A stretch of DNA of 64,000 nt from positions 1 through 64,000 of IMG/VR virus record IMGVR_UViG_3300022912_000005. One strand, written 5' to 3'. A program made the position numbers and the translations under genes. Shown one piece after another: positions 1-64,000 of the stretch (the first letter of the stretch is position 1; the number at the start of each line of letters is the position of its first letter). The notes beneath the pieces are model-generated. The model did no database searches. It was not told the origin of the DNA and saw only the letters and a list, made by a program, of their open reading frames with translations. The DNA comes from a virus (lineage: Duplodnaviria; Caudoviricetes).

Positions 1-3000
1 TTTGGTACATTAGATGCAAATGATACATTATATGTTACACAGTCAAAAGTTGGAATTGGAACAAGCTCACCAGGTAGATTAGTTGATATGTGGAGAAGTG
101 ATTCAAGTACTAATATGCATCTTAAAATTCAAAATGATGGAGATGGTGATGCTGGAATATGGTTTCAAACGAGTGTAGATTGGAACATGGGAATTGATAA
201 TAGTGATTCAGATAAATTTAAAATATCAGCAGGATCATTATTAGCAACTGATCCAGCAATCGTAATTGACACAAGTGAAAATGTAGGAATACAAACAACA
301 TCACCATCAGTAGAATTAGAAGTTTCTGGTGGAGTATTAATTAATCAAGATGCTAATGAGGTTGCATTTGCTGTTACAGGTGGAGGCGGTGGTGTTAATG
401 TTGCAACCTTTGCAAGAGATGTTGGTGCAACTGGTATTATAGCAATAAATGTAAATGGTGGTGATCCACAAATAACATTTGATGTAGAAGGTGGCACTAT
501 ACACGTAATTGGTGTTGATGATGGTGCTGATGATACATTAAGAATTGGCCCTGCAACTTCAATTGAAAATCTTACAAATGAAGGTATCTCAATATCAAAA
601 ACTGGACAAGTTGGAATAAACACAACAACACCAACATCAGCATTAGAAGTATCAGGTACAATATTTATATCTGGAATGTCAAGTAATGGAGCTGAAGATG
701 CAATAACAATTGGTGTAGATGGTGAAACAGATGCATCAATTAAATTCTTTGATGATGATGCTGAATCAGCTCAACATTTCAAAATGACATTTAATGCTAG
801 TAGAGAAGATTTAAGATTTCAATCAGATGAAGTTGATAATATTTTATATATGACTCAAGATGGTTTGGTTGGAATTGGTACAGATGCTCCAGTATCGTTA
901 TTTCATATTACAGGATCACCTACAAGTAATGTAATACAAGCTGTTGAAAGTACAGATAATGTATCATATACACAATATTATACAAAAGCTACTGGAAATT
1001 CAGGAATTGGTGATGGATTAACTGTTGGATATAATGGTGCCGCTTATCTTTATAATCGTGAATCAACATCTATGCATTTTGGTACTGCGAATACTACAAG
1101 AATGACAATTCTTTCAGATGGTAAAATTGGAATTGGAACAGTCGTTCCAGCTTGGAATGTACACGTAAGTTCATCAGCAGGATGTACAATTGCGATAGAT
1201 GGTAATGGTGCTGATGTCGGCTATTTAGCTAAAGAAGGTGGCACAAATATATTTGCTTTATTTAGTGATGATTCAGATTCAATATTAAGATTAACAAATT
1301 ATCAAGCTGAAAATATTCAATTCTCTACAGATAGAGGTGGTACTGAAACTATAGTTATGACATTACAAGATTCTACTGGAAATGTAGGAATTGGAACGAC
1401 AGTACCAAAACATCCATTAACCGTTGAGGGAAATATATCAGCATCAGGTGATATTTATATAAGTCAGCCAACAGATGATTTAGCATTAAGAATATATGGG
1501 TATGACGATAGAGCAGCCGATTATGCAGATTTATATGTTAGAAGTGATAGCTATGTTCATCTAAAAAATAATTCATCGGGTGGTAGAGTATATATTGGTA
1601 ATTCAGATGGATTAAATGTTTTTGAAGGTGAGCAGTTTATGCGTGATGATAAGGTGTTTAGATTTGGTACAAGCAGTGATTATTCAATAGGATATCAGAG
1701 TTCAACCGATACTTTTCAAATTGTAGATGGGTCGGCTTTAGGAACAACAGTACGAGTTGTAGTAAATTCTTCAGGTTATGTGGGAATTGGTACGGTAACA
1801 CCAAAAACAGCATTAACAGTAGAAGGTGATATATCAGGATCAGGTAATTTATTTTTAACAGGAAATCAAAAATATATTTCATTTAGACGAGCAGATGGTT
1901 CACCAGTATATGGTGTTGGATTTCATACTGATAATGAATTTTATGTTGGAGCACATCCAGCATTAGCTCCAACAGCTGGAACAGTTTGTAATGTGAGAGC
2001 AGGTAGTGCGTTAAACTTTGGTCTTAGTTCAACTGATATGGTTTATTTAAGAACTGCTGGATTTGGAATTGGAACATCAACACCAACAGCTCAACTTGGA
2101 GTAGTGGGATCAGGATCATTCTCTGGACATTTAACATCTTCAAATCATTTAATGTTTGATGATGGTGGAAATAAAATATTCCAAACAACTGGTGATTATG
2201 CTGGTGGTGATGGTTTAATTAAAATCGGCGATATTGAAGAAAGTTCAGAGTCAACTGTTTTTGTATTAGATGATTCAATTCAATCTGCACATTTAACAAC
2301 AGCTCTAGCAAATACAGCCAAATTTGGAATTGGAACAGCAAGTCCAAAACATCCACTACATATAGTTAGTGACGGATATCCTCAATTAAACATCAGTAGT
2401 TCAACATCAGCATTTTCAGCTATACAATTAGCAACAGCAACAAATACAAATGATTGGAGATTGATAGCAAATAGTAATAGTACATTTAATATATATGATG
2501 TTACATCAGGATCATATAGATTTACAATAGATGATATTGGAAACGTAGGAATTGGTACGACATCACCATCGTATGCTTTAGATGTTGTTGGTAGTGCAAG
2601 ATTTAATGACGTGGGGGTATCAGATGTTTATGTTGGTGGTGCTCTTATGCTTAGAGAAGATGGTTCTGGAAATCTTAAAATTGGTGGAGTTTCAGGTGGG
2701 AGTTCTACAAGTATATATTCAGTAGGTGCGGAAGCAATAAGAATTGATACATCACAAAACGTAGGAATTGGTACAACATCACCAAATTATAGTTTAACTG
2801 TTGGTGATGGTACTAGTGCTGAATATATACAACTATCTACAAATAGTGGTGTTGGTGGTATAATGTTTACTGATACGGATAATACAACAAATCAAGGTGC
2901 AATTAGATATGATCATTCGACAAACACGATGTATATTAGAACAAATTCATCTGAGCAAGTTGCTATCAATTCATCTGGATATGTAGGGATTGGAACATCA

Positions 3001-5181
3001 ACACCTCAAGGAAATTTAGTAGTAACTGGTACTAGTGCGGCTAGTAACGCATCTACTGGAATATTTATGATAACAGATGGTACGGGTGTCAACACTGATA
3101 TGAAATTAAATTTCGGTGTAGTTGCAAATGATTATGGATGGATACAAGCTGTGAAACCTGGAACAGCAGTACGAGATATTGCTTTAAATCCAGAAGGAGG
3201 TAGTGTAGGAATTAATACAACATCACCAGAAGCATTATTACATGTAAAAGGTGCAGACGGTGTAACTGGTACAATATTAATAGAAGGTGGAAATACTACT
3301 GTAACTGCATTAGGTGAAATACACTCACAGTTAGAATTTGGGGCAAACGATATATCTGTTACAGGGGGAATCGGTGGTAGAATAGCATCAGTAACAGAAT
3401 ATACTAATGGTGCATTGGCTGGTATGTCATTTTATACGTTTCAACAATCCGTTGGACTTCTATCTGAAAAGATGAGAATTACATATCATGGTAGAGTTGG
3501 AATTGGAACAACAACACCACAGGCATTATTACACGTAAATGGAAATATATCAGGATCAAGTATTGAAGTATCAAATGCAGTATCATCATCAATAGTATAT
3601 ACAAATGTAATTGGTAGGTATGGTGATTATGCGGATAGAATAGGATTTAATAATAATAGAATTGATATAATAGCAAATAATAATGCTATATATTGGGATT
3701 CTGCTGATTTCTATCCAGGAAATGATGCTGTACGTGGTTTAGGTAAGTCATCTAATAGATGGGATGACTTATATTTATCAAACAATGCATATATAGATGG
3801 TGCAATATCAGCATCATCAATTGATATATCTGGACATCTAACTTCTTCAAATCATATAATATTAGATGAGGGATCAAGTAAAATATTCCAAACAACTGGA
3901 GATTATGCATCAGGTAATGGATTGGTTAAATTAGGTGATATTGAAGAAAGTTCAGAGTCAACTGTTTTTGTATTAGATGATTCAATACAATCTGCATATC
4001 TAACATCAGCGTTAGCAAATACAGCTAAATTAGGAATTGGAACAGCAACACCAATTACAGCATTAGAAGTAGTTGGTGATATAACAATTAGTAAAACTGC
4101 GGCTTCCACAATGAATATTAGTTCATCTGATGCTAATAGTTATAGTGTAGTGAGACTTGCTACTAATGAAGATACTAATAAATATATGATAGGATATGGA
4201 TCAGCGCATAGTGGTCAAGCTAATCAATTATCATTAAAAAATACTAATGGTGTAATTAATTTCTTGGTAGGTGGAACTGCATATCCTGCTAATGGAATAA
4301 TGGAAGTTACTACAGATGGTATAAATGTAACAGGTAGTATTAATGTAACAGGAACAGTTGATGGTGTAGATGTAAATGCAGTAAGTGCTAGTTATGCATC
4401 ACATGTTGTAAACGTATCAAATCCACATTCAGTTGTTTGGAGTGATGTATCATCTGGTCATGATGCTGGAGAACATGATGGACTAAATATAATATCTGCA
4501 CAATCTTCTGCTTTGACATCAGGATTAGCATCAACAGATGAATTTCTTATAAATGATGGTGGTACAGTTAAGAGAATGGATTATAGTGTAGTATTAACTG
4601 ATATTCATAAGAATACTGATATAGCTGATCTTTTTGATACGACAATAGCTTCAATAGCAAATGATGAAATAATAACATATGATGGAGCCGCTTCTAAATG
4701 GAAAAATACAACACCTCCAACATTAATTGCATCATTATCAACACAAATTGATGCTAAAAATGGAACAGATTATTATTATGGTAGCACAACATATGGGTGG
4801 AGTCATGTGCCGTGGACAATAGGTACAGCTGGCGATCCAACTGGAAGTTTTGCATCTAATGGTATTGTATGTCCAATTGATTTTGAGAATGTAATCGTTA
4901 AAGGTGTTGTTAAAAGTGTAGGTAATGATAATAGACGGGCAAAATTTAAAATTATGCATTCTGCAAGACCAAATGGTGGAGCATTATCAGCATCATTTGC
5001 TAGTGATACTTCTGTATTATGTTCAACAGCAAATCTATATTATGATGTAGACATCGATACTGATGTTTCATTGGCGGCTGGTGATTTAATTTTTATTATG
5101 GTAAATGGATTTGATCATGCTAGTGGAACTGAGTCATTTGATATATCATTATCAATATATGGTAAAGGATATACATTTTAA
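1..5181 (+). CDS. Long tail fibre / virion fibre protein, 5' truncated by window edge
   Basis: Frame is open from base 1 (FGTLDAND...). Many G(N/Y)VGIGTT(S/T)P repeats typical of phage fibre proteins; Gly/Ser/Thr-rich. Confidence 0.8.
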   Translation, partial: FGTLDANDTLYVTQSKVGIGTSSPGRLVDMWRSDSSTNMHLKIQNDGDGDAGIWFQTSVDWNMGIDNSDSDKFKISAGSLLATDPAIVIDTSENVGIQTTSPSVELEVSGGVLINQDANEVAFAVTGGGGGVNVATFARDVGATGIIAINVNGGDPQITFDVEGGTIHVIGVDDGADDTLRIGPATSIENLTNEGISISKTGQVGINTTTPTSALEVSGTIFISGMSSNGAEDAITIGVDGETDASIKFFDDDAESAQHFKMTFNASREDLRFQSDEVDNILYMTQDGLVGIGTDAPVSLFHITGSPTSNVIQAVESTDNVSYTQYYTKATGNSGIGDGLTVGYNGAAYLYNRESTSMHFGTANTTRMTILSDGKIGIGTVVPAWNVHVSSSAGCTIAIDGNGADVGYLAKEGGTNIFALFSDDSDSILRLTNYQAENIQFSTDRGGTETIVMTLQDSTGNVGIGTTVPKHPLTVEGNISASGDIYISQPTDDLALRIYGYDDRAADYADLYVRSDSYVHLKNNSSGGRVYIGNSDGLNVFEGEQFMRDDKVFRFGTSSDYSIGYQSSTDTFQIVDGSALGTTVRVVVNSSGYVGIGTVTPKTALTVEGDISGSGNLFLTGNQKYISFRRADGSPVYGVGFHTDNEFYVGAHPALAPTAGTVCNVRAGSALNFGLSSTDMVYLRTAGFGIGTSTPTAQLGVVGSGSFSGHLTSSNHLMFDDGGNKIFQTTGDYAGGDGLIKIGDIEESSESTVFVLDDSIQSAHLTTALANTAKFGIGTASPKHPLHIVSDGYPQLNISSSTSAFSAIQLATATNTNDWRLIANSNSTFNIYDVTSGSYRFTIDDIGNVGIGTTSPSYALDVVGSARFNDVGVSDVYVGGALMLREDGSGNLKIGGVSGGSSTSIYSVGAEAIRIDTSQNVGIGTTSPNYSLTVGDGTSAEYIQLSTNSGVGGIMFTDTDNTTNQGAIRYDHSTNTMYIRTNSSEQVAINSSGYVGIGTSTPQGNLVVTGTSAASNASTGIFMITDGTGVNTDMKLNFGVVANDYGWIQAVKPGTAVRDIALNPEGGSVGINTTSPEALLHVKGADGVTGTILIEGGNTTVTALGEIHSQLEFGANDISVTGGIGGRIASVTEYTNGALAGMSFYTFQQSVGLLSEKMRITYHGRVGIGTTTPQALLHVNGNISGSSIEVSNAVSSSIVYTNVIGRYGDYADRIGFNNNRIDIIANNNAIYWDSADFYPGNDAVRGLGKSSNRWDDLYLSNNAYIDGAISASSIDISGHLTSSNHIILDEGSSKIFQTTGDYASGNGLVKLGDIEESSESTVFVLDDSIQSAYLTSALANTAKLGIGTATPITALEVVGDITISKTAASTMNISSSDANSYSVVRLATNEDTNKYMIGYGSAHSGQANQLSLKNTNGVINFLVGGTAYPANGIMEVTTDGINVTGSINVTGTVDGVDVNAVSASYASHVVNVSNPHSVVWSDVSSGHDAGEHDGLNIISAQSSALTSGLASTDEFLINDGGTVKRMDYSVVLTDIHKNTDIADLFDTTIASIANDEIITYDGAASKWKNTTPPTLIASLSTQIDAKNGTDYYYGSTTYGWSHVPWTIGTAGDPTGSFASNGIVCPIDFENVIVKGVVKSVGNDNRRAKFKIMHSARPNGGALSASFASDTSVLCSTANLYYDVDIDTDVSLAAGDLIFIMVNGFDHASGTESFDISLSIYGKGYTF
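2122..4047 (+). repeat. 219-bp internal direct repeat in fibre gene (2122-2340 and 3829-4047)
   Basis: Both copies encode SGHLTSSNH...KIFQTTGDYA...GDIEESSESTVFVLDDSIQSA.LT.ALANTAK.GIGTA, same length, with an identical central DNA stretch. Confidence 0.9.
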
Positions 5182-5233
5182 TGAATAATATTGAATTAAT
5201 TGCATTTATTTACTTAAAAATAGTAAACTTTTA

Positions 5234-5243
5234 ATATTTATAT
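5234..5243 (+). promoter_or_regulatory. ATATTTATAT promoter-like motif
   Basis: Variant of the TATATTTAT motif found in six other intergenic gaps. Confidence 0.45.
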
Positions 5244-5282
5244 ATATATTGAATTTTTTATATTTTTTGAGATTTGAACAAC

Positions 5283-5858
5283 ATGAATAAATTAGCAGAA
5301 ACATTAATAACACAAATAATGGACAATCCACATGAATTGATATCTAATACTGATATTGAGAATTTTATTATGGATGAAACTGCTAATATTTGTGAAATTT
5401 TCCAATTGAAAGAATCAAATTTATCTACTGGAATTTCAACAGATGATGGTCCGAGTGTGTATTATCGAAATATGAATTCATATAAGAGTAGTTCAGCAAA
5501 TGCGGCTGAGAAATTAGGAATGACAGTTCTTGATTATTTAGTAAAAGATGATAAAATGAATAAAACATTTAGAATATATCCAACAGGTCCAGTTGATTCT
5601 GTATCGTTTGCACCAGCTGGTGTAGGAACTGGACAAACACCAAATAACCAAACTGATTTAGTTGGTAAAGAGTTATGGGATGCATATATGAAACATATCA
5701 GAACAGTGAGTCAACAAGTTGGATATAAATTAATTGATTATCTTGGAAAAGATTCAAAAAATCATATTTTAAATATGGTATATAAAACGGAACGTGAACA
5801 AAAAGAATTAGAAAATTTGTGGAGCGATTTAAACGAAAATAAAATAAAGGGTCAATAA
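5283..5858 (+). CDS. Hypothetical protein
   Basis: Intact ORF; ATG at 5283 preferred over TTG at 5274. Confidence 0.7.
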   Translation: MNKLAETLITQIMDNPHELISNTDIENFIMDETANICEIFQLKESNLSTGISTDDGPSVYYRNMNSYKSSSANAAEKLGMTVLDYLVKDDKMNKTFRIYPTGPVDSVSFAPAGVGTGQTPNNQTDLVGKELWDAYMKHIRTVSQQVGYKLIDYLGKDSKNHILNMVYKTEREQKELENLWSDLNENKIKGQ

Positions 5859-6353
5859 GTGGGAAAAAATATACAAAGAGTTAGAGATATGATCGATGGT
5901 AGTTATCATCGAAAAACTGTTGTAAGTGTGAATATGGGTGAACCTAGAAAGAAACGTGAAGTTGGTGAAAGATGGACAGATATACATGGAGTTGAATGGG
6001 AACAGAAAAAAGGATATTATTCAAAGATAACAAAATTAGAGCCTAAAGGAATTGCTGATTCTTGCACTGAATGTGGGCAATATATATTTAAAGGTATTGA
6101 CAAAGCAACGTATAAGAGAATGCAACGATGTTATTATTGTCAAATAGATTTTGAAGCTCGATTAAAATCATTAGGAAAATGGGATGATTGGGTTATGGAG
6201 CAAGAGACTATACGATATGAAGCTATACAAGCTGATATTAAACAATATTACAAAGAAAACAATGAAACATCAAGATTGGCATTCGATGATAAACTTGCAA
6301 ATGCCATAACAAATGTTGGTGGTTCAATGAAAGTACGAAAGGATTTAGGATGA
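5859..6353 (+). CDS. Hypothetical protein with CxxC...CxxC zinc-binding motif
   Basis: CTEC and CYYC motifs. Confidence 0.65.
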   Translation: MGKNIQRVRDMIDGSYHRKTVVSVNMGEPRKKREVGERWTDIHGVEWEQKKGYYSKITKLEPKGIADSCTECGQYIFKGIDKATYKRMQRCYYCQIDFEARLKSLGKWDDWVMEQETIRYEAIQADIKQYYKENNETSRLAFDDKLANAITNVGGSMKVRKDLG

Positions 6354-6535
6354 ATTTAAAGAGTAGAAAATTAATGGTAGCAATTGTGTGTTATTTAACA
6401 GCAACGATATTTGTTATTACAGGAAGTTCAACATTTATTGAATGGGCAGATTTCATTAAATGGGTAATTGGATTGTACTTTATTGGAAACGTTGGTGAAC
6501 ATTTCACGAATAAAATGAACAAGAATGATGAATAA
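6350..6535 (+). CDS. Small two-TM protein, holin candidate
   Basis: 61 aa, SRKL N-terminal motif, two hydrophobic segments, charged C-terminus. Confidence 0.5.
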   Translation: MNLKSRKLMVAIVCYLTATIFVITGSSTFIEWADFIKWVIGLYFIGNVGEHFTNKMNKNDE

Positions 6536-7220
6536 ATTATTTAGTGGAATAAAATCAATATTTACATTCATATTGGGACTATTAGCAGTAGTTGCAATTC
6601 CCGTTGTATTATTTAAAAATAAAAAACATGATAAGAAGCTCGATAAAGAAATAAAACGAGTAAAAGCTGATCGTCAAGCACTAAGAAACAAATCTGACAA
6701 AATAGATAAAGAAAATGCTACAATAAAAGATGATATAAAGAAAAGTGAATTAGAAGTAGACAGACTTAAAAATAAGAAAATAGAAACGAAAACAGCTAAT
6801 GATGCATATAAATCAATCAAAAAACGAATTGGTACACTTATGTTATTGATAGTATTCATGATTTCATCATTAAATCCACAAGAAATATCAACACCAGAAC
6901 TAGCACAAGATGATACATTATATACTTTTACGGCTGAAGAAGTGAAAAACATGGAGTCTGTTTTTATTAAGTGTGCAAATAAAGATAGTGTGATTAGTGA
7001 ATTAGATTTACAAATAAAATTATATAAACGATATAGTGAAAATGATAGCATAAAATTTCAACTTAAAGAGTCAGAAATAAAAGTATTAGAAGAGCATATG
7101 CAATTATATATAGATGAATTGGCGTGGCAAACTAGATGGTATAATCATAGATATCTATGGTTTGGATATGGTGTTGGTACTATTTATTTGGCAAGTATAA
7201 TTGTAGATAATATAAAATAA
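6525..7220 (+). CDS. Membrane-anchored coiled-coil protein, spanin-like candidate
   Basis: N-terminal TM, Lys-rich coiled coil, internal hydrophobic segment, C-terminal TM; adjacent to holin candidate. Confidence 0.4.
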   Translation: MMNKLFSGIKSIFTFILGLLAVVAIPVVLFKNKKHDKKLDKEIKRVKADRQALRNKSDKIDKENATIKDDIKKSELEVDRLKNKKIETKTANDAYKSIKKRIGTLMLLIVFMISSLNPQEISTPELAQDDTLYTFTAEEVKNMESVFIKCANKDSVISELDLQIKLYKRYSENDSIKFQLKESEIKVLEEHMQLYIDELAWQTRWYNHRYLWFGYGVGTIYLASIIVDNIK

Positions 7221-7224
7221 ACAA

Positions 7225-7590
7225 ATGAATGAACTAAAGAAAATATTAACTGAAAATATAATAGCCAAATTACTTGGTAATTTTAAAATTGTCATGCAAG
7301 TTGATAAAACTGGACATGCAACAGATAGACAAACAAGACATTCAGATACAAATATTACTGATATTGATATTAGAGATACAGTGACATCAGCGATGAGGAA
7401 AATAGTACAAGCGTTAATATTCGATAAAATAGATATTGGTGATGCTGTACTAGTGACAAATAAATCAAATAATCTAAATGTGGTTGGTAAGTTAGAACGA
7501 AAAGGTGATATGCTTGATTTTATTGTTATTACGGTAATGATAAAACGAGGCTTTATGCCAAAAAAAGGAACATATCGATTAACGGTATAA
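7225..7590 (+). CDS. Hypothetical protein with short LKKILTE leader
   Basis: MNELKKILTE N-terminus; HATDRQ...ITVM motifs resemble small RNase/toxin folds (unverified). Confidence 0.55.
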   Translation: MNELKKILTENIIAKLLGNFKIVMQVDKTGHATDRQTRHSDTNITDIDIRDTVTSAMRKIVQALIFDKIDIGDAVLVTNKSNNLNVVGKLERKGDMLDFIVITVMIKRGFMPKKGTYRLTV

Positions 7591-7599
7591 ACTGATAAA

Positions 7600-8436
7600 A
7601 TGGCTAAACAAAATAATTATAAACATATCATAAAACGAGAATTCATAAAATGTGGGCAGGATTGTGATTATTTTTTAAATAAATATGCAATAATTCAACA
7701 TCCATTGAAGGGTAAAATTAAATTTAGTTTATATGATTTTCAACGAACAACATTGACTGATTATATAGAGCATAGATATAATATTATTCTAAAATCACGA
7801 CAATTGGGATTATCAACATTGACAGCTGGATATTCACTATGGTTAATGTTATTTCACTCAGATAAATTGATTATGTGTGTAGCTAAAGATAAAGATGCGG
7901 CTAAGAATCTGATAACAAAAGTTGAAGTGATGTATGATAATCTTCCATCTTGGTTGAAAGTGCCAACATCTGAATATAATAAATTATCAATGGGACTTAC
8001 AAATGGATCATTGATTAAAGCAGTAGCGGCAACACCAGAAGCTGGTAGATCAGATGCATTATCATTATTAATTTTAGATGAATCAGCTTTTACTATGTAT
8101 GCAGATTCAATATGGACTGCGGCTCATCAAACATTGGCAACTGGTGGTGATTGTATTTGCTTATCAACTCCAAACGGTGTAGGTAATTGGTTTCACAAAA
8201 CATGGCAAAAAGCAAACAGTGGTGAGAGTCAATTCAACCCAATTAAACTTAAATGGACAGTACACCCAGATAGAGATCAAGCGTGGAGAGATCAACAAGA
8301 TTTAGATTTAGGACCGAAAATGGCGGCACAAGAATGTGTGTGGGGTGAGAGTGTGGTTACGGTTAAAGATAATGATACTGGTGAAATAAAAACTATTTCG
8401 TTATATGATTTATATATGGAGTTAAATGGTGGATAA
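7600..8436 (+). CDS. terL: Terminase large subunit N-terminal (ATPase) half fused to split-intein N fragment
   Basis: KSRQLGLST Walker A, LLILDESAF Walker B, STPNG motif; ends in CVWGESVV... intein start. Confidence 0.92.
   Translation: MAKQNNYKHIIKREFIKCGQDCDYFLNKYAIIQHPLKGKIKFSLYDFQRTTLTDYIEHRYNIILKSRQLGLSTLTAGYSLWLMLFHSDKLIMCVAKDKDAAKNLITKVEVMYDNLPSWLKVPTSEYNKLSMGLTNGSLIKAVAATPEAGRSDALSLLILDESAFTMYADSIWTAAHQTLATGGDCICLSTPNGVGNWFHKTWQKANSGESQFNPIKLKWTVHPDRDQAWRDQQDLDLGPKMAAQECVWGESVVTVKDNDTGEIKTISLYDLYMELNGG
8335..8433 (+). mobile_element. Split intein N fragment (33 aa)
   Basis: CVWGESVVTVKDNDTGEIKTISLYDLY resembles intein block A, begins right after AAQE, then a stop codon. Confidence 0.85.
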
Positions 8437-9313
8437 CTTGAAATGTAAATTATGTGATTATACTGCAAAACAATTATTTCAACATTTGCGTGCTGTTCAT
8501 AATATATCTACTCAAGAATATAGAGAACGATTTGGAAAAGATGAAGTGGTGCAACTTAATTTCAACCCATCTAGATCGACAGTTGATGTTGAACATGCCA
8601 ACTACGTGCGAGGTGGCTATAAAAAACAAAAGACATTATTACAAAATGTTAAACAATTATATAGTAAAGATACAGTGCGAGATATATTAATTGAAAATGA
8701 ATTATGGAAAAACTATGTAGGTAGAACAAAACAAAGAACATTATTCAAAGATGATATTGTATTATATAAATCAATATTTGAATATACTAATATATTAAAT
8801 GATTATATCAATTGTGTAAAACTACCGCAGAGATTAGTATTTATTATAGATGGTAATTATGATATTAATTTTGCTAAATGTGAATGTGGTAATACATATA
8901 CGTTTAATAAATATTGTAGATATTGTCCAGTTAATAAATCAAATCCAGCTAATAGAAAGCAATCAGCTGAAACAAAAAGAAAGCGTAGATTAAGTGCTAT
9001 AAAATATATTTCAAAAATGAAAGGGCAATGTGCACCTAGGTATAATATAGATTCAATTCCAATAATTGAACAATATGGAAAAGATCATGGATATAATTTT
9101 AAACACGCAGAAAATGGAGGAGAATATTATATTAAAGATTTAGGATATTGGGTTGATGGATATGATGAGGTGAAGAATGTGGTGATTGAGATCGATGAAC
9201 GTCATCACTTTCAATATGGTGGTGAATTAAAAGATAGAGATCAACAACGACAATCGGAAATTGAAAACAAACTCAATTGTGAGTTTATTAGGATTAAATA
9301 TGAAAGTAAATAA
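8426..9313 (+). CDS. Free-standing endonuclease (N-terminal C2H2-like finger, C-terminal Vsr/DUF559-like nuclease), probable homing endonuclease
   Basis: CKLC...HLRAVH; YWVDGYDEVKNVVIEIDERHH...DQQRQSEI...FIRI; overlaps both terminase halves in another frame. Confidence 0.75.
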   Translation: MVDNLKCKLCDYTAKQLFQHLRAVHNISTQEYRERFGKDEVVQLNFNPSRSTVDVEHANYVRGGYKKQKTLLQNVKQLYSKDTVRDILIENELWKNYVGRTKQRTLFKDDIVLYKSIFEYTNILNDYINCVKLPQRLVFIIDGNYDINFAKCECGNTYTFNKYCRYCPVNKSNPANRKQSAETKRKRRLSAIKYISKMKGQCAPRYNIDSIPIIEQYGKDHGYNFKHAENGGEYYIKDLGYWVDGYDEVKNVVIEIDERHHFQYGGELKDRDQQRQSEIENKLNCEFIRIKYESK

Positions 9314-9626
9314 TAAATATAAAATATTAACACCAGATGGATTTGAACAATTCAGCGGCATCACTAAATTACAGAAAGAATCACATTTTGTTATATCATT
9401 ATCAAATGATAAAATTATTAAGTGTTCATTAAATCATAGATTTATTAAAAATGGTGAGGCTATATATGCATATGAATTAGTGGTTGGTGATAACATTGAT
9501 TCTGTTAATAATGCTGAGGTATTTGTGACTGATATTACGTTTAGTGATAGTTATATTGATTTATATGATATTAATGATGTTGGTGATAAAAGCATTTTTA
9601 ATGTAGATGGTATTGTTAGCCATAAT
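9300..9626 (+). mobile_element. Split intein C fragment (109 aa)
   Basis: KILTPDGF, block B CSLNHRF, block F LYDI, block G GIVSHN followed by +1 Cys. Confidence 0.88.
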
Positions 9627-10520
9627 TGTGATACTGATTTTTTATCATCTGGTAATTCAGTAGTCGATTTGACAATTTTAGAACAATATAGAAAAGAAAC
9701 GATAATCGATCCGATAGCAAAAGAATTTGTTGATAAAAACTTATGGATATGGAAATATAGTGAAGCTGGTAAGAATTATGTAGTAAGTGCTGATGTTGCT
9801 AGAGGTGATGGTGCTGATTATTCTACACTTCAAGTATTTGATGTAGATAACGTAGAACAGGTTGCTGAATATAAAGGACAATTAGATACTACAGTGTTTG
9901 GTAATTTTGCGATTGAGATAGCAACAAAATATAATGATGCATTATTAATTGTTGAAAATAATAATGTAGGTTGGGCTGTGATTCAAACAATTATCGATAG
10001 AGGATATAAGAATCTATTCTACCAAACAAAAGATTTAAAATATGTAGAATCTATAAACCGAAAAACAAACAATAAATACTACAAACTCGAAGATCAAAAA
10101 GTACCAGGATTTACTACATCAATGAAAACACGACCATTGATTGTAGCTAAAATGGAAGAATACACAAGAACAAAACAAGCAATATTAAGATCATCAAGAT
10201 TGATAGATGAGTTAGAAGTATTCATATATCGAAATGGTAAACCAGAAGCGCAGACTGGATATAACGATGATCTAACAATGGCATACGCAATAAACTTATG
10301 GATCAGAGATACCGCACTAAGATTAAAGAAAAAAAATACTGAAGTTCAAGAATCAATGCTTAGTGCAATTGTTGATTTTAATGGTAATGATGTATCTACC
10401 GAAGAAGAACTTATGCAAAATAGAGAACAGTCTAAAGAATATCAAGATTATTTGAAAAGGATGTCCGTGACAACAGATAACTCATCAGATGACGAAGACT
10501 TTTCTTGGTTAATTAATTAA
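9300..10520 (+). CDS. terL: Split-intein C fragment fused to terminase large subunit C-terminal (nuclease) half
   Basis: Intein ending SHN followed by CDTDFLSSG; SADVARGDGADYS, VENNNVG and NDDLTMA RNase H-like terminase motifs. Confidence 0.92.
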   Translation: MKVNNKYKILTPDGFEQFSGITKLQKESHFVISLSNDKIIKCSLNHRFIKNGEAIYAYELVVGDNIDSVNNAEVFVTDITFSDSYIDLYDINDVGDKSIFNVDGIVSHNCDTDFLSSGNSVVDLTILEQYRKETIIDPIAKEFVDKNLWIWKYSEAGKNYVVSADVARGDGADYSTLQVFDVDNVEQVAEYKGQLDTTVFGNFAIEIATKYNDALLIVENNNVGWAVIQTIIDRGYKNLFYQTKDLKYVESINRKTNNKYYKLEDQKVPGFTTSMKTRPLIVAKMEEYTRTKQAILRSSRLIDELEVFIYRNGKPEAQTGYNDDLTMAYAINLWIRDTALRLKKKNTEVQESMLSAIVDFNGNDVSTEEELMQNREQSKEYQDYLKRMSVTTDNSSDDEDFSWLIN

Positions 10521-10540
10521 TGAAATAATTAGAGGATAAA

Positions 10541-13387
10541 ATGGCAGAAAAAAATAACATATTTAGTAGATTACGAAATTTATTTACAAATGATACAATT
10601 ATCAGACGTAATAAGCGTGGAAAATTAATTGTAAAAGATATTGATTATTCACAACGAGCGTTGACTACCAATTTCATGGATAAATATAATCGAATTTATT
10701 CTAATTCACGAGTGTATGGTGGTAATAAACGTAATAAGATGGGTTCAGCATCTATTAGATCATCAATTAGACCGATGATTTATAGGGAATATGAATGTAT
10801 ATCAGGTGATACTATAATACCATTACCAGATGGTAAAAAGATGACTATGAAGGAATTGGCTGAAACATATCCAGACAAAAGTACTACATTTTATGTGTAT
10901 TCGTATGATCATAAAACTGATACAATAAAGTTAGGAAAAGCACATTCAGTTAGAAAAACTAAAACTGAATTGACATATAAAGTGACATTCGATAATGGTG
11001 AATTTATATTAGCTACAGAAAATCATCCATTTTTGATGAGAGATGGTGAGTATAAACAAGTACATGAATTGACAGAAAATGATTCAGTAATGCCACTATA
11101 TCAAAAAAGATTTTATGGTCATAAATCTTATAGATTTTTATATAATTTTTCAAAAGGATGGCAAGCTGAACATAAAATTGTAGCTGAACAATTTCACGGT
11201 GATGTGAATGAAGGTCACATTGTACATCACGTTGATTTTCAGAAGGAGAATAATTTACCAGATAATTTGAAAATAATGACGGAACATGACCATAAACATT
11301 ATCATTGTGTATTAATAAATAAAAATATAAAATGGGCTCCAGAAAATAGAGATAAGCAAATAGCGGCGATTAAACTTGCTAAATCTAAACTACCAACATA
11401 TTCTTGGGATGGTAAACGAAGTGGTGAAAATAATCCATTCTATGGAAAATCACATACTACAGAAAGTAAGTTGATGCGAAGTGAGAAGCACAAAGAGTGG
11501 CATAGATTGAATCCTGACGCTCAACAAGGTGTCAAAAACGCACGATATAGACATGATGTAACTATTGACTCAATATTAGAAAAAAGTTACGAATTGCTAA
11601 AGAATGATAATTTTAAAAAATATGAATTATTATCAGAATTGAATTGTGATAACGGTGTATTGTATGATCGATTAGAATCTATCGACATATCCAATTGGTA
11701 TGAGTTTAGAAATTATATACAAGCAACATTAAATCATAAAATAGTATCAATCGAACCATATGAAGTTGAAGATGTATATGATATGACAGTAGATACGTAT
11801 CATAATTTCGCAACAACAATGTGTTTTGTTCATAATTCTATGGACACTGATCCGATCATAGCATCAGCATTGGATGTTTATAGTGATGAGAGTACTGTTG
11901 GTGATGTGAATGGTGAAATGTTGACAATCAAAACTGATGATACAAAAATGAAAAAGATTCTTACTAATTTATTTTATGATAGATTAAATATCACTTTTAA
12001 TCTATGGTCTTGGATTAGAAATTTAACAAAATATGGTGATTTCTTTTTGAGATTAAATATTGTTGATAAAAATGGAGTTGTTGGAGTTGAGCCAATGTCA
12101 CCATATGAAATTGAACGAGTAGAAGATAGTGATCCTGAAAATCCAAATTTAGTTATTTTTACATACATGGATGATACGACAAGTGTATTAACTAAAAAGT
12201 CTGCTGAAGAACTACAAAATTATGAAGTAGCTCATTTTAGATTGATGTCAGATTCTAATTATTTACCATATGGAAAAAGCATGATTGAAGGTGGTAGAAA
12301 AATATGGAAACAATTGACATTGATGGAAGATGCTATGTTAATTCAACGAATAATGAGAGCACCAGAACGAAGAATATTTAAAGTGGATGTTGGTAATTTA
12401 GAACCAAATAAAATTGATGCATTCATGAAGAAATTTATTGCAAAGACAAAGAAAATTCCAGTAATTGATCAAGCTACTGGTGATTATAATTTAAAGTTTA
12501 ATGTTGACTCTGTAATGGATGATTATTATCTACCAGTACGTGGTTCAGATAGTGGAACTGATGTTGATACATTAGCTGGATTATCAAATGATGGTGCGAT
12601 TGATGATATTGAATATTTAAGAAATAAAATGATGGCATCATTAAAAATACCAAAAGCATTCTTAGGATATGAAGAATCATTATCATCAAAAAGCACATTA
12701 GCCGCTGAAGATGTTCGATTCAGTAGAACGATTGAAAGAATTCAAAAGATCGTAACAGCTGAATTGACAAAAGTTGCAATCATTCATCTATACACACAAG
12801 GATATGACGATGGTGATTTATTGAATTTTGAATTATTATTAACAAATCCATCAACAATCCATGAACAAGAAAAATTAGAAATATTGGAGAGAAAGTTGGA
12901 CATTGCAACATCAGCTCTTGAAAGTAATTTATTATCTAAGGATTGGGTGTATGATAAGATATTTGGATTCAGTGATGATGAACGAACAAATTTAACTGAT
13001 CAAATAATCGATGATTTGAAAGAGAAGTTTAGACAGGAACAAATTGAACAAGGTGGAAATGATCCTGCATATAGTGGTGAAAAAGTTGACACGAAAGAAG
13101 AAGAAGAGGAATGGGGTGGTAGTGAAAAAGGACCAGAATATGACAATACAGATACTGGGGAAGAACTTGGTAGCAATGACAATAAAAATGCTATGAAAAA
13201 TAGCGATAAGTTTGGATCGAGAGAATTCAAAAAGGGTAGTCCACTAGGATTATCAGCTGGATATAAAAAATCAAGAAATAAATCATTATTATCTATGTTG
13301 GAGAAGGAATTCACTACAAAAGATAAAGATACGTCAATATTAAGTGAAGATGCACTATTGAACGAAAAAAATGAAAAAAATAAATAA
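10541..13387 (+). CDS. Portal protein (T4 gp20-like) containing an intein
   Basis: YE/SMDTDPIIASALD, LMEDAMLIQRIMRAPERRIFKVDVGNL, DDYYLPVRG and LKIPKAFL gp20 motifs. Confidence 0.93.
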   Translation: MAEKNNIFSRLRNLFTNDTIIRRNKRGKLIVKDIDYSQRALTTNFMDKYNRIYSNSRVYGGNKRNKMGSASIRSSIRPMIYREYECISGDTIIPLPDGKKMTMKELAETYPDKSTTFYVYSYDHKTDTIKLGKAHSVRKTKTELTYKVTFDNGEFILATENHPFLMRDGEYKQVHELTENDSVMPLYQKRFYGHKSYRFLYNFSKGWQAEHKIVAEQFHGDVNEGHIVHHVDFQKENNLPDNLKIMTEHDHKHYHCVLINKNIKWAPENRDKQIAAIKLAKSKLPTYSWDGKRSGENNPFYGKSHTTESKLMRSEKHKEWHRLNPDAQQGVKNARYRHDVTIDSILEKSYELLKNDNFKKYELLSELNCDNGVLYDRLESIDISNWYEFRNYIQATLNHKIVSIEPYEVEDVYDMTVDTYHNFATTMCFVHNSMDTDPIIASALDVYSDESTVGDVNGEMLTIKTDDTKMKKILTNLFYDRLNITFNLWSWIRNLTKYGDFFLRLNIVDKNGVVGVEPMSPYEIERVEDSDPENPNLVIFTYMDDTTSVLTKKSAEELQNYEVAHFRLMSDSNYLPYGKSMIEGGRKIWKQLTLMEDAMLIQRIMRAPERRIFKVDVGNLEPNKIDAFMKKFIAKTKKIPVIDQATGDYNLKFNVDSVMDDYYLPVRGSDSGTDVDTLAGLSNDGAIDDIEYLRNKMMASLKIPKAFLGYEESLSSKSTLAAEDVRFSRTIERIQKIVTAELTKVAIIHLYTQGYDDGDLLNFELLLTNPSTIHEQEKLEILERKLDIATSALESNLLSKDWVYDKIFGFSDDERTNLTDQIIDDLKEKFRQEQIEQGGNDPAYSGEKVDTKEEEEEWGGSEKGPEYDNTDTGEELGSNDNKNAMKNSDKFGSREFKKGSPLGLSAGYKKSRNKSLLSMLEKEFTTKDKDTSILSEDALLNEKNEKNK
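10796..11836 (+). mobile_element. Contiguous intein (347 aa) with HNH endonuclease and NUMOD3-like motif
   Basis: Starts CISGDT, block B ATENHPF, ends FVHN followed by +1 Ser; HHVDFQKENNLPDNL HNH; GENNPFYGKSHT. Confidence 0.9.
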
Positions 13388-13414
13388 AAACATGTATTAT
13401 TTAATGAAGTATAA

Positions 13415-13423
13415 TATATTTAT
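13415..13423 (+). promoter_or_regulatory. TATATTTAT promoter-like motif
   Basis: Recurrent intergenic motif, preceded by GAAGT. Confidence 0.55.
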
Positions 13424-13477
13424 TATATATAGATTGTTTTCTATATATAGGATTAAATACATATTGGGAGCTAAATA

Positions 13478-14350
13478 ATGGCTAAAAACAGGTATCATAA
13501 TAAAATAAAAAATGCTGGATTAATCTTTGAATGTTTGGTACGTCAAACAACATCTGCAATATTGAATGGAGATGACAAGAATAAAGCATTAAACATAATT
13601 CGCAAGGGATTTAATACCCATCGTGAGCTTGGTAAAGAATTTATGCTATATAATGCAATTTTAAATTCAAAAACCATGTCAGATAAACGAGCAAATTATT
13701 TTGTTACTGAAATATTGAAACGAAGATGCACATTAGATCAGCGTACATTGAAGCGAGAGAAGTATAATGTAATTCGAGAAATTAAAGATACTTTTGATTT
13801 GAGTAAAATCATGTCATCTAAAGTAAAGGATTATAAAGTATATGCATCAGTATATAAATTGTTTGAACATTATGATGCGTTGTCACCAGCTGAACAAACG
13901 GAATCATACTTCAATGTTATTGAATTTCTTACAACTGATAAATCAATAGATAATTCATCATTACAGTCATCTCTTAATGAGAAGTTTAATAATGATAAAG
14001 ATTTGGCACATTTAACTAATAAACTTATATTAGATAAATTCAATAGTAAGTATGCTAATTTTTCAAAAAATCAAAAGAATCTATTAAAAGCATATATTAG
14101 TGGAGTCTCAAATGAAAATTCATTAAAAGAATATATCATTAAAATTCTACCATCATTAAAAAAGACGTTGAGATCACAATATAAATTAGTTGATAATAAG
14201 ATTGTACGAATTAAATTAAATGAAGCAATTAAATCGATTAATAAATTTTGCTTATTAGATAAGAAACGAAAACACGTAAATGACAAAACTGTAATTCAGA
14301 TAATGAGATATTATGAATTATCAGATGAATTGAAAAGGGTGGCAAAATAA
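13478..14350 (+). CDS. Hypothetical protein, head module
   Basis: Long intact ORF with GGAG RBS between portal and protease. Confidence 0.75.
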   Translation: MAKNRYHNKIKNAGLIFECLVRQTTSAILNGDDKNKALNIIRKGFNTHRELGKEFMLYNAILNSKTMSDKRANYFVTEILKRRCTLDQRTLKREKYNVIREIKDTFDLSKIMSSKVKDYKVYASVYKLFEHYDALSPAEQTESYFNVIEFLTTDKSIDNSSLQSSLNEKFNNDKDLAHLTNKLILDKFNSKYANFSKNQKNLLKAYISGVSNENSLKEYIIKILPSLKKTLRSQYKLVDNKIVRIKLNEAIKSINKFCLLDKKRKHVNDKTVIQIMRYYELSDELKRVAK

Positions 14351-14351
14351 T

Positions 14352-14618
14352 ATGACTGATGCACAAATACGAGAAATGATTAAAAATATATTATTGACTA
14401 CTGAAGAAGAAGAGGAAGTTGAAGAAGCAAATACAACTGGTAGTGTAGGTGGTAGTTACAATACACCAAATGCATTTTCAAAAGATAAAAAAAGCAGTAG
14501 AGTAAAAAAGAATTTAAAAAAGATGTCTAAAAAAGGTGGTGCAATTGAAGGATACGACTTAGTTGAAAAACAATTACGTAAATTTATTAGAAACGAACTA
14601 AATAAAGACAACGGATAA
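14352..14618 (+). CDS. Small putative prohead core / internal protein
   Basis: IREMIKNILL and LRKFIRNEL leader-like helices; YNTPNAF motif. Confidence 0.55.
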   Translation: MTDAQIREMIKNILLTTEEEEEVEEANTTGSVGGSYNTPNAFSKDKKSSRVKKNLKKMSKKGGAIEGYDLVEKQLRKFIRNELNKDNG

Positions 14619-14636
14619 TTTTAGGAGAAAATAAAA

Positions 14637-14951
14637 ATGGGATATAAAGTGGACCCAAATGACAGTAAAAAAATGATACCAGATGGTATGTCAACATGGG
14701 AAAGAGGGCAACCCGATTTCCAAGTGCTTTCTGGTAGTATAACATATACTAATACGTATAATGAAGTGCAAGCTGTAAATGGAAATGCTAGTGTGAAAAT
14801 GATTACCGTATTAGGTGATGATTATGCAACAGATGGTAGTTTCACATCTGGTGATCCTATGACAATATTAGAAGGTGATATTGTAAAGGGTCAATTTACA
14901 CGGATTTTAGTTAATTCTGGATATGTAATTGCAAAATTAAACAAATCGTAA
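14637..14951 (+). CDS. Hypothetical protein, possible virion component
   Basis: AGGAG RBS; beta-rich sequence. Confidence 0.6.
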   Translation: MGYKVDPNDSKKMIPDGMSTWERGQPDFQVLSGSITYTNTYNEVQAVNGNASVKMITVLGDDYATDGSFTSGDPMTILEGDIVKGQFTRILVNSGYVIAKLNKS

Positions 14952-14966
14952 TTGGAGAATATAAAA

Positions 14967-15578
14967 ATGAATGATAATAAAAATTTATTAGTAGATTGTA
15001 TGCCATTTCATATAGATACACAACAAATTAATGAATCAATTGATAAACATGGTAAGTTAATTGTATCTGGAGTTTTACAACGAGCTGATTCATTGAATCA
15101 AAATAAACGTGTATATCCTAAAAAGATTTTAATGAGAGAAGTTGACAAATATATGAAAGTGAATATTGCAGAAAAGAGAGCACTAGGTGAATTGGATCAT
15201 CCAGAATCAACGACTGTAAATCTATCAAATGTATCTCATAATGTAATGGAATTGAAATGGAAGGGCAATGACTTGGTTGGTAAGATTGAAATATTAAGCA
15301 CACCAGCTGGAAACATTTTAAAAGAATTATTCAAATCAGGAATAAGACTTGGTATATCATCAAGAGGTCTTGGTAGTGTTGAAAAACTAGCTGAAGGTGA
15401 TGAAGATGCTGTTGCAGTACAAGATGATTTTGAAATTCTATGTTGGGACTTTGTAAGTAATCCAAGCACACAAGGTGCGTTTATGAATCCACTACACGAA
15501 GGTACACGACATGATATTAAAAAGAACAAATATCATAAAGTTGAATCCGTATTAAATAACATAATGAGATGTGAATAA
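14967..15578 (+). CDS. Prohead protease (T4 gp21-like)
   Basis: NQNKRVYP, ALGELDHP, GISSRGLGS and DFVSNPS motifs. Confidence 0.95.
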   Translation: MNDNKNLLVDCMPFHIDTQQINESIDKHGKLIVSGVLQRADSLNQNKRVYPKKILMREVDKYMKVNIAEKRALGELDHPESTTVNLSNVSHNVMELKWKGNDLVGKIEILSTPAGNILKELFKSGIRLGISSRGLGSVEKLAEGDEDAVAVQDDFEILCWDFVSNPSTQGAFMNPLHEGTRHDIKKNKYHKVESVLNNIMRCE

Positions 15579-15586
15579 GGAAATAA

Positions 15587-15847
15587 ATGTCAGTATATAA
15601 AAAATATGTTAAAGAAATTTATGATATGAAGGATGACGTTGTTAAAGAAAAACAATTAACAGTATCAAAAGATATATTAAAAGATCAGTTTTATTTAGAT
15701 TTATTACCATTGGAGAAATTAGCGATGAGATCATATATCAATGAAAAAGTTAATTTATATGGTAATTGTATTGGATTTAATAGCTTAGATGCAATTATAA
15801 CAGGTTTTGAAATACCAAATAAATACTTAATAGAATATAAAGGGTAA
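15587..15847 (+). CDS. Hypothetical protein
   Basis: ORF with AAGGA RBS in operon. Confidence 0.6.
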   Translation: MSVYKKYVKEIYDMKDDVVKEKQLTVSKDILKDQFYLDLLPLEKLAMRSYINEKVNLYGNCIGFNSLDAIITGFEIPNKYLIEYKG

Positions 15848-15852
15848 AAACA

Positions 15853-16155
15853 ATGGGGAAAACAGAGATGAGTAGATCAGTAAGAACGTTTTTAATAGTG
15901 GGTGCTTTTGTCATTTCACTAGGTAGTATATTAAATAGTGGATACTCGGTTAAATACGGAGTGGATGAGAATCGAAAAGCAATAGGTGAATTAACCAAAG
16001 TAGTGGATGCTAATAAAGCTAATATTGATGAAATGGAAGATGAAATGGAAAATGTTAAGGATGCAATTGCGAAAGATATAAGCGTAATTAAAAGTGCTAT
16101 AGTACAAATACAAACACACTTGGATATAAAAAATCCAATTAGATTTGACGATTAA
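15853..16155 (+). CDS. Single-TM coiled-coil protein
   Basis: Hydrophobic FLIVGAFVISLGSIL followed by heptad pattern. Confidence 0.6.
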   Translation: MGKTEMSRSVRTFLIVGAFVISLGSILNSGYSVKYGVDENRKAIGELTKVVDANKANIDEMEDEMENVKDAIAKDISVIKSAIVQIQTHLDIKNPIRFDD

Positions 16156-16164
16156 TATAAAGAT

Positions 16165-16599
16165 ATGCCAGCTAAATCAAAACAACAACAGAAATTCTTT
16201 GCAATTGTAAAAGATGTGCAGAGTGGAAAACGAAAAGCATCATCAGTAACTAAAGATGTTAAGGATGCCGCCAATGATACTAAAAAAGCAGATGTAGAAG
16301 ATTTCGTAACAACTAAAACAAAGAGCCTACCGAAGAAAGTTAAGAAAGATGAAGAGTATATACGGAAATTTATACAAAGTGTCTTATTGAGTGAAGCTGG
16401 GCTCTCAGATGGTGATGTAATAGTACCTGGTGTTGGTAAATATTCATATAAATCATTAAAGCGAAATGTTGAAAATAAACTAACTGATATGCTCAAGAAA
16501 ATAAAACAAGATGATTATAGTAGATTAAATAAAAGACAATTTGATCTATTATTCACATTATGGTCAGCATTAGCAAAATATGTAGAAGATCAAAAATAG
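16165..16599 (+). CDS. Hypothetical protein (MPAKSKQQQKFF N-terminus), putative internal head protein
   Basis: Basic N-terminal module, internal leader-like IRKFIQSVLLSE, then a second module. Confidence 0.6.
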   Translation: MPAKSKQQQKFFAIVKDVQSGKRKASSVTKDVKDAANDTKKADVEDFVTTKTKSLPKKVKKDEEYIRKFIQSVLLSEAGLSDGDVIVPGVGKYSYKSLKRNVENKLTDMLKKIKQDDYSRLNKRQFDLLFTLWSALAKYVEDQK

Positions 16600-16603
16600 A
16601 AAT

Positions 16604-17815
16604 ATGAAATTACGTGAATTTAAAAGTGATTTAAAGAAACAATGCATTGTGTTAATGGGACTACCAGCCGCTGGTAAATCAACTTTTATTGAAACTGATA
16701 TAAAGAAATATTTCTCTGGATTTAGTGGTTATAAAACAGTAAATTCGGATGTTACTATTGGTAAATTTCAATATGAAGTTGCAACTAATCATTATAAATA
16801 TTTATTAGGTACTAGTAGTGATCATGAAGTATTAGAATTCAGTAAAAACGCAAATTATACAACAAATCAAGGTAAAGAAGTTGACCATCCAATAACTGCT
16901 AAATGGTGGAATGATAATAAGGATAAAGGAATTAAATTTTTTTATAAAACATTTAAACCACCATATTATACTAATTATTTTGATATACGATCATTTGCTA
17001 AAGCTGAATCTGCTATTACATTTGATACTAAAATAAAGAAAGCTGGAAACTTTCTAATTGTTGATACTACAGCGGCACACCCAGGACCATTATTGAAAAA
17101 AATAAAACAGATTAAAGCAGATGGGTTTAATGTAACAGTGATATATTTAAGAATAAATCCAAAATATTCAATTGCACGAGATGTATATAGAGGAAAGAAT
17201 CAAGGTAGAACTGTAGGTGCTGATGTTATACTTGGATATGTATTGAAGATGAAAAATGCGATATCATCATATGAGAGTGAAGGTAGTGCTAAAGATGGTG
17301 TTATTGATAGAATAATGATTTTTGATTGGTCTGGTAAAGCTGACCCAAGATATGGTAAATGGGTAAAAAAGAGTGATGTTAGATATTCATTGAAACGAGA
17401 TACTAGGAAAGAAAATAAGAATATGGATGAATCAAAATTAAGAAAAATTATAAGAGAAGAAATTCAAAAATTAAATGAGATTGTACCATATTCAACACCA
17501 GAGGCACAGCGATTATCAGCAAATAGGGTGACTGAATTTGCAACAATGTTAAATAAAACTGAACTTAAAATAAAGAGACTAATGGCGAGTGATATTGTAC
17601 AAGGAGCGTATGATTTTTTTGATGTTATTACGAGTTCATCTTCAGGTAAAGTAAAAGGTACTAGAGATGAGATGAAAATGATTCAAGATATTGCAAATTC
17701 AAAAGAAATTGAAACTATATCAAGAAAAAAACATGGTGGTAGAAAAGGAAATTTTGATCGAATAGGAGCACAAAAATCAAATGTTAAAGGTCAACGAGGG
17801 GGATCAATCAGATGA
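16604..17815 (+). CDS. P-loop kinase (zeta-toxin/AAA_33-like) fused to an internal leader cassette
   Basis: GLPAAGKST Walker A, IVDTT Walker B, lid R...GRTV; internal MDESKLRKIIREEIQKLNE at 17423. Confidence 0.65.
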   Translation: MKLREFKSDLKKQCIVLMGLPAAGKSTFIETDIKKYFSGFSGYKTVNSDVTIGKFQYEVATNHYKYLLGTSSDHEVLEFSKNANYTTNQGKEVDHPITAKWWNDNKDKGIKFFYKTFKPPYYTNYFDIRSFAKAESAITFDTKIKKAGNFLIVDTTAAHPGPLLKKIKQIKADGFNVTVIYLRINPKYSIARDVYRGKNQGRTVGADVILGYVLKMKNAISSYESEGSAKDGVIDRIMIFDWSGKADPRYGKWVKKSDVRYSLKRDTRKENKNMDESKLRKIIREEIQKLNEIVPYSTPEAQRLSANRVTEFATMLNKTELKIKRLMASDIVQGAYDFFDVITSSSSGKVKGTRDEMKMIQDIANSKEIETISRKKHGGRKGNFDRIGAQKSNVKGQRGGSIR

Positions 17816-18102
17816 ATAAAATAAGAATTAAAGAAGTTCATAAGTGGATGAAAACATTGGAAGAAAACAAATATAAAAAAATATATAATTCTGATGTAAG
17901 ACGTGTGACGTGGTTCGTAAATAATAATATGTCAGAAGATTATGAATCAATGCCAAAATCAGTGAAACGAAAACGAACTGAATCAAAATATGGTAGAGAA
18001 CGATATCTAGCCAAGAAGTTTCTGGAACACAAAACATCAGAAGAAAAATTAAGAAATACAATTAGAGAAGCAATTCGAAAATTGATCGGAGAAACAAAAT
18101 GA
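17812..18102 (+). CDS. Hypothetical protein with C-terminal leader-like helix
   Basis: Ends EEKLRNTIREAIRKLIGETK. Confidence 0.65.
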   Translation: MNKIRIKEVHKWMKTLEENKYKKIYNSDVRRVTWFVNNNMSEDYESMPKSVKRKRTESKYGRERYLAKKFLEHKTSEEKLRNTIREAIRKLIGETK

Positions 18103-18650
18103 TTAAATTAAAGAAAATAATAAACGAATCCTTTTCACTGGATGACGATAAACCAAAAATTGATAAGAAAAAAGTCATGGAAAGTGTATCTATGTATTCT
18201 GAATTAGGTAAATCTATATATAGAGAACAGAGCATTATGGAAGTTGCATCTCAATTGGTAGAAGTTATGGATGGTGCAAAAGGTCATATATTGGCTGAAA
18301 CTGATGCAGATTGGTTTGACAAAGTATCAATAAATCGAAATATGAAAACGATGGATAAACATGTTACAGAGTTTAAAAAGACTGCCAAAGATGCACATTC
18401 ATTGCAAGAACGAATGGTTGATTTATATGAGAATATAGGATTCACTTTGGGAAAATATTATGATATCAAAGAATTAAAAAAAGATGATGAAGATGACGGC
18501 AAAATCAATGAGGATTATGCAGATGACTTCAAAGCATTAATGAAAAAGTATAATATCACATCACCAAATCAATTAAAAGGTGACAATAAAAAGAAATTCT
18601 TTGATGAAGCTGACGCAATCAAAGATGCTGGTGAAAACGAAACTGATTAA
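18099..18650 (+). CDS. Hypothetical protein with short leader, putative prohead core protein
   Basis: MIKLKKIINE start; internal INE site before a small C-terminal domain. Confidence 0.65.
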   Translation: MIKLKKIINESFSLDDDKPKIDKKKVMESVSMYSELGKSIYREQSIMEVASQLVEVMDGAKGHILAETDADWFDKVSINRNMKTMDKHVTEFKKTAKDAHSLQERMVDLYENIGFTLGKYYDIKELKKDDEDDGKINEDYADDFKALMKKYNITSPNQLKGDNKKKFFDEADAIKDAGENETD

Positions 18651-18665
18651 CTGGAGATTAATAAG

Positions 18666-18965
18666 ATGAAATTAACAGAAACAAAATTAAGAAAGATCAT
18701 TAAAGAAGAAATAAAAAGTATTCTCATAGAAGGTAATAGACCATTACATCAAATTGCTCGTGAGATTTCACAAGATTGGAAAAAAGTAAATTATGCGGCA
18801 AAACCATATTTAGAAGCAATGTCTACATTGGATTCAATTAAGGATAACTATTACATGGATTCAGGATTATCGATTGTGGCATACTTTTTATCTAATGCAT
18901 CAACTTGGCGTGGTGAAAAAGCGAAGATGATTAAAAAAGAACTTAAAGGTATGATGAAAGGATGA
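18666..18965 (+). CDS. Leader-family protein
   Basis: MKLTETKLRKIIKEEIKSILIE + cargo RPLHQIAREI...FLSNASTWRGE. Confidence 0.85.
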   Translation: MKLTETKLRKIIKEEIKSILIEGNRPLHQIAREISQDWKKVNYAAKPYLEAMSTLDSIKDNYYMDSGLSIVAYFLSNASTWRGEKAKMIKKELKGMMKG

Positions 18966-18977
18966 TAAAGAAATAAA

Positions 18978-19460
18978 ATGAAACTAACAGAATCAAAATT
19001 AAGAAAACTTATTCGAGAAGAGTTGTTAAAAGAAGTTGGCTATCCTCGTGCTAAAAAATATTCAGATGCTGATTTTTATGATCATAAATCTAAAAATCGA
19101 TCAGATTCAGATATACAACTGAAATTTCCAGATGTATATAAATTTACTGTAAAAATGGCATCTGGTATTTTTGACTATGATATGCGATTTAAAGTATATT
19201 CAACTAAACCGTGGAAAAAGGGTGATGCTATAAAATTTCAAAAATTCCTTATTGGACCTAAGGGTGGACCTAAAGACGTAGGATTTAAAGAATTTACTAG
19301 TTCAGCGTTAAAGGGTAAAGATATTGAGGGTTGGAAAATGTATTTTATCACGTGGATCATTGATTATGAAGCTCGGGACCGCTTTAAACCTAAAGATCAA
19401 CAATATGCTGGAAAGAATAAAGTTGGTAAATATAAAAGAAATAAAGGATACCTACATTAA
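18978..19460 (+). CDS. Leader-family protein
   Basis: MKLTESKLRKLIREELLKE + unique cargo. Confidence 0.85.
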   Translation: MKLTESKLRKLIREELLKEVGYPRAKKYSDADFYDHKSKNRSDSDIQLKFPDVYKFTVKMASGIFDYDMRFKVYSTKPWKKGDAIKFQKFLIGPKGGPKDVGFKEFTSSALKGKDIEGWKMYFITWIIDYEARDRFKPKDQQYAGKNKVGKYKRNKGYLH

Positions 19461-19486
19461 ATATATAAAGAATTGGAAATAAAAAT

Positions 19487-19777
19487 ATGAAATTAACAGA
19501 AACAAAACTAAGAAAACTTATTCGAGAATATCTTCATCAGTTGAATGAAACTGATTCAACTTTATCGTTTATAGGTAATATAGCAAAATCTAAATCATTG
19601 ATGAACATGGGTGATGATTTAAAATCAAAATTTGGTAAAAATAATGTTGATTTTTCATTACGACCAGAGGCACATTATACTATAAAATATAAAGGTAAGA
19701 AGATTGTAATTATAAATAAAAAATATGCAGATGGGGCTGATTTAGTGGTTGGTCAGATCGCAGTGGGGTATATGTAA
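19487..19777 (+). CDS. Leader-family protein
   Basis: MKLTETKLRKLIREYLHQLNE + unique cargo. Confidence 0.85.
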   Translation: MKLTETKLRKLIREYLHQLNETDSTLSFIGNIAKSKSLMNMGDDLKSKFGKNNVDFSLRPEAHYTIKYKGKKIVIINKKYADGADLVVGQIAVGYM

Positions 19778-19778
19778 A

Positions 19779-20060
19779 ATGAAACTAACAGAATCAAAAT
19801 TAAGAAAACTCATTAAAGAAGAACTATTGAAAGAAGGTGGTGATATAGGCACTTTAGAAAATGCACGATATCATATAAATGAATTAATACGTGATACAAT
19901 TTCAGCAGTAAATTCAGAGAATTTTTCAGGTGATGATGAAGGACATTCACAAGCAAAAGAAATTACGAAGGATTTGAAAATGCTTCGAAAAAAAGTAGAT
20001 GGTATATTTAAGAAATATAATCAAAATGAAAAACTTTGGTTCAGGAGTGTGGAGACATAA
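19779..20060 (+). CDS. Leader-family protein
   Basis: MKLTESKLRKLIKEELLKE; start re-assigned to the leader Met. Confidence 0.85.
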   Translation: MKLTESKLRKLIKEELLKEGGDIGTLENARYHINELIRDTISAVNSENFSGDDEGHSQAKEITKDLKMLRKKVDGIFKKYNQNEKLWFRSVET

Positions 20061-20064
20061 AATT

Positions 20065-20379
20065 ATGAAATTAGTAAAACTTATTCAAAATGAAGTATTA
20101 ACTGAATCTAATACTACAGTAGATGCATCAATGATATCAAAAATTAAAAATTATACAAAACATAATAATCATACTAAAGCACGAGCTATAATTGCAAATG
20201 ATATATTGAAAAATAAGAAATTATATAAATTTTATATTGCAATACATGATATTAATGAGTATTTTGGACATTCACCACCCGAACTATTAACGTTACGACG
20301 TAATGTTGATGATCTTCATTTAAAGGCTCAATTAAAACAAAAAATTGAAAATTGGAAAGAAGTGTGGGGAGCAATATAA
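20065..20379 (+). CDS. Short-leader protein
   Basis: MKLVKLIQNEVLTE + cargo; start re-assigned. Confidence 0.7.
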   Translation: MKLVKLIQNEVLTESNTTVDASMISKIKNYTKHNNHTKARAIIANDILKNKKLYKFYIAIHDINEYFGHSPPELLTLRRNVDDLHLKAQLKQKIENWKEVWGAI

Positions 20380-20381
20380 AA

Positions 20382-20759
20382 ATGAAACTTACAGAATCAA
20401 AATTAAGACAAATCATTAAAGAAGAGATTCAAAATTTAAATGAAAGTTGGACTGAAAAATCATTAAAGAAAAAAATGGACCTTGCAAATAAATATATCAA
20501 AAAATCACAAAAAGACAATATATCAGCAATTGAAACAGATAGTACTTGGGAAGAAGTATATGATTTTGAATTGATTACACTGAAAGGTAATTTTATATTT
20601 TTTAGCTATAAAGAACCATATAATAGTAAAAAACTCAAAAAGGAACGATTTAGTTGGAAACGAGAAGATATGACAGAAGATATTAAGTATATGTTCCAAT
20701 GGGTAATTAAAACAATCAAAAAAGGTTATCGATCAGAAGGTCAAAAGATACAATTTTAA
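20382..20759 (+). CDS. Leader-family protein
   Basis: MKLTESKLRQIIKEEIQNLNE; GGAG RBS upstream. Confidence 0.85.
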   Translation: MKLTESKLRQIIKEEIQNLNESWTEKSLKKKMDLANKYIKKSQKDNISAIETDSTWEEVYDFELITLKGNFIFFSYKEPYNSKKLKKERFSWKREDMTEDIKYMFQWVIKTIKKGYRSEGQKIQF

Positions 20760-20778
20760 GACATAAACAAGAGGAATA

Positions 20779-21057
20779 ATGAAAAAACATAAGAAAAGAA
20801 ATCACAATCATAACAACAACAGACGAAAGAAACAAACTATGGAGTTCACTGGATTGTCTGTACATGTATACAATGGCAATATCAGTAGGGCATTGAGTGA
20901 TTTTAAGCGAATGGTAAAAGAGAGTGGACTGATGATTGATATTAAGAAAAAATCATACTATAAAAAGAAATCTGAGAAACTTAGAGAATTACGAAATTAC
21001 GGAAAACTAAAGGAAAAATATAGAGCAATCAAAGAAAAGAATGCTACTGATTATTAA
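20779..21057 (+). CDS. rpsU: Phage-encoded ribosomal protein bS21 homologue
   Basis: VHVYNGNISRALSDFKRMVKESGLMIDIKKKSYYKKKSEKLR matches the bS21 pattern V...IE.AL..FKR......L.E.R.R.YY.KPSE. Confidence 0.75.
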   Translation: MKKHKKRNHNHNNNRRKKQTMEFTGLSVHVYNGNISRALSDFKRMVKESGLMIDIKKKSYYKKKSEKLRELRNYGKLKEKYRAIKEKNATDY

Positions 21058-21072
21058 TTGGAGATATAGAAA

Positions 21073-21810
21073 ATGAAATTAGTAGAATCGAAATTAAGAA
21101 AACTCATTCGAGAAGAAATTCAAAGACTGAATGAAAAAATTGAAGGTGGACAAAGTGCTGGGACATTGGAAATAGCTTCTACAAAACCTGATACTGCTCG
21201 TGCGTTTGCAAAGAAAAAGGGTTGGGATATTAGTGAAATTACCAACTTTGATAAGAATTTTAACTTTGCGGCAAAAAAAGCATCGTTGGGTAAAACAAAA
21301 CGTAAAGATATGCCCGTTATTAATGATAATGATGTAAAAGAATTTCAACGTAAATTGGAAAAGGGATATATTGATGTTGTTAAACCATTTTCTAAAACTT
21401 TTAGTGGAAAGAACCCATTTCCAAGTGGATTAAAAGGTGGAGAGGCTCGTGATTTTTTAGAGCGTGGATTAAAAGATGGTGAAAAAAGTGATGATGTGAT
21501 TAGTGTATCTATAAGACAGGTATCAGCAAAAAAATTAAAACCAATTCAAAAGCAAATATATTTTAGTAAAATAGTAGAACCAATGAAAAAATTTGGTGTT
21601 AAAGGATCAACAAAATTTTTAGTATCTCAGACATTTTTTATTGCAAGTGAGGATTTGTATATAATAGATGGACATCACAGATGGTTATCTGCTTTATTAA
21701 TGAACCCTGATATGAAAGTGAATGTATTGACAATTGATTTACCGATAAGAAAATTATTACCATTATCAATTGCATATGGAGATTCAATTGGAAATTCCAG
21801 AAATGGTTAG
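21073..21810 (+). CDS. Leader-family protein with ParB/Srx-like domain
   Basis: MKLVESKLRKLIREEIQRLNE; LKPIQKQI and YIIDGHHRW motifs. Confidence 0.8.
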   Translation: MKLVESKLRKLIREEIQRLNEKIEGGQSAGTLEIASTKPDTARAFAKKKGWDISEITNFDKNFNFAAKKASLGKTKRKDMPVINDNDVKEFQRKLEKGYIDVVKPFSKTFSGKNPFPSGLKGGEARDFLERGLKDGEKSDDVISVSIRQVSAKKLKPIQKQIYFSKIVEPMKKFGVKGSTKFLVSQTFFIASEDLYIIDGHHRWLSALLMNPDMKVNVLTIDLPIRKLLPLSIAYGDSIGNSRNG

Positions 21811-22176
21811 GTGATAAAATTAAAGAATATATTATTAAATGAAGCATCAACAATAGCATGTGGTGAATGTGTATCTTATGCATTTAAAACTGCATATAAA
21901 AATCTTGGTAGTAAAAAGATCAAAATAGTATATGGTACAGTTCAAAATGAATGGATTAGTAAAGGTAAGCGATATAAACATGCATGGGTTGTTGATGGTA
22001 ATATAGTAAAAGATTGGCAAATGATGGTATTGGGTATGACAAAATGGGCGAAAAAAGGAATGCCAATTAAAGAATTTAATAAATTTTGGAATCCAAAAGA
22101 TATGAAAACATTTACACCAGATGAGGCTATGGAAAACTTCGCACGAACACAATCACAATTGGGTTGGGATTGGTAA
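21811..22176 (+). CDS. Short-leader protein with Cys...HAW motif (papain/transglutaminase-like)
   Basis: MIKLKNILLNE; CGEC, VYG, KHAWV, D. Confidence 0.6.
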   Translation: MIKLKNILLNEASTIACGECVSYAFKTAYKNLGSKKIKIVYGTVQNEWISKGKRYKHAWVVDGNIVKDWQMMVLGMTKWAKKGMPIKEFNKFWNPKDMKTFTPDEAMENFARTQSQLGWDW

Positions 22177-22182
22177 TTTAAA

Positions 22183-22653
22183 ATGATAAAGATTGATGTG
22201 AAAATTGGTGACACAATTCTTATGGGAAAGTGGAAAAATAAAAAAGTAGTAATAAAAACTATATCAGAAGATGAGCATGGAATGCCAACGATAAATGGTA
22301 AAAAAATAGTGACGTTTCGCATACCAAAAACAGAAGAAGTTAAGGAAAATAAAAATATGAAATTAACAGAATCAAGATTAAGAAAATTAATTAAAGAAGA
22401 AATTCAAAAGTTGAATGATTCTTATAATGGTGATATATTTTCACACAATCCCGATACTGTTGAAGATGCTAAATCAGAATTGAGATTATTATTAAAAAAG
22501 AAAATGACAGTTGATGATGCAATGAATAAATTACCATTTTCTGATGATGGATTATGGGATGAACTTGATGATGTCAAGTATGGCTCTAATCCAAATGTTG
22601 ATGTTAGATCAATAATAAAAAGAAGATTGGAAAAGTTAGGAATAAAATTATGA
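22183..22653 (+). CDS. Small beta-domain protein fused in frame to a leader cassette (Met at 22357)
   Basis: Internal MKLTESRLRKLIKEEIQKLND with AAGGA upstream. Confidence 0.75.
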   Translation: MIKIDVKIGDTILMGKWKNKKVVIKTISEDEHGMPTINGKKIVTFRIPKTEEVKENKNMKLTESRLRKLIKEEIQKLNDSYNGDIFSHNPDTVEDAKSELRLLLKKKMTVDDAMNKLPFSDDGLWDELDDVKYGSNPNVDVRSIIKRRLEKLGIKL

Positions 22654-22952
22654 AATTAACAGAATCAAGATTAAGAAAAATTATTAAAGAAGAAATTCAA
22701 AAATTGAATTTAGTAGAAAAATTGGATATGTCGGGGATTTCATTAGATCCGACATTTTTATATAAATTGTTGAGTAGACTGCAACAAGATTGTGAATATT
22801 ATTTAGGGTTTGGAGGTCGAAGTATCAGAAACCTTTGGGGTGGAAAAGACCATATAAAATATATGTATGCAATTCATGATAAATTGAAGAAAAAACCAGA
22901 GTGGTTGTCTCTTAATGATATTAAAAAATATGAAAAGGATATGAAACTGTAA
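22650..22952 (+). CDS. Leader-family protein with LPD11-like domain
   Basis: Leader + YKLLSRLQQDCEYYLG...LW...KPEWLSLNDIKKYE, resembling large polyvalent protein domain 11. Confidence 0.75.
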   Translation: MKLTESRLRKIIKEEIQKLNLVEKLDMSGISLDPTFLYKLLSRLQQDCEYYLGFGGRSIRNLWGGKDHIKYMYAIHDKLKKKPEWLSLNDIKKYEKDMKL

Positions 22953-22966
22953 TTGGAGGTAATAAT

Positions 22967-23305
22967 ATGAAATTAACAGAATCAAGATTAAGAAAAATTA
23001 TTAAAGAAGAAATTCAAAAGTTGAATGAAAAATATGATCTGGATTATAAACCACCAAAACCAAAAGCTGATATTCTCAAATCATTAAAGGTTAAGAATCC
23101 AGACACTGAAGTTTTTGATACCTTCATGGATGGTTGGAATAATAAGCGTCATGGGTATACAAATGTGGATAAAAATTGGGCATGGCAGTTAGGTTGGCAT
23201 TACAAAGGATTACAACGTACGGAGCATAGAGGTAATAAATTTGATATAGCTCAATCACGAAAAAATGTCAATAGTATTAAATTGAAATTGAATAAAACTA
23301 GATAA
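22967..23305 (+). CDS. Leader-family protein
   Basis: MKLTESRLRKIIKEEIQKLNE; GGAGG RBS. Confidence 0.85.
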   Translation: MKLTESRLRKIIKEEIQKLNEKYDLDYKPPKPKADILKSLKVKNPDTEVFDTFMDGWNNKRHGYTNVDKNWAWQLGWHYKGLQRTEHRGNKFDIAQSRKNVNSIKLKLNKTR

Positions 23306-23316
23306 GAGGTATATAT

Positions 23317-23589
23317 ATGAAATTAACAGAATCAAGATTAAGAAAACTTATCAAAGAAGAAATTCAAAAATTGAATGAAGAAGTGAAAATGTCAGATGTA
23401 TTGATGAAAGTGAAATCTATTGTGGATAATCATCAAGCACAAAAGATAAATGGAGTATTAGTAGATGCTCAAACAGCTAACGGAATTATGTTGGTGTGGA
23501 ATAAAGTCAAAGACCCAATGAAGGTAAAATTAAATAAATTAAAAATAAATCAACTTGCAAATTTATATTGGAGTATGGTAAAGAAATAA
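23317..23589 (+). CDS. Leader-family protein
   Basis: MKLTESRLRKLIKEEIQKLNE; GAGG RBS. Confidence 0.85.
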   Translation: MKLTESRLRKLIKEEIQKLNEEVKMSDVLMKVKSIVDNHQAQKINGVLVDAQTANGIMLVWNKVKDPMKVKLNKLKINQLANLYWSMVKK

Positions 23590-23590
23590 A

Positions 23591-23911
23591 ATGGCAGGCG
23601 ATTGTTATCAAGCTAACTGTAATCACATATTATATACTGATTCAAATAAGAAGTATTTATTATGTCATGGTGTTGCCATATTACAAACAGATGGAAAACC
23701 ATTTGGTCATTGTTGGTTAGAGGTAGGCGATAAGGTTGAAGACTATAGTAATGGTAACGAATTTAGTATATCTAAAGATTTATATTATAGATTGGGTGGA
23801 ATTCCAGTTAAAGGATACGCTAAAATTTATAAATATACAAAAGAAGAAGCACGAAAGAAAATAGTAGAAACTGGAGTTTGGGGACCTTGGGAATCGAAAC
23901 CACCAAGATAA
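23591..23911 (+). CDS. Cys...HCW motif protein (papain/transglutaminase-like), no leader
   Basis: GDCYQ, LCHG, GHCWLE, D. Confidence 0.6.
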   Translation: MAGDCYQANCNHILYTDSNKKYLLCHGVAILQTDGKPFGHCWLEVGDKVEDYSNGNEFSISKDLYYRLGGIPVKGYAKIYKYTKEEARKKIVETGVWGPWESKPPR

Positions 23912-23918
23912 ATAAATT

Positions 23919-24803
23919 ATGAAAAATATATTCAATATAACAAAACAAAGTCAAATAGGTAAAAAACGTCAAAAAGTGAGTAAGTCAGATAAGGATAAAT
24001 TATTTAGTTTGGATGAAAAAGCTAAACGTGATTATAAAGATGAATATAAGAAATTTCAATCATCTGATAAATCAAAGAAATATAGAGCTGAATTAAATAA
24101 ATATAACAGAGATAAAGGCACGTATGGAAATGGTGACTGTAAAGATGCATCACATAAAAAAGGAAAAATAACAGGATTTGAAGCAGAGTCTAAAAATCGT
24201 GGTAGACGAGAAAAAAGTAGACTAAAAAAAGAGTCAAAAATGAATTTTATAGAATCAGAATTAAAAGAATTTGTTAAATATATGAATGGTTTTTATGGGC
24301 CAAAAGGAGTTTATCCAGATAAAAAGAAAAGAATTCTAAAAGTGAACGATATAAAAGCGGCGTATTCAGTATTATTAAAAAAGAAACCAAATTTTGAAAT
24401 TGGATATGATTCAGTTGATAGAGAAATGTTAAGAGATATTTTAATTAGGATGGGAAAGCTTGACCCTGAGTATAATAAAGGTCGGTCAACCAAAGGTAGA
24501 AATGAATCAACAGTGAAAATTACAGAGTCAAAATTGAGAAAATTTATTAAAGAAGAAATTCAAAAATTGAACCAAACTGCTGACCCAAAAGCTGTACTAC
24601 GAGATATAAGAGCCGTTACAAAGAAATTAGACGCATCGTGGAAAAGGAGAGGACCCCATCAACTTTTTGGACAAAAAGAAATTAGAGCATTAACATCTAG
24701 ATATATTGATCCGTCTGATAATTCAAAAGGAATGAAGCAAATTCGAGCTATGATAAAGGACCTTGATCGTTGGGTATCGGAATATAAGTGGATGAACAGC
24801 TAA
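23919..24803 (+). CDS. Multi-module protein with internal leader-like junctions
   Basis: RDYKDEY...GDCKDASH module; MNFIESELKEFVK at 24240; VKITESKLRKFIKEEIQKLNQ at 24513. Confidence 0.7.
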   Translation: MKNIFNITKQSQIGKKRQKVSKSDKDKLFSLDEKAKRDYKDEYKKFQSSDKSKKYRAELNKYNRDKGTYGNGDCKDASHKKGKITGFEAESKNRGRREKSRLKKESKMNFIESELKEFVKYMNGFYGPKGVYPDKKKRILKVNDIKAAYSVLLKKKPNFEIGYDSVDREMLRDILIRMGKLDPEYNKGRSTKGRNESTVKITESKLRKFIKEEIQKLNQTADPKAVLRDIRAVTKKLDASWKRRGPHQLFGQKEIRALTSRYIDPSDNSKGMKQIRAMIKDLDRWVSEYKWMNS

Positions 24804-24921
24804 AAAGAACTTTAAAAAGATATTTCCTAAAAGTGAATTTCCAAATAACGTAACATAATAGTGGTTATTTAACAAAAATGAAAATAAAATGAATTATTTC
24901 ATTCAAAAAAATTAAGTAGTA

Positions 24922-24930
24922 TATATTTAT
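24922..24930 (+). promoter_or_regulatory. TATATTTAT promoter-like motif upstream of scaffold-capsid operon
   Basis: Recurrent motif preceded by AAGT. Confidence 0.6.
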
Positions 24931-25052
24931 TAATATACAATAAAATACACCGTTGTACCTTATACGGTGTCTAAAGACATAAAAACATACCATTACAATC
25001 CAACCGAATGATTGTACTTCCAAGATATATAAAGAATCAGGAGAACACGAAT

Positions 25053-26033
25053 ATGAGTGACATATTAAAGGAAGCAATCGCCGATGCAAAATCAATAAAA
25101 GCCGTTGCTTTAGAAAACGCAAAGATGCAATTACAAGAAGCATTTGAACCACACTTACGATCTATCTTATCAACTAAATTGAGAGAAGAAGATGACGATG
25201 AAGATTATGAAGATGAAATGGGTGATGAGGATGAAGATGAGGAATCATTCGACGAAGATGTTGACGAGGACGTTGATGAAGAAGTTGATGAAGAAGTTGA
25301 CGAAGAAGTTGATGAAGAAGTTGATGAAGACATTGATGAAGACATCGATGAAGATGCTGATGAAGACATTAATGAAGAAGATGACGAAGAATATTCCGAT
25401 GACGATGAATTAGATGCTGAAATCGATAATGTAAATGCAGACTTAGATGATGAAGAAGAAGTTGATGAGGACATTAATGAAGAAGAAGACGAAGATGAAT
25501 ATTCTGACGATGACGAAGATGAAGAAGAATATGATATTGACGAAAACTTATTCAAAGAAGAAGATGACGAAGATATGGATTATTCCGATGACGATGAAGA
25601 AGATGACGAAGAAGAACTTGAAGAGCTTAAAACTAAATACACTGAATTAGAATCTGAATTAGAAGAACATAAGGAAGCTGTTGTATTCTTAAAAGATAAA
25701 TTGCATGAGATTAACATGTTGAATGCAAAACTTTTATATACTAACAAAGTATTTCAAATGTTTAATTTGGATAAAGATTCAAAAATGCAAGTTGTTGAAA
25801 CGTTCGATAGAACAAATACAACTCGTGAGATTAAGTTAGCATATTCAGTATTGTTAGAATCGTATAAGAAAAATACATCTATCGATAGAAAGAAATCTTT
25901 GAAAGAACATGTACTTCCAGGTGGATCATCTAGAAAAACAAAATCTACAAAATCTAAAAAAAGTGAAGAAATAATTAACGAAACATCAGAGATAGCTAAA
26001 AGATTTAAAAAGCTAGCTGGTATTATTAGTTAA
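25053..26033 (+). CDS. Prohead scaffold / core protein (gp22-like position)
   Basis: MSDILKEAIADAK start with AGGAG RBS; very acidic centre; coiled coil; immediately before major capsid gene. Confidence 0.8.
   Translation: MSDILKEAIADAKSIKAVALENAKMQLQEAFEPHLRSILSTKLREEDDDEDYEDEMGDEDEDEESFDEDVDEDVDEEVDEEVDEEVDEEVDEDIDEDIDEDADEDINEEDDEEYSDDDELDAEIDNVNADLDDEEEVDEDINEEEDEDEYSDDDEDEEEYDIDENLFKEEDDEDMDYSDDDEEDDEEELEELKTKYTELESELEEHKEAVVFLKDKLHEINMLNAKLLYTNKVFQMFNLDKDSKMQVVETFDRTNTTREIKLAYSVLLESYKKNTSIDRKKSLKEHVLPGGSSRKTKSTKSKKSEEIINETSEIAKRFKKLAGIIS
25248..25380 (+). repeat. Degenerate 12-bp tandem repeat encoding (V/I)DE(E/D)
   Basis: gttgatgaagaa-type units, about 10 copies. Confidence 0.8.
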
Positions 26034-26059
26034 AAATATAACAAACGGAGAAAATTGTA

Positions 26060-27682
26060 ATGAGACAACAATTAAATGAAGCTTTAAAAGGCTTAACAGA
26101 AACACGAAAAATGGTTGATGTTGCACGAGAATTGGTTGACAAATGGGATGGTTATGGACTATTAGAGGGTCTAAAATCTGATTATGACAAATCAAGCATG
26201 GCTGTATTACTTGAAAATCAAGCGAAACAGTTAGTACAAGAAGCAACTTCAACAGGAACATCGGCTAATTCAGAAGAATGGTCAGGTGTAGCATTACCAT
26301 TGGTACGAAGAATCTTTAGTGACATTGCGGCACAGGATTTTGTATCAGTACAACCGATGAACTTACCATCTGGATTGGTATTCTACTTAGATTTCAAATA
26401 TGGAAATACTGTAGGTAACATCACAGCAGATCAATCTTTTTATGGTAAAACTGGACCTAATACTCCATCAGGATCAAGTGCCCCTTACGGTGTAAATGGT
26501 TTATATGGTGTTGGTAGATATGGATACACTGTATCTCAATCATCACTTACAATAACAACATTAACAACTGCATCTGCGGCTGATGGTGTTGATGATTGGA
26601 ATTATGATACTGAAGTATCTCAATCTAATGCGATTGCCGCTGGTGGAAACTGGTGGAAGGTTGCTATACCAAAATCATCATTTCCACGAGCTGATGAAAA
26701 AGCTATTAGAGCGTACAATGTACAAACAACTGGAAACATTAAAGGATCATTATCACAGTTCCATGCGATATCAGGAAACAACTTTGTATTCTTTGTATCT
26801 GGAGCATCTGGTGATGCAGTAACTGCTAGTTTAAGTATTGATTACTTGAAACAACCTACTGACATTACAAGAGGTGATTTTGAATCTACTGGTACAGCAA
26901 ACAATCCTGAAACGGATATTGCAATTCCAGAGATCAATCTTGAGTTAAAATCTCAAACGATCATTGCTAAAACTAGAAAGTTGAAAGCTGTATGGACACC
27001 AGAAATTGCACAAGATTTAACAGCATATCACGCTGTTGATGCTGAAGCTGAATTAACTTCTATCTTGAGTGAATACATCTCAATGGAAATTGATTTGGAA
27101 ATAATTGATATGTTATTGCTTGACGCTGTAACAGTTGATTATTGGTCAGCTAAAGTTGGTTACGATTGGGTATCTAGTTCAAGTACATTTGCTGGTGATT
27201 CAGTATCACAAGCGGCATATGCTTACACGAAAGCCGAATGGTATCAAACTCTTGGACAACGAATTCAAAGAGTGTCAAACAACATTCATAAATTAACATT
27301 ACGTGGTGGTGCAAACTTCTTAGTATGTTCTCCAACTGTTGCAACAGTTATCGAATCTATTCCAGGATTCCATGCTGATACAGATGGTACAAAAGAACAA
27401 TTCGCTATGGGTGTATCAGCAATTGGTGCATTGAAAAACAGATGGACTGTTTATAAGAATCCTTATATGACAGAGAATGCTATATTGGTTGGATTTAGAG
27501 GAAGTAATTTCTTTGAAACTGGAGCTGTATATGCACCATATGTGCCATTGTTAATGTCACCACTAGTTTATGATCCTAAGAACTTCACACCAAGAAAAGG
27601 TGTGATGACAAGATATGCTAAGAAAATGGTTCGACCAGAATTCTATGGTAAAATCTTCTGTCATGGACTAGAAACTGTATAA
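26060..27682 (+). CDS. Major capsid protein (T4 gp23-like)
   Basis: LLENQ, LVRR, VQPMNLPSGLVFYL, AKTRKLKAVWTPEIAQDL, YAPYVPL and FTPRKGVMTRY motifs. Confidence 0.97.
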   Translation: MRQQLNEALKGLTETRKMVDVARELVDKWDGYGLLEGLKSDYDKSSMAVLLENQAKQLVQEATSTGTSANSEEWSGVALPLVRRIFSDIAAQDFVSVQPMNLPSGLVFYLDFKYGNTVGNITADQSFYGKTGPNTPSGSSAPYGVNGLYGVGRYGYTVSQSSLTITTLTTASAADGVDDWNYDTEVSQSNAIAAGGNWWKVAIPKSSFPRADEKAIRAYNVQTTGNIKGSLSQFHAISGNNFVFFVSGASGDAVTASLSIDYLKQPTDITRGDFESTGTANNPETDIAIPEINLELKSQTIIAKTRKLKAVWTPEIAQDLTAYHAVDAEAELTSILSEYISMEIDLEIIDMLLLDAVTVDYWSAKVGYDWVSSSSTFAGDSVSQAAYAYTKAEWYQTLGQRIQRVSNNIHKLTLRGGANFLVCSPTVATVIESIPGFHADTDGTKEQFAMGVSAIGALKNRWTVYKNPYMTENAILVGFRGSNFFETGAVYAPYVPLLMSPLVYDPKNFTPRKGVMTRYAKKMVRPEFYGKIFCHGLETV

Positions 27683-27724
27683 TAATAACACTTATATAGT
27701 TGGTTAGTTAATCTGAAATAAACC

Positions 27725-27758
27725 AAAAAGGGAGCTATTAACGTAGTTCCCTTTTTTT
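27725..27758 (+). terminator. Rho-independent terminator after major capsid gene
   Basis: aaaaagggagcta-loop-tagttcccttttttt hairpin with U tract. Confidence 0.85.
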
Positions 27759-27800
27759 ATATGAAGAAAAACAAAAAAAAATGAAAAAAAGTGAAAAAAG

Positions 27801-27832
27801 TTGTTGTTTTAATGTTTTTATTCTATATTTAT
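27801..27832 (+). promoter_or_regulatory. TTGTTG-N17-TATATTTAT promoter
   Basis: Same architecture and spacing as at 49697-49728. Confidence 0.6.
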
Positions 27833-27878
27833 ATATATATTGTATTTTCTATATAATTAACCAATCGGAGCATATTAA

Positions 27879-28238
27879 ATGAAACTAAAAGATATTGTAA
27901 TAGGAGAATTTCAAGAATTGGATGAAGCCATCTCAAAAGAGGAGTGGCAGGGTTATGTTGAATATGGTAAACAATTGAAGACTTATTTGTCTTCACATGA
28001 TTTACGTGGATTGAAATTAAAAGTTAAGGTGATTAAATCAACAAGACCAAATCCGTGGATTGATGTTAGTTTAGTGAATTGGAAAGATGAAACGATACCA
28101 AATGAATTTAGAGTTAAAGTAGCAAAATCAATGTCAGCGTCAGGTGTTAGGGATTGGGATAATGTGCAATATGGTAATATAAGACCCAATTCAATATCAT
28201 TACTGCATAGTCAATGGAAAAAATTATTACATATATAA
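27879..28238 (+). CDS. Short-leader protein
   Basis: MKLKDIVIGEFQELDE; ggagcatattaa RBS region shared with next gene. Confidence 0.75.
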   Translation: MKLKDIVIGEFQELDEAISKEEWQGYVEYGKQLKTYLSSHDLRGLKLKVKVIKSTRPNPWIDVSLVNWKDETIPNEFRVKVAKSMSASGVRDWDNVQYGNIRPNSISLLHSQWKKLLHI

Positions 28239-28252
28239 TTGGAGCATATTAA

Positions 28253-28576
28253 ATGAAACTTACAGAATCGAAATTAAGACAGATTATTAAGGAAGAAATT
28301 CAGTTGTTGAAAGAGGCATTGACACCTAAAGATAAAAAAGTAATAGAAGCATTTTATTATAAAAAATCATTAAGTGGTAAATTATTAACAACGGATGGTA
28401 AATTATTAGAAAAGATGGGAATGGGTGGAATGGATATGGCACATTGGGAAGGACATGATATTGTAATAACAGCAAAATCTGATGTAGCTTCTACCGATTC
28501 AATATTACGATATATGAAGAAATTCATACCAAAGAATAATTTTTCAAGTAAAACACCAATATCAAATTATATTTAA
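28253..28576 (+). CDS. Leader-family protein
   Basis: MKLTESKLRQIIKEEIQLLKE. Confidence 0.85.
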   Translation: MKLTESKLRQIIKEEIQLLKEALTPKDKKVIEAFYYKKSLSGKLLTTDGKLLEKMGMGGMDMAHWEGHDIVITAKSDVASTDSILRYMKKFIPKNNFSSKTPISNYI

Positions 28577-28590
28577 GAATTAAATAAACA

Positions 28591-29829
28591 ATGTCAGACA
28601 CAAATACAAAATTCGCATATAGATATGCAGACCCAACAATAACAACATCAGCACAAGATGATACACCATTTTTAATATATAATACTGATCAAACATTCTT
28701 GTCAGAGAGTGTTGATGTGTGTAAATGGACTGCAAGACGATTAGGATTTCCAGTTATGGAAATTGAGATGCCAAGTTCATCAATTTACGCATGTTTTGAA
28801 GAAGCTATATCAGAATATTCACTACATATAAATAATTATAATATTAGAAATTGGATGTGGGACTCATATGGATCAGAAGATAGAATATCAGGATCATTAG
28901 GAACTGAAGTAAAAGAACCACATAATCCAAATATGGGTATGACAATAACATTATCAGAACAATATGGACAAGCGATTGGTATTGGTGGTAATATTGATAT
29001 GAAACGTGGATATATAACATTGGTCAATGGTGAACAAGATTATAATTTGCAAACATTATGGGCAAATGTATCAGAGTCATCTGGTAGATTAATGATTCAT
29101 AGAGTATTTAATGATGGTATGGCATCTATGACACGATATTATGATCCATATGGTGGTAACTATGATCAAAGACAGATGCTTGATATGTATGGATTTGGTG
29201 GATCATCACCAGCTGTTAGTTTTGTAATGAGACCTATATCATATGACATCATAAGAGCACAATCAATTGAAATAAATGATAAAGTAAGAAAATCAGCATA
29301 TTCATTTGAAATCACAAACAACAATTTAAGAATATTTCCATTACCAACAACTGGTGATTCAGGAAGTAAAATATGGTTTGAATATTATCTAAAATCAGAT
29401 ATGCAAACTACAACATCATCAGCAACAACTGGTAAAACAAGTAATCCATCAAATGCACCATATAAGTTTATTACATATAATTCAATAAATGCATCAGGTA
29501 GACAATGGATTAGAAAATATACATTAGCATTATCAAAAGAATTATTGGGAATCATAAGAAGTAAATATTCAGCAATTCCAATCCCAGATCAAGAATTACA
29601 ATTAGATGGTGAATCATTGAAAGCTGAGGGTAGAGAAGAGAAGTCAGATTTAGCAGAAGAACTAAAAGAATTTTTAGAATCAGTATCTTTGAATGAAAAA
29701 GCACGAAAAGAAGCTGAAGACGCAGAAGCACTACAACAGATCATGAATAAAATTCCACTTTTGATGTATGTAGACGGGTTCATACCATTTATATTTTTAT
29801 ATAATTTTCTTGATTGGGGTGCATTGTAA
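28591..29829 (+). CDS. Neck protein (T4 gp13-like)
   Basis: RRLGFPVMEIE, WIRKYTLALSKELLGIIRSKY and LDGESLKAEG motifs. Confidence 0.85.
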   Translation: MSDTNTKFAYRYADPTITTSAQDDTPFLIYNTDQTFLSESVDVCKWTARRLGFPVMEIEMPSSSIYACFEEAISEYSLHINNYNIRNWMWDSYGSEDRISGSLGTEVKEPHNPNMGMTITLSEQYGQAIGIGGNIDMKRGYITLVNGEQDYNLQTLWANVSESSGRLMIHRVFNDGMASMTRYYDPYGGNYDQRQMLDMYGFGGSSPAVSFVMRPISYDIIRAQSIEINDKVRKSAYSFEITNNNLRIFPLPTTGDSGSKIWFEYYLKSDMQTTTSSATTGKTSNPSNAPYKFITYNSINASGRQWIRKYTLALSKELLGIIRSKYSAIPIPDQELQLDGESLKAEGREEKSDLAEELKEFLESVSLNEKARKEAEDAEALQQIMNKIPLLMYVDGFIPFIFLYNFLDWGAL

Positions 29830-29902
29830 TGATAGATAATAATAATATAGCAGAATTGCATAATTTGAAACTTGAAAGAATTCGAGTTTAGGAGAACAAA
29901 AA

Positions 29903-30154
29903 ATGAAACTAACAGAATCAAAATTAAAAGAGATAATCAAAGAAGAACTTGAAAAGTTGAATGAGATAATTCCAAAATTACGATTGAAATCTGGAATGAA
30001 AGAATTGGGTGAAATTTATGGAAAATTAGAGGACATAGTACCACCAACTAATATATCAGATGGGGAGCGTAAAAAATTCAATACTGCAATAAAAAACGCA
30101 CAAAAGTCTGTCAGTGAGGTATCACGTATAATTAGAGGTGTTAAATCGTATTAA
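29903..30154 (+). CDS. Leader-family protein
   Basis: MKLTESKLKEIIKEELEKLNE; AGGAG RBS. Confidence 0.85.
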   Translation: MKLTESKLKEIIKEELEKLNEIIPKLRLKSGMKELGEIYGKLEDIVPPTNISDGERKKFNTAIKNAQKSVSEVSRIIRGVKSY

Positions 30155-30155
30155 T

Positions 30156-30623
30156 ATGCCAATTGAAAAACCATTTTTTACATCACCAAAAGAAATCTAC
30201 ATGTTTGATTCCATTAATGAGGAACTTATCGATGACATGGTGGGGCAATTTATTGATATTTATAAGATTCTTATTAATGATACAAATACAAATTTATATG
30301 GTGAATCACAAGTTAAATATTATAATAAAGCATTTAGAATAAATTGTCTTATTAAATACGAGGCACCAGAAGTAGATAGTACAGAAGTTGGATCAGATTT
30401 GAATACAAATATTGAAGCACTCTTTCACAGAGAAGCATTATCAAATGCCAACTTCATACCAGAAATTGGTGATATTATAGAATGGAATAATTTTTATTTT
30501 GAAATAGGATCAGTAACAGAACCACAATTGATTGCTGGTCATTATGACTATAAACATCAAATTAAAGTATTGGCACATCGAGTTAGAATAGCGTCATTAC
30601 AAATTGAAGAAAGAACTGAATAA
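30156..30623 (+). CDS. Neck / head-completion protein (T4 gp14-like)
   Basis: NLYGES and PEIGDIIEWNNFYFEI motifs; synteny. Confidence 0.75.
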   Translation: MPIEKPFFTSPKEIYMFDSINEELIDDMVGQFIDIYKILINDTNTNLYGESQVKYYNKAFRINCLIKYEAPEVDSTEVGSDLNTNIEALFHREALSNANFIPEIGDIIEWNNFYFEIGSVTEPQLIAGHYDYKHQIKVLAHRVRIASLQIEERTE

Positions 30624-30627
30624 GAAT

Positions 30628-31254
30628 ATGAAACTTACAGAAACAAAATTAAGAGAGATAATTAAAGAAGAAATTCAAAAGTTAAATGAAGGTGGAGGAC
30701 ATCATTTTAAATATGGGAAAAAGTGGTATGTTGATAGTAGCTTTGTAAATTTTTGTCAACGTATTTTACCAAATTCAGAATTAAAACATATGGGATTTGG
30801 TGAATTTGAATTAGAAACTCCAAATGGCACGGTACAATTCGATAGGACTAATGGTAAAAAATTTACTGGTCAGGTTGGTAGATCACATGAAATGTATGAT
30901 GATGTTAATGGTAAACTTGTTGCAAAGCTCATCAAAGGAATGGAACAGAAAAAGAAATCTGAATTGGTGACAGAAGGATTAGTAATAAAGAAAACCCGAA
31001 TTACAAAATTGAATGACTTAATAATAACAGAACAAGAAGATAATAATAATGCGGTTAATGAAATATTATATGATGAAGTGACAGTTGCATTACGAGTGGC
31101 AAATGAGATGAAAACAAAACTTGAAAAATCCATCAAAGATTTAAGTGGAAATAAAGGTGGTAAAACGAAAGAAATGTTAAAATTCAATAAAAAATACTTA
31201 CATGATATTGAAGTACAAATAAAACAGTTGGAAGCCGCTGATAAATTTAATTAA
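30628..31254 (+). CDS. Leader-family protein, two modules
   Basis: MKLTETKLREIIKEEIQKLNE; internal TKLNDLIITE junction. Confidence 0.8.
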   Translation: MKLTETKLREIIKEEIQKLNEGGGHHFKYGKKWYVDSSFVNFCQRILPNSELKHMGFGEFELETPNGTVQFDRTNGKKFTGQVGRSHEMYDDVNGKLVAKLIKGMEQKKKSELVTEGLVIKKTRITKLNDLIITEQEDNNNAVNEILYDEVTVALRVANEMKTKLEKSIKDLSGNKGGKTKEMLKFNKKYLHDIEVQIKQLEAADKFN

Positions 31255-31262
31255 GAAATAAA

Positions 31263-32096
31263 ATGGCTGTAAAAAATATAACACATAAAAAAACACATAA
31301 CAAATCTAACATTAATAGAGCTGATCAAGTATCCACTAAGAATACAACTAAAGAAATACGTGGACAACAGAATGTAAATGTAAAAGGTGACTATGCAATA
31401 ACATTACAAGATATTGATGAAACTATACTAGGACACATCAATGAAGTCATGGCTATACATGTACCTGAGGCGAACAAAACAGTACCAATACCGACGTTTT
31501 ATAGTGATAGAGAGCGTTGGGTAGAGGCTAGACGTAATGGTGTTTTAAAAGACAAAAATGGTACAATACAACCACCATTTATTACATTTAAAAGAAACAG
31601 CATTGAGAAGAATGATCTATCACCATATGGATATGAACATGATATACATCGAAAATATGGAACAACTGTAGTGAGATCAACATCAAAAGCATTTGATAAT
31701 AGATATACAAGATTCTCACAACTGTATGATGAAAAACCAGTTAAAAAGATGATAGTGACATCAGTTCCAGATTATGTTACAATACCATATGATTTTATGG
31801 TATGGACTGCATATATAGAACAGATGAATATCATACAAGAAGCATTCATTGAACAGAGCAATAAATATTGGGGTTATAACACTGCACATAAATTTTTAAG
31901 TGTAGTAGATAGTATATCTAATGATAACTCAATAAGTGCTGGAGAAGAACGATTAATAAAGTCAACATTTACAGTAACAGTAAATGCATATTTATTGCCT
32001 GAGTATATAAACTCAGATATAACAAAGAAAATTTCGCAAATAAAGTCAAATACAACAACACGAAAAGTTGTGTTTGGTAGTGAAACAGTAATATAA
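31263..32096 (+). CDS. Tail terminator / sheath stabiliser (gp15-like)
   Basis: PDYVTIPYDFMVWTAYIEQMN and FTVTVNAYLLP; synteny before sheath. Confidence 0.65.
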   Translation: MAVKNITHKKTHNKSNINRADQVSTKNTTKEIRGQQNVNVKGDYAITLQDIDETILGHINEVMAIHVPEANKTVPIPTFYSDRERWVEARRNGVLKDKNGTIQPPFITFKRNSIEKNDLSPYGYEHDIHRKYGTTVVRSTSKAFDNRYTRFSQLYDEKPVKKMIVTSVPDYVTIPYDFMVWTAYIEQMNIIQEAFIEQSNKYWGYNTAHKFLSVVDSISNDNSISAGEERLIKSTFTVTVNAYLLPEYINSDITKKISQIKSNTTTRKVVFGSETVI

Positions 32097-32119
32097 ATAA
32101 AATAAAATAAGAGGTCAAC

Positions 32120-32419
32120 ATGCCAAAAAACGAAAAAATAGAAAACACAGAAGTTCAAGAAAACACAAATACAGTTAAAATGAACGAGGTGTACACAACA
32201 AAATTAACAGAATCACTTAATGCAATTCAAAACATAACACTTGCATTAGGTCAACTAGAAGTTCAAAAGTTAGATTTAGACGATAAAAAGAATAAATTAA
32301 CAACAGAACTTATGTTAATAAGGGAAAATCAATCAGCCTTAACACAAGAGATTTTAAATAAATACGGTGAAGGTGAAATAAGATTAGAAACTCAAGAATT
32401 TATTAAAAAAACAAAATAA
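32120..32419 (+). CDS. Small coiled-coil hypothetical protein
   Basis: LGQLEVQK...KYGEGEI; GAGG RBS. Confidence 0.65.
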   Translation: MPKNEKIENTEVQENTNTVKMNEVYTTKLTESLNAIQNITLALGQLEVQKLDLDDKKNKLTTELMLIRENQSALTQEILNKYGEGEIRLETQEFIKKTK

Positions 32420-32444
32420 ATTTATTGTTTAAATGAAGTAACAC

Positions 32445-32453
32445 TATATTTAT
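32445..32453 (+). promoter_or_regulatory. TATATTTAT promoter-like motif upstream of sheath gene
   Basis: Recurrent motif preceded by GAAGT. Confidence 0.6.
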
Positions 32454-32491
32454 TAATATAATGAATTTTTATTCTTAACGGAGAACATAAA

Positions 32492-34288
32492 ATGTCAACA
32501 GAAAAAGTATTATCACCAGGGGTATTTATTAATGAAATCGATAAATCGTACATCCCATCAGCTCCAATTGCTGTTGGTGCGGCTATTATAGGACCTACAG
32601 TAAAAGGACCAGCAATGGTTCCTATCAATGTAAGTTCATATGGCGAATTTGTTCAAATATTCGGTGATACATTCAAAAGTGGTAGTGGATATTACCAATT
32701 TTTAACATCACATACAGCAGAACATTATCTAAAACATAGTGGAAAATTAACGGTAATAAGAACATTGGCTGGTTCATATACAGGGGCAACAGCTAGAGTA
32801 CCAATAAATGGAAGTACAGTGGGAGCCGCCTATCAAAACATAACTAGTGCATCATTTACATTGAATACCATATCAGATGGTGCTATTATGAATAGTAGCT
32901 CATCATTAAAAACTGACAATTTATTGGATTCTGGTTCTGCACATAATATTCAATGGGAAATATCTAACAGAAACAACAGTAAAGGTACATTCTCATTATT
33001 GATTAGAAAAGGTGATGATAGAAATAATAGAAAACAAATTTTAGAATCATGGAGTAATTTAACATTAGACCCAAATTCTAATAACTATATTTCTAAAATA
33101 ATTGGTGATCAAGATGCTACAATTGGTGGTTCTGGAACTACTGATGTTTATTTAACATACACTGGATCATATGCAAATAGTTCTAAATATGTATGGGTAT
33201 CAGGTGTTAAAACTACAATTGATTATTTAGATGAAAATGGTAATGTTAGACTAGCTTCATTATCAGCATCATTGCCAAATGTTGGTAGTGGTTCGTTTGC
33301 AGGTGGAACGAATGGATATTGTGGAACAACAGTTGCACCAGGTGGATTTACATTCACAGCATCATCTAATAATTTCTATGAAAATATTAATTCAACAAAT
33401 ACTCAAGGATTTGATATGGGTACAGGAGATAATGGTAAAACATCATACGAAGATGCTATATATATGTTAGCAAATTCAGATGAATATAATATTAATTTAT
33501 TAATGATACCTGGACTTATTGATGGTGAAGCCAATCATAATGCAGTCGTTACAAAAGCGATTGAAATGGTAGAAGGTAGAGGTGATTGTTTCTTATTGGT
33601 TGATCCTGTTATTCATAATAGTTCAATTACAACTGTAACAACTGAAGCCGCTACTAGAAATAGTAGTTATACTGCTATGTATTGGCCTTGGCTTAAAATT
33701 GCTGATAATGCATTGGGAAAAAATGTCAATGTACCAGCATCAGTAGTTATTCCAGGAGTATTTGCATTCAATGATAAGATTGCTCATCCTTGGTTTGTAC
33801 CAGGTGGACTGAATAGAGGTGGATTAGATGTAGTTGGTATTGAAAGAAAACTACGACAGTCAAATAGAGATGATTTATATGATGCTAATGTTAATCCTAT
33901 TGCATCATTCCCAGGACAAGGGATTTCTGTTTGGGGTCAAAAAACATTACAGAAAAAAGCATCAGCTTTAGATAGAATCAATGTAAGACGATTATTGATA
34001 TTTGTTAAGAAGTTTATTACAAATGTGAGTAGAACAATTGAGTTTGAACCAAATTCAATAGCTACACGAAATAGATTTTTAAATATTGTTAATCCATTCT
34101 TAGAGCAAATCAAAGCTAATGAAGGATTAAATGAGTTTAGAGTAATTATGGATGATACGAACAATCCACCAGAATTACAAGATAGAAACATATTATATGG
34201 TCAAGTGGTATTAAATCCAACACGATCAATTGAATTCATTTTGTTAGATTTCAGTGTTGAACCTACAGGGGCGAATTTTGATTCATAA
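32492..34288 (+). CDS. Tail sheath protein (gp18-like)
   Basis: SPGVFINEID, YWPW, WFVPGGLNRG, VWGQKTL and DRINVRRLL motifs. Confidence 0.96.
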   Translation: MSTEKVLSPGVFINEIDKSYIPSAPIAVGAAIIGPTVKGPAMVPINVSSYGEFVQIFGDTFKSGSGYYQFLTSHTAEHYLKHSGKLTVIRTLAGSYTGATARVPINGSTVGAAYQNITSASFTLNTISDGAIMNSSSSLKTDNLLDSGSAHNIQWEISNRNNSKGTFSLLIRKGDDRNNRKQILESWSNLTLDPNSNNYISKIIGDQDATIGGSGTTDVYLTYTGSYANSSKYVWVSGVKTTIDYLDENGNVRLASLSASLPNVGSGSFAGGTNGYCGTTVAPGGFTFTASSNNFYENINSTNTQGFDMGTGDNGKTSYEDAIYMLANSDEYNINLLMIPGLIDGEANHNAVVTKAIEMVEGRGDCFLLVDPVIHNSSITTVTTEAATRNSSYTAMYWPWLKIADNALGKNVNVPASVVIPGVFAFNDKIAHPWFVPGGLNRGGLDVVGIERKLRQSNRDDLYDANVNPIASFPGQGISVWGQKTLQKKASALDRINVRRLLIFVKKFITNVSRTIEFEPNSIATRNRFLNIVNPFLEQIKANEGLNEFRVIMDDTNNPPELQDRNILYGQVVLNPTRSIEFILLDFSVEPTGANFDS

Positions 34289-34331
34289 TGAATAATAACA
34301 TGAAAATATATAATATAAACGGAGAAAAATA

Positions 34332-34820
34332 ATGGCTGATATATTAAGTGCAAATGAGATGTTTTACACACCATTTGAACCAAAATTACAGAATAGATTT
34401 GTTTTACAAATTGATGGAATACCATCATATTTAGTTAAGGGTGTTGCAAGACCTTCATTTAATTTTGAAGAAGTTGTAATTAATCACATGAATATCAAAC
34501 GATATGTTAAAGGTAAGATTGAATGGCAACCTATTTCAGTTACTTTATATGAAGCAATTGAACCATCAGCAGCCGCATCTGTTATGGATTGGATAAAATT
34601 ACATCATGAATCATCAACTGGTAGAGATGGATACAGTGATTTCTACAAGAAAGATATTTCATTATTGTTGATTGGTCCTCCAGGAGATAAAGTTGAAGAG
34701 TGGACATTCAAAGGTGCATGGATTCAAGATTGTAATTTTGGTGATTTATCATTAGATTCAAGTGATCCAGTAGAAATTGAGATGTCGCTTCGGTACGATT
34801 ATGCGAATTTAACGTATTGA
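34332..34820 (+). CDS. Tail tube protein (gp19-like)
   Basis: EPKLQNRF...WQPISVTLY...EEWTFKGAW...LRYDYA; follows sheath. Confidence 0.9.
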   Translation: MADILSANEMFYTPFEPKLQNRFVLQIDGIPSYLVKGVARPSFNFEEVVINHMNIKRYVKGKIEWQPISVTLYEAIEPSAAASVMDWIKLHHESSTGRDGYSDFYKKDISLLLIGPPGDKVEEWTFKGAWIQDCNFGDLSLDSSDPVEIEMSLRYDYANLTY

Positions 34821-34834
34821 TTAGGAGTTGAACA

Positions 34835-35134
34835 ATGAAATTAACAGAATCAAAACTAAGAGAAATCATCAAAGAAGAAATTCAAAAGTTGAATGAAGGT
34901 GGTGGTAAACAATCTATTGTAGAACTTGAAACAATGAAAGGTAGTATTACTAATCATATATTGAATATGCGTAAAAAAGAGGCAAGTCAACTACAAGGGG
35001 TGATTAAATATTCTTTAAAGGCAATGAAACAATCAGATATAGAAAAATGGGAAAAAGTGGAATATCAAGGGGTGATAAAAGATGCTGAGTTTAGATTGGC
35101 TTGGATTAACAAGGATATTAAACGATTATCGTAA
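34835..35134 (+). CDS. Leader-family protein
   Basis: MKLTESKLREIIKEEIQKLNE. Confidence 0.85.
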   Translation: MKLTESKLREIIKEEIQKLNEGGGKQSIVELETMKGSITNHILNMRKKEASQLQGVIKYSLKAMKQSDIEKWEKVEYQGVIKDAEFRLAWINKDIKRLS

Positions 35135-35162
35135 TCAAAAATTAAATTTCTAGGAGCAAACA

Positions 35163-35501
35163 ATGAAAATTACAAAAACAAAACTAAGAAATATCATCAA
35201 AGAAGAATTATTGAATGAAGCTAAACAAACTGATGCAGGAAAATATTTAGCAGATAGAGACATGGAAGATACTGTTGAAGAGGCGGCTGATGAGTTATTT
35301 GAATTGATTAATTCAGAAGTACTTAAATCTATACAGAAGGTTGTTAATACTGCCACTAAAAAGATACATTCAAAACATAAAATAAATAGATATGACGCTG
35401 TGCAGGTAAATAAGGCTTTTATAAGAAAATTTCATGATAATAAAAAGATTACAGATAAAACTGGTACTGATGTTATAACGAAAATATTTGATTATATTTA
35501 A
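35163..35501 (+). CDS. Leader-family protein
   Basis: MKITKTKLRNIIKEELLNE. Confidence 0.85.
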   Translation: MKITKTKLRNIIKEELLNEAKQTDAGKYLADRDMEDTVEEAADELFELINSEVLKSIQKVVNTATKKIHSKHKINRYDAVQVNKAFIRKFHDNKKITDKTGTDVITKIFDYI

Positions 35502-35514
35502 TAGGAGTTGAACA

Positions 35515-35787
35515 ATGAAACTTACAGAAACAAAACTAAGACAGATCATCAAAGAAGAATTATTGAATGAGGAATATTTCTATAATATTTCGTTTAATTG
35601 GAACAGTATTGTATCGGAATATATGAAATGGGAAAAGGCATCGTTTGATAATTATTCAGAAATGGAAAATGCAAAAAACACTGATGAAGGTTGGAATACA
35701 AAAGATGCAAAAGTTGAAATTCTAGAAGAACTATTATCTGAATTGCAGAAAAAATCAAAACGAAAAGATAAAATTAAAATAAGTTAA
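35515..35787 (+). CDS. Leader-family protein
   Basis: MKLTETKLRQIIKEELLNE. Confidence 0.85.
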   Translation: MKLTETKLRQIIKEELLNEEYFYNISFNWNSIVSEYMKWEKASFDNYSEMENAKNTDEGWNTKDAKVEILEELLSELQKKSKRKDKIKIS

Positions 35788-35803
35788 AATAAAGGGTCAT
35801 AAT

Positions 35804-36352
35804 ATGGCAAGACAAACAAAGAAGAACAAAAAAGCATCAGCTGAAACTAAAGCAACTGATGCACCAAAAACGTTAAAAGATAATATCATTGATGCTAAGA
35901 AAAAAGCACATGAAGAATTAATATCTGATGATTCAAGATCAAAAAAAGATTTATCATTTGTTGATAACCCAAAAACGGATGTAGAGGAGGTAATAACACC
36001 AGAAGCACCAACACATAATTTCGATAATTTTAATATGCATAAATATGAATATACTCATAGCATAACAGGATATCTTAAAGATGTTGATGTTGGTGACGGT
36101 GATTTAATCGGTGCATTCATTAATGATGAAAATCGTGGTTTTGAGACATGGAAGTTATTCCCACCAACTGGTGATAAATTATTTATGATAACTGCATATT
36201 CACATGAATTGTGGTACATGAGAACATTCAAATTTAAATATTACAGTGCTAAAGAAAATAAAGTATATGATCTACGTACTGAAATATTATTAACCAAAGC
36301 TAATATGATAAAAGGTACACCAGAAGTTCCAGTGATATTTGAATTGGATTAG
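35804..36352 (+). CDS. Hypothetical protein with disordered N-terminus and beta-sandwich-like C-terminus
   Basis: GDLIGAFINDENRG...FMITAYS...FKFKYY. Confidence 0.6.
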   Translation: MARQTKKNKKASAETKATDAPKTLKDNIIDAKKKAHEELISDDSRSKKDLSFVDNPKTDVEEVITPEAPTHNFDNFNMHKYEYTHSITGYLKDVDVGDGDLIGAFINDENRGFETWKLFPPTGDKLFMITAYSHELWYMRTFKFKYYSAKENKVYDLRTEILLTKANMIKGTPEVPVIFELD

Positions 36353-36374
36353 ATTAGGTAAATGAGTTAGAACA

Positions 36375-36917
36375 ATGAATTTAAATCAGCAACTTACACC
36401 AAATTTTAAATACTATGAAATGGTCCGAAGTGATACTGCTACCAGATTTGGTATCGATAATATACCAGTAGATGAATATATAGTTAACTTCACTACATTA
36501 TGCAAATGTGTATTAGAGCGTATCAGATCAAATTACAAAAGACCGTGGAATAAACATTATATTAAAGTATTAAGTGGTTATCGGAACAATGCTCTTAATA
36601 TTCGAGTAGGGAGCACGAATACGAAATCACAACACAAGTTTGGTGAGGCTGCTGATTTTAAAGTTAAAGGAATTGATGTAAATGATGTGTTCAAATGGAC
36701 AATATTCAGTGACATTGATTTTGATCAAATAATATCAGAATTTGTATCAGAGGATGGTAGAGAAGGATGGATACACATATCTTATAAACGAAATGGTATT
36801 AATCGAAATAAAGTATCAATAGCCAAAAAGATATTGCCAATGGGTAGTAAGAAGTTAATAACAAAATATTATCACTTTAAGAGAAGTGACATTTTAAAGG
36901 GAAAGATAATACTGTAA
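36375..36917 (+). CDS. Peptidase M15-family (Zn D-Ala-D-Ala-type) endolysin candidate
   Basis: LTPNF, SGYR, SQH..GEAADF and WIHISY motifs. Confidence 0.88.
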   Translation: MNLNQQLTPNFKYYEMVRSDTATRFGIDNIPVDEYIVNFTTLCKCVLERIRSNYKRPWNKHYIKVLSGYRNNALNIRVGSTNTKSQHKFGEAADFKVKGIDVNDVFKWTIFSDIDFDQIISEFVSEDGREGWIHISYKRNGINRNKVSIAKKILPMGSKKLITKYYHFKRSDILKGKIIL

Positions 36918-37009
36918 TGAATTACTATGTATATACATTAAAAGACCCAATAAAATATAAAGAATATGTTGATAGACGAAATGTAACTAGATTTAAAAAG
37001 AAAGTATGA
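36917..37009 (+). pseudogene. Remnant of a GIY-YIG-like endonuclease gene (30 aa)
   Basis: MNYYVYTLKDP resembles the YYVYxLxDP N-terminus of GIY-YIG proteins; the following YVGKG motif is absent; start overlaps peptidase stop. Confidence 0.45.
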
Positions 37010-37014
37010 ATAAT

Positions 37015-37362
37015 ATGAAATTAACAGAATCAAAATTAAGAAAGATCATCAAAGAAGAAATTCAAAAATTGAATGAAGCTAATTCATTTATTAAACTGAA
37101 TTTTAATTCACATAAAAAGCATAACCCTAGTGTTGATATACTTGAGGGTTATATAAACTCAGATGCAAAGATAACATATTATATTAATATAAAGGGTAAA
37201 GATATTGGCAATGAGGGTATGGAGTATTACACTGGACCAAATTATGTAAGTGGAGCATCAGGTAAAAGTTTTTCAAGGCATTTTACAGTAGATAAAATAC
37301 CAAGCAAATATAAAAACATGTGGCTTGAATTGAAAAAAATATATGAAAAGAAATATAAATAA
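37015..37362 (+). CDS. Leader-family protein
   Basis: MKLTESKLRKIIKEEIQKLNE. Confidence 0.85.
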   Translation: MKLTESKLRKIIKEEIQKLNEANSFIKLNFNSHKKHNPSVDILEGYINSDAKITYYINIKGKDIGNEGMEYYTGPNYVSGASGKSFSRHFTVDKIPSKYKNMWLELKKIYEKKYK

Positions 37363-37547
37363 TATTAGAGTTTTATGATTCTACAACAAAGAGTGGATGG
37401 ATTCATATATCTTATAAACGAAATGGTATTAATCGAAATAAGGTGTCCGTAGCCAAAAAGATATTACCAATGGGTAGTAAGAAGTTAATAACAAAATATT
37501 ATCATTTTAAAAGAGGTGATATTTTGAAAGGAAATGTAATAATATGA
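37357..37547 (+). pseudogene. Orphan duplicate of the M15 peptidase 3' end (repeat of 36727-36917)
   Basis: Reads IILEFYDSTTKSGWIHISYKRNGINRNKVSVAKKILPMGSKKLITKYYHFKRGDILKGNVII*, colinear with the peptidase C-terminus; no start codon at its 5' end. Confidence 0.9.
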
Positions 37548-37912
37548 AACTTACAGAATCAAAATTAAGAGAAATCATCAAAGAAGAAATTCAGAAGTTG
37601 AATGAAGGTGCAACACAATTAGGTCAGTTTGTAAATGCTAATAGTGAAGCAAAAATAGAAAAATGGTTTAAGACTATGCAAAAAAAAGATGCTAAACAAT
37701 ATGGTAAAAATCCATATGGTGCTAATTGGACTAGTTTTGATGGAATAGAAATTGTATATGGTAAAACATTTTCAGATTCAAAACAAGACAGAAAAAAAGC
37801 ATTCGATTATATAACGAATAATTCTGAAAAATATGGGCCTGCTTTGGCTGTACGTATAGTATCAAATGGTAAGCCGTTTGGATATGCTATTGGTGGTTGG
37901 GTAGCAGAGTAA
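37544..37912 (+). CDS. Leader-family protein
   Basis: MKLTESKLREIIKEEIQKLNE; ATGA overlap with orphan peptidase tail. Confidence 0.85.
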   Translation: MKLTESKLREIIKEEIQKLNEGATQLGQFVNANSEAKIEKWFKTMQKKDAKQYGKNPYGANWTSFDGIEIVYGKTFSDSKQDRKKAFDYITNNSEKYGPALAVRIVSNGKPFGYAIGGWVAE

Positions 37913-37918
37913 AATATT

Positions 37919-38308
37919 ATGAAACTCAAAACAATATTAGCAGAAAATGTTATCAATGAGACTCTTAATACTGATGGTGTTATAAAGAGAACATTAGTAA
38001 ATCAAATATATAAACAAATTGGCCCAATAACTAAAGGCTTTTTTAGAGACAATGCATGGCAAGGAATTCATAAAGTATTTGATAAATTCTCAACATTAGG
38101 ATTAGATTATAGTATAACAGATTCCTATTATGGTAATCATAAGCACGACAATACAATGCCAATGGAAAGAAAACGTTGGTTCTTTGAGATAGAGCTTACA
38201 AATAAACGAGGTAGACCTGATAAGATAAAAGGTGTAATGACAGCCGCTGGTGCAGGCACACTTGATGATCCATTAGATAAATATGATATAACAGTTGTTA
38301 TGTCGTAA
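37919..38308 (+). CDS. Short-leader protein
   Basis: MKLKTILAENVINE + cargo. Confidence 0.75.
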   Translation: MKLKTILAENVINETLNTDGVIKRTLVNQIYKQIGPITKGFFRDNAWQGIHKVFDKFSTLGLDYSITDSYYGNHKHDNTMPMERKRWFFEIELTNKRGRPDKIKGVMTAAGAGTLDDPLDKYDITVVMS

Positions 38309-38322
38309 GGAGAAATTAGAAT

Positions 38323-38604
38323 ATGAAACTAACAGAATCAAAACTAAGAGAAATTATAAAAGAAGAAATTCAAAAGTTGAAAGAAAACTCAGCATATTTG
38401 CCATTAAAATCTAATCGTTATTTTTATAATAAACGAGATGATAAAACATTAAAAATAGTATCAGTTGATGGTGATGATATAGGTGTACAATATTATGATT
38501 ATAAGACAAAAAAGCCAACTGGAAAACAAGTACATTATAATAAATCTGAAGTAGATTATTGGATTAAAAAAGGTGCATGGTCAGTATACAAACAGAAATT
38601 TTAA
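38323..38604 (+). CDS. Leader-family protein
   Basis: MKLTESKLREIIKEEIQKLKE; AAGGAG RBS. Confidence 0.85.
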   Translation: MKLTESKLREIIKEEIQKLKENSAYLPLKSNRYFYNKRDDKTLKIVSVDGDDIGVQYYDYKTKKPTGKQVHYNKSEVDYWIKKGAWSVYKQKF

Positions 38605-38617
38605 TAGGGGGTATAGT

Positions 38618-38905
38618 ATGAAATTAACAGAATCAAAATTAAGAAAAATCATCAAAGAAGAAATTCAGAAGTTGAATGAAGCTAATAAATTTAGTGTATA
38701 TGTTCAGAAATATACATCATCTAACTATGATGAGTATGATCCTGATAGGGGTAAAACGTTTCCAAAACTTGATTACAAGGAGTTTGAAACTAAACCTGAA
38801 GCAAATAAATATAAACGTCAATTATTGAAAAAGTATAATATGAATAAACACTATAATAATGGAATTAATTTTAAAAAACAACTTGAATTATTCACTAATT
38901 ATTAA
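38618..38905 (+). CDS. Leader-family protein
   Basis: MKLTESKLRKIIKEEIQKLNE; start re-assigned. Confidence 0.85.
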   Translation: MKLTESKLRKIIKEEIQKLNEANKFSVYVQKYTSSNYDEYDPDRGKTFPKLDYKEFETKPEANKYKRQLLKKYNMNKHYNNGINFKKQLELFTNY

Positions 38906-38929
38906 AAAAAAAATAAATAAGAGGTCACA

Positions 38930-39682
38930 ATGACAGAAAACACGTTTCCAACAGAATTCATAGAGTTACCAAGCCAAGGATTAGTATATCCAAAAAGTAG
39001 TCCATTAAGTACAGGTAAAATTGAATTAAAATTTCCAACAGCAAGAGAAGAAGATATATTATCAAGCAACAGTTTAATAAAAAATGGAACTGTTATTGAG
39101 AAATTTATGGATTCATTAATTGTTGATAAGAAAATAAAAGCTACTGAATTAATTGGTGGTGATTCTGATGTAGTATTAATATCAGCTAGAGTATTGGCAT
39201 ATGGTCCAAAATATGAGACAGAGATCAGTATTCCAGGTGAAGGTAAGATTAAACACGTATTCAATTTAACTGAATGTGAATTTAAACCACTACCAGATGA
39301 TGTAAAATATAACAATAAAAATGAATTTAAATTTACATTACCACAATCAAAATCAGTTATCACATTCAAACTATTAACATACGGTGAAAGTGAATTAGTT
39401 GAAAAAAGAATAAAGACCATCACTAAGAAAACTGGAATGAGTGTATCACCTACAGTCACAACTAGATTAAAAGAGGCTATAATTGCAATAGATGGTAATG
39501 CTGATAGATCAACTGTATATTCAGCAATTGATAATATGTTAGCTATTGATTCATTAGAGTTAAGAAAAGAGATTCAAAGGGTTACACCAATATTAAATAC
39601 AGAATATATTATAGAAGTTGGAGGTGAAGACGTTACGGTAACATTGCCAATAGCGTTGGACTTTTTTTGGCCCAACATCTAA
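38930..39682 (+). CDS. Baseplate hub assembly protein / tail assembly chaperone (T4 gp26-like)
   Basis: IELPSQGLVY, TAREEDIL, GDSDVVLISARVLAYG, FKFTLPQS and ending DFFWP. Confidence 0.8.
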   Translation: MTENTFPTEFIELPSQGLVYPKSSPLSTGKIELKFPTAREEDILSSNSLIKNGTVIEKFMDSLIVDKKIKATELIGGDSDVVLISARVLAYGPKYETEISIPGEGKIKHVFNLTECEFKPLPDDVKYNNKNEFKFTLPQSKSVITFKLLTYGESELVEKRIKTITKKTGMSVSPTVTTRLKEAIIAIDGNADRSTVYSAIDNMLAIDSLELRKEIQRVTPILNTEYIIEVGGEDVTVTLPIALDFFWPNI

Positions 39683-39857
39683 TCTGACAATAAATGCCCA
39701 TAGTGAAATATTTGATCTAGTATACTATGGGCATTTTACACAGTCAGATGCATATAATATGCCAATCAACATAAGAAGGTTTTATTTAAATCGATTGATC
39801 ACATCGAAAAAAACAGAACAAGAATCTATAGATAACTTGAATAAAAAACAGAAGTAA
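39663..39857 (+). CDS. Unannotated overlapping ORF, probable frameshift extension of tail chaperone
   Basis: +1 frame from the T7 run reads FFGPTSNLTINAHSEIFDLVYYGHFTQSDAYNMPINIRRFYLNRLITSKKTEQE...; fills an otherwise empty gap; no obvious own start. Confidence 0.65.
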   Translation, partial: FFGPTSNLTINAHSEIFDLVYYGHFTQSDAYNMPINIRRFYLNRLITSKKTEQESIDNLNKKQK

Positions 39858-39859
39858 CC

Positions 39860-39868
39860 TATATTTAT
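39860..39868 (+). promoter_or_regulatory. TATATTTAT promoter-like motif
   Basis: Recurrent motif preceded by GAAGT. Confidence 0.55.
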
Positions 39869-39911
39869 TTATATACAAACAAATAAAGTTTATTCATAGG
39901 AGAATACGATT

Positions 39912-40154
39912 GTGAAGAAAAAGAAATCTATATTAAATCCAAAAAACATCATCTCTGAAGGCATTTTTGATATAATAAAATCATCTAAATTGGTTAAGAT
40001 TATTAAAGCGGCAACAAAAGCTGGAGCAACTGATCATGTGAAAAGTATAAATACTTCAATAGAACGATTAGAAAAATCATTAAATGTTGGAAAGAAACCA
40101 GAAGATCAAATTAAGTTGCAAAAAGTTAAATTAATAGACTTTTTTAGAAAGTAA
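39912..40154 (+). CDS. Hypothetical protein
   Basis: AGGAG RBS with GTG start; KNIISEG leader-like site. Confidence 0.6.
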   Translation: MKKKKSILNPKNIISEGIFDIIKSSKLVKIIKAATKAGATDHVKSINTSIERLEKSLNVGKKPEDQIKLQKVKLIDFFRK

Positions 40155-40164
40155 AATAATTTAG

Positions 40165-42081
40165 ATGCCTACCTCAGCTGAAATACAAATACAAAACGAA
40201 TTATTAAAAACTCATAAATCGTTATTGAGTGATATCAATGATCAATTATCTGAAAGTGATGAGGGATTTGCTGATCGTACCCGAGCTCAAAAGATTATGT
40301 TGAGTAACTATAGATCAATATTAAATTCTTCAAAAGATGACAATGCTACCAATAAATTAGGCAATAAACAGTTTGCTGAAAGATTGCGAGTCGTTGGGTT
40401 GATATTAGATGATAATAAATCTATAAAAGATTTAAATAAGGTAATAGCCACTAAAACAAAAGATATAAATAGATTAAAGAAAATAGGTCATGATTTTATA
40501 GCAGATGAAGTTCAAAATACAGTTGATTTATTATCTCAAGAACGAGATAGGCTGGAGAAGGGTGAAGCATTAAATGCTCTACAAAGTGAATTTGGTAGTT
40601 TAACTGGTGGTATAATGGGTAGTCTTGATCAAATCAAATCAAAAGGTGCATTGGCATTTGCTATAGGATCAGCATTCACAATATTGAAATTATTTTCAGA
40701 TACATTGGATGATATTGGTGCTAAGTTCGGTACAATTGGTGTTACAGAGTTTAGTAGAGAATTGGGATTTGCAGGAGCTAAAGCTAATAAACTTGGATTT
40801 GGGCTATCTGATGCAATGGATAGTGCTGAAGTATTATCATCAGAATTTGGTATAGCATTTGATTCAGCGATTGGTATGACTCAAGAAGTAGCTAATATCT
40901 CAAGAATATTAGGAATGTCAGTATCAGAAGGTGCAAAATTGGTTGGTGTATTGACTACAACAATGGGATTGTCAATTGAGCAATCAACATCAATGGCACA
41001 ACAAGTGGAGTTATTATCAAAACAACATAAAGTAGCACCAACAGCAGTAATGAAAGATATTGCAGAATCAGCTGAAACTATCGCTAAATTTACAAGTGCT
41101 GGTACAGATAATATTACAAAAGCGGCAATTCAAGCTAAAAAATTAGGAACTACTTTAGATGTGACTGCTCAAATTGCAGAAGGTTTATTAGATTTTGAGT
41201 CATCGATTCAGAGTGAGATTCAAGCATCATTATTAATTGGTAGAAGATTAAATTTTCAAAAGGCAAGAGAATTAGCATTAAATAATGACATTGCAGGAGC
41301 GATGGGTGAGGTAGTAAGTCAACTTGGTAGTGAAAGTGAATTTAATGCATTGAATGTAATTCAACGAAAAGCACTTGCAGAATCAATTGGTGTTGGAGTG
41401 GATGTATTGGCTAAGTTTGTTAGACATCAAAAGAAATCACTTACATTGACAGAATCACTTGCGAATAAAAAAGGATTCAGTGAAATAATGGGTGAAGATG
41501 CAATATCAAATTTAACAGAATTAATATTTCAGTTTAAAAGTTTAGGTGCAACATTGGTACAAACATTAGGACCTGCACTCAATATAATTGTTGGAGTTGT
41601 TGGTAGTCTCGTTAAATTAATTGATAAATTTATTGGATTGGCTCCACTTGCTATAACATTAACAGGGTTATGGGCAGTTAATACTGCAAGATTAGCAATT
41701 GCACAATTATTTGCAAAAGGGGCATTACTTGGTATTGCTGGAATAGCAGCCGCGGTAATTGGAACTAGTTTGGTGATAAAAGCTATGTCAAGTGTTCCCA
41801 AATTGGCTGATGGTGGTGTTGTAATGCCACGAGCTGGTGGAACTATTGTTAGAGTTGGTGAAGCAGGAAGTCCAGAAGCGATTGTACCATTGAATAAAGC
41901 AGGAATTGGTACAACAAGCTCAAATGATACACTTGCATTGAAACGTGATATTTCAGCGTATAAAATGGAATTAATAGGATTGCGATCAGACTTGAAGAAA
42001 TACTTTGGTACTGGTGGAAGTGCAATTAATGGTATTGGTAAATCAGTCAGTAAAAATATTGAAAATATAGCAACCGTATAA
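40165..42081 (+). CDS. Tape measure protein
   Basis: Helical, Ala/Gly-rich; LLDFESSIQSE, hydrophobic segments and LADGG...VGEAGSPEAIVPL motif; follows chaperone. Confidence 0.75.
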   Translation: MPTSAEIQIQNELLKTHKSLLSDINDQLSESDEGFADRTRAQKIMLSNYRSILNSSKDDNATNKLGNKQFAERLRVVGLILDDNKSIKDLNKVIATKTKDINRLKKIGHDFIADEVQNTVDLLSQERDRLEKGEALNALQSEFGSLTGGIMGSLDQIKSKGALAFAIGSAFTILKLFSDTLDDIGAKFGTIGVTEFSRELGFAGAKANKLGFGLSDAMDSAEVLSSEFGIAFDSAIGMTQEVANISRILGMSVSEGAKLVGVLTTTMGLSIEQSTSMAQQVELLSKQHKVAPTAVMKDIAESAETIAKFTSAGTDNITKAAIQAKKLGTTLDVTAQIAEGLLDFESSIQSEIQASLLIGRRLNFQKARELALNNDIAGAMGEVVSQLGSESEFNALNVIQRKALAESIGVGVDVLAKFVRHQKKSLTLTESLANKKGFSEIMGEDAISNLTELIFQFKSLGATLVQTLGPALNIIVGVVGSLVKLIDKFIGLAPLAITLTGLWAVNTARLAIAQLFAKGALLGIAGIAAAVIGTSLVIKAMSSVPKLADGGVVMPRAGGTIVRVGEAGSPEAIVPLNKAGIGTTSSNDTLALKRDISAYKMELIGLRSDLKKYFGTGGSAINGIGKSVSKNIENIATV

Positions 42082-42093
42082 TGGAGAAATGAA

Positions 42094-43341
42094 TTGGGTT
42101 TAGAAAGTTTAACAAGTGCATTTTCACGATTAAATACAGATGAACGACAAGCATTTGATTTAACAGAATTAAGTACAAATCTTGATTTAGATAGTACTGA
42201 TGTCAGATTCAAAGCTGGTATTGGTTTTCCTGGTGCTAAAACAAAATTGGTAGTTTCAACAAAAGGGATAGATGCAAGTTTCTTCTATATAGATACACCA
42301 ACGGGCAATATTAAAACTTATTCTAATATTATTGGTATAAGTGGTGCTGTGAATAACTTAGGACCAATATCAGATGTATTATCTAGTTTGGGTATAAATA
42401 CACCAAATATACCATTTGGAGCATCAATTGATGTAACTAAAGAAGCCAAGAAAATTGATGAATTTGTTAAAGATAAGAAGAATTCAATCAAGGATTTCTT
42501 TGGTGTTCAAGCTACAGCAACTATGGATGCTAATGAATTACCAAATATAGATAAAGCCACACAAAGTGAAATACTAAATGAAGATGAATTTAAAAAGAAT
42601 AAATCCATTGTAGAAAATAGTATATTAAATGATACGTACAAAAATCAAAAAGTAATTTCAGAAATTAAAGGGTTCCCACTATATTTTAAAGATTTACGAA
42701 ATAATACATACATAATATTTAGAGGATATATTGAAGGATTGACTGATAATATTGCTCCAAGTTGGAATGCTGAAACATATCCAGGTAAAAGTTCACCAAC
42801 ATATATTTATGAAAATACAAGTAGAGATATTTCATTCACATTAAAATTAATGGCACATAGTCAAAAAGAATTATCATCTATATATAAAAAATTAAATAGG
42901 TTGGTATCATTGTGTTATCCAGAATATAAAATTGATGATGGGTTGAGTATGACAAAGAGTACACCACAAACTGAAATCATAAATACAGGAGATAGTGGAT
43001 TTGATACATCAGAGATAGGCTTTGAAGCATCAGAAGATGTAACAGTAACTACTACAATATCTGATAAAATACGAATGAAGGCTCCTGTATTAAAACTTAG
43101 AATTGGTGACGTGTTTGGTACACCAGGGTCTGGATTGATTGGGCATTTAACAAATATAAATCCAACATTTCCAGATGAATCACCGTGGGAAATTGAGCTT
43201 GGCAAAAAAGTACCAAAGTTTATTGATGTTGCAATTACATATCAAGTAATGCATAGTGAAGTACCAGGAATTGAAGTATCAGAGAGTGGTGAAACAACAC
43301 AAACAAATTTCTATGGATATGTAGGAGATAGTGATGCGTAG
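42094..43341 (+). CDS. Baseplate / tail tube initiator-like protein
   Basis: IIFRGYIEGLTDN..PSW...YIYENTSRDISF and PVLKLRIGD; synteny. Confidence 0.6.
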   Translation: MGLESLTSAFSRLNTDERQAFDLTELSTNLDLDSTDVRFKAGIGFPGAKTKLVVSTKGIDASFFYIDTPTGNIKTYSNIIGISGAVNNLGPISDVLSSLGINTPNIPFGASIDVTKEAKKIDEFVKDKKNSIKDFFGVQATATMDANELPNIDKATQSEILNEDEFKKNKSIVENSILNDTYKNQKVISEIKGFPLYFKDLRNNTYIIFRGYIEGLTDNIAPSWNAETYPGKSSPTYIYENTSRDISFTLKLMAHSQKELSSIYKKLNRLVSLCYPEYKIDDGLSMTKSTPQTEIINTGDSGFDTSEIGFEASEDVTVTTTISDKIRMKAPVLKLRIGDVFGTPGSGLIGHLTNINPTFPDESPWEIELGKKVPKFIDVAITYQVMHSEVPGIEVSESGETTQTNFYGYVGDSDA

Positions 43342-43609
43342 ATATAAAGGTACAAAAAGATCAATTGATGATGCTACTGGTAAATTGAAATATGATACTA
43401 CATTATATCAAACAATTCCAGATCGAGATGGTGATTTATTTATTATAACTCAAGATGGTGATAGATTAGATAATCTTGCATATAGATTTTATAAAGATTC
43501 TTCATTATGGTGGTATATAGCAAATGCTAATAATATACAAACTATGAATGTAGAGTCGGGTTTACAATTAAGAATACCAGTTTCATTATCCAATGCTAAA
43601 GGATTTTAA
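43334..43609 (+). CDS. LysM-like baseplate protein (gp53-like)
   Basis: GDRLDNLAYRFYKDSSLWWYIANAN...GLQLRIP. Confidence 0.85.
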   Translation: MRRYKGTKRSIDDATGKLKYDTTLYQTIPDRDGDLFIITQDGDRLDNLAYRFYKDSSLWWYIANANNIQTMNVESGLQLRIPVSLSNAKGF

Positions 43610-43612
43610 AAA

Positions 43613-46483
43613 ATGATTGATATTAATAAACGTGTATTTGGAAATCAAATTCCAAATGAAGTTCGTGAAGTATTAGAAACTAGAAAACAGTTATCCAGAG
43701 GTAAAGGACCAAACGAAGAATTAGAAGTCTCAACAGATATGGTATTAAACTTTGATGGTGAAGCTGAATTATCATCACGTACACCATTTATTAGAATGTG
43801 GACTGCAATTGCGGCTACTCAAGGAAATAGTACTGGTGGTATTATATATGAAGTTGGAAATAATATATATAATAATTTAAGATTAGATGAACAATTTGGA
43901 AATATCACAGGAAATTCAACCAGATGGGGTGCTAATATGTCTGAAATATTACCAATGGAATTTGAATTAAATAAGAATGATTTTCTACGATATCCAGCCG
44001 CTATCAAAAGTTTAACATCAGAAACAAAAGGTACATTAGGAATAACTCGTGAAACTACAATTGAATTTGTTGTACATAATATTTATGATTATAATAATAT
44101 ATATAGTGTGTTCTTTACAAAACCAGGTGCTCAGATATTTGTTGATTATGGTTGGGATACTGCAAAATTGTACGATACGAAGGATATAGTATCAGGTGAT
44201 AGTCTAGGTATATCTAAACTGATATACGGCGATAATGGGGCAATTTTGGGCTCCAGAGGCGACTTAAATGTAGTGTATGGTGTTGTTACAGATTTTACAG
44301 TTACACCAACTACTACTGATTCATTCGATATAAGTTTAACAATATTATCAAAAAATACAACAATATTAAATTCTAGCTTAGTTGATGGATATGATGATGC
44401 AAAACAAACATTGATTAAATTATTAGATATTAAAGTTATTGATTATGCGGCTCGATTTTTCATTGATCCAAATACAGGAGCACCTTATAGTTTTTTGATT
44501 GATGGGTGGATATATTTAGAAGATAAAGAAACATACATAAACAGAGCAAAAATGTTTGCATCATTAAAATTAAGTGGAGCTGAAGGAAATATAACTGAAA
44601 ATGAATTATTATCTGGGGTGTATTGGCAAACAACAGATGATGGTGATCCAAATATTGATGGTGAGGATAGTGTATTTATATCATGGGGCTTATTTGAAGA
44701 TTTAATATTGAATGCTGAATTTGGTGTTGGGACTGATATTAAAACTATATTGGAAGGTAAGAATTTTGAAGGTAGATTTGACTCATCACAATCATTAATT
44801 CGATATAATAGACGATTGGTAGATAAGCAAAATTATAATGAAAATAAAGAATTGTCTGCATTTTTATATCCACCTAAACATTTAGTCGTTGGTGATGATG
44901 CAAAAACATTCAATACGATTACAAATAAATCAGTTGAATATAAATATGATACTGCATCATTTATACCAATGAGAGAATTATTTGTTAAGGTATCAGTGAT
45001 TAAACATGCGATTAGTACTCAAGATACATTACGTAAAGCACTTGCTGAAATATTTAGAATGATAAATTTGGCATCAAATGATGTGTTTTCTTTGAAATTG
45101 ATGTCTGGTGATTTATCTGATTCTGTATTATCAGTTATTGATCAAAATTCAATGTTTACTAAAGCTGAGGAATCTGATAATTTTAATGATATGTTTGTGT
45201 TTGAATTAAATTCACCAAATTCATTGGTTAAAGATTATTCATTTTCATATTCATTAGGTGGTGGTGATTTGCAGAGTATGTACGCAATACAGGGTGCTAG
45301 TGCCAATAATACATTCTTCCCAACAAATAATATGATCGATAAGTTTTTAACAATGAAGGGTGCTTTATATCAACCAGATGAGGGTATTCAATTATATAAT
45401 GTACCAACAACTGATACAATACTTACACATAAAACTGATAGAATATTGGTTAATATGGACATGCAACATGAATATATCAATAGACGAGCATATGACGATG
45501 TTAATTTTATAAAAGAAATTGGTAATCTTGGTGAATTAACAGCTGATGAGCTTGGATTAATAATACCAGAAAAAGATAAAACACCTATACAAAATGAATC
45601 AATTTCAGCTGAAGATAAAGAAGATATAATAAAAGATGAACGTGAATTATATGCAAAAAATGACATGATAATCAATGAAAATTTATTATTACCTACCACA
45701 ATAGATTCATATTTTGAAGATAAAATAAATGAAAATTTTATATTGAATGATAAATCAACATACGTTGGTATTGAATTTTCTATGGATATATATGGAATAT
45801 CATCATTATCATATGGTGATGTGTTTAGAATTGATCATTTACCAGAGCGATATAGTGACATGGTTTATTTTCAAATAACAGGTATATCAGATGATGTATC
45901 GACATCAGGTTGGACTACTAAATTAACTACAATAATGCGTTTACGTAGTAATATTAAAAAAAATAATAAAAAACTTATGGTTTTCACGGATATCACCTAT
46001 ATTTATATAAGTAAAGTAGTTTTAAGCAACATTATAAAGGGTAATTCAGTTAACAATAAATTTATATATAAATTAGTACCAATTCCATCATATTTTAAAA
46101 ATATAAAATATGCATTCACATTTGAATCAGCTGAAGATGGTACGTTTGAAAATAATACTGGTAGAGATAAGGATGGCAAAGGTAACGATTTTTTAATACC
46201 ATTAACTGATAACATTATAAATGCTGGTGTTGTTAATACATTTTCACAAATTAATACTGACACAATTGAAGACTCTGAAGTCTCATATGGAGTTGTAGGT
46301 GCTGATGCTGAGGTTATAACGACAACCTATCTTACAGTAAAAAATACTAATTTGAAAAAAAGTGATAAATGTTTATTGCTTGTTGGTGATAACAATATAA
46401 GCATTTGTCACAAGTTACAACCAACTGATAATATGAAACAACTACAAACAGGATTCTCAAAAGCATTCTTAGCAACAGTATAG
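43613..46483 (+). CDS. Large baseplate hub-like protein
   Basis: PGAQIFVDYGW and GISSLSYGDVFRIDHLP...FQITGISDDVSTSGWTTKL; synteny. Confidence 0.55.
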   Translation: MIDINKRVFGNQIPNEVREVLETRKQLSRGKGPNEELEVSTDMVLNFDGEAELSSRTPFIRMWTAIAATQGNSTGGIIYEVGNNIYNNLRLDEQFGNITGNSTRWGANMSEILPMEFELNKNDFLRYPAAIKSLTSETKGTLGITRETTIEFVVHNIYDYNNIYSVFFTKPGAQIFVDYGWDTAKLYDTKDIVSGDSLGISKLIYGDNGAILGSRGDLNVVYGVVTDFTVTPTTTDSFDISLTILSKNTTILNSSLVDGYDDAKQTLIKLLDIKVIDYAARFFIDPNTGAPYSFLIDGWIYLEDKETYINRAKMFASLKLSGAEGNITENELLSGVYWQTTDDGDPNIDGEDSVFISWGLFEDLILNAEFGVGTDIKTILEGKNFEGRFDSSQSLIRYNRRLVDKQNYNENKELSAFLYPPKHLVVGDDAKTFNTITNKSVEYKYDTASFIPMRELFVKVSVIKHAISTQDTLRKALAEIFRMINLASNDVFSLKLMSGDLSDSVLSVIDQNSMFTKAEESDNFNDMFVFELNSPNSLVKDYSFSYSLGGGDLQSMYAIQGASANNTFFPTNNMIDKFLTMKGALYQPDEGIQLYNVPTTDTILTHKTDRILVNMDMQHEYINRRAYDDVNFIKEIGNLGELTADELGLIIPEKDKTPIQNESISAEDKEDIIKDERELYAKNDMIINENLLLPTTIDSYFEDKINENFILNDKSTYVGIEFSMDIYGISSLSYGDVFRIDHLPERYSDMVYFQITGISDDVSTSGWTTKLTTIMRLRSNIKKNNKKLMVFTDITYIYISKVVLSNIIKGNSVNNKFIYKLVPIPSYFKNIKYAFTFESAEDGTFENNTGRDKDGKGNDFLIPLTDNIINAGVVNTFSQINTDTIEDSEVSYGVVGADAEVITTTYLTVKNTNLKKSDKCLLLVGDNNISICHKLQPTDNMKQLQTGFSKAFLATV

Positions 46484-46490
46484 GATATAT

Positions 46491-47753
46491 ATGTATATAG
46501 TTTTACCAATATTTTCAGACGTAAAAGAACATTATATGGATAATAGATTATCTTTATTATATGTTGAAGATTATGATACTGGACAATCTGATATATATTC
46601 CATCAATAATTGTGATAAATATGATACATTAGATTTTGAATTCTTGAACACTGCTGATATTATAACATTCAATAAAAAGGAATTATATAATATTATTGAT
46701 ATAGACAGAGATAATGTATATGATATCAATTTGTTAAATTATTTCATTGAGAATAAAAAGATGAATTTTAGTAGTGATGCAGATACAAGTTTAAATTGGT
46801 ATAAGTTAAAATATAGGCATCTTAAAAATGTAAATGATATAATACCATCAGTGAAACATAAGCAATATTTACGAGGATTGTCTACAGAGCTTAAACGAGT
46901 GTGGAATGCTAAGGATACAATACAATTTGATAGTTATGCAGATTATAATAATAAAGTACTATCAGCATTCAATTCATTAGATAGAATTAAATTATCATTA
47001 TCGACACGACAGAGTTTAAATTCATTAATAGATAAAAATCATATATATCAGAACTTTAATATATATACCAAAACAGGTAGAACGAGTAACACATTCAATT
47101 CTGTTAATTTTCTTGCTATGACAAAAGAAATGCAAAAATGCTTTGTTGCTTCAAATGATGTATTTCTATCATATGATTATGATGCATATCATGTAAGATT
47201 AATTGCCAATTTAATAAATTATAACTTCAACAATGTTGAGTCTGTTCATTCATTATTTGCTGATAATTATGGATGTTCATATGATGAAGGTAAGTCACGA
47301 ACATTTAGAATTATGTATGGTGGAATAACAGATGAAGATTTGAAGATTGAATTCTTTTTTAGAGTGAATGAATATGTCAATGAATTATGGAATAAGTATA
47401 TAACAGATAGATATATAGAGACTCCAATATATAGAAGAAGAATGTATAAGAGAAATTTAACAATCAATAACAAATATAAACTATTAAGTTATTTGGTACA
47501 AGCATATGAAACTGAACTTAATGCAAACATTATAACCAAATTACAAGAATATTTGAAAGACAAAGAGAGTAAATTGATACTGTATAATTATGACAGTTTC
47601 ACATTTGATATTTCATATAAAGATGGTATAAATGTGATACCAGATACTAAGAATATAATAGAGAATAATATATTTAAAGCAAAGGTATATTACGGCAAAT
47701 CTTTAGATAATTTAACAAACGTTACGGAGAAAGTAAATGAGAGATATAAATAA
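46491..47753 (+). CDS. Compact family A DNA polymerase-like protein
   Basis: TKTGR, motif A YDYDAYHVRL, motif B KSRTFRIMYGG, YLVQAYET, motif C LYNYDSFTFD. Confidence 0.75.
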   Translation: MYIVLPIFSDVKEHYMDNRLSLLYVEDYDTGQSDIYSINNCDKYDTLDFEFLNTADIITFNKKELYNIIDIDRDNVYDINLLNYFIENKKMNFSSDADTSLNWYKLKYRHLKNVNDIIPSVKHKQYLRGLSTELKRVWNAKDTIQFDSYADYNNKVLSAFNSLDRIKLSLSTRQSLNSLIDKNHIYQNFNIYTKTGRTSNTFNSVNFLAMTKEMQKCFVASNDVFLSYDYDAYHVRLIANLINYNFNNVESVHSLFADNYGCSYDEGKSRTFRIMYGGITDEDLKIEFFFRVNEYVNELWNKYITDRYIETPIYRRRMYKRNLTINNKYKLLSYLVQAYETELNANIITKLQEYLKDKESKLILYNYDSFTFDISYKDGINVIPDTKNIIENNIFKAKVYYGKSLDNLTNVTEKVNERYK

Positions 47754-48075
47754 AAGTACATTCATAGATGATGTATTACTAGAATTATCAATGAGAGTTG
47801 ATAATGGAATGCCAGATTTAAATGATAAAGCACATCTCAAGGTATTACGAGAGATATTAATTGAATGGAACGTTGATGAGACATTCATACGACAATATAT
47901 TAAAAATATAAAAGATGGTCCAGTTGAAACGATATATGAAGTTGATCTAACTGGGGATGTTGCTAAGGATTTACAAAAGCAACAAAAAATTGATGATAAA
48001 AAAGAAAAGAAAGAGGATGATGAAGATGAAAAGAAAGACGATGAAAGAGATGAGAAATTAAATGATAAAGACTGA
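47737..48075 (+). CDS. Hypothetical protein
   Basis: ELSMRVDNGMPDL N-terminus, charged tail. Confidence 0.6.
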   Translation: MRDINKSTFIDDVLLELSMRVDNGMPDLNDKAHLKVLREILIEWNVDETFIRQYIKNIKDGPVETIYEVDLTGDVAKDLQKQQKIDDKKEKKEDDEDEKKDDERDEKLNDKD

Positions 48076-48502
48076 TAATAACAACACAACTACAGCGTAT
48101 GTGAAAACGCAACTATTGTGTACATTTACAGATAGGATAAGTTTACTACGAGTTGTAGATAAAATACAAGACATATATAAAATACCAACTGGTAAAATAT
48201 ATATACTACAGAACACTGATAATATTCAAGAGTTCATATGTACATATAATATTGAGATAGCTGAGAGTATGGATTTTTCACAAATACCGAATACAATAAC
48301 AGTGCATAGAAAAAAACATACCAGAACTATATATACAATTAATAGTCTGAATGAACTTATTAAAAACTTCAATAATGGTGTGCTTGATACGTCATTTGAA
48401 GTGCCGTGGGAAAACTTTCAAGATATGGTCATTGTGAGCAATAATAATGAACTTCAAAAAATAAACACGAAACTGTATAAAGTAGTCAATGTAATCGATT
48501 AA
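48062..48502 (+). CDS. Hypothetical protein
   Basis: QLLCTF...CTYN...VHRKKHTRTIYTINSLN. Confidence 0.7.
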   Translation: MIKTDNNNTTTAYVKTQLLCTFTDRISLLRVVDKIQDIYKIPTGKIYILQNTDNIQEFICTYNIEIAESMDFSQIPNTITVHRKKHTRTIYTINSLNELIKNFNNGVLDTSFEVPWENFQDMVIVSNNNELQKINTKLYKVVNVID

Positions 48503-48519
48503 TTAAATAAGAGGGATAT

Positions 48520-49293
48520 ATGAATAAAAAAGAGATTTATTTCTTTTTTTCTATAGGATGTGCATATTGCAAAAAAGCAGAACCACATATTGAAAAATTG
48601 AATAAAGAAGGTTACAACGTTACAAAATTAGACGTTGCAGATATAAAAAATAAAAAAGCATTTGCTGAAATAAAAAAAGAACTTGATATTAAATGTGGAA
48701 CACCACTATTTGTTGATGTAGAATCTGATAGATTTCTATGTGGATATAGAGACTTCGATACATTACATAGTTGGTTAGAAGGTGCTGATGTACCATCACA
48801 TATAGGTCCAATTACAAAACCACCAATATTACCACTAATGGATGCAAAATCAACTGAAGTTGATAAGTTCAAGAAAGAATATAAAAAATGGGTATCAGAT
48901 AATTCACATATGGAGAATATGCGAAATGTTGATGATATGTTGAAAAACAGACCTAAGACTAAACCACCAGTACCACCTAAAAATATAACAGATGTCACAT
49001 TGAAAGCATTTAAGAAAGAGTATACTACATGGCAATCTGAAAATACACATTTGAAGAATTTAATAGATGTTGATAAAGTCATACAGATGTTAAAACAAAG
49101 AGCGAATGTTACCAATACAGCATCTACAGGTGTTACCATACCACATGTTAAAACTATAAATACATCATTTTATTATATGGTTGAAAATGGTAAAAATGTT
49201 AAAGTATATGCAGATAGTGAATATATAAAAAAACTACAACAAACTCATTATATGAGAGATACTACAGGTAAATTAACAAAAGTTGTAATTTAA
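48520..49293 (+). CDS. Thioredoxin/glutaredoxin-fold protein with repeated C-terminal extension
   Basis: CAYC motif and GTP cis-Pro loop; two KPP...FKKEY..W...N.H repeats. Confidence 0.7.
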   Translation: MNKKEIYFFFSIGCAYCKKAEPHIEKLNKEGYNVTKLDVADIKNKKAFAEIKKELDIKCGTPLFVDVESDRFLCGYRDFDTLHSWLEGADVPSHIGPITKPPILPLMDAKSTEVDKFKKEYKKWVSDNSHMENMRNVDDMLKNRPKTKPPVPPKNITDVTLKAFKKEYTTWQSENTHLKNLIDVDKVIQMLKQRANVTNTASTGVTIPHVKTINTSFYYMVENGKNVKVYADSEYIKKLQQTHYMRDTTGKLTKVVI

Positions 49294-49689
49294 ATGAAGA
49301 AGTTTGATATAACACCCGTAGATGAGGGTGAATTAACTGAATCTGAATTGGTAGAGGTTTCAAACATTGAAAGTGTAGTAGATGAAGAGAATGTCAAGAA
49401 GTTCCCGTCACGGTTCAATATGGCACGATCATTTGCTATTCAGAGTTGGAAAGAGATAAAGTCACGAGTTAAATTAAAAAATGCACCACAATCAATTGAT
49501 GAGTCCAATCGAAGATGGGAGATATGTAAAACATGTCCATTTTTAGTATTTGATGAAACCAATCCCGATACTGGAAAGAAAGATGGTAGATGTATTCATT
49601 GTGGATGTTTCATGGCAATCAAAGTGCATTACATCACAGCTGAATGTCCAGAAGAAAAGTGGGATGAAAAAGAAAATGAAAATAAATGA
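49294..49689 (+). CDS. Cys-rich small protein (DUF6171-like)
   Basis: RWEICKTCP...CIHCGCFM..K...CPEEKW. Confidence 0.65.
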   Translation: MKKFDITPVDEGELTESELVEVSNIESVVDEENVKKFPSRFNMARSFAIQSWKEIKSRVKLKNAPQSIDESNRRWEICKTCPFLVFDETNPDTGKKDGRCIHCGCFMAIKVHYITAECPEEKWDEKENENK

Positions 49690-49696
49690 AGAAAAG

Positions 49697-49728
49697 TTGT
49701 TGACTTGCGACTTTTACCCTATATTTAT
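49697..49728 (+). promoter_or_regulatory. TTGTTG-N17-TATATTTAT promoter upstream of replication genes
   Basis: Same architecture as 27801-27832. Confidence 0.6.
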
Positions 49729-49801
49729 ATATACACTACGAATTAAGTGTAGTGTCAATAAACAATAAATAATAAAATAAAAAATAATAACAATAGGAGT
49801 T

Positions 49802-50602
49802 ATGATTATGGATGTAAATGCCGCAATTAAAAAGTTACAAAAATTACAAAACGTTACGAGCACAGCAAAGAACATTTGGAAACCTACTGGAAAATCAACT
49901 GTTAGAATAGTACCTTATAAATTCAATAAGGATAACCCATTTCTTGAATTATATTTTCATTATAATTTAGGTGATAACAAAACACATCTTTCACCAGTAT
50001 CGTATGGTAGACCTGATCCGATTCAAGAGTATGCTGATAAACTAAAAGCTACTGGAGAAAAGCAAGATTTTGTTGAGGGAAGAAAGCTTGAACCTAAAAT
50101 GAGAACATTTTTACCAATCGTCGAAAGAGGAAAAGAAGATGAAGGTGTCAAATTTTGGGGATTTGGTAAAACAGTATATACAGAATTGTTAGGTACTATT
50201 GCTGATCCTGAATATGGTGATATTACACGAATTGAAGAAGGTCGTGATATTAACATTGAAAAGCAAACACCACAACAAGCAAACAATCAATATGGGAAAG
50301 TACTAATTAGAGTTAGTCCTAGAGTGTCACCATTACATGAGGATGCAACGGTAACTAAATCATTATTAGAAGATCAGCTTGATATTAATGATGTGTATGA
50401 GGAACCTTCATATGATGAGTTAGATAGATTATTTAAGAATCTAATATCTCCAGAAGATGATGATTCTAATGGATCAAATGGTGAGAGTACGGAATCACAT
50501 GCAGAACCTGCTGGTGATGTTGAAACTACACAACCTGCACAAGCAACAACCGATCCAACAGAAGTTGGTGATGCGTTTGAACAAGCGTTCGGATCAAAAT
50601 AA
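49802..50602 (+). CDS. Single-stranded DNA-binding protein (gp32-like)
   Basis: IWKP...VRIVP, PFLELYFHY, VKFWGFGKTVY and GRDI motifs; acidic tail. Confidence 0.85.
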   Translation: MIMDVNAAIKKLQKLQNVTSTAKNIWKPTGKSTVRIVPYKFNKDNPFLELYFHYNLGDNKTHLSPVSYGRPDPIQEYADKLKATGEKQDFVEGRKLEPKMRTFLPIVERGKEDEGVKFWGFGKTVYTELLGTIADPEYGDITRIEEGRDINIEKQTPQQANNQYGKVLIRVSPRVSPLHEDATVTKSLLEDQLDINDVYEEPSYDELDRLFKNLISPEDDDSNGSNGESTESHAEPAGDVETTQPAQATTDPTEVGDAFEQAFGSK

Positions 50603-50635
50603 GGTTCACACTATAACCTCGTAGTTATGTAAACG

Positions 50636-50662
50636 AATATGCCCCCTTTGGGGGCATATTTT
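50636..50662 (+). terminator. Hairpin / terminator after ssb gene
   Basis: aatatgccccc-ttt-gggggcatatt perfect 11-bp stem, short T tract. Confidence 0.7.
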
Positions 50663-50697
50663 ACAACAATTTATAAATATATAATCAGGAGCTGTAT

Positions 50698-51798
50698 ATG
50701 TCAAAAACTAATACGGACACATTGGCTGGAGTCTTAGCCAATGATTTAAACAAACAATTTAAAGATAACGACAAAGTGGCGTTCTTTTTAGATGACGCAA
50801 AAGGATCACCTACTGATGTAGTTGATTTCGTTTCAACAGGATCATCAATTTTAGATTTAATAATTTCAAATAGAAAAAATGGTGGATTACCATACGGTAA
50901 AATAGTAGAGTTTCAAGGGTTAGAAGCATCAGGAAAATCATTAATATGTTCACATGTAATTGCTGAAGTACAGAAGCAGGATGGAATTGGTATATACATA
51001 GATACTGAATCTGCGGCATCTCAAGAGTTTTTAACTGCTATTGGAGTGGATAACAGTCAAATGTTATATTTGAGTTTTGATACGGTTGAAGATATTTTCA
51101 GTTCAATTGAAGCATTAGTAACAAGAATAAGATCATCAGATCGAGACAGAAAAGTTGTGATAGTGGTTGATTCTATATCAGCCGCATCAAGTAAAGTTGA
51201 AATGGAAGCTGATTTTGATCAAGCTGGTTGGGCAACTGCAAAAGCTATTATTATTTCAAAAGCTATGAGAAAATTAACACAAATGATTGCCAAACAAAAA
51301 ATATGCTTAATATTCACATCACAATTACGAATTAATCTTGGTGTATCATTTGGTGACAAATACATAACATCAGGTGGTAAAGCATTAGGATTTCATGCAT
51401 CAGTTATTGTTAGATTAACAAAATCATTAAAAATCAAAAACCCAAAAGGTGATATAATTGGAATTCAAGCGAAGGCTAAAATTCATAAAAATAGAATAGG
51501 ACCCCCATTACGAGAAACTACTATATTGATATATTTTGATCGTGGGATTGATGATATTAACGGATGGTTGCAATTTTTGAAGATTCGAAAGTTAGTAAAA
51601 TCAGGTGGGTCTTGGTACACAATTACACATCCAACTACAAAAGAAGACATTAAATTTCAAGCAAAAGATTGGGAAAATAAACTTAAAGATCCTGTATTGA
51701 AAAGTCATGTGTATGATATTATATGTGATGATTTAATATTAACATACAAAAAACGTGAAGATCGTAATTTAGATAATATTAACGTAGTAGATGAATGA
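50698..51798 (+). CDS. uvsX: RecA/UvsX recombinase
   Basis: STGS, GLEASGKS, YIDTE, VVDS and SGGKALGFHAS motifs. Confidence 0.95.
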   Translation: MSKTNTDTLAGVLANDLNKQFKDNDKVAFFLDDAKGSPTDVVDFVSTGSSILDLIISNRKNGGLPYGKIVEFQGLEASGKSLICSHVIAEVQKQDGIGIYIDTESAASQEFLTAIGVDNSQMLYLSFDTVEDIFSSIEALVTRIRSSDRDRKVVIVVDSISAASSKVEMEADFDQAGWATAKAIIISKAMRKLTQMIAKQKICLIFTSQLRINLGVSFGDKYITSGGKALGFHASVIVRLTKSLKIKNPKGDIIGIQAKAKIHKNRIGPPLRETTILIYFDRGIDDINGWLQFLKIRKLVKSGGSWYTITHPTTKEDIKFQAKDWENKLKDPVLKSHVYDIICDDLILTYKKREDRNLDNINVVDE

Positions 51799-51805
51799 GT
51801 AATGA

Positions 51806-52810
51806 ATGAATGCTAATGATAATATCTTAATTGTAGACGGATTCAACACCTTCAAGAGAGTATTTGCAGTCAATAGCTCAGTTAATTCAATTGGTGAGCA
51901 TGTTGGTGGTATTGTTGGATTTTTATATTCATTACGTAAAGCGATAAATATAATCAATCCAAGTAGATGTATCATTGTATTTGATGGAAAAGATGGGTCT
52001 AAATATAGACGTAAAATATATCCAGAATATAAGATGAATAGACGTAATAAACATAGTTACAATCGACATAAACAGTTCAGCACGGGCGTATCAGAAGAAC
52101 AACAAATCATAAATGAATTGAGACATTTAATTACATATCTGGAAGTGTTACCATTAAACATAATATCAATAGATGGTATTGAAGCTGATGACACGATAGC
52201 ATATATAGTGAATACTCTATCTCATGATAAAAATAAAACAACAATAATGTCTACAGACAAAGATTTCTATCAATTAATCAATGATAACGTTATAGTGTGG
52301 AGCCCAACTAAAAATATATTAGTTACTAAAACTGAAGTAAATGATGAATTTGGTATTATTCCAGATAACTTTATTGTATTGAAAACATTAATTGGTGATA
52401 ATAGTGACAACATATCTGGTATAAAAGGTGCAGGGTCAAAGACAGTGAAGAAGTATTTTCCAGAGTTATTTACGAGTGATGTTATGGATATGAAAGAGTT
52501 TTTCAAATATGCAAAAGAATGTAGTGTAGATTCTAAATTAAAAATACATGATAATGTGATTAATAATATTGATATATTAAAAAGAAATTATATATTAATG
52601 CAACTAAAAAACCCACCAGTGAATAATAGAAATAAATTGAAAATAACAAACATAGTGAATGGAGATATACCAGAATTGATAAAATATAAATTGCAAGTTA
52701 CATTCTTACAAGATAATCTATCATCAAATATAAAGAATTTTGAATCATTTATTAGATCATTTAATATATTACATTTTAATGCATGTGATCATAATAAAAA
52801 TATAACATGA
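51806..52810 (+). CDS. 5'-3' exonuclease / T4 RNase H-like flap endonuclease
   Basis: IVDG, VFDG, YPEYKMNR, EADD, STDKDFYQL and GDNSDNISGIKGAG motifs. Confidence 0.92.
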   Translation: MNANDNILIVDGFNTFKRVFAVNSSVNSIGEHVGGIVGFLYSLRKAINIINPSRCIIVFDGKDGSKYRRKIYPEYKMNRRNKHSYNRHKQFSTGVSEEQQIINELRHLITYLEVLPLNIISIDGIEADDTIAYIVNTLSHDKNKTTIMSTDKDFYQLINDNVIVWSPTKNILVTKTEVNDEFGIIPDNFIVLKTLIGDNSDNISGIKGAGSKTVKKYFPELFTSDVMDMKEFFKYAKECSVDSKLKIHDNVINNIDILKRNYILMQLKNPPVNNRNKLKITNIVNGDIPELIKYKLQVTFLQDNLSSNIKNFESFIRSFNILHFNACDHNKNIT

Positions 52811-54162
52811 AAAATATAGAATACTTAAAATATGGTTACAATTTCCAAATAAAATTAATTGTTGCACTGATGCTTGATAGAACGTTTTTAGAACAGATAT
52901 ATGATATATTGGATGTTAAATTAATAGAAGCTGAATCATTGAAATGGATATTTAAAAAAATGAAAACATATTTTGAAAAATATCAAAAGTCAATTACATT
53001 TGATATATTTAAAATTGAAATGGAAACAGATAAAGTATCTGATATAATAAAAAGTGACATTATAGATAAGCTACGAGATGTACATAAAAATTACAATGCT
53101 ACAGATTTGGATTTTATAAAAGATAAATCAGTTGAATTTTTTAAAAATCAAAATTTAAAAGGTGCAATAGTTGAGACTGCATCATTGATGGAAAACACAT
53201 CACAAGATTATGATAAAATAAGAACAATAATAAATAACGCATTAAATGCGGGAACAGAGAGAAACATAGGACATGAATATTTAACAATGATAACAGAAAG
53301 ATATGATGAAGAAAACAGAAATACAATACCAACACCCTGGTCACATTTTAATGAGGCTATGGATGGTGGTTTAAGTGCTGGTGAATTAGGTGTGATAGTT
53401 GCACCAAGTGGAGTTGGTAAGAGTTGGATATTACAAGCAATGGCGGCTCATATGATACAAGAAGGCAAGGATGTGGTGTATTACACAATGGAATTAAATG
53501 AGATATATGTTGGTAAACGAGTTGATAGTATATTGAGTGGAATAAATTATCAAGAATTAAAATATCGTGAAGATGAAATTCACCCGATAGTTAATAAAAT
53601 ACCAGGTAAGTTAACGATTAAATATTTTCCAACAAAGTATCCAACAGCACATACATTGTTGGCACATACTAAAAAATTAAGAGCAATGGGAATTGGATGT
53701 GATGCTATAATAGTCGATTATGCAGATATTATTAAAGATGCACAAGCCAATACTGAAATGAGACATGCATTAGGTAATATATATGAAGATTTGAGAGGTA
53801 TTGCTGGTGAATTAGAAGTACCTATGTGGACAGCATCACAAGCAAATAAGAGTGCATTACAAGATGACATAATTGAAGCTGAAAGAATTGCAGAATCATA
53901 TCAAAAGATAATGACAGCAGATTTTGTATTATCATTATCACGACATAAAGAAGATAAGATTGCAAATACTGGAAGGTTTCATGTTATAAAGAATAGATTT
54001 GGGCCTGATGGGATGTCATATAGTGCTGAAATTGATACCAATAAAGGTTATATACGAATATTAAAAGCATATAATGAAGTAAAGACGCTATCTCCAACAG
54101 AAACTAAAGCTTATCATGGAAAACGTCATAAAGAAATATTTGGTAAAGCTACTAGGAGTTAA
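52807..54162 (+). CDS. Replicative DnaB-like helicase (gp41-like)
   Basis: APSGVGKS, YTMEL, IVDYAD, WTASQAN and KNRFG motifs. Confidence 0.93.
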   Translation: MKNIEYLKYGYNFQIKLIVALMLDRTFLEQIYDILDVKLIEAESLKWIFKKMKTYFEKYQKSITFDIFKIEMETDKVSDIIKSDIIDKLRDVHKNYNATDLDFIKDKSVEFFKNQNLKGAIVETASLMENTSQDYDKIRTIINNALNAGTERNIGHEYLTMITERYDEENRNTIPTPWSHFNEAMDGGLSAGELGVIVAPSGVGKSWILQAMAAHMIQEGKDVVYYTMELNEIYVGKRVDSILSGINYQELKYREDEIHPIVNKIPGKLTIKYFPTKYPTAHTLLAHTKKLRAMGIGCDAIIVDYADIIKDAQANTEMRHALGNIYEDLRGIAGELEVPMWTASQANKSALQDDIIEAERIAESYQKIMTADFVLSLSRHKEDKIANTGRFHVIKNRFGPDGMSYSAEIDTNKGYIRILKAYNEVKTLSPTETKAYHGKRHKEIFGKATRS

Positions 54163-54167
54163 AGAAT

Positions 54168-56189
54168 ATGAATATAAAATCATTTAAATTATCAAAACAA
54201 TTTGTTGAAAGATATAAGAAAATAAATCCAGAATTTGGATTTGATGGTCTTGGTGAATTAGTGTACATGAGAACCTATTCAAGAATTAAAGACGATGGTA
54301 CAAATGAAGTGTGGTGGGAAACTGTACAACGTGTGGTTGAAGGAACCTACACCATGCAAAAGAATCATATTGAAAATTCTAATTTGGGTTGGAATGCATG
54401 GAGAGCACAGAAATCAGCACAAGAGATGTACAGACGAATATTCACTATGAAGTTTTTACCACCAGGTCGTGGATTGTGGGCAATGGGAACACCAATAACA
54501 GAGGAACGTGGATTATATGCCGCATTAAATAATTGTGCATTTGTTTCAACCAAAACATTAAAAGAAGATTTGTCAAAACCATTTTGTTTTTTGATGGATG
54601 CATCAATGTTAGGAGTTGGTGTTGGTTTTGATGTGAGAGGTGCTGAACAAATAATCATTAAACCACCTAGAGTATCATCATTAAAAGAGAAATATGTTGT
54701 TCCAGATGATCGTGAAGGTTGGGTTGAAAGTTTGAAATTATTACTTGATAGTTATTTCATGGGTACTGGTGAAATTGAATTTGATTATTCATTAATTAGA
54801 GCTGAAGGTGCTTTAATTAAAGGATTTGGTGGAGTGAGTAGTGGTGCAGGACCATTAAAAAAAGTACACAAAGACATTCGAAGAGTATTGAACGGTAATA
54901 TTGATGATCCAATAACGATTACCACGATTGTTGATATTATGAATTTAATTGGAACATGTGTTGTAGCTGGTAACGTGAGAAGAAGTGCTGAGATTGTATT
55001 TGGTGAAGCTACTAATGATGAATATATCAATTTAAAAAATTATGAAATGAATCCAGAACGAGAAGAATATGGTTGGACATCAAACAATTCAGTATTTGCT
55101 AATGTAGATACTGATTATTCACAGTTTGTTGATAGAATATGTGACAATGGTGAGCCTGGGATATTTTGGTTAGATAATGCAAGAAAATATGGTAGAATGT
55201 CAAATGGTCCAGACAACAAAGACTTTCGAGCTGATGGTACAAATCCATGTGCAGAGCAAGTATTAGAATCGTATGAATTATGTTGTTTGGTTGAAACATT
55301 TCCAGATAGACATGAATCATTAGATGATTTTTTAACTACTCTTAAATATGCATATTTATATGCAAAGACGGTGACTCTTGGTAAAACTCAATGGTCTGAC
55401 ACAAATAGAGTGATGTTGAGAAATAGAAGAATTGGATGCAGTGTGAGTGGAGTGGCACAATTTATATCACATCAGGGATTAACTACATTAAAGAAATGGT
55501 TAGATGTTGGATATAATGCAATTAAAGAGTGGGATGAGAAATATTCTGATTGGTTTGCAATACCAAAAAGCATTAGAGTTTCAAGTGTGAAACCAAGTGG
55601 TACAATCTCATTATTAGCTGGTGCAACACCAGGAATTCATTATCCAGAGAGTAGATTTTATATACGTCGAATTAGATTATCAAATACAAGCAAATTATTA
55701 ACACCATTGAAGAGAGCTGGATATGTTATTGAACCTGCATTTGGTAGTGAAGATTCTACAGTTGTAGTTGAGATTCCAATTGATGTTGGTGAAGGAGTAA
55801 GAACGTTAGATGACGTGGGGATGTATGAGCAATTATCATTGGCGGCATTTATGCAGAAGTATTGGTCTGATAATTCAGTAAGTTGTACAATTACATTTGA
55901 TAGGGAGACTGAAGGACCACTAATTGAACAAGCATTGAATTATTTTCAATATCAATTAAAGAGTGTTTCATTCTTACCAAAATTAGACAATACTACATAT
56001 AAACAAATGCCATATGAACATATAACTGAAGATGATTATAATACAATTACTAAGAAGATCAAGAAATTGAATTTCAAAAGCGTTAAAGGAAATGAAGCTG
56101 AGATTGATAGATTTTGTACAACAGATTATTGTGAATTAGGATCAGAAATTAGTGAAATAAAATCAACACAAAATGTAGGAAAAAAATAG
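54168..56189 (+). CDS. nrdJ: Class II (adenosylcobalamin-dependent) ribonucleotide reductase
   Basis: PPGRGLW, LNNC, GNVRRSA, TNPCAEQ, VKPSGT and C-terminal FCTTDYC; no small subunit gene adjacent. Confidence 0.92.
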   Translation: MNIKSFKLSKQFVERYKKINPEFGFDGLGELVYMRTYSRIKDDGTNEVWWETVQRVVEGTYTMQKNHIENSNLGWNAWRAQKSAQEMYRRIFTMKFLPPGRGLWAMGTPITEERGLYAALNNCAFVSTKTLKEDLSKPFCFLMDASMLGVGVGFDVRGAEQIIIKPPRVSSLKEKYVVPDDREGWVESLKLLLDSYFMGTGEIEFDYSLIRAEGALIKGFGGVSSGAGPLKKVHKDIRRVLNGNIDDPITITTIVDIMNLIGTCVVAGNVRRSAEIVFGEATNDEYINLKNYEMNPEREEYGWTSNNSVFANVDTDYSQFVDRICDNGEPGIFWLDNARKYGRMSNGPDNKDFRADGTNPCAEQVLESYELCCLVETFPDRHESLDDFLTTLKYAYLYAKTVTLGKTQWSDTNRVMLRNRRIGCSVSGVAQFISHQGLTTLKKWLDVGYNAIKEWDEKYSDWFAIPKSIRVSSVKPSGTISLLAGATPGIHYPESRFYIRRIRLSNTSKLLTPLKRAGYVIEPAFGSEDSTVVVEIPIDVGEGVRTLDDVGMYEQLSLAAFMQKYWSDNSVSCTITFDRETEGPLIEQALNYFQYQLKSVSFLPKLDNTTYKQMPYEHITEDDYNTITKKIKKLNFKSVKGNEAEIDRFCTTDYCELGSEISEIKSTQNVGKK

Positions 56190-56191
56190 AT

Positions 56192-56614
56192 ATGGAATTA
56201 AAAGTGAAAAGATTAACTCGACATGCTAGATTACCAGAAAAAGCACATGCTGATGATTTGGGGTATGATATATTTTCATCAGAACCTTATCAATTTGAAC
56301 CTGGTGATATTAGAACAATAAAGACTGGAATATGTATATCACCAAATAATAATTCATATGGGTGTATTATCAAAGATAGAAGCTCACTTGCTATGAAAGG
56401 GATGTTTGTACATGCTGGTATTATTGATGCTGGATATAGAGGTGAGGTAAAAATACTATTTCATAATGCATCAAAGAAGGCATATCAAATCGATACTGGT
56501 GATAAAGTTGCACAGTTGATTCCACATAAGATTATCAATTTTACAATTACTGATCAATATGATCTACATAACACAAAAAGAGGAGCTAAAGGCTTTGGAA
56601 GTACAGGTAAATGA
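56192..56614 (+). CDS. dut: dUTPase
   Basis: GYD, DRSS, GIIDAGYRGE, AQL and RGAKGFGSTG motifs. Confidence 0.95.
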   Translation: MELKVKRLTRHARLPEKAHADDLGYDIFSSEPYQFEPGDIRTIKTGICISPNNNSYGCIIKDRSSLAMKGMFVHAGIIDAGYRGEVKILFHNASKKAYQIDTGDKVAQLIPHKIINFTITDQYDLHNTKRGAKGFGSTGK

Positions 56615-56955
56615 ATATGGCAGTAGGTGATCCAACATGCCCAAAGTGTGGATTTTATTATGCACATACATATGATATTATGAATGGGCATCATGTATGT
56701 GTAATTGTGAATAAATCGGATAATAAAGATGATACAGTTGCAACAAAAATAGAACCAATACCACACGGTAAAGGTCCAAATATTCATGATCTATTGAAAG
56801 TTGATATTGAGGAACGTGCAATATTAGGAGAAAATAGATATGGAGAAAAATTAAAGCCATTCAATGGCAGAGAGGTACTAGTAGATGCATATCAAGAAGC
56901 TCTTGATTTGTCAGTATATCTACGACAATTAATATATGAAAAATATGGAGAATAA
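56611..56955 (+). CDS. Hypothetical protein, possible all-alpha NTP pyrophosphatase-like
   Basis: ERAILGENRYG...DAYQEALDLSVYL; N-terminal CPKC. Confidence 0.5.
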   Translation: MNMAVGDPTCPKCGFYYAHTYDIMNGHHVCVIVNKSDNKDDTVATKIEPIPHGKGPNIHDLLKVDIEERAILGENRYGEKLKPFNGREVLVDAYQEALDLSVYLRQLIYEKYGE

Positions 56956-56962
56956 AAAATAA

Positions 56963-59479
56963 ATGTATCAAAATATACACATTACAAGATTAAAAAACGC
57001 ATATAAAGTTCATCTATGGGATGATGCTGATGGATATTCAGAATATATACACAAAACATATGCATACGTAAAAAATACTAAGGGTAAATATCTATCATTA
57101 TATGGTGATAAAGTTAAAAAGGTTGACCATTGGAGTAAAGAAGACTTACAAGCAGGTAAGATATTTGAAAGTGATATCCCACCAGAAACACGAGTCTTAA
57201 TTGATAAATATGGTGAATCTGATGAAGTATCAATTAATCATAGAGAATTATATTTTGATATAGAAACTGAAGTAACACAAGGATTTCCTGATAAAAATAG
57301 AGTGGATAATAAAATAACATCAATAGCATTATATGATAAATCAAAAGATGCATATTGTGTATTTATCACATCAGAAGATAATTTAAATTATATAGAAGAT
57401 AATGTAACGGTGGAATCGTTTGATACTGAAGAATTAATGTTACATCGATTTTATGAAGAATATGTGACAATATCACCTACCATATTGAGTGGTTGGAATA
57501 TTGATGGATTTGATGTTCCATATTTATATAATAGAACGAATAGATTGTTTGGTGAAGAATATGCAAATTCACTATCTCCCATCGGAATTGTTCAATATAA
57601 TGAGTATAGTGATACATATAAAATTGCAGGAGTATCTTGTTTGGATTATTTAGCATTATATAAAAAGTTTGCAATTAAACAACAATCTTCATATCAATTG
57701 GGTGCCATTGGTCAACTTGAGGTTGACACAGGTAAGATTGAATATAGAGGATCATTGAATGATCTATATAAAAATGATATTAAAAAGTTTATTAAATATA
57801 ACTTAAATGATGTTGTAATTATTAAAAAATTAGATGATAAATTAAAATATATTGAAATTGCTATGGGTATTGCTCACATTGGACATGTGCCATATGATAC
57901 CATATATCATAGTAGTAGATATCTTGATGGTGCAATTCTTACATATTTGAAGAAAAATAATATAATAGCACCGAATAGAAAACAAATAACAAAAGAAGCT
58001 AAAGATTCACATTTCAGTGGTGCATATGTAAAAGAACCAATTCCTGGTAGATATGATTGGGTATATGATTTGGATTTGACATCAATGTATCCAAGCATAA
58101 TTATGTCATTAAATATATCACCAGAAACTAAAATAGGTAAATTTGAAAATTGGGATGATACATCTCTCATTGATGAAAATAAAGATGATCATATATTTAT
58201 AAAAACCGATGGTACTAAATATGAATTGACACATAGTAAGATGAGGGAAATACTTGATAATAACGAGATGACCATTTCATCAAATGGAGTGATGTATGAT
58301 AATGATCGAGTAGGAGTGATTCCTACAATATTGAACACTTGGTTTGATCAACGAGTGCATTATAGAAAGTTAATGGCACAATATGATGAGTCTGGTGATA
58401 TTAAACAGAGAGATTTTTATGATAAACGTCAACATGTTCAAAAGATTATATTGAATAGTTTGTATGGTGTATTAGGATTATCAGTATTTAGATTTTATGA
58501 TATTGATAATGCTGAGGCAACTACATTGACTGGTCAAGCTCTTATTAAATATACTCAAAAGATGGCTAATTATTATTATAATAATGAATTGAACGATGAT
58601 AAGGATCATGTAATATATACAGATACTGATTCAATATATTGTTCTGCTGTACCAATAATAAAGAATAGATTTCCTAATATAGATGTGTCAGATGATAAAA
58701 TTATGACAGAAAAAATATTGGATGTAACATCAAATGTGCAAACATTTATTAATAAAAGTTATGATATGTTTGCTGATAAACTTTTAAACTGTAAATCGCA
58801 TAAATTTAACATAAAGCAAGAAGTGATTTCAAAATCAGCATTTTGGGTTACTAAAAAAAGATATGGTCAATGGATTATAAATGATGGTGGGACTCCATGT
58901 AATAAATTAGATGTTAAAGGACTTGATATTGTTAAAAGTAATTTCCCAGTATCATTCAGAGGTATTATGACTAAATTGTTAAATGGGATATTAAATCATG
59001 ATCCTAAATCTCAGATAGATGATATGTTATCAAATTTTAAAATGAAAATGAAAACATTACCATTAAGTGATATTGCATCTCCAACTGGAGTAAATAATAT
59101 GAAAAAATTTAAACATAAACCTAGGACAATATATAATTCAAATATGATATTCACGAAGACTAAAAAAGGAGCACCAGCTCATGTCAAAGCTGCTATAGTT
59201 TATAATGATTTATTGGAATATTTTAAACTTACGAATATAGTACCAATTACTAGTTCAGATAAGATAAGATGGGTATATTTAATAGAAAATCCTCTAAACA
59301 TAGAACAGATTGCATTTAAGGGATATGATGACCCTGAAGAAATCATGAGTTATATTAATATGTATGTTGATCGTAATAAAATATTTAACAAATTATTGCA
59401 GAAAAAGATAGACATGTTTTATGATAGCATGAGTTGGGTATTTGTTGATACTCAAAATACATTAGAACGTTTTTTTTAA
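56963..59479 (+). CDS. Family B DNA polymerase (gp43-like)
   Basis: FDIET, GWNIDGFD, DLTSMYPSII, KIILNSLYG, YTDTDS and KKRY motifs. Confidence 0.97.
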   Translation: MYQNIHITRLKNAYKVHLWDDADGYSEYIHKTYAYVKNTKGKYLSLYGDKVKKVDHWSKEDLQAGKIFESDIPPETRVLIDKYGESDEVSINHRELYFDIETEVTQGFPDKNRVDNKITSIALYDKSKDAYCVFITSEDNLNYIEDNVTVESFDTEELMLHRFYEEYVTISPTILSGWNIDGFDVPYLYNRTNRLFGEEYANSLSPIGIVQYNEYSDTYKIAGVSCLDYLALYKKFAIKQQSSYQLGAIGQLEVDTGKIEYRGSLNDLYKNDIKKFIKYNLNDVVIIKKLDDKLKYIEIAMGIAHIGHVPYDTIYHSSRYLDGAILTYLKKNNIIAPNRKQITKEAKDSHFSGAYVKEPIPGRYDWVYDLDLTSMYPSIIMSLNISPETKIGKFENWDDTSLIDENKDDHIFIKTDGTKYELTHSKMREILDNNEMTISSNGVMYDNDRVGVIPTILNTWFDQRVHYRKLMAQYDESGDIKQRDFYDKRQHVQKIILNSLYGVLGLSVFRFYDIDNAEATTLTGQALIKYTQKMANYYYNNELNDDKDHVIYTDTDSIYCSAVPIIKNRFPNIDVSDDKIMTEKILDVTSNVQTFINKSYDMFADKLLNCKSHKFNIKQEVISKSAFWVTKKRYGQWIINDGGTPCNKLDVKGLDIVKSNFPVSFRGIMTKLLNGILNHDPKSQIDDMLSNFKMKMKTLPLSDIASPTGVNNMKKFKHKPRTIYNSNMIFTKTKKGAPAHVKAAIVYNDLLEYFKLTNIVPITSSDKIRWVYLIENPLNIEQIAFKGYDDPEEIMSYINMYVDRNKIFNKLLQKKIDMFYDSMSWVFVDTQNTLERFF

Positions 59480-59492
59480 AAAAGGAGTTAAC

Positions 59493-60020
59493 ATGATAAA
59501 ATATAACATAGCAAAAGAATTTAACTTTGATTATGGGCATAGGGTATGGCCTCAAAAACTAAATTCTGAATTTAGCTTAGATTGTGAATTGGCGTGTAGA
59601 CATTTACATGGACATAGAGGTACTGTAATTGTTCACTTAGAATCAGAGGAGTTGGATAACCAAGGAATGGTGACTGATTTTCATCATTTAAATTGGTTTA
59701 AGAAGTTCCTAGATGATGCAATTGATCATAAATTTATATTGGATAGAAATGATCCGTTGTTACTTGATTTATTTCCACTATTGGTATTGGAGGAAATGAA
59801 AGAATATGCAGTAGCTAACTTAAATGATGTACCAGTATTATTGTGGGAAATATATGAAGGATTAGTTATAGTTGATTTTATACCAACTTCAGAAAATATG
59901 GCAAAGTGGTTATTAGATATTGTTAGCCATAAAATGAAACCATTATCTGTATTGGTATCTCATATAGAATTTTTTGAAACACCAAAATCACAAAGTGTAT
60001 GTTATCAAGGAACTATGTAA
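59493..60020 (+). CDS. queD: 6-carboxytetrahydropterin synthase
   Basis: FDYGHR, CRHLHGH, GMVTDF, PTSENMA and ETP motifs. Confidence 0.92.
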   Translation: MIKYNIAKEFNFDYGHRVWPQKLNSEFSLDCELACRHLHGHRGTVIVHLESEELDNQGMVTDFHHLNWFKKFLDDAIDHKFILDRNDPLLLDLFPLLVLEEMKEYAVANLNDVPVLLWEIYEGLVIVDFIPTSENMAKWLLDIVSHKMKPLSVLVSHIEFFETPKSQSVCYQGTM

Positions 60021-60767
60021 ATGAATTATAATGATATTATTCCCGTAAATGAAGTGTATCCATGTATACAAGGTGAGGGTAGATTAATTGGTGTTCCTCA
60101 TCTTTTAATCAGAACTACTGGATGTAGATTGAAATGTCAATTCTCTGGAGGATCATTTTGTGATACACCATATAGTAGTTGGAATCCTGAAAAGGGTAAA
60201 TTCTCATTAAATAATATAGTTGATATATATAAGGAATTTCCTAATATACGTCATACTATGATAACTGGTGGAGCTCCAACTTTACATTCAAAGTTATTAC
60301 AAGAATTATGTACAATTGGAAAAGAATTTGGGCACTATATTACAATTGAAACAGAGGGTAGTGAATATGTATATACTAAAGCTGATTTGATATCATTATC
60401 ACCAAAACTATCAAATTCAATTCCAATACCTGGATCAAAAATGGGACAACAAACTGTGACAGATAATGATAGACGGCAACACGTTAAATGGTATAGAAAT
60501 ATAGAAGCTATGAAGGATTTAATAAAACACCATCATGATTATCAAATTAAACCAGTAATTTCACAACAATCAGATTTGAATGAGGTTGAAGAATTATTGA
60601 AAGAATTAGATGTAGCAAAATGTAAAGTATATCTAATGCCAGAAGGATTGACTAAAGATCAATTGGAGAGTAGAAGAAAGTGGTTAATACAATTGTGTAT
60701 TGATCGTGGTTATAATTTCACTGATAGGCTACATATAATAGCTTATGGTGATAAACGAGGAGTTTAA
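60021..60767 (+). CDS. queE: 7-carboxy-7-deazaguanine synthase (radical SAM)
   Basis: IQGEG, GCRLKC...FCDT, ITGG, IETEG, SPKL and RLH motifs. Confidence 0.92.
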   Translation: MNYNDIIPVNEVYPCIQGEGRLIGVPHLLIRTTGCRLKCQFSGGSFCDTPYSSWNPEKGKFSLNNIVDIYKEFPNIRHTMITGGAPTLHSKLLQELCTIGKEFGHYITIETEGSEYVYTKADLISLSPKLSNSIPIPGSKMGQQTVTDNDRRQHVKWYRNIEAMKDLIKHHHDYQIKPVISQQSDLNEVEELLKELDVAKCKVYLMPEGLTKDQLESRRKWLIQLCIDRGYNFTDRLHIIAYGDKRGV

Positions 60768-60768
60768 T

Positions 60769-61383
60769 ATGGGAACAAAGAAACCATCAAGTAATAAATT
60801 ATTTAATAAACAATTTTCAAAGGGTAAAGTAGGTGAAGAATATTTTGAACATGTAATAGCTAAAGATTATTTTGATGAATTATACATGTATAATGATTTT
60901 AATAATCCTGTTGACAGGCGATATCAGATTGATGGCATAGATGGGTATATAAAGGATAATAAGTGGGATAACAAATATTTTATAGAGATTAAAAGTAATT
61001 TGACATATAATCCAATACTTAAAGATTTTTCAGCTTGTTTAGAATTTAATAAGTGGGATATAAGTGAACAACAACATCATGGAAATGATGAGGAAGAGGG
61101 ATATATTCAGGATTCAAAGGCACATCGAATTTATCATCTGGAAGTGATAAATACGAAAAATACAAAATCAGGATTTGTGGGCACTGGAAATTGGGTATAT
61201 TATGATTTACCAACGATGAGAAATTTTATACACCGTGAATGGAATAAACCAAAGGCAACAAATTGGATACGTGCCCTATCGTTTGTTGGAGGATATAATT
61301 CTAATTATGCAAGATTAATTTCAATGTCAGTAAAGGATTCTAGGTTCCCACTTCACAATAAGCGGTCTATAACATACAGATGA
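60769..61383 (+). CDS. Putative PD-(D/E)XK nuclease
   Basis: GKVGEEYF...YQIDGIDG...FIEIKS. Confidence 0.55.
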
Positions 61384-62006
61384 TAAAAAAAATAAAAAGT
61401 AATGAAAATATAATTAGATCAACATCAGATCGAGATGAGATGTTGTTGGATGCTACTAAATATTATGGTAAGTTTCTTGATAGTTTGGGATTCGATTGGA
61501 AACATGACCCTAATATGATGGATACTCCAAATCGTGTAGCTAAAATGTTCATTGATGAATTGTATGCTGGAAGTTTTAATGCACCACCAAATATAACAGC
61601 ATTTGATAATGTAGATGGATATGATGGTATGGTGTTTCAAGGAAATATTAAGATGCAATCTACTTGTAGTCATCATGCAGTTCCGTTTGTTGGAGTTGCC
61701 CATATAGCATATATCCCATCAGCTGATGGTAAAATAATAGGTTTGAGTAAATTAAATAGGATTGTTGAATATTATGCAAGAAGACCACAAGTTCAAGAAA
61801 ACTTAACTATGCAAATACATTCACATGTTGATCAAATGTGTGAGGGAAATATAGGAGTAGCTGTTATGATAGAAGCAAATCATATGTGTGTGCAAGTGCG
61901 TGGGGTGGAACATGATTCTATAATGAAGACTACTAAATTATCAAAAAGATTCTTAACAGAAGATAAAGTATTAAATGAACTTTATCAATTTATAAATGGA
62001 CAATAA
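61380..62006 (+). CDS. folE: GTP cyclohydrolase I
   Basis: [34 protein letters not shown] and HMCVQVRGV motifs. Confidence 0.96.
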
Positions 62007-62009
62007 TAA

Positions 62010-62672
62010 ATGAGTAAAATTAAGAAAGTAATTATATATTCTGGTGGATTAGATTCATATACGATGTTGATGGATTTATTGTATAAAAACAAATCTATAT
62101 CAGCCATATCATTTGATTATGGACAGCGACATGATAAAGAACTTGAGTTTGCTAAACGAGTGTGTAGTAAACATGATATTGAGCATATAGTTGTTGACAT
62201 AAATTCAATAAATAAACTAATGCAAGGATCATCATTAACATCTGATATTGATATACCAGAAGGACATTATGAAGATGAAAACATGAAATCGACAGTTGTA
62301 CCAAATAGAAACATGATCTTCATATCGCTTGCAACAGCCTATGCTGTGTCAATAGGGGCGAATGAAGTGTGGACTGGTGTACATGCTGGAGATCATGCGA
62401 TATACCCTGATTGTCGGGGTGAATTTATTGATAAAATAAATGAAGTTACTAAAATTTCAAATTATGAATCTGTTGAAGTAAAAGCTCCATTTATTGAAAT
62501 GTCTAAAATAGGTATAGTAGATATTGGTAAACGATTGGGAATTGATTATTCTGATGCATGGACCTGTTATAAGGGTAATGAATTTGCATGTGGAAAGTGT
62601 GGATCATGTCAGGAAAGACTTGAAGCATTTGATCAAAATGACATTAAGGATCCGATGAGATATGAAACATAA
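62010..62672 (+). CDS. queC: 7-cyano-7-deazaguanine (preQ0) synthase
   Basis: [23 protein letters not shown] and TCY...CGKCGSC motifs. Confidence 0.96.
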
Positions 62673-63348
62673 TTCTGGTGATGAAAAGTTAATACCAATG
62701 TTAGAATGGGGAGTACCAGCTGATATTCAAGGAAGTGATGAAATTGTTTTAAATTCACCAATAATGATCAAGGCACAAGAAAAGATTATTGAATTATTTA
62801 AACCAAAAAGTAATACTGCATTTGTTTCATTATGTACTTCAACTAGACCATATTCATCAGGAAGAAAATGGAACAAATTCATAAAAGAATTTAATGATGT
62901 TGATTTTATAATATCATCAAATGGTGGTGTAATTCCCATTGAATATGAAAATTCATATCCATATTTGACTTATGATGCACATGGTACGATAGAATATGAT
63001 GAGGTATATAAATTATATACGACAAGAAATTTAATAAGATTTTTTATACTTAAAAAATATGAGAATATAGTATTTAATTTCAGACCTAATTTAAGAAATA
63101 GTAAATCTGCAAAAATTGCTGGGGATTATCTTTTTGAAAAAGGACATATAAAAAGTTATTGCATTATACCAAATATTGATTTGTATAATGAGGCACAGAA
63201 TGATGGATTTACAAAACTTGGATTGTCAATGTATCCAGATTTACATCCAATAATATTGACAAAATTAAAAGAATCAGTGATTAAATATACAAAAAATACA
63301 ACGATAAAAAAAGAAAAGGATGAAAATGATATTAATTTATTTTGGTGA
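62662..63348 (+). CDS. DUF5591-like protein (related to a domain of archaeosine synthase ArcS)
   Basis: [15 protein letters not shown] and [14 protein letters not shown] resemble the ArcS PC...KPY..S and G.VP.E.E..YP...YD motifs. Confidence 0.55.
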
Positions 63349-63383
63349 ACTATCAATCAAAACTCACACTGGAGGAAGATATA

Positions 63384-64000
63384 ATGAGTAACTTTATTTA
63401 TATACCATCATTCTTTTCTGGTGAATATGGTGGGACTATGAAAAAGAATTTTAGATTTTCTAAATCTAATATGACATGTAGATATTATGCTGATGATTTT
63501 CCAGAAAAATATCAACATAAATATGCTTTGATTAGTGCAGGTGCAAATTCATCAAAAACATATAGACACGACTTGGGATTAGACAATTCATTTGTGTTGG
63601 GTGATTCTGGTGGTTATCAAATAGCGTCTGGTGCAATGAAGTGGGATATTAAACATAGAGATAGAATTTTTAACTGGTTAGAAACTAACTCAGATGTTGC
63701 TATTAATTTGGACATTCCACCACGAATGAAATATGCTGGTAAATTTAATGAATGTTTGGATATTAGTAAAGATAATTTTAAATATTTTTATGAAAATCAA
63801 ACTGGAAATACTAAATTTTTAAATGTATTGCAAGGTGAAAATGAACTATCTTATTTAAATTGGTATAATGGTGTGAAAGATTTCCAGTTTAATGGATGGA
63901 GTATTGGAGGAGTTCGGGGTAATTTATATAGAATGTTATCAGGCATATATACTTTAATTAACAATAAAGAACATTTGAATCTTAATAATGATTATTTTCA
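63384..64000 (+). CDS. dpdA: DpdA / TGT-like DNA transglycosylase, 3' truncated by window edge
   Basis: Not in the ORF track; hand translation gives FVLGDSGGYQIASG, NLDIPP, FLNVLQG and GWSIGG; GGAGG RBS; follows the que genes. Confidence 0.8.
   Translation, partial: MSNFIYIPSFFSGEYGGTMKKNFRFSKSNMTCRYYADDFPEKYQHKYALISAGANSSKTYRHDLGLDNSFVLGDSGGYQIASGAMKWDIKHRDRIFNWLETNSDVAINLDIPPRMKYAGKFNECLDISKDNFKYFYENQTGNTKFLNVLQGENELSYLNWYNGVKDFQFNGWSIGGVRGNLYRMLSGIYTLINNKEHLNLNNDYF

Follow-up and report, generated by a model that had tools for sequence, protein, structure and literature searches.

In phage T4 the internal proteins have a short N-terminal targeting peptide as their sole common part, and the protease gp21 cleaves after L/I-x-E, according to excerpts of four sources (PMC9026906, PMC3012670, PMC5694885, PMC12373910); the excerpt of PMC5694885 gives the targeting peptides 10–20 residues. 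According to excerpts of PMC3012670 and PMC12373910, the IP genes of T-even phages form a polymorphic set and encode anti-restriction proteins that are injected. The leader genes studied here lie in the window, a stretch of 64,000 nucleotides from the 113,597-bp record of an uncultured marine T4-type myovirus. They resemble the T-even system (CTS of IPI-III and Alt, removed by gp21) in that a short N-terminal peptide alone is common to unrelated, non-essential-looking proteins, that it ends in L/I-x-E, that the phage encodes a gp21-family protease and an acidic scaffold, and that the genes, like IP genes, occupy variable spots of a conserved backbone. In contrast, the leader has 19–21 residues and the T4 CTS about 10, and the likeness comes without a sequence link to the T4 targeting peptides, which is a counterpoint to a common function. 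One genome contains 22 copies instead of three IPs plus Alt, scattered over the head and tail module instead of two small IP loci; relatives possess multi-leader polyproteins, and packaging and cleavage are steps that we infer here.

Propeptides in which a gp21-related protease cleaves behind Glu also occur on many head proteins of phiKZ, 201phi2-1 and SPN3US, among them inner-head and ejection proteins. An excerpt of PMC5694885 reports paralogs with identical N-termini and diverged remainders, and several cut sites per propeptide. However, the motif in these phages is S/A-x-E, most propeptides exceed 100 residues and the cargos form paralog families, whereas the cargos here are unrelated ORFans.

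PeSL cassettes of T4-type phages were reportedly treated by Comeau et al. 2014 (PMC4122927). Like these cassettes and the PeSL-like elements at T-even IP loci, the locus has short repeated blocks flanking ORFan genes in hyperplastic regions, and the repeat-cargo-repeat-cargo order at 36765-37912 is the arrangement that a circle would leave on inserting at a resident repeat. In an excerpt of Arbiol et al. 2010 (PMC2839356), PeSL blocks are put forward as the sites through which phage homologous recombination brings about insertion, deletion and replacement. While a PeSL combines an intergenic promoter and a stem-loop, the repeat here is coding, spacers are 1–28 nt for most leader genes, and promoter and terminator scans around these genes gave chance levels. 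In integron arrays, too, unrelated small genes follow one another in a single direction with a repeat at the border of each, but a Pfam scan of 80 window ORFs revealed no integrase. The repeat here codes for an N-terminus where an integron has an attC hairpin, and exchange would have to proceed by homology instead of site-specific recombination. The integron-style swapping proposed in an earlier note is an analogy only, with no integron-like machinery evident; T-even IP loci and PeSL cassettes are the nearer precedent.

The leader repeat, its cargos and its surroundings

A six-frame peptide search of the whole record detected 22 leader copies, all on the plus strand, from 17417 to 38680, and none outside these limits (Table 1). 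The array had been placed at 18666..38680; its end stands, and its start moves to the true first copy at 17417. Recurrence of a 63-bp leader at near nucleotide identity was borne out by these copies and by a degenerate 27-mer with 20 matches at ≤3 mismatches, all on the plus strand, and 0 in 100 shuffles. The 63 nt encode an N-terminal peptide of 19–21 residues with the consensus MKLTESKLRKIIKEEIQKLNE, and it is primarily as a peptide that the repeat is conserved. Four copies (18978, 19779, 35163, 35515) are 19-residue variants with two codons fewer. Among the 22 copies, mean pairwise identity is 0.80–0.86 at codons 1–16, 0.60 at codons 17–21, 0.40 at nt -20..-1 and 0.32 from +64 onward, against a background of 0.30; the edges of the block are therefore sharp at the ATG and codon 21. 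An SD-like tetramer precedes 17 of the 22 copies, but the RBS region lies outside the block, contrary to the idea of an RBS-plus-leader homology unit.

Table 1. Leader genes and other features of the window
Feature	Position	Strand	Remark
Small conserved head-module gene	14352..14618	+	place held by genes 67/68 in T4
Prohead core serine protease, T4 gp21 family	14967..15578	+	PF03420, E 6.7e-30
Leader copy 1 + 111-aa cargo	17417..17815	+	in frame within ORF 16604-17815
Leader gene	18666..18965	+	cargo matches PHROG 13953 (unknown function)
Leader gene, 19-residue variant (..EEL-LKE)	18978..19460	+	
Leader gene	19487..19777	+	
Leader gene, 19-residue variant	19779..20060	+	nearest leader 18978, 9 nt apart
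Leader gene	20382..20759	+	
Leader gene, 224-aa cargo	21073..21810	+	PHROG 2859 match
Leader + cargo	22357..22653	+	in frame within ORF 22183-22653; first of four TCA AGA copies
Leader gene, LPD11-domain cargo	22650..22952	+	PF18824, E 1.9e-23
Leader gene	22967..23305	+	leader 3 nt from those of 22357, 22650, 23317
Leader gene	23317..23589	+	one of four adjacent TCA AGA copies
Leader + cargo	24513..24803	+	in frame within ORF 23919-24803
Acidic scaffolding-core protein, gp22-like	25053..26033	+	position and composition
Major capsid protein, gp23 family	26060..27682	+	PF07068, E 7.9e-78
Leader gene	28253..28576	+	between major capsid gene and head-tail adaptor-like gene
Leader gene	29903..30154	+	
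Leader gene, 187-aa cargo	30628..31254	+	
Leader gene	34835..35134	+	directly after tail tube gene
Leader gene, 19-residue variant	35163..35501	+	
Leader gene, 19-residue variant	35515..35787	+	13 nt upstream match 34835; 3' half matches 35163
Duplicated block, copy 1	36765..37077	+	D7, 90% identity
Leader gene	37015..37362	+	after M15 endolysin gene
Duplicated block, copy 2	37395..37606	+	endolysin 3' remnant, AATAAT, leader
Leader gene	37544..37912	+	after duplicated endolysin 3' end
Leader gene	38323..38604	+	
Leader gene, last copy	38618..38905	+	
RecA/UvsX-family recombinase	50698..51798	+	PF00154, E 9.8e-49

Single genes deserve comment. The ORF containing the first copy has a Zeta-toxin/AAA_33-like kinase domain in its N-terminal part and an internal ATG at 17423 with AGGA upstream, and homologues of this cargo carry their own N-terminal leader in relatives L090 and L009. 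The leader at 22357 ends in LND instead of LNE; the one at 24513 ends in LNQ, with GTG replacing ATG. For the 224-aa cargo the protein atlas gave ParB-like leads only, and in strain variant P0129 the stop of its gene is changed to Gln, so that it reads into the next gene and fuses two window cassettes.

No protein similarity was found between any two of the 22 cargos (best blastp E 0.13), tblastx gave nothing at E ≤0.1, and the DNA and shifted-frame levels were likewise empty. Since the cargos share nothing at any of these levels, joint descent of the near-identical leaders with their cargos is impossible. The cargo proteins are mostly small and basic (median net charge +6.5 per 100 aa vs ~-1 in 112 other small proteins; Mann-Whitney p 1e-6), and an LPD11 polyvalent-protein domain makes up one of them.

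The copies belong to the late structural module, where they follow the PF03420 prohead protease gene and surround the gp23-family capsid gene, the sheath gene and the tube gene. The protease shares 33.8% identity with T4 gp21 over 148 aa (E 2e-25) and is the presumed leader-processing enzyme, while the scaffold, without a Pfam or PHROG match or BLASTP similarity to the T4 scaffold, is the presumed docking partner. The product of 14352..14618 starts with a leader-like helix, followed by an acidic run and an ..E-ANTTGSVGG.. motif; small head-module genes showed no BLASTP similarity to T4 gp67 or gp68. In several relatives a small conserved gene next to the protease gene starts with the leader motif as well, and the counterpart of 14352..14618 bears the leader type of its own genome.

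In L090, L034 and LR756508, too, arrays of genes start with this peptide motif, encoded by other codons, and the core proteins of such phages are just 50–60% identical to those of this phage. This occurrence in distant phages with other codons indicates residue-level selection on the peptide. A leader profile search found 163 proteins at E ≤0.01 among 8000 candidates scored; 89 of the 98 non-window matches listed have the leader within the first 8 residues, and 14 of the 98 contain two or three leaders per polypeptide. Some 100 metagenomic proteins possess the peptide.

Probable propeptide or possible docking helix

I[KR]E is present at residues 12–14 of all 22 leaders, and [LI]xE ends at residue 5 in 20 of 22 and at residues 17–24 in 20 of 22, at a background rate of 0.013 per position. 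We lean towards the view that the leader serves as a capsid-targeting propeptide, comparable to that of the T4 IP proteins, for a large set of proteins inside the head. It would dock the cargo proteins on the scaffolding core during prohead formation; the gp21-family protease would then cut it at L/I-x-E, with candidate sites ending at residues 5, 14 and 21, and the cargos would remain in the head and exit with the DNA. As counterpoints, [LI]xE is short and the leader rich in K, E, L and I, so that the motif could arise by composition, and 3 of the 22 copies (17417, 22357, 24513) are internal to longer ORFs. The helical hydrophobic moment of the consensus leader (0.42 vs 0.23 in shuffles) is also not clearly above chance, as 7% of shuffles reach 0.42, and the BLASTP comparisons with T4 gp67, gp68 and the T4 scaffold, which gave no similarity, weigh on the same side.

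It is rather unlikely that the leader instead acts, uncut by the protease, as a docking or oligomerisation helix for a shared partner outside the prohead core, such as the capsid exterior, the neck, a host factor or a phage regulator. Residue-level conservation across distant phages would suit such a helix, as would the heptad-like hydrophobic pattern (L8, I11/I12, I16, L19) and the presence of the leader inside polypeptides as well as at N-termini; moreover, cleavage is what we infer and not a measurement. However, the copies stand in a head-assembly module beside the protease and scaffold genes, L/I-x-E closes the conserved block in 20 of 22 copies, the cargos have the basic character that packing with DNA would call for, and the same helix heads the small gene at the prohead-core position of T4 genes 67/68.

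Signs of exchange between leaders at the DNA level

On the DNA itself, all specific observations of the earlier note held up. Synonymous identity among leaders exceeds the AT codon-bias expectation, with 2473 of 3264 same-residue codon pairs identical (0.758) against a simulated 0.554 or 0.521 (z 9–11, values that overstate significance because the 22 copies are non-independent observations). Local subfamilies with private variants exist as well: synonymous differences grow with genomic distance (Mantel rho 0.28, p 0.0005), TCA AGA at codons 6-7 occurs in 22357, 22650, 22967 and 23317 and no other copy, 34835 and 35515 have TAGGAGTTGAACA in common before the ATG, 35163 and 35515 share ATC ATC AAA GAA GAA TTA TTG AAT GA, and 27863-27892 is 90% like 28237-28266 (family D13). 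The gene at 27879 itself has another, shorter leader (MKLKDIVIGEF...).

Part of the synonymous excess extends to distant phages with saturated core-gene divergence (synonymous identity 0.62–0.71 vs 0.54 expected), and for that part the excess argues for position-specific codon choice or shared descent over recent exchange; synonymous identity to LR756508 is 0.40, under expectation. Near-identical strain variants have 6 residue changes in 168 leader residues vs 3 in 1163 elsewhere, and variant P0130 of 35515..35787 has two changes in the leader and none in the cargo. Assembly noise in the repeat could account for some of this leader-biased variation. A ~220-nt duplication of the endolysin 3' end and the leader stops exactly at the leader end, ahead of two unrelated cargos. 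Its first copy comprises the 3'-terminal 147 nt of the endolysin gene, a ~101-nt insert with a 30-codon ORF inside, AATAAT and the leader, and homology to the second copy ends at the leader's last codon.

The synonymous excess, the positional clustering, the leader-biased strain changes and the duplication joint support recombination or conversion between leaders, a second layer in which copies may have been duplicated, converted or recombined with one another. Of the proposed role as a recombination homology block, exchange or conversion between leaders is supported, whereas cassette gain or loss was unseen: the contigs from four runs did not differ from the window and had no cassette indels with breakpoints inside leaders, and the closest relative in the comparison has 59% MCP identity.

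A leader kept chiefly as a DNA recombination site for integron-style, UvsX-driven cassette turnover, with the peptide secondary, is quite improbable. The private variants and synonymous excess, the duplication joint, the strain changes and the unrelated cargos would fit it, the UvsX-family gene announced by the earlier note is present, and less than 50 bp of homology is said to be enough for T4-type recombination in an excerpt of Arbiol et al. 2010 (PMC2839356, citing Singer 1982). Against this, between-copy substitutions are conservative (K/R, I/L, S/T) and Leu and Ile codons vary freely, distant phages hold the peptide in different codons, and the block starts precisely at the ATG and ends at a protease-type motif, edges that fit a coding function and not a recombination site. 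Neither an integrase nor attC-like or promoter/stem-loop elements were found in the regions scanned. In our reading, most of the DNA similarity is a side product of selection on the peptide in a 30% G+C genome. An RNA function of the 5' coding stretch, as a translation-initiation region common to all these genes or as the operator through which a translational regulator co-ordinates them, would suit a block that begins at the start codon and its fixed rare codons (ATC in 8/15 and 8/22 of the Ile codons at codons 11-12 vs 8% genome-wide, a pattern also present in L090 and L034), but is very improbable, as the first 16 codons of other genes lack such a bias, in copies within long ORFs and metagenomic polyproteins the peptide is retained at a long distance from any start codon, and LR756508 keeps it at 40% G+C with different codons.

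Since the leader is the sole homology between cassettes and exchange inside it preserves both frame and tag, a targeting propeptide probably also eases cargo turnover via phage recombination, which we read as a side effect and not as a dedicated integron-like device. The cargo set would be a parallel to the T4 internal proteins, much larger and more varied.

Genomic setting and extent of the leader repeat

The IMG/VR record of 113,597 bp, whose first 64 kb make up the window, has a G+C content of 30% and an estimated completeness of ~53%, and 176 of its 178 predicted genes lie on the + strand according to a crude gene call. Pfam and PHROGs identified a T4-type head and tail module, whose main features are listed in the table together with the matches of individual cargos, i.e. 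the parts of the proteins that follow the leader. Ahead of this module, a 278-aa ORF at 7600-8436 matches the N-terminal domain of T4-type large terminases. For the two ORFs after it (8426-9313 and 9300-10520) no Pfam match was obtained at a cutoff of E 1e-4, and insertion of a gene may have split the terminase gene. Genes for PTPS/QueD, radical SAM, GTP cyclohydrolase I, QueC and DUF5591 at 59493-63348 represent a 7-deazaguanine-type pathway, which suggests modified DNA bases.

Main features of the head and tail region and matches of leader-bearing genes
Feature	Coordinates	Assignment
Portal, intein-interrupted	10541-13387	Portal_T4; intein with HNH endonuclease and NUMOD3 motif
gp21-family prohead protease	14967-15578	PF03420, E 6.7e-30; 34% identity to T4 gp21
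Acidic scaffold-like gene	25053-26033	by position and composition only
gp23-family major capsid protein	26060-27682	Pfam/PHROGs
Tail sheath	32492-34288	Pfam/PHROGs
Tail tube	34332-34820	Pfam/PHROGs
M15 endolysin	36375-36917	Pfam/PHROGs
RecA/UvsX-family protein	50698-51798	Pfam; in T4-type replication/recombination module, along with gp32, after the structural module
ORF containing the leader copy at 17417		Zeta-toxin/AAA_33-like kinase domain ahead of the leader
Cargo of leader 18666		PHROG 13953
Cargo of leader 21073		PHROG 2859; ParB-like leads from protein atlas only
Cargo of leader 22650		LPD11 (family match)
Cargo of leader 34835		two weak PHROG matches

No deposited phage has a capsid protein more than 54% identical to this one, the nearest being Microcystis phage Mel-JY01, the uncultured huge phage genome LR756508 and the Flavobacterium phage immuto group; MCP-anchored scans of a viral and a metagenome contig collection gave maxima of 59% and 57%. 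Megablast of the leader array against 50,697 phage records returned no match, and an exact-pattern scan of viral contigs matched two contigs, both distant. Identical or near-identical proteins also sit on contigs of 118,745, 111,312, 109,376 and 106,059 bp.

The degenerate 27-mer described in the earlier note recurs with 20 matches at ≤3 mismatches versus none in 100 shuffles, and each of the private variants that it listed is present. Counted as peptides, the copies number 22; every one lies on the + strand between 17417 and 38680, and the remaining 75 kb of the record contain none. Mean pairwise identity of the copies amounts to 0.80-0.86 in codons 1-16 and falls to 0.60 in codons 17-21, an ungapped figure that is depressed by a two-codon deletion in four of them. 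The flanks reach 0.40 (20 nt upstream) and 0.32 (from +64 on), compared to 0.30 for random 20-mers. Since identity collapses upstream and beyond +64, the ATG and codon 21 mark the two ends of the repeat. The RBS, which had been counted into the repeated block, lies outside of it: it is there as in any gene, with an SD-like tetramer ahead of 17 of the 22 copies, and similarity extends upstream in just 2 of 231 copy pairs.

Nineteen copies form the start of a gene, most of them 1-28 nt past the preceding stop or overlapping it, and three (17417, 22357 and 24513, named by leader start) are embedded in frame within longer ORFs. In the consensus peptide, MKLTESKLRKIIKEEIQKLNE, L8, I12 and E14 are invariant and M1, K2, T4, E5, R9, E15 and L19 nearly so; its helical hydrophobic moment is not significant. 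Where the copies differ in residues, the substitutions are conservative, and the codons used for Leu and Ile are not fixed (codon 3: TTA/CTT/CTA; codon 11: ATT/ATC/ATA/CTT/CTC). What is conserved in the first place is the peptide and not the DNA. A second, shorter leader class, M(I)KLK..(I/L)..E, comprises ~10 residues mostly ending in [LI]xE and is found at the gene starts 18099, 20062, 21811, 27879 and 37919. Relatives possess it as well (MIKLKDLLTE and MIKLKSLMTE in locus L009, MRLKEILLE and similar in LR756508), and it may be a second targeting peptide of T4 length.

A candidate head-loading peptide with unrelated cargos

The 22 cargos comprise 62-224 residues and contain no similar pair in blastp (best E 0.13), nothing at E 0.1 or better in tblastx, and only short A-rich matches in blastn (best 18 nt, E 1.7e-4). 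An origin as frame-shifted duplicates is out, as blastn and tblastx show no similarity in any forward frame. A family could be assigned to few of the cargos (table). PADLOC on 30 proteins gave no credible match, a PDB sequence search with two cargos gave nothing below E 0.29, and the single-sequence AlphaFold2 model of the 22650 gene was unusable (mean pLDDT 51). Across 164 distant loci, homologues were found for 1 of the 22 cargos (that of 17417, in L009 and L090). This shows a high cargo turnover; the route by which turnover happens does not follow from the homologue count.

Within the leader array, a ribosomal protein S21 gene (PF01165, E 3.8e-10) is located at 20779-21057, and Microcystis phage Mel-JY01 carries its S21 gene in the same place, between protease and scaffold. 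A second array, unrelated to the leader array, lies beyond the window at ~94,000-111,000 (locus L176). It consists of ~45 tandem small genes of 60-110 aa, most of which begin with MKYY(I/V), many having a stop codon that overlaps the next start. Among 13 genes scanned, 11 are without PHROG match and 2 match families of unknown function.

Phages with core proteins just 50-60% identical have leader arrays of their own. Five genes of locus L090 begin with MKLTKSKL[KR]E.I[KR]EE and six of L034 with MKKSELKQIIKEEL, while LR756508 (484 kb, 40% G+C) has at least 18 leader-type ORFs around its head genes by a count made by eye, with a far more diverged motif. Six LR756508 paralogs were considered as Alt-like ADP-ribosyltransferases, an assignment dropped for want of a Pfam match. 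In a leader profile search, 8000 candidates out of 5.8 billion were scored, and 163 proteins reached E 0.01 or better. Among the 120 matches listed, 98 are not from this phage; 89 of these 98 carry the leader within the first 8 residues and 14 have two or three leaders per polypeptide, including one with an HD domain sandwiched by two leaders. In the metagenomic protein P0010 the leader core (KLRQIIREEIQKLNET) is tandemly duplicated within a single N-terminus, a trace left by slippage or unequal exchange within that leader. A literature search found no paper describing the leader peptide, which is not proof of absence.

We lean towards the view that the leader is a head-loading propeptide, which would be packaged together with its cargo and then cleaved off. 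Such a tag is likely its primary function, differing from the role in recombination proposed in the earlier note. In T4, a targeting peptide attaches proteins to the scaffolding core; it is removed by gp21, a protease that cuts after L/I-x-E (PMC9026906). Several features argue for a comparable arrangement here. The leader genes sit in the head and tail module and start ~2 kb downstream of the gp21 homologue (34% identical), and the conserved block ends with [LI]xE, at residues 17-24, in 20 of the 22 copies, the exceptions being 22357 (LND) and 24513 (LNQ); more [LI]xE sites lie within it, ending at residue 5 and at residue 14. The cargos are markedly basic, with a median charge of +6.5 per 100 residues versus about -1 in the genome's 112 other small proteins (p 1e-6), and would be suited to being packed with DNA. 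Finally, a small gene beside the protease, at the position of T4 genes 67/68, encodes a leader-like helix and a Glu followed by a (S/N)TTG...G(Y/F).TP.AF-type motif, and the equivalent gene in L034 bears exactly the leader of L034's own array. The multi-leader polypeptides of other phages would make sense if a protease resolves them, and the same applies to the strain-variant protein P0129, in which the stop codon of the 21073 gene is changed to Gln, so that this gene continues into the following one (21811, short-leader class).

Against this reading it has to be considered that [LI]xE is short and that the peptide is rich in those residues. With the small head-module genes as queries, BLASTP yielded nothing significant for T4 gp67, gp68 and gp22, and a complex prediction for the scaffold (alignment of 25 rows) with the leader protein 23317-23589 scored 0.00, which speaks neither for nor against binding. 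The scaffold gene contains a long run of acidic repeats with a 12-nt period at 25185-25658 (GAAGAAGTTGAT and variants; repeat family D5). Its product has a conserved C-terminus (..RFKKLAGI..) resembling the N-terminal leaders of gene pairs in related phages (..AKRLQELAGI.., ..RRMQKLAGI..; L052, L077 and L092:4777-5241), which may use this mimic of the scaffold tail as a loading tag.

The features of a T4-type capsid targeting sequence that can be read from sequence are all found: a short N-terminal peptide common to otherwise unrelated proteins (22 copies), its L/I-x-E end (20 of 22), a gp21-family protease and a scaffolding core, the latter recognized solely by its position and composition. 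The defining features of the function, namely location in the head, removal and ejection, are predicted. The arrangement would work most like the T-even internal-protein system, with its conserved targeting leader, polymorphic injected proteins and hyperplastic loci. It differs in the length and sequence of the leader, in the number of copies (22 versus 3-4 in T4), in their scattering through the structural module, in the polyprotein forms of the relatives, and in that the repeat is coding and not an intergenic element like the promoter-stem-loop (PeSL) cassettes of T4-type phages. For internal-protein variants across all T-evens, published counts are 'at least 10' or 'more than 30'.

Evidence for exchange at the DNA level

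In agreement with the earlier note, synonymous identity among the leaders exceeds the expectation from codon bias. Of 3264 same-residue codon pairs 2473 are identical (0.758), compared to simulated values of 0.554 (sd 0.023) from genome codon usage and 0.521 from cargo usage, and no N-terminal codon bias in other genes was found that could explain the excess. Over codons 1-16 the value within the window is 0.786 with 0.537 expected, and comparison with the relatives yields 0.708 for L013, 0.671 for L090, 0.621 for L097, 0.529 for L034 and 0.403 for LR756508. Since the between-phage values mostly exceed 0.537, part of the excess is common to phages with core genes that have long reached saturation. 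The shared part points to a position-specific choice of codons (such as ATC at codons 11-12), or else to common descent or exchange long ago, and the extra component within the genome is modest.

Synonymous differences also cluster by position, as had been supposed (Mantel rho 0.28 with genomic distance, p 0.0005), while residue differences and the upstream 20 nt show no such correlation. The four leaders from 22357 to 23317 are 3-6 nt apart in sequence, and a similar distance (mostly 3-6 nt) separates those at 34835, 37015, 37544, 38323 and 38618. Because neighbours with similar leaders have unrelated cargos, leader and cargo cannot share one history, and the leaders have been copied onto different genes or converted between them. 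In ten protein clusters with more than one member, near-identical strain variants change 6 of 168 leader residues versus 3 of 1163 others (odds ratio 14, Fisher p 2e-4). Three of the six leader changes (T6S, R9K, L11F) match states found elsewhere among the copies, which is the pattern expected of gene conversion. For variants found on a single contig, assembly noise in the repeat is an alternative source of this bias; it is weaker for the strain-variant protein P0130, which occurs on 6 contigs of up to 109 kb.

At the endolysin end, the last 147 nt of the gene, AATAAT and the leader are present twice with ~90% identity (36765-37077 and 37395-37606), one of the two copies containing an insert of ~101 nt. 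The similarity ends at the last codon of the leader, before two unrelated cargos. The insert is filled by a 30-codon ORF (36917-37009; MNYYVYTLKDP...) with no Pfam match, whose start we take to resemble the N-terminus of GIY-YIG homing endonucleases. The resulting order repeat-cargo-repeat-cargo is what would result if a circle inserted at a resident repeat, the mechanism suggested for PeSL cassettes (PMC2839356). A tandem duplication with subsequent cargo replacement would give the same layout.

PeSL cassettes consist of an intergenic early-type promoter and a G+C-rich stem-loop, whereas the leader repeat is inside the coding sequence. No promoter or stem-loop signal was found between the cassettes, and scans for the late-promoter motif, sigma-70 promoters and terminators remained at chance level (108 promoter-like sites versus 128 expected, 6 terminator-like sites versus 4.8, and 26 occurrences of TATAAATA versus 21). 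An integron-type tyrosine-recombinase integrase was not found among 80 window ORFs scanned with Pfam, RecA/UvsX being the sole recombinase family, and the repeat search covered direct repeats. Twenty sequencing runs contain at least 94% of the sampled words of the stretch. Logan contigs of four runs (X16-X19) are identical to the window and end at leaders (e.g. 19781, 22383, 37578); they list no indels and no credible joint, the listed joints having 20-26 letters on the short side and being flagged unreliable. One joint going back from 22709 to 18650 was seen in two runs; its short side has 48 letters, but it abuts the very start of the compared stretch and is not interpretable. The proposed role of the leaders as homology blocks for recombination stands in part: the synonymous excess, the positional clustering, the duplication joint and the leader-biased variants favour it, with the block confined to the leader and the RBS excluded; 'integron-style' is no more than an analogy.

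Implications for marine T4-type phages

A wider reading, which we put forward as speculative and rather improbable, assigns two jobs to one coding leader in a marine 'far-T4' clade that includes huge phages. The leader would be a capsid-loading address and also a homology patch at which UvsX swaps effector genes in frame and already tagged, i.e. an integrase-free cassette system for at least 20 injected proteins, with the multi-leader polyproteins as its fused, protease-resolved form. 

The findings at the DNA level suggest, but do not prove, a route by which such sets of cargos could be renewed with no dedicated recombinases, which would carry the ideas on PeSL and internal-protein loci over to a coding repeat. 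The leader is a simple sequence handle for mining metagenomes, a single search having yielded ~100 proteins, and a candidate tool to load foreign proteins into capsids of phages other than coliphages. If it is a head-loading tag, this phage would carry ~22 different passenger proteins, far above the three or four known for T4, and its relatives would carry similar sets. Nearly all of these passengers are without known function, and in that case they would be prime candidates for anti-defence or take-over factors that abundant marine phages inject.
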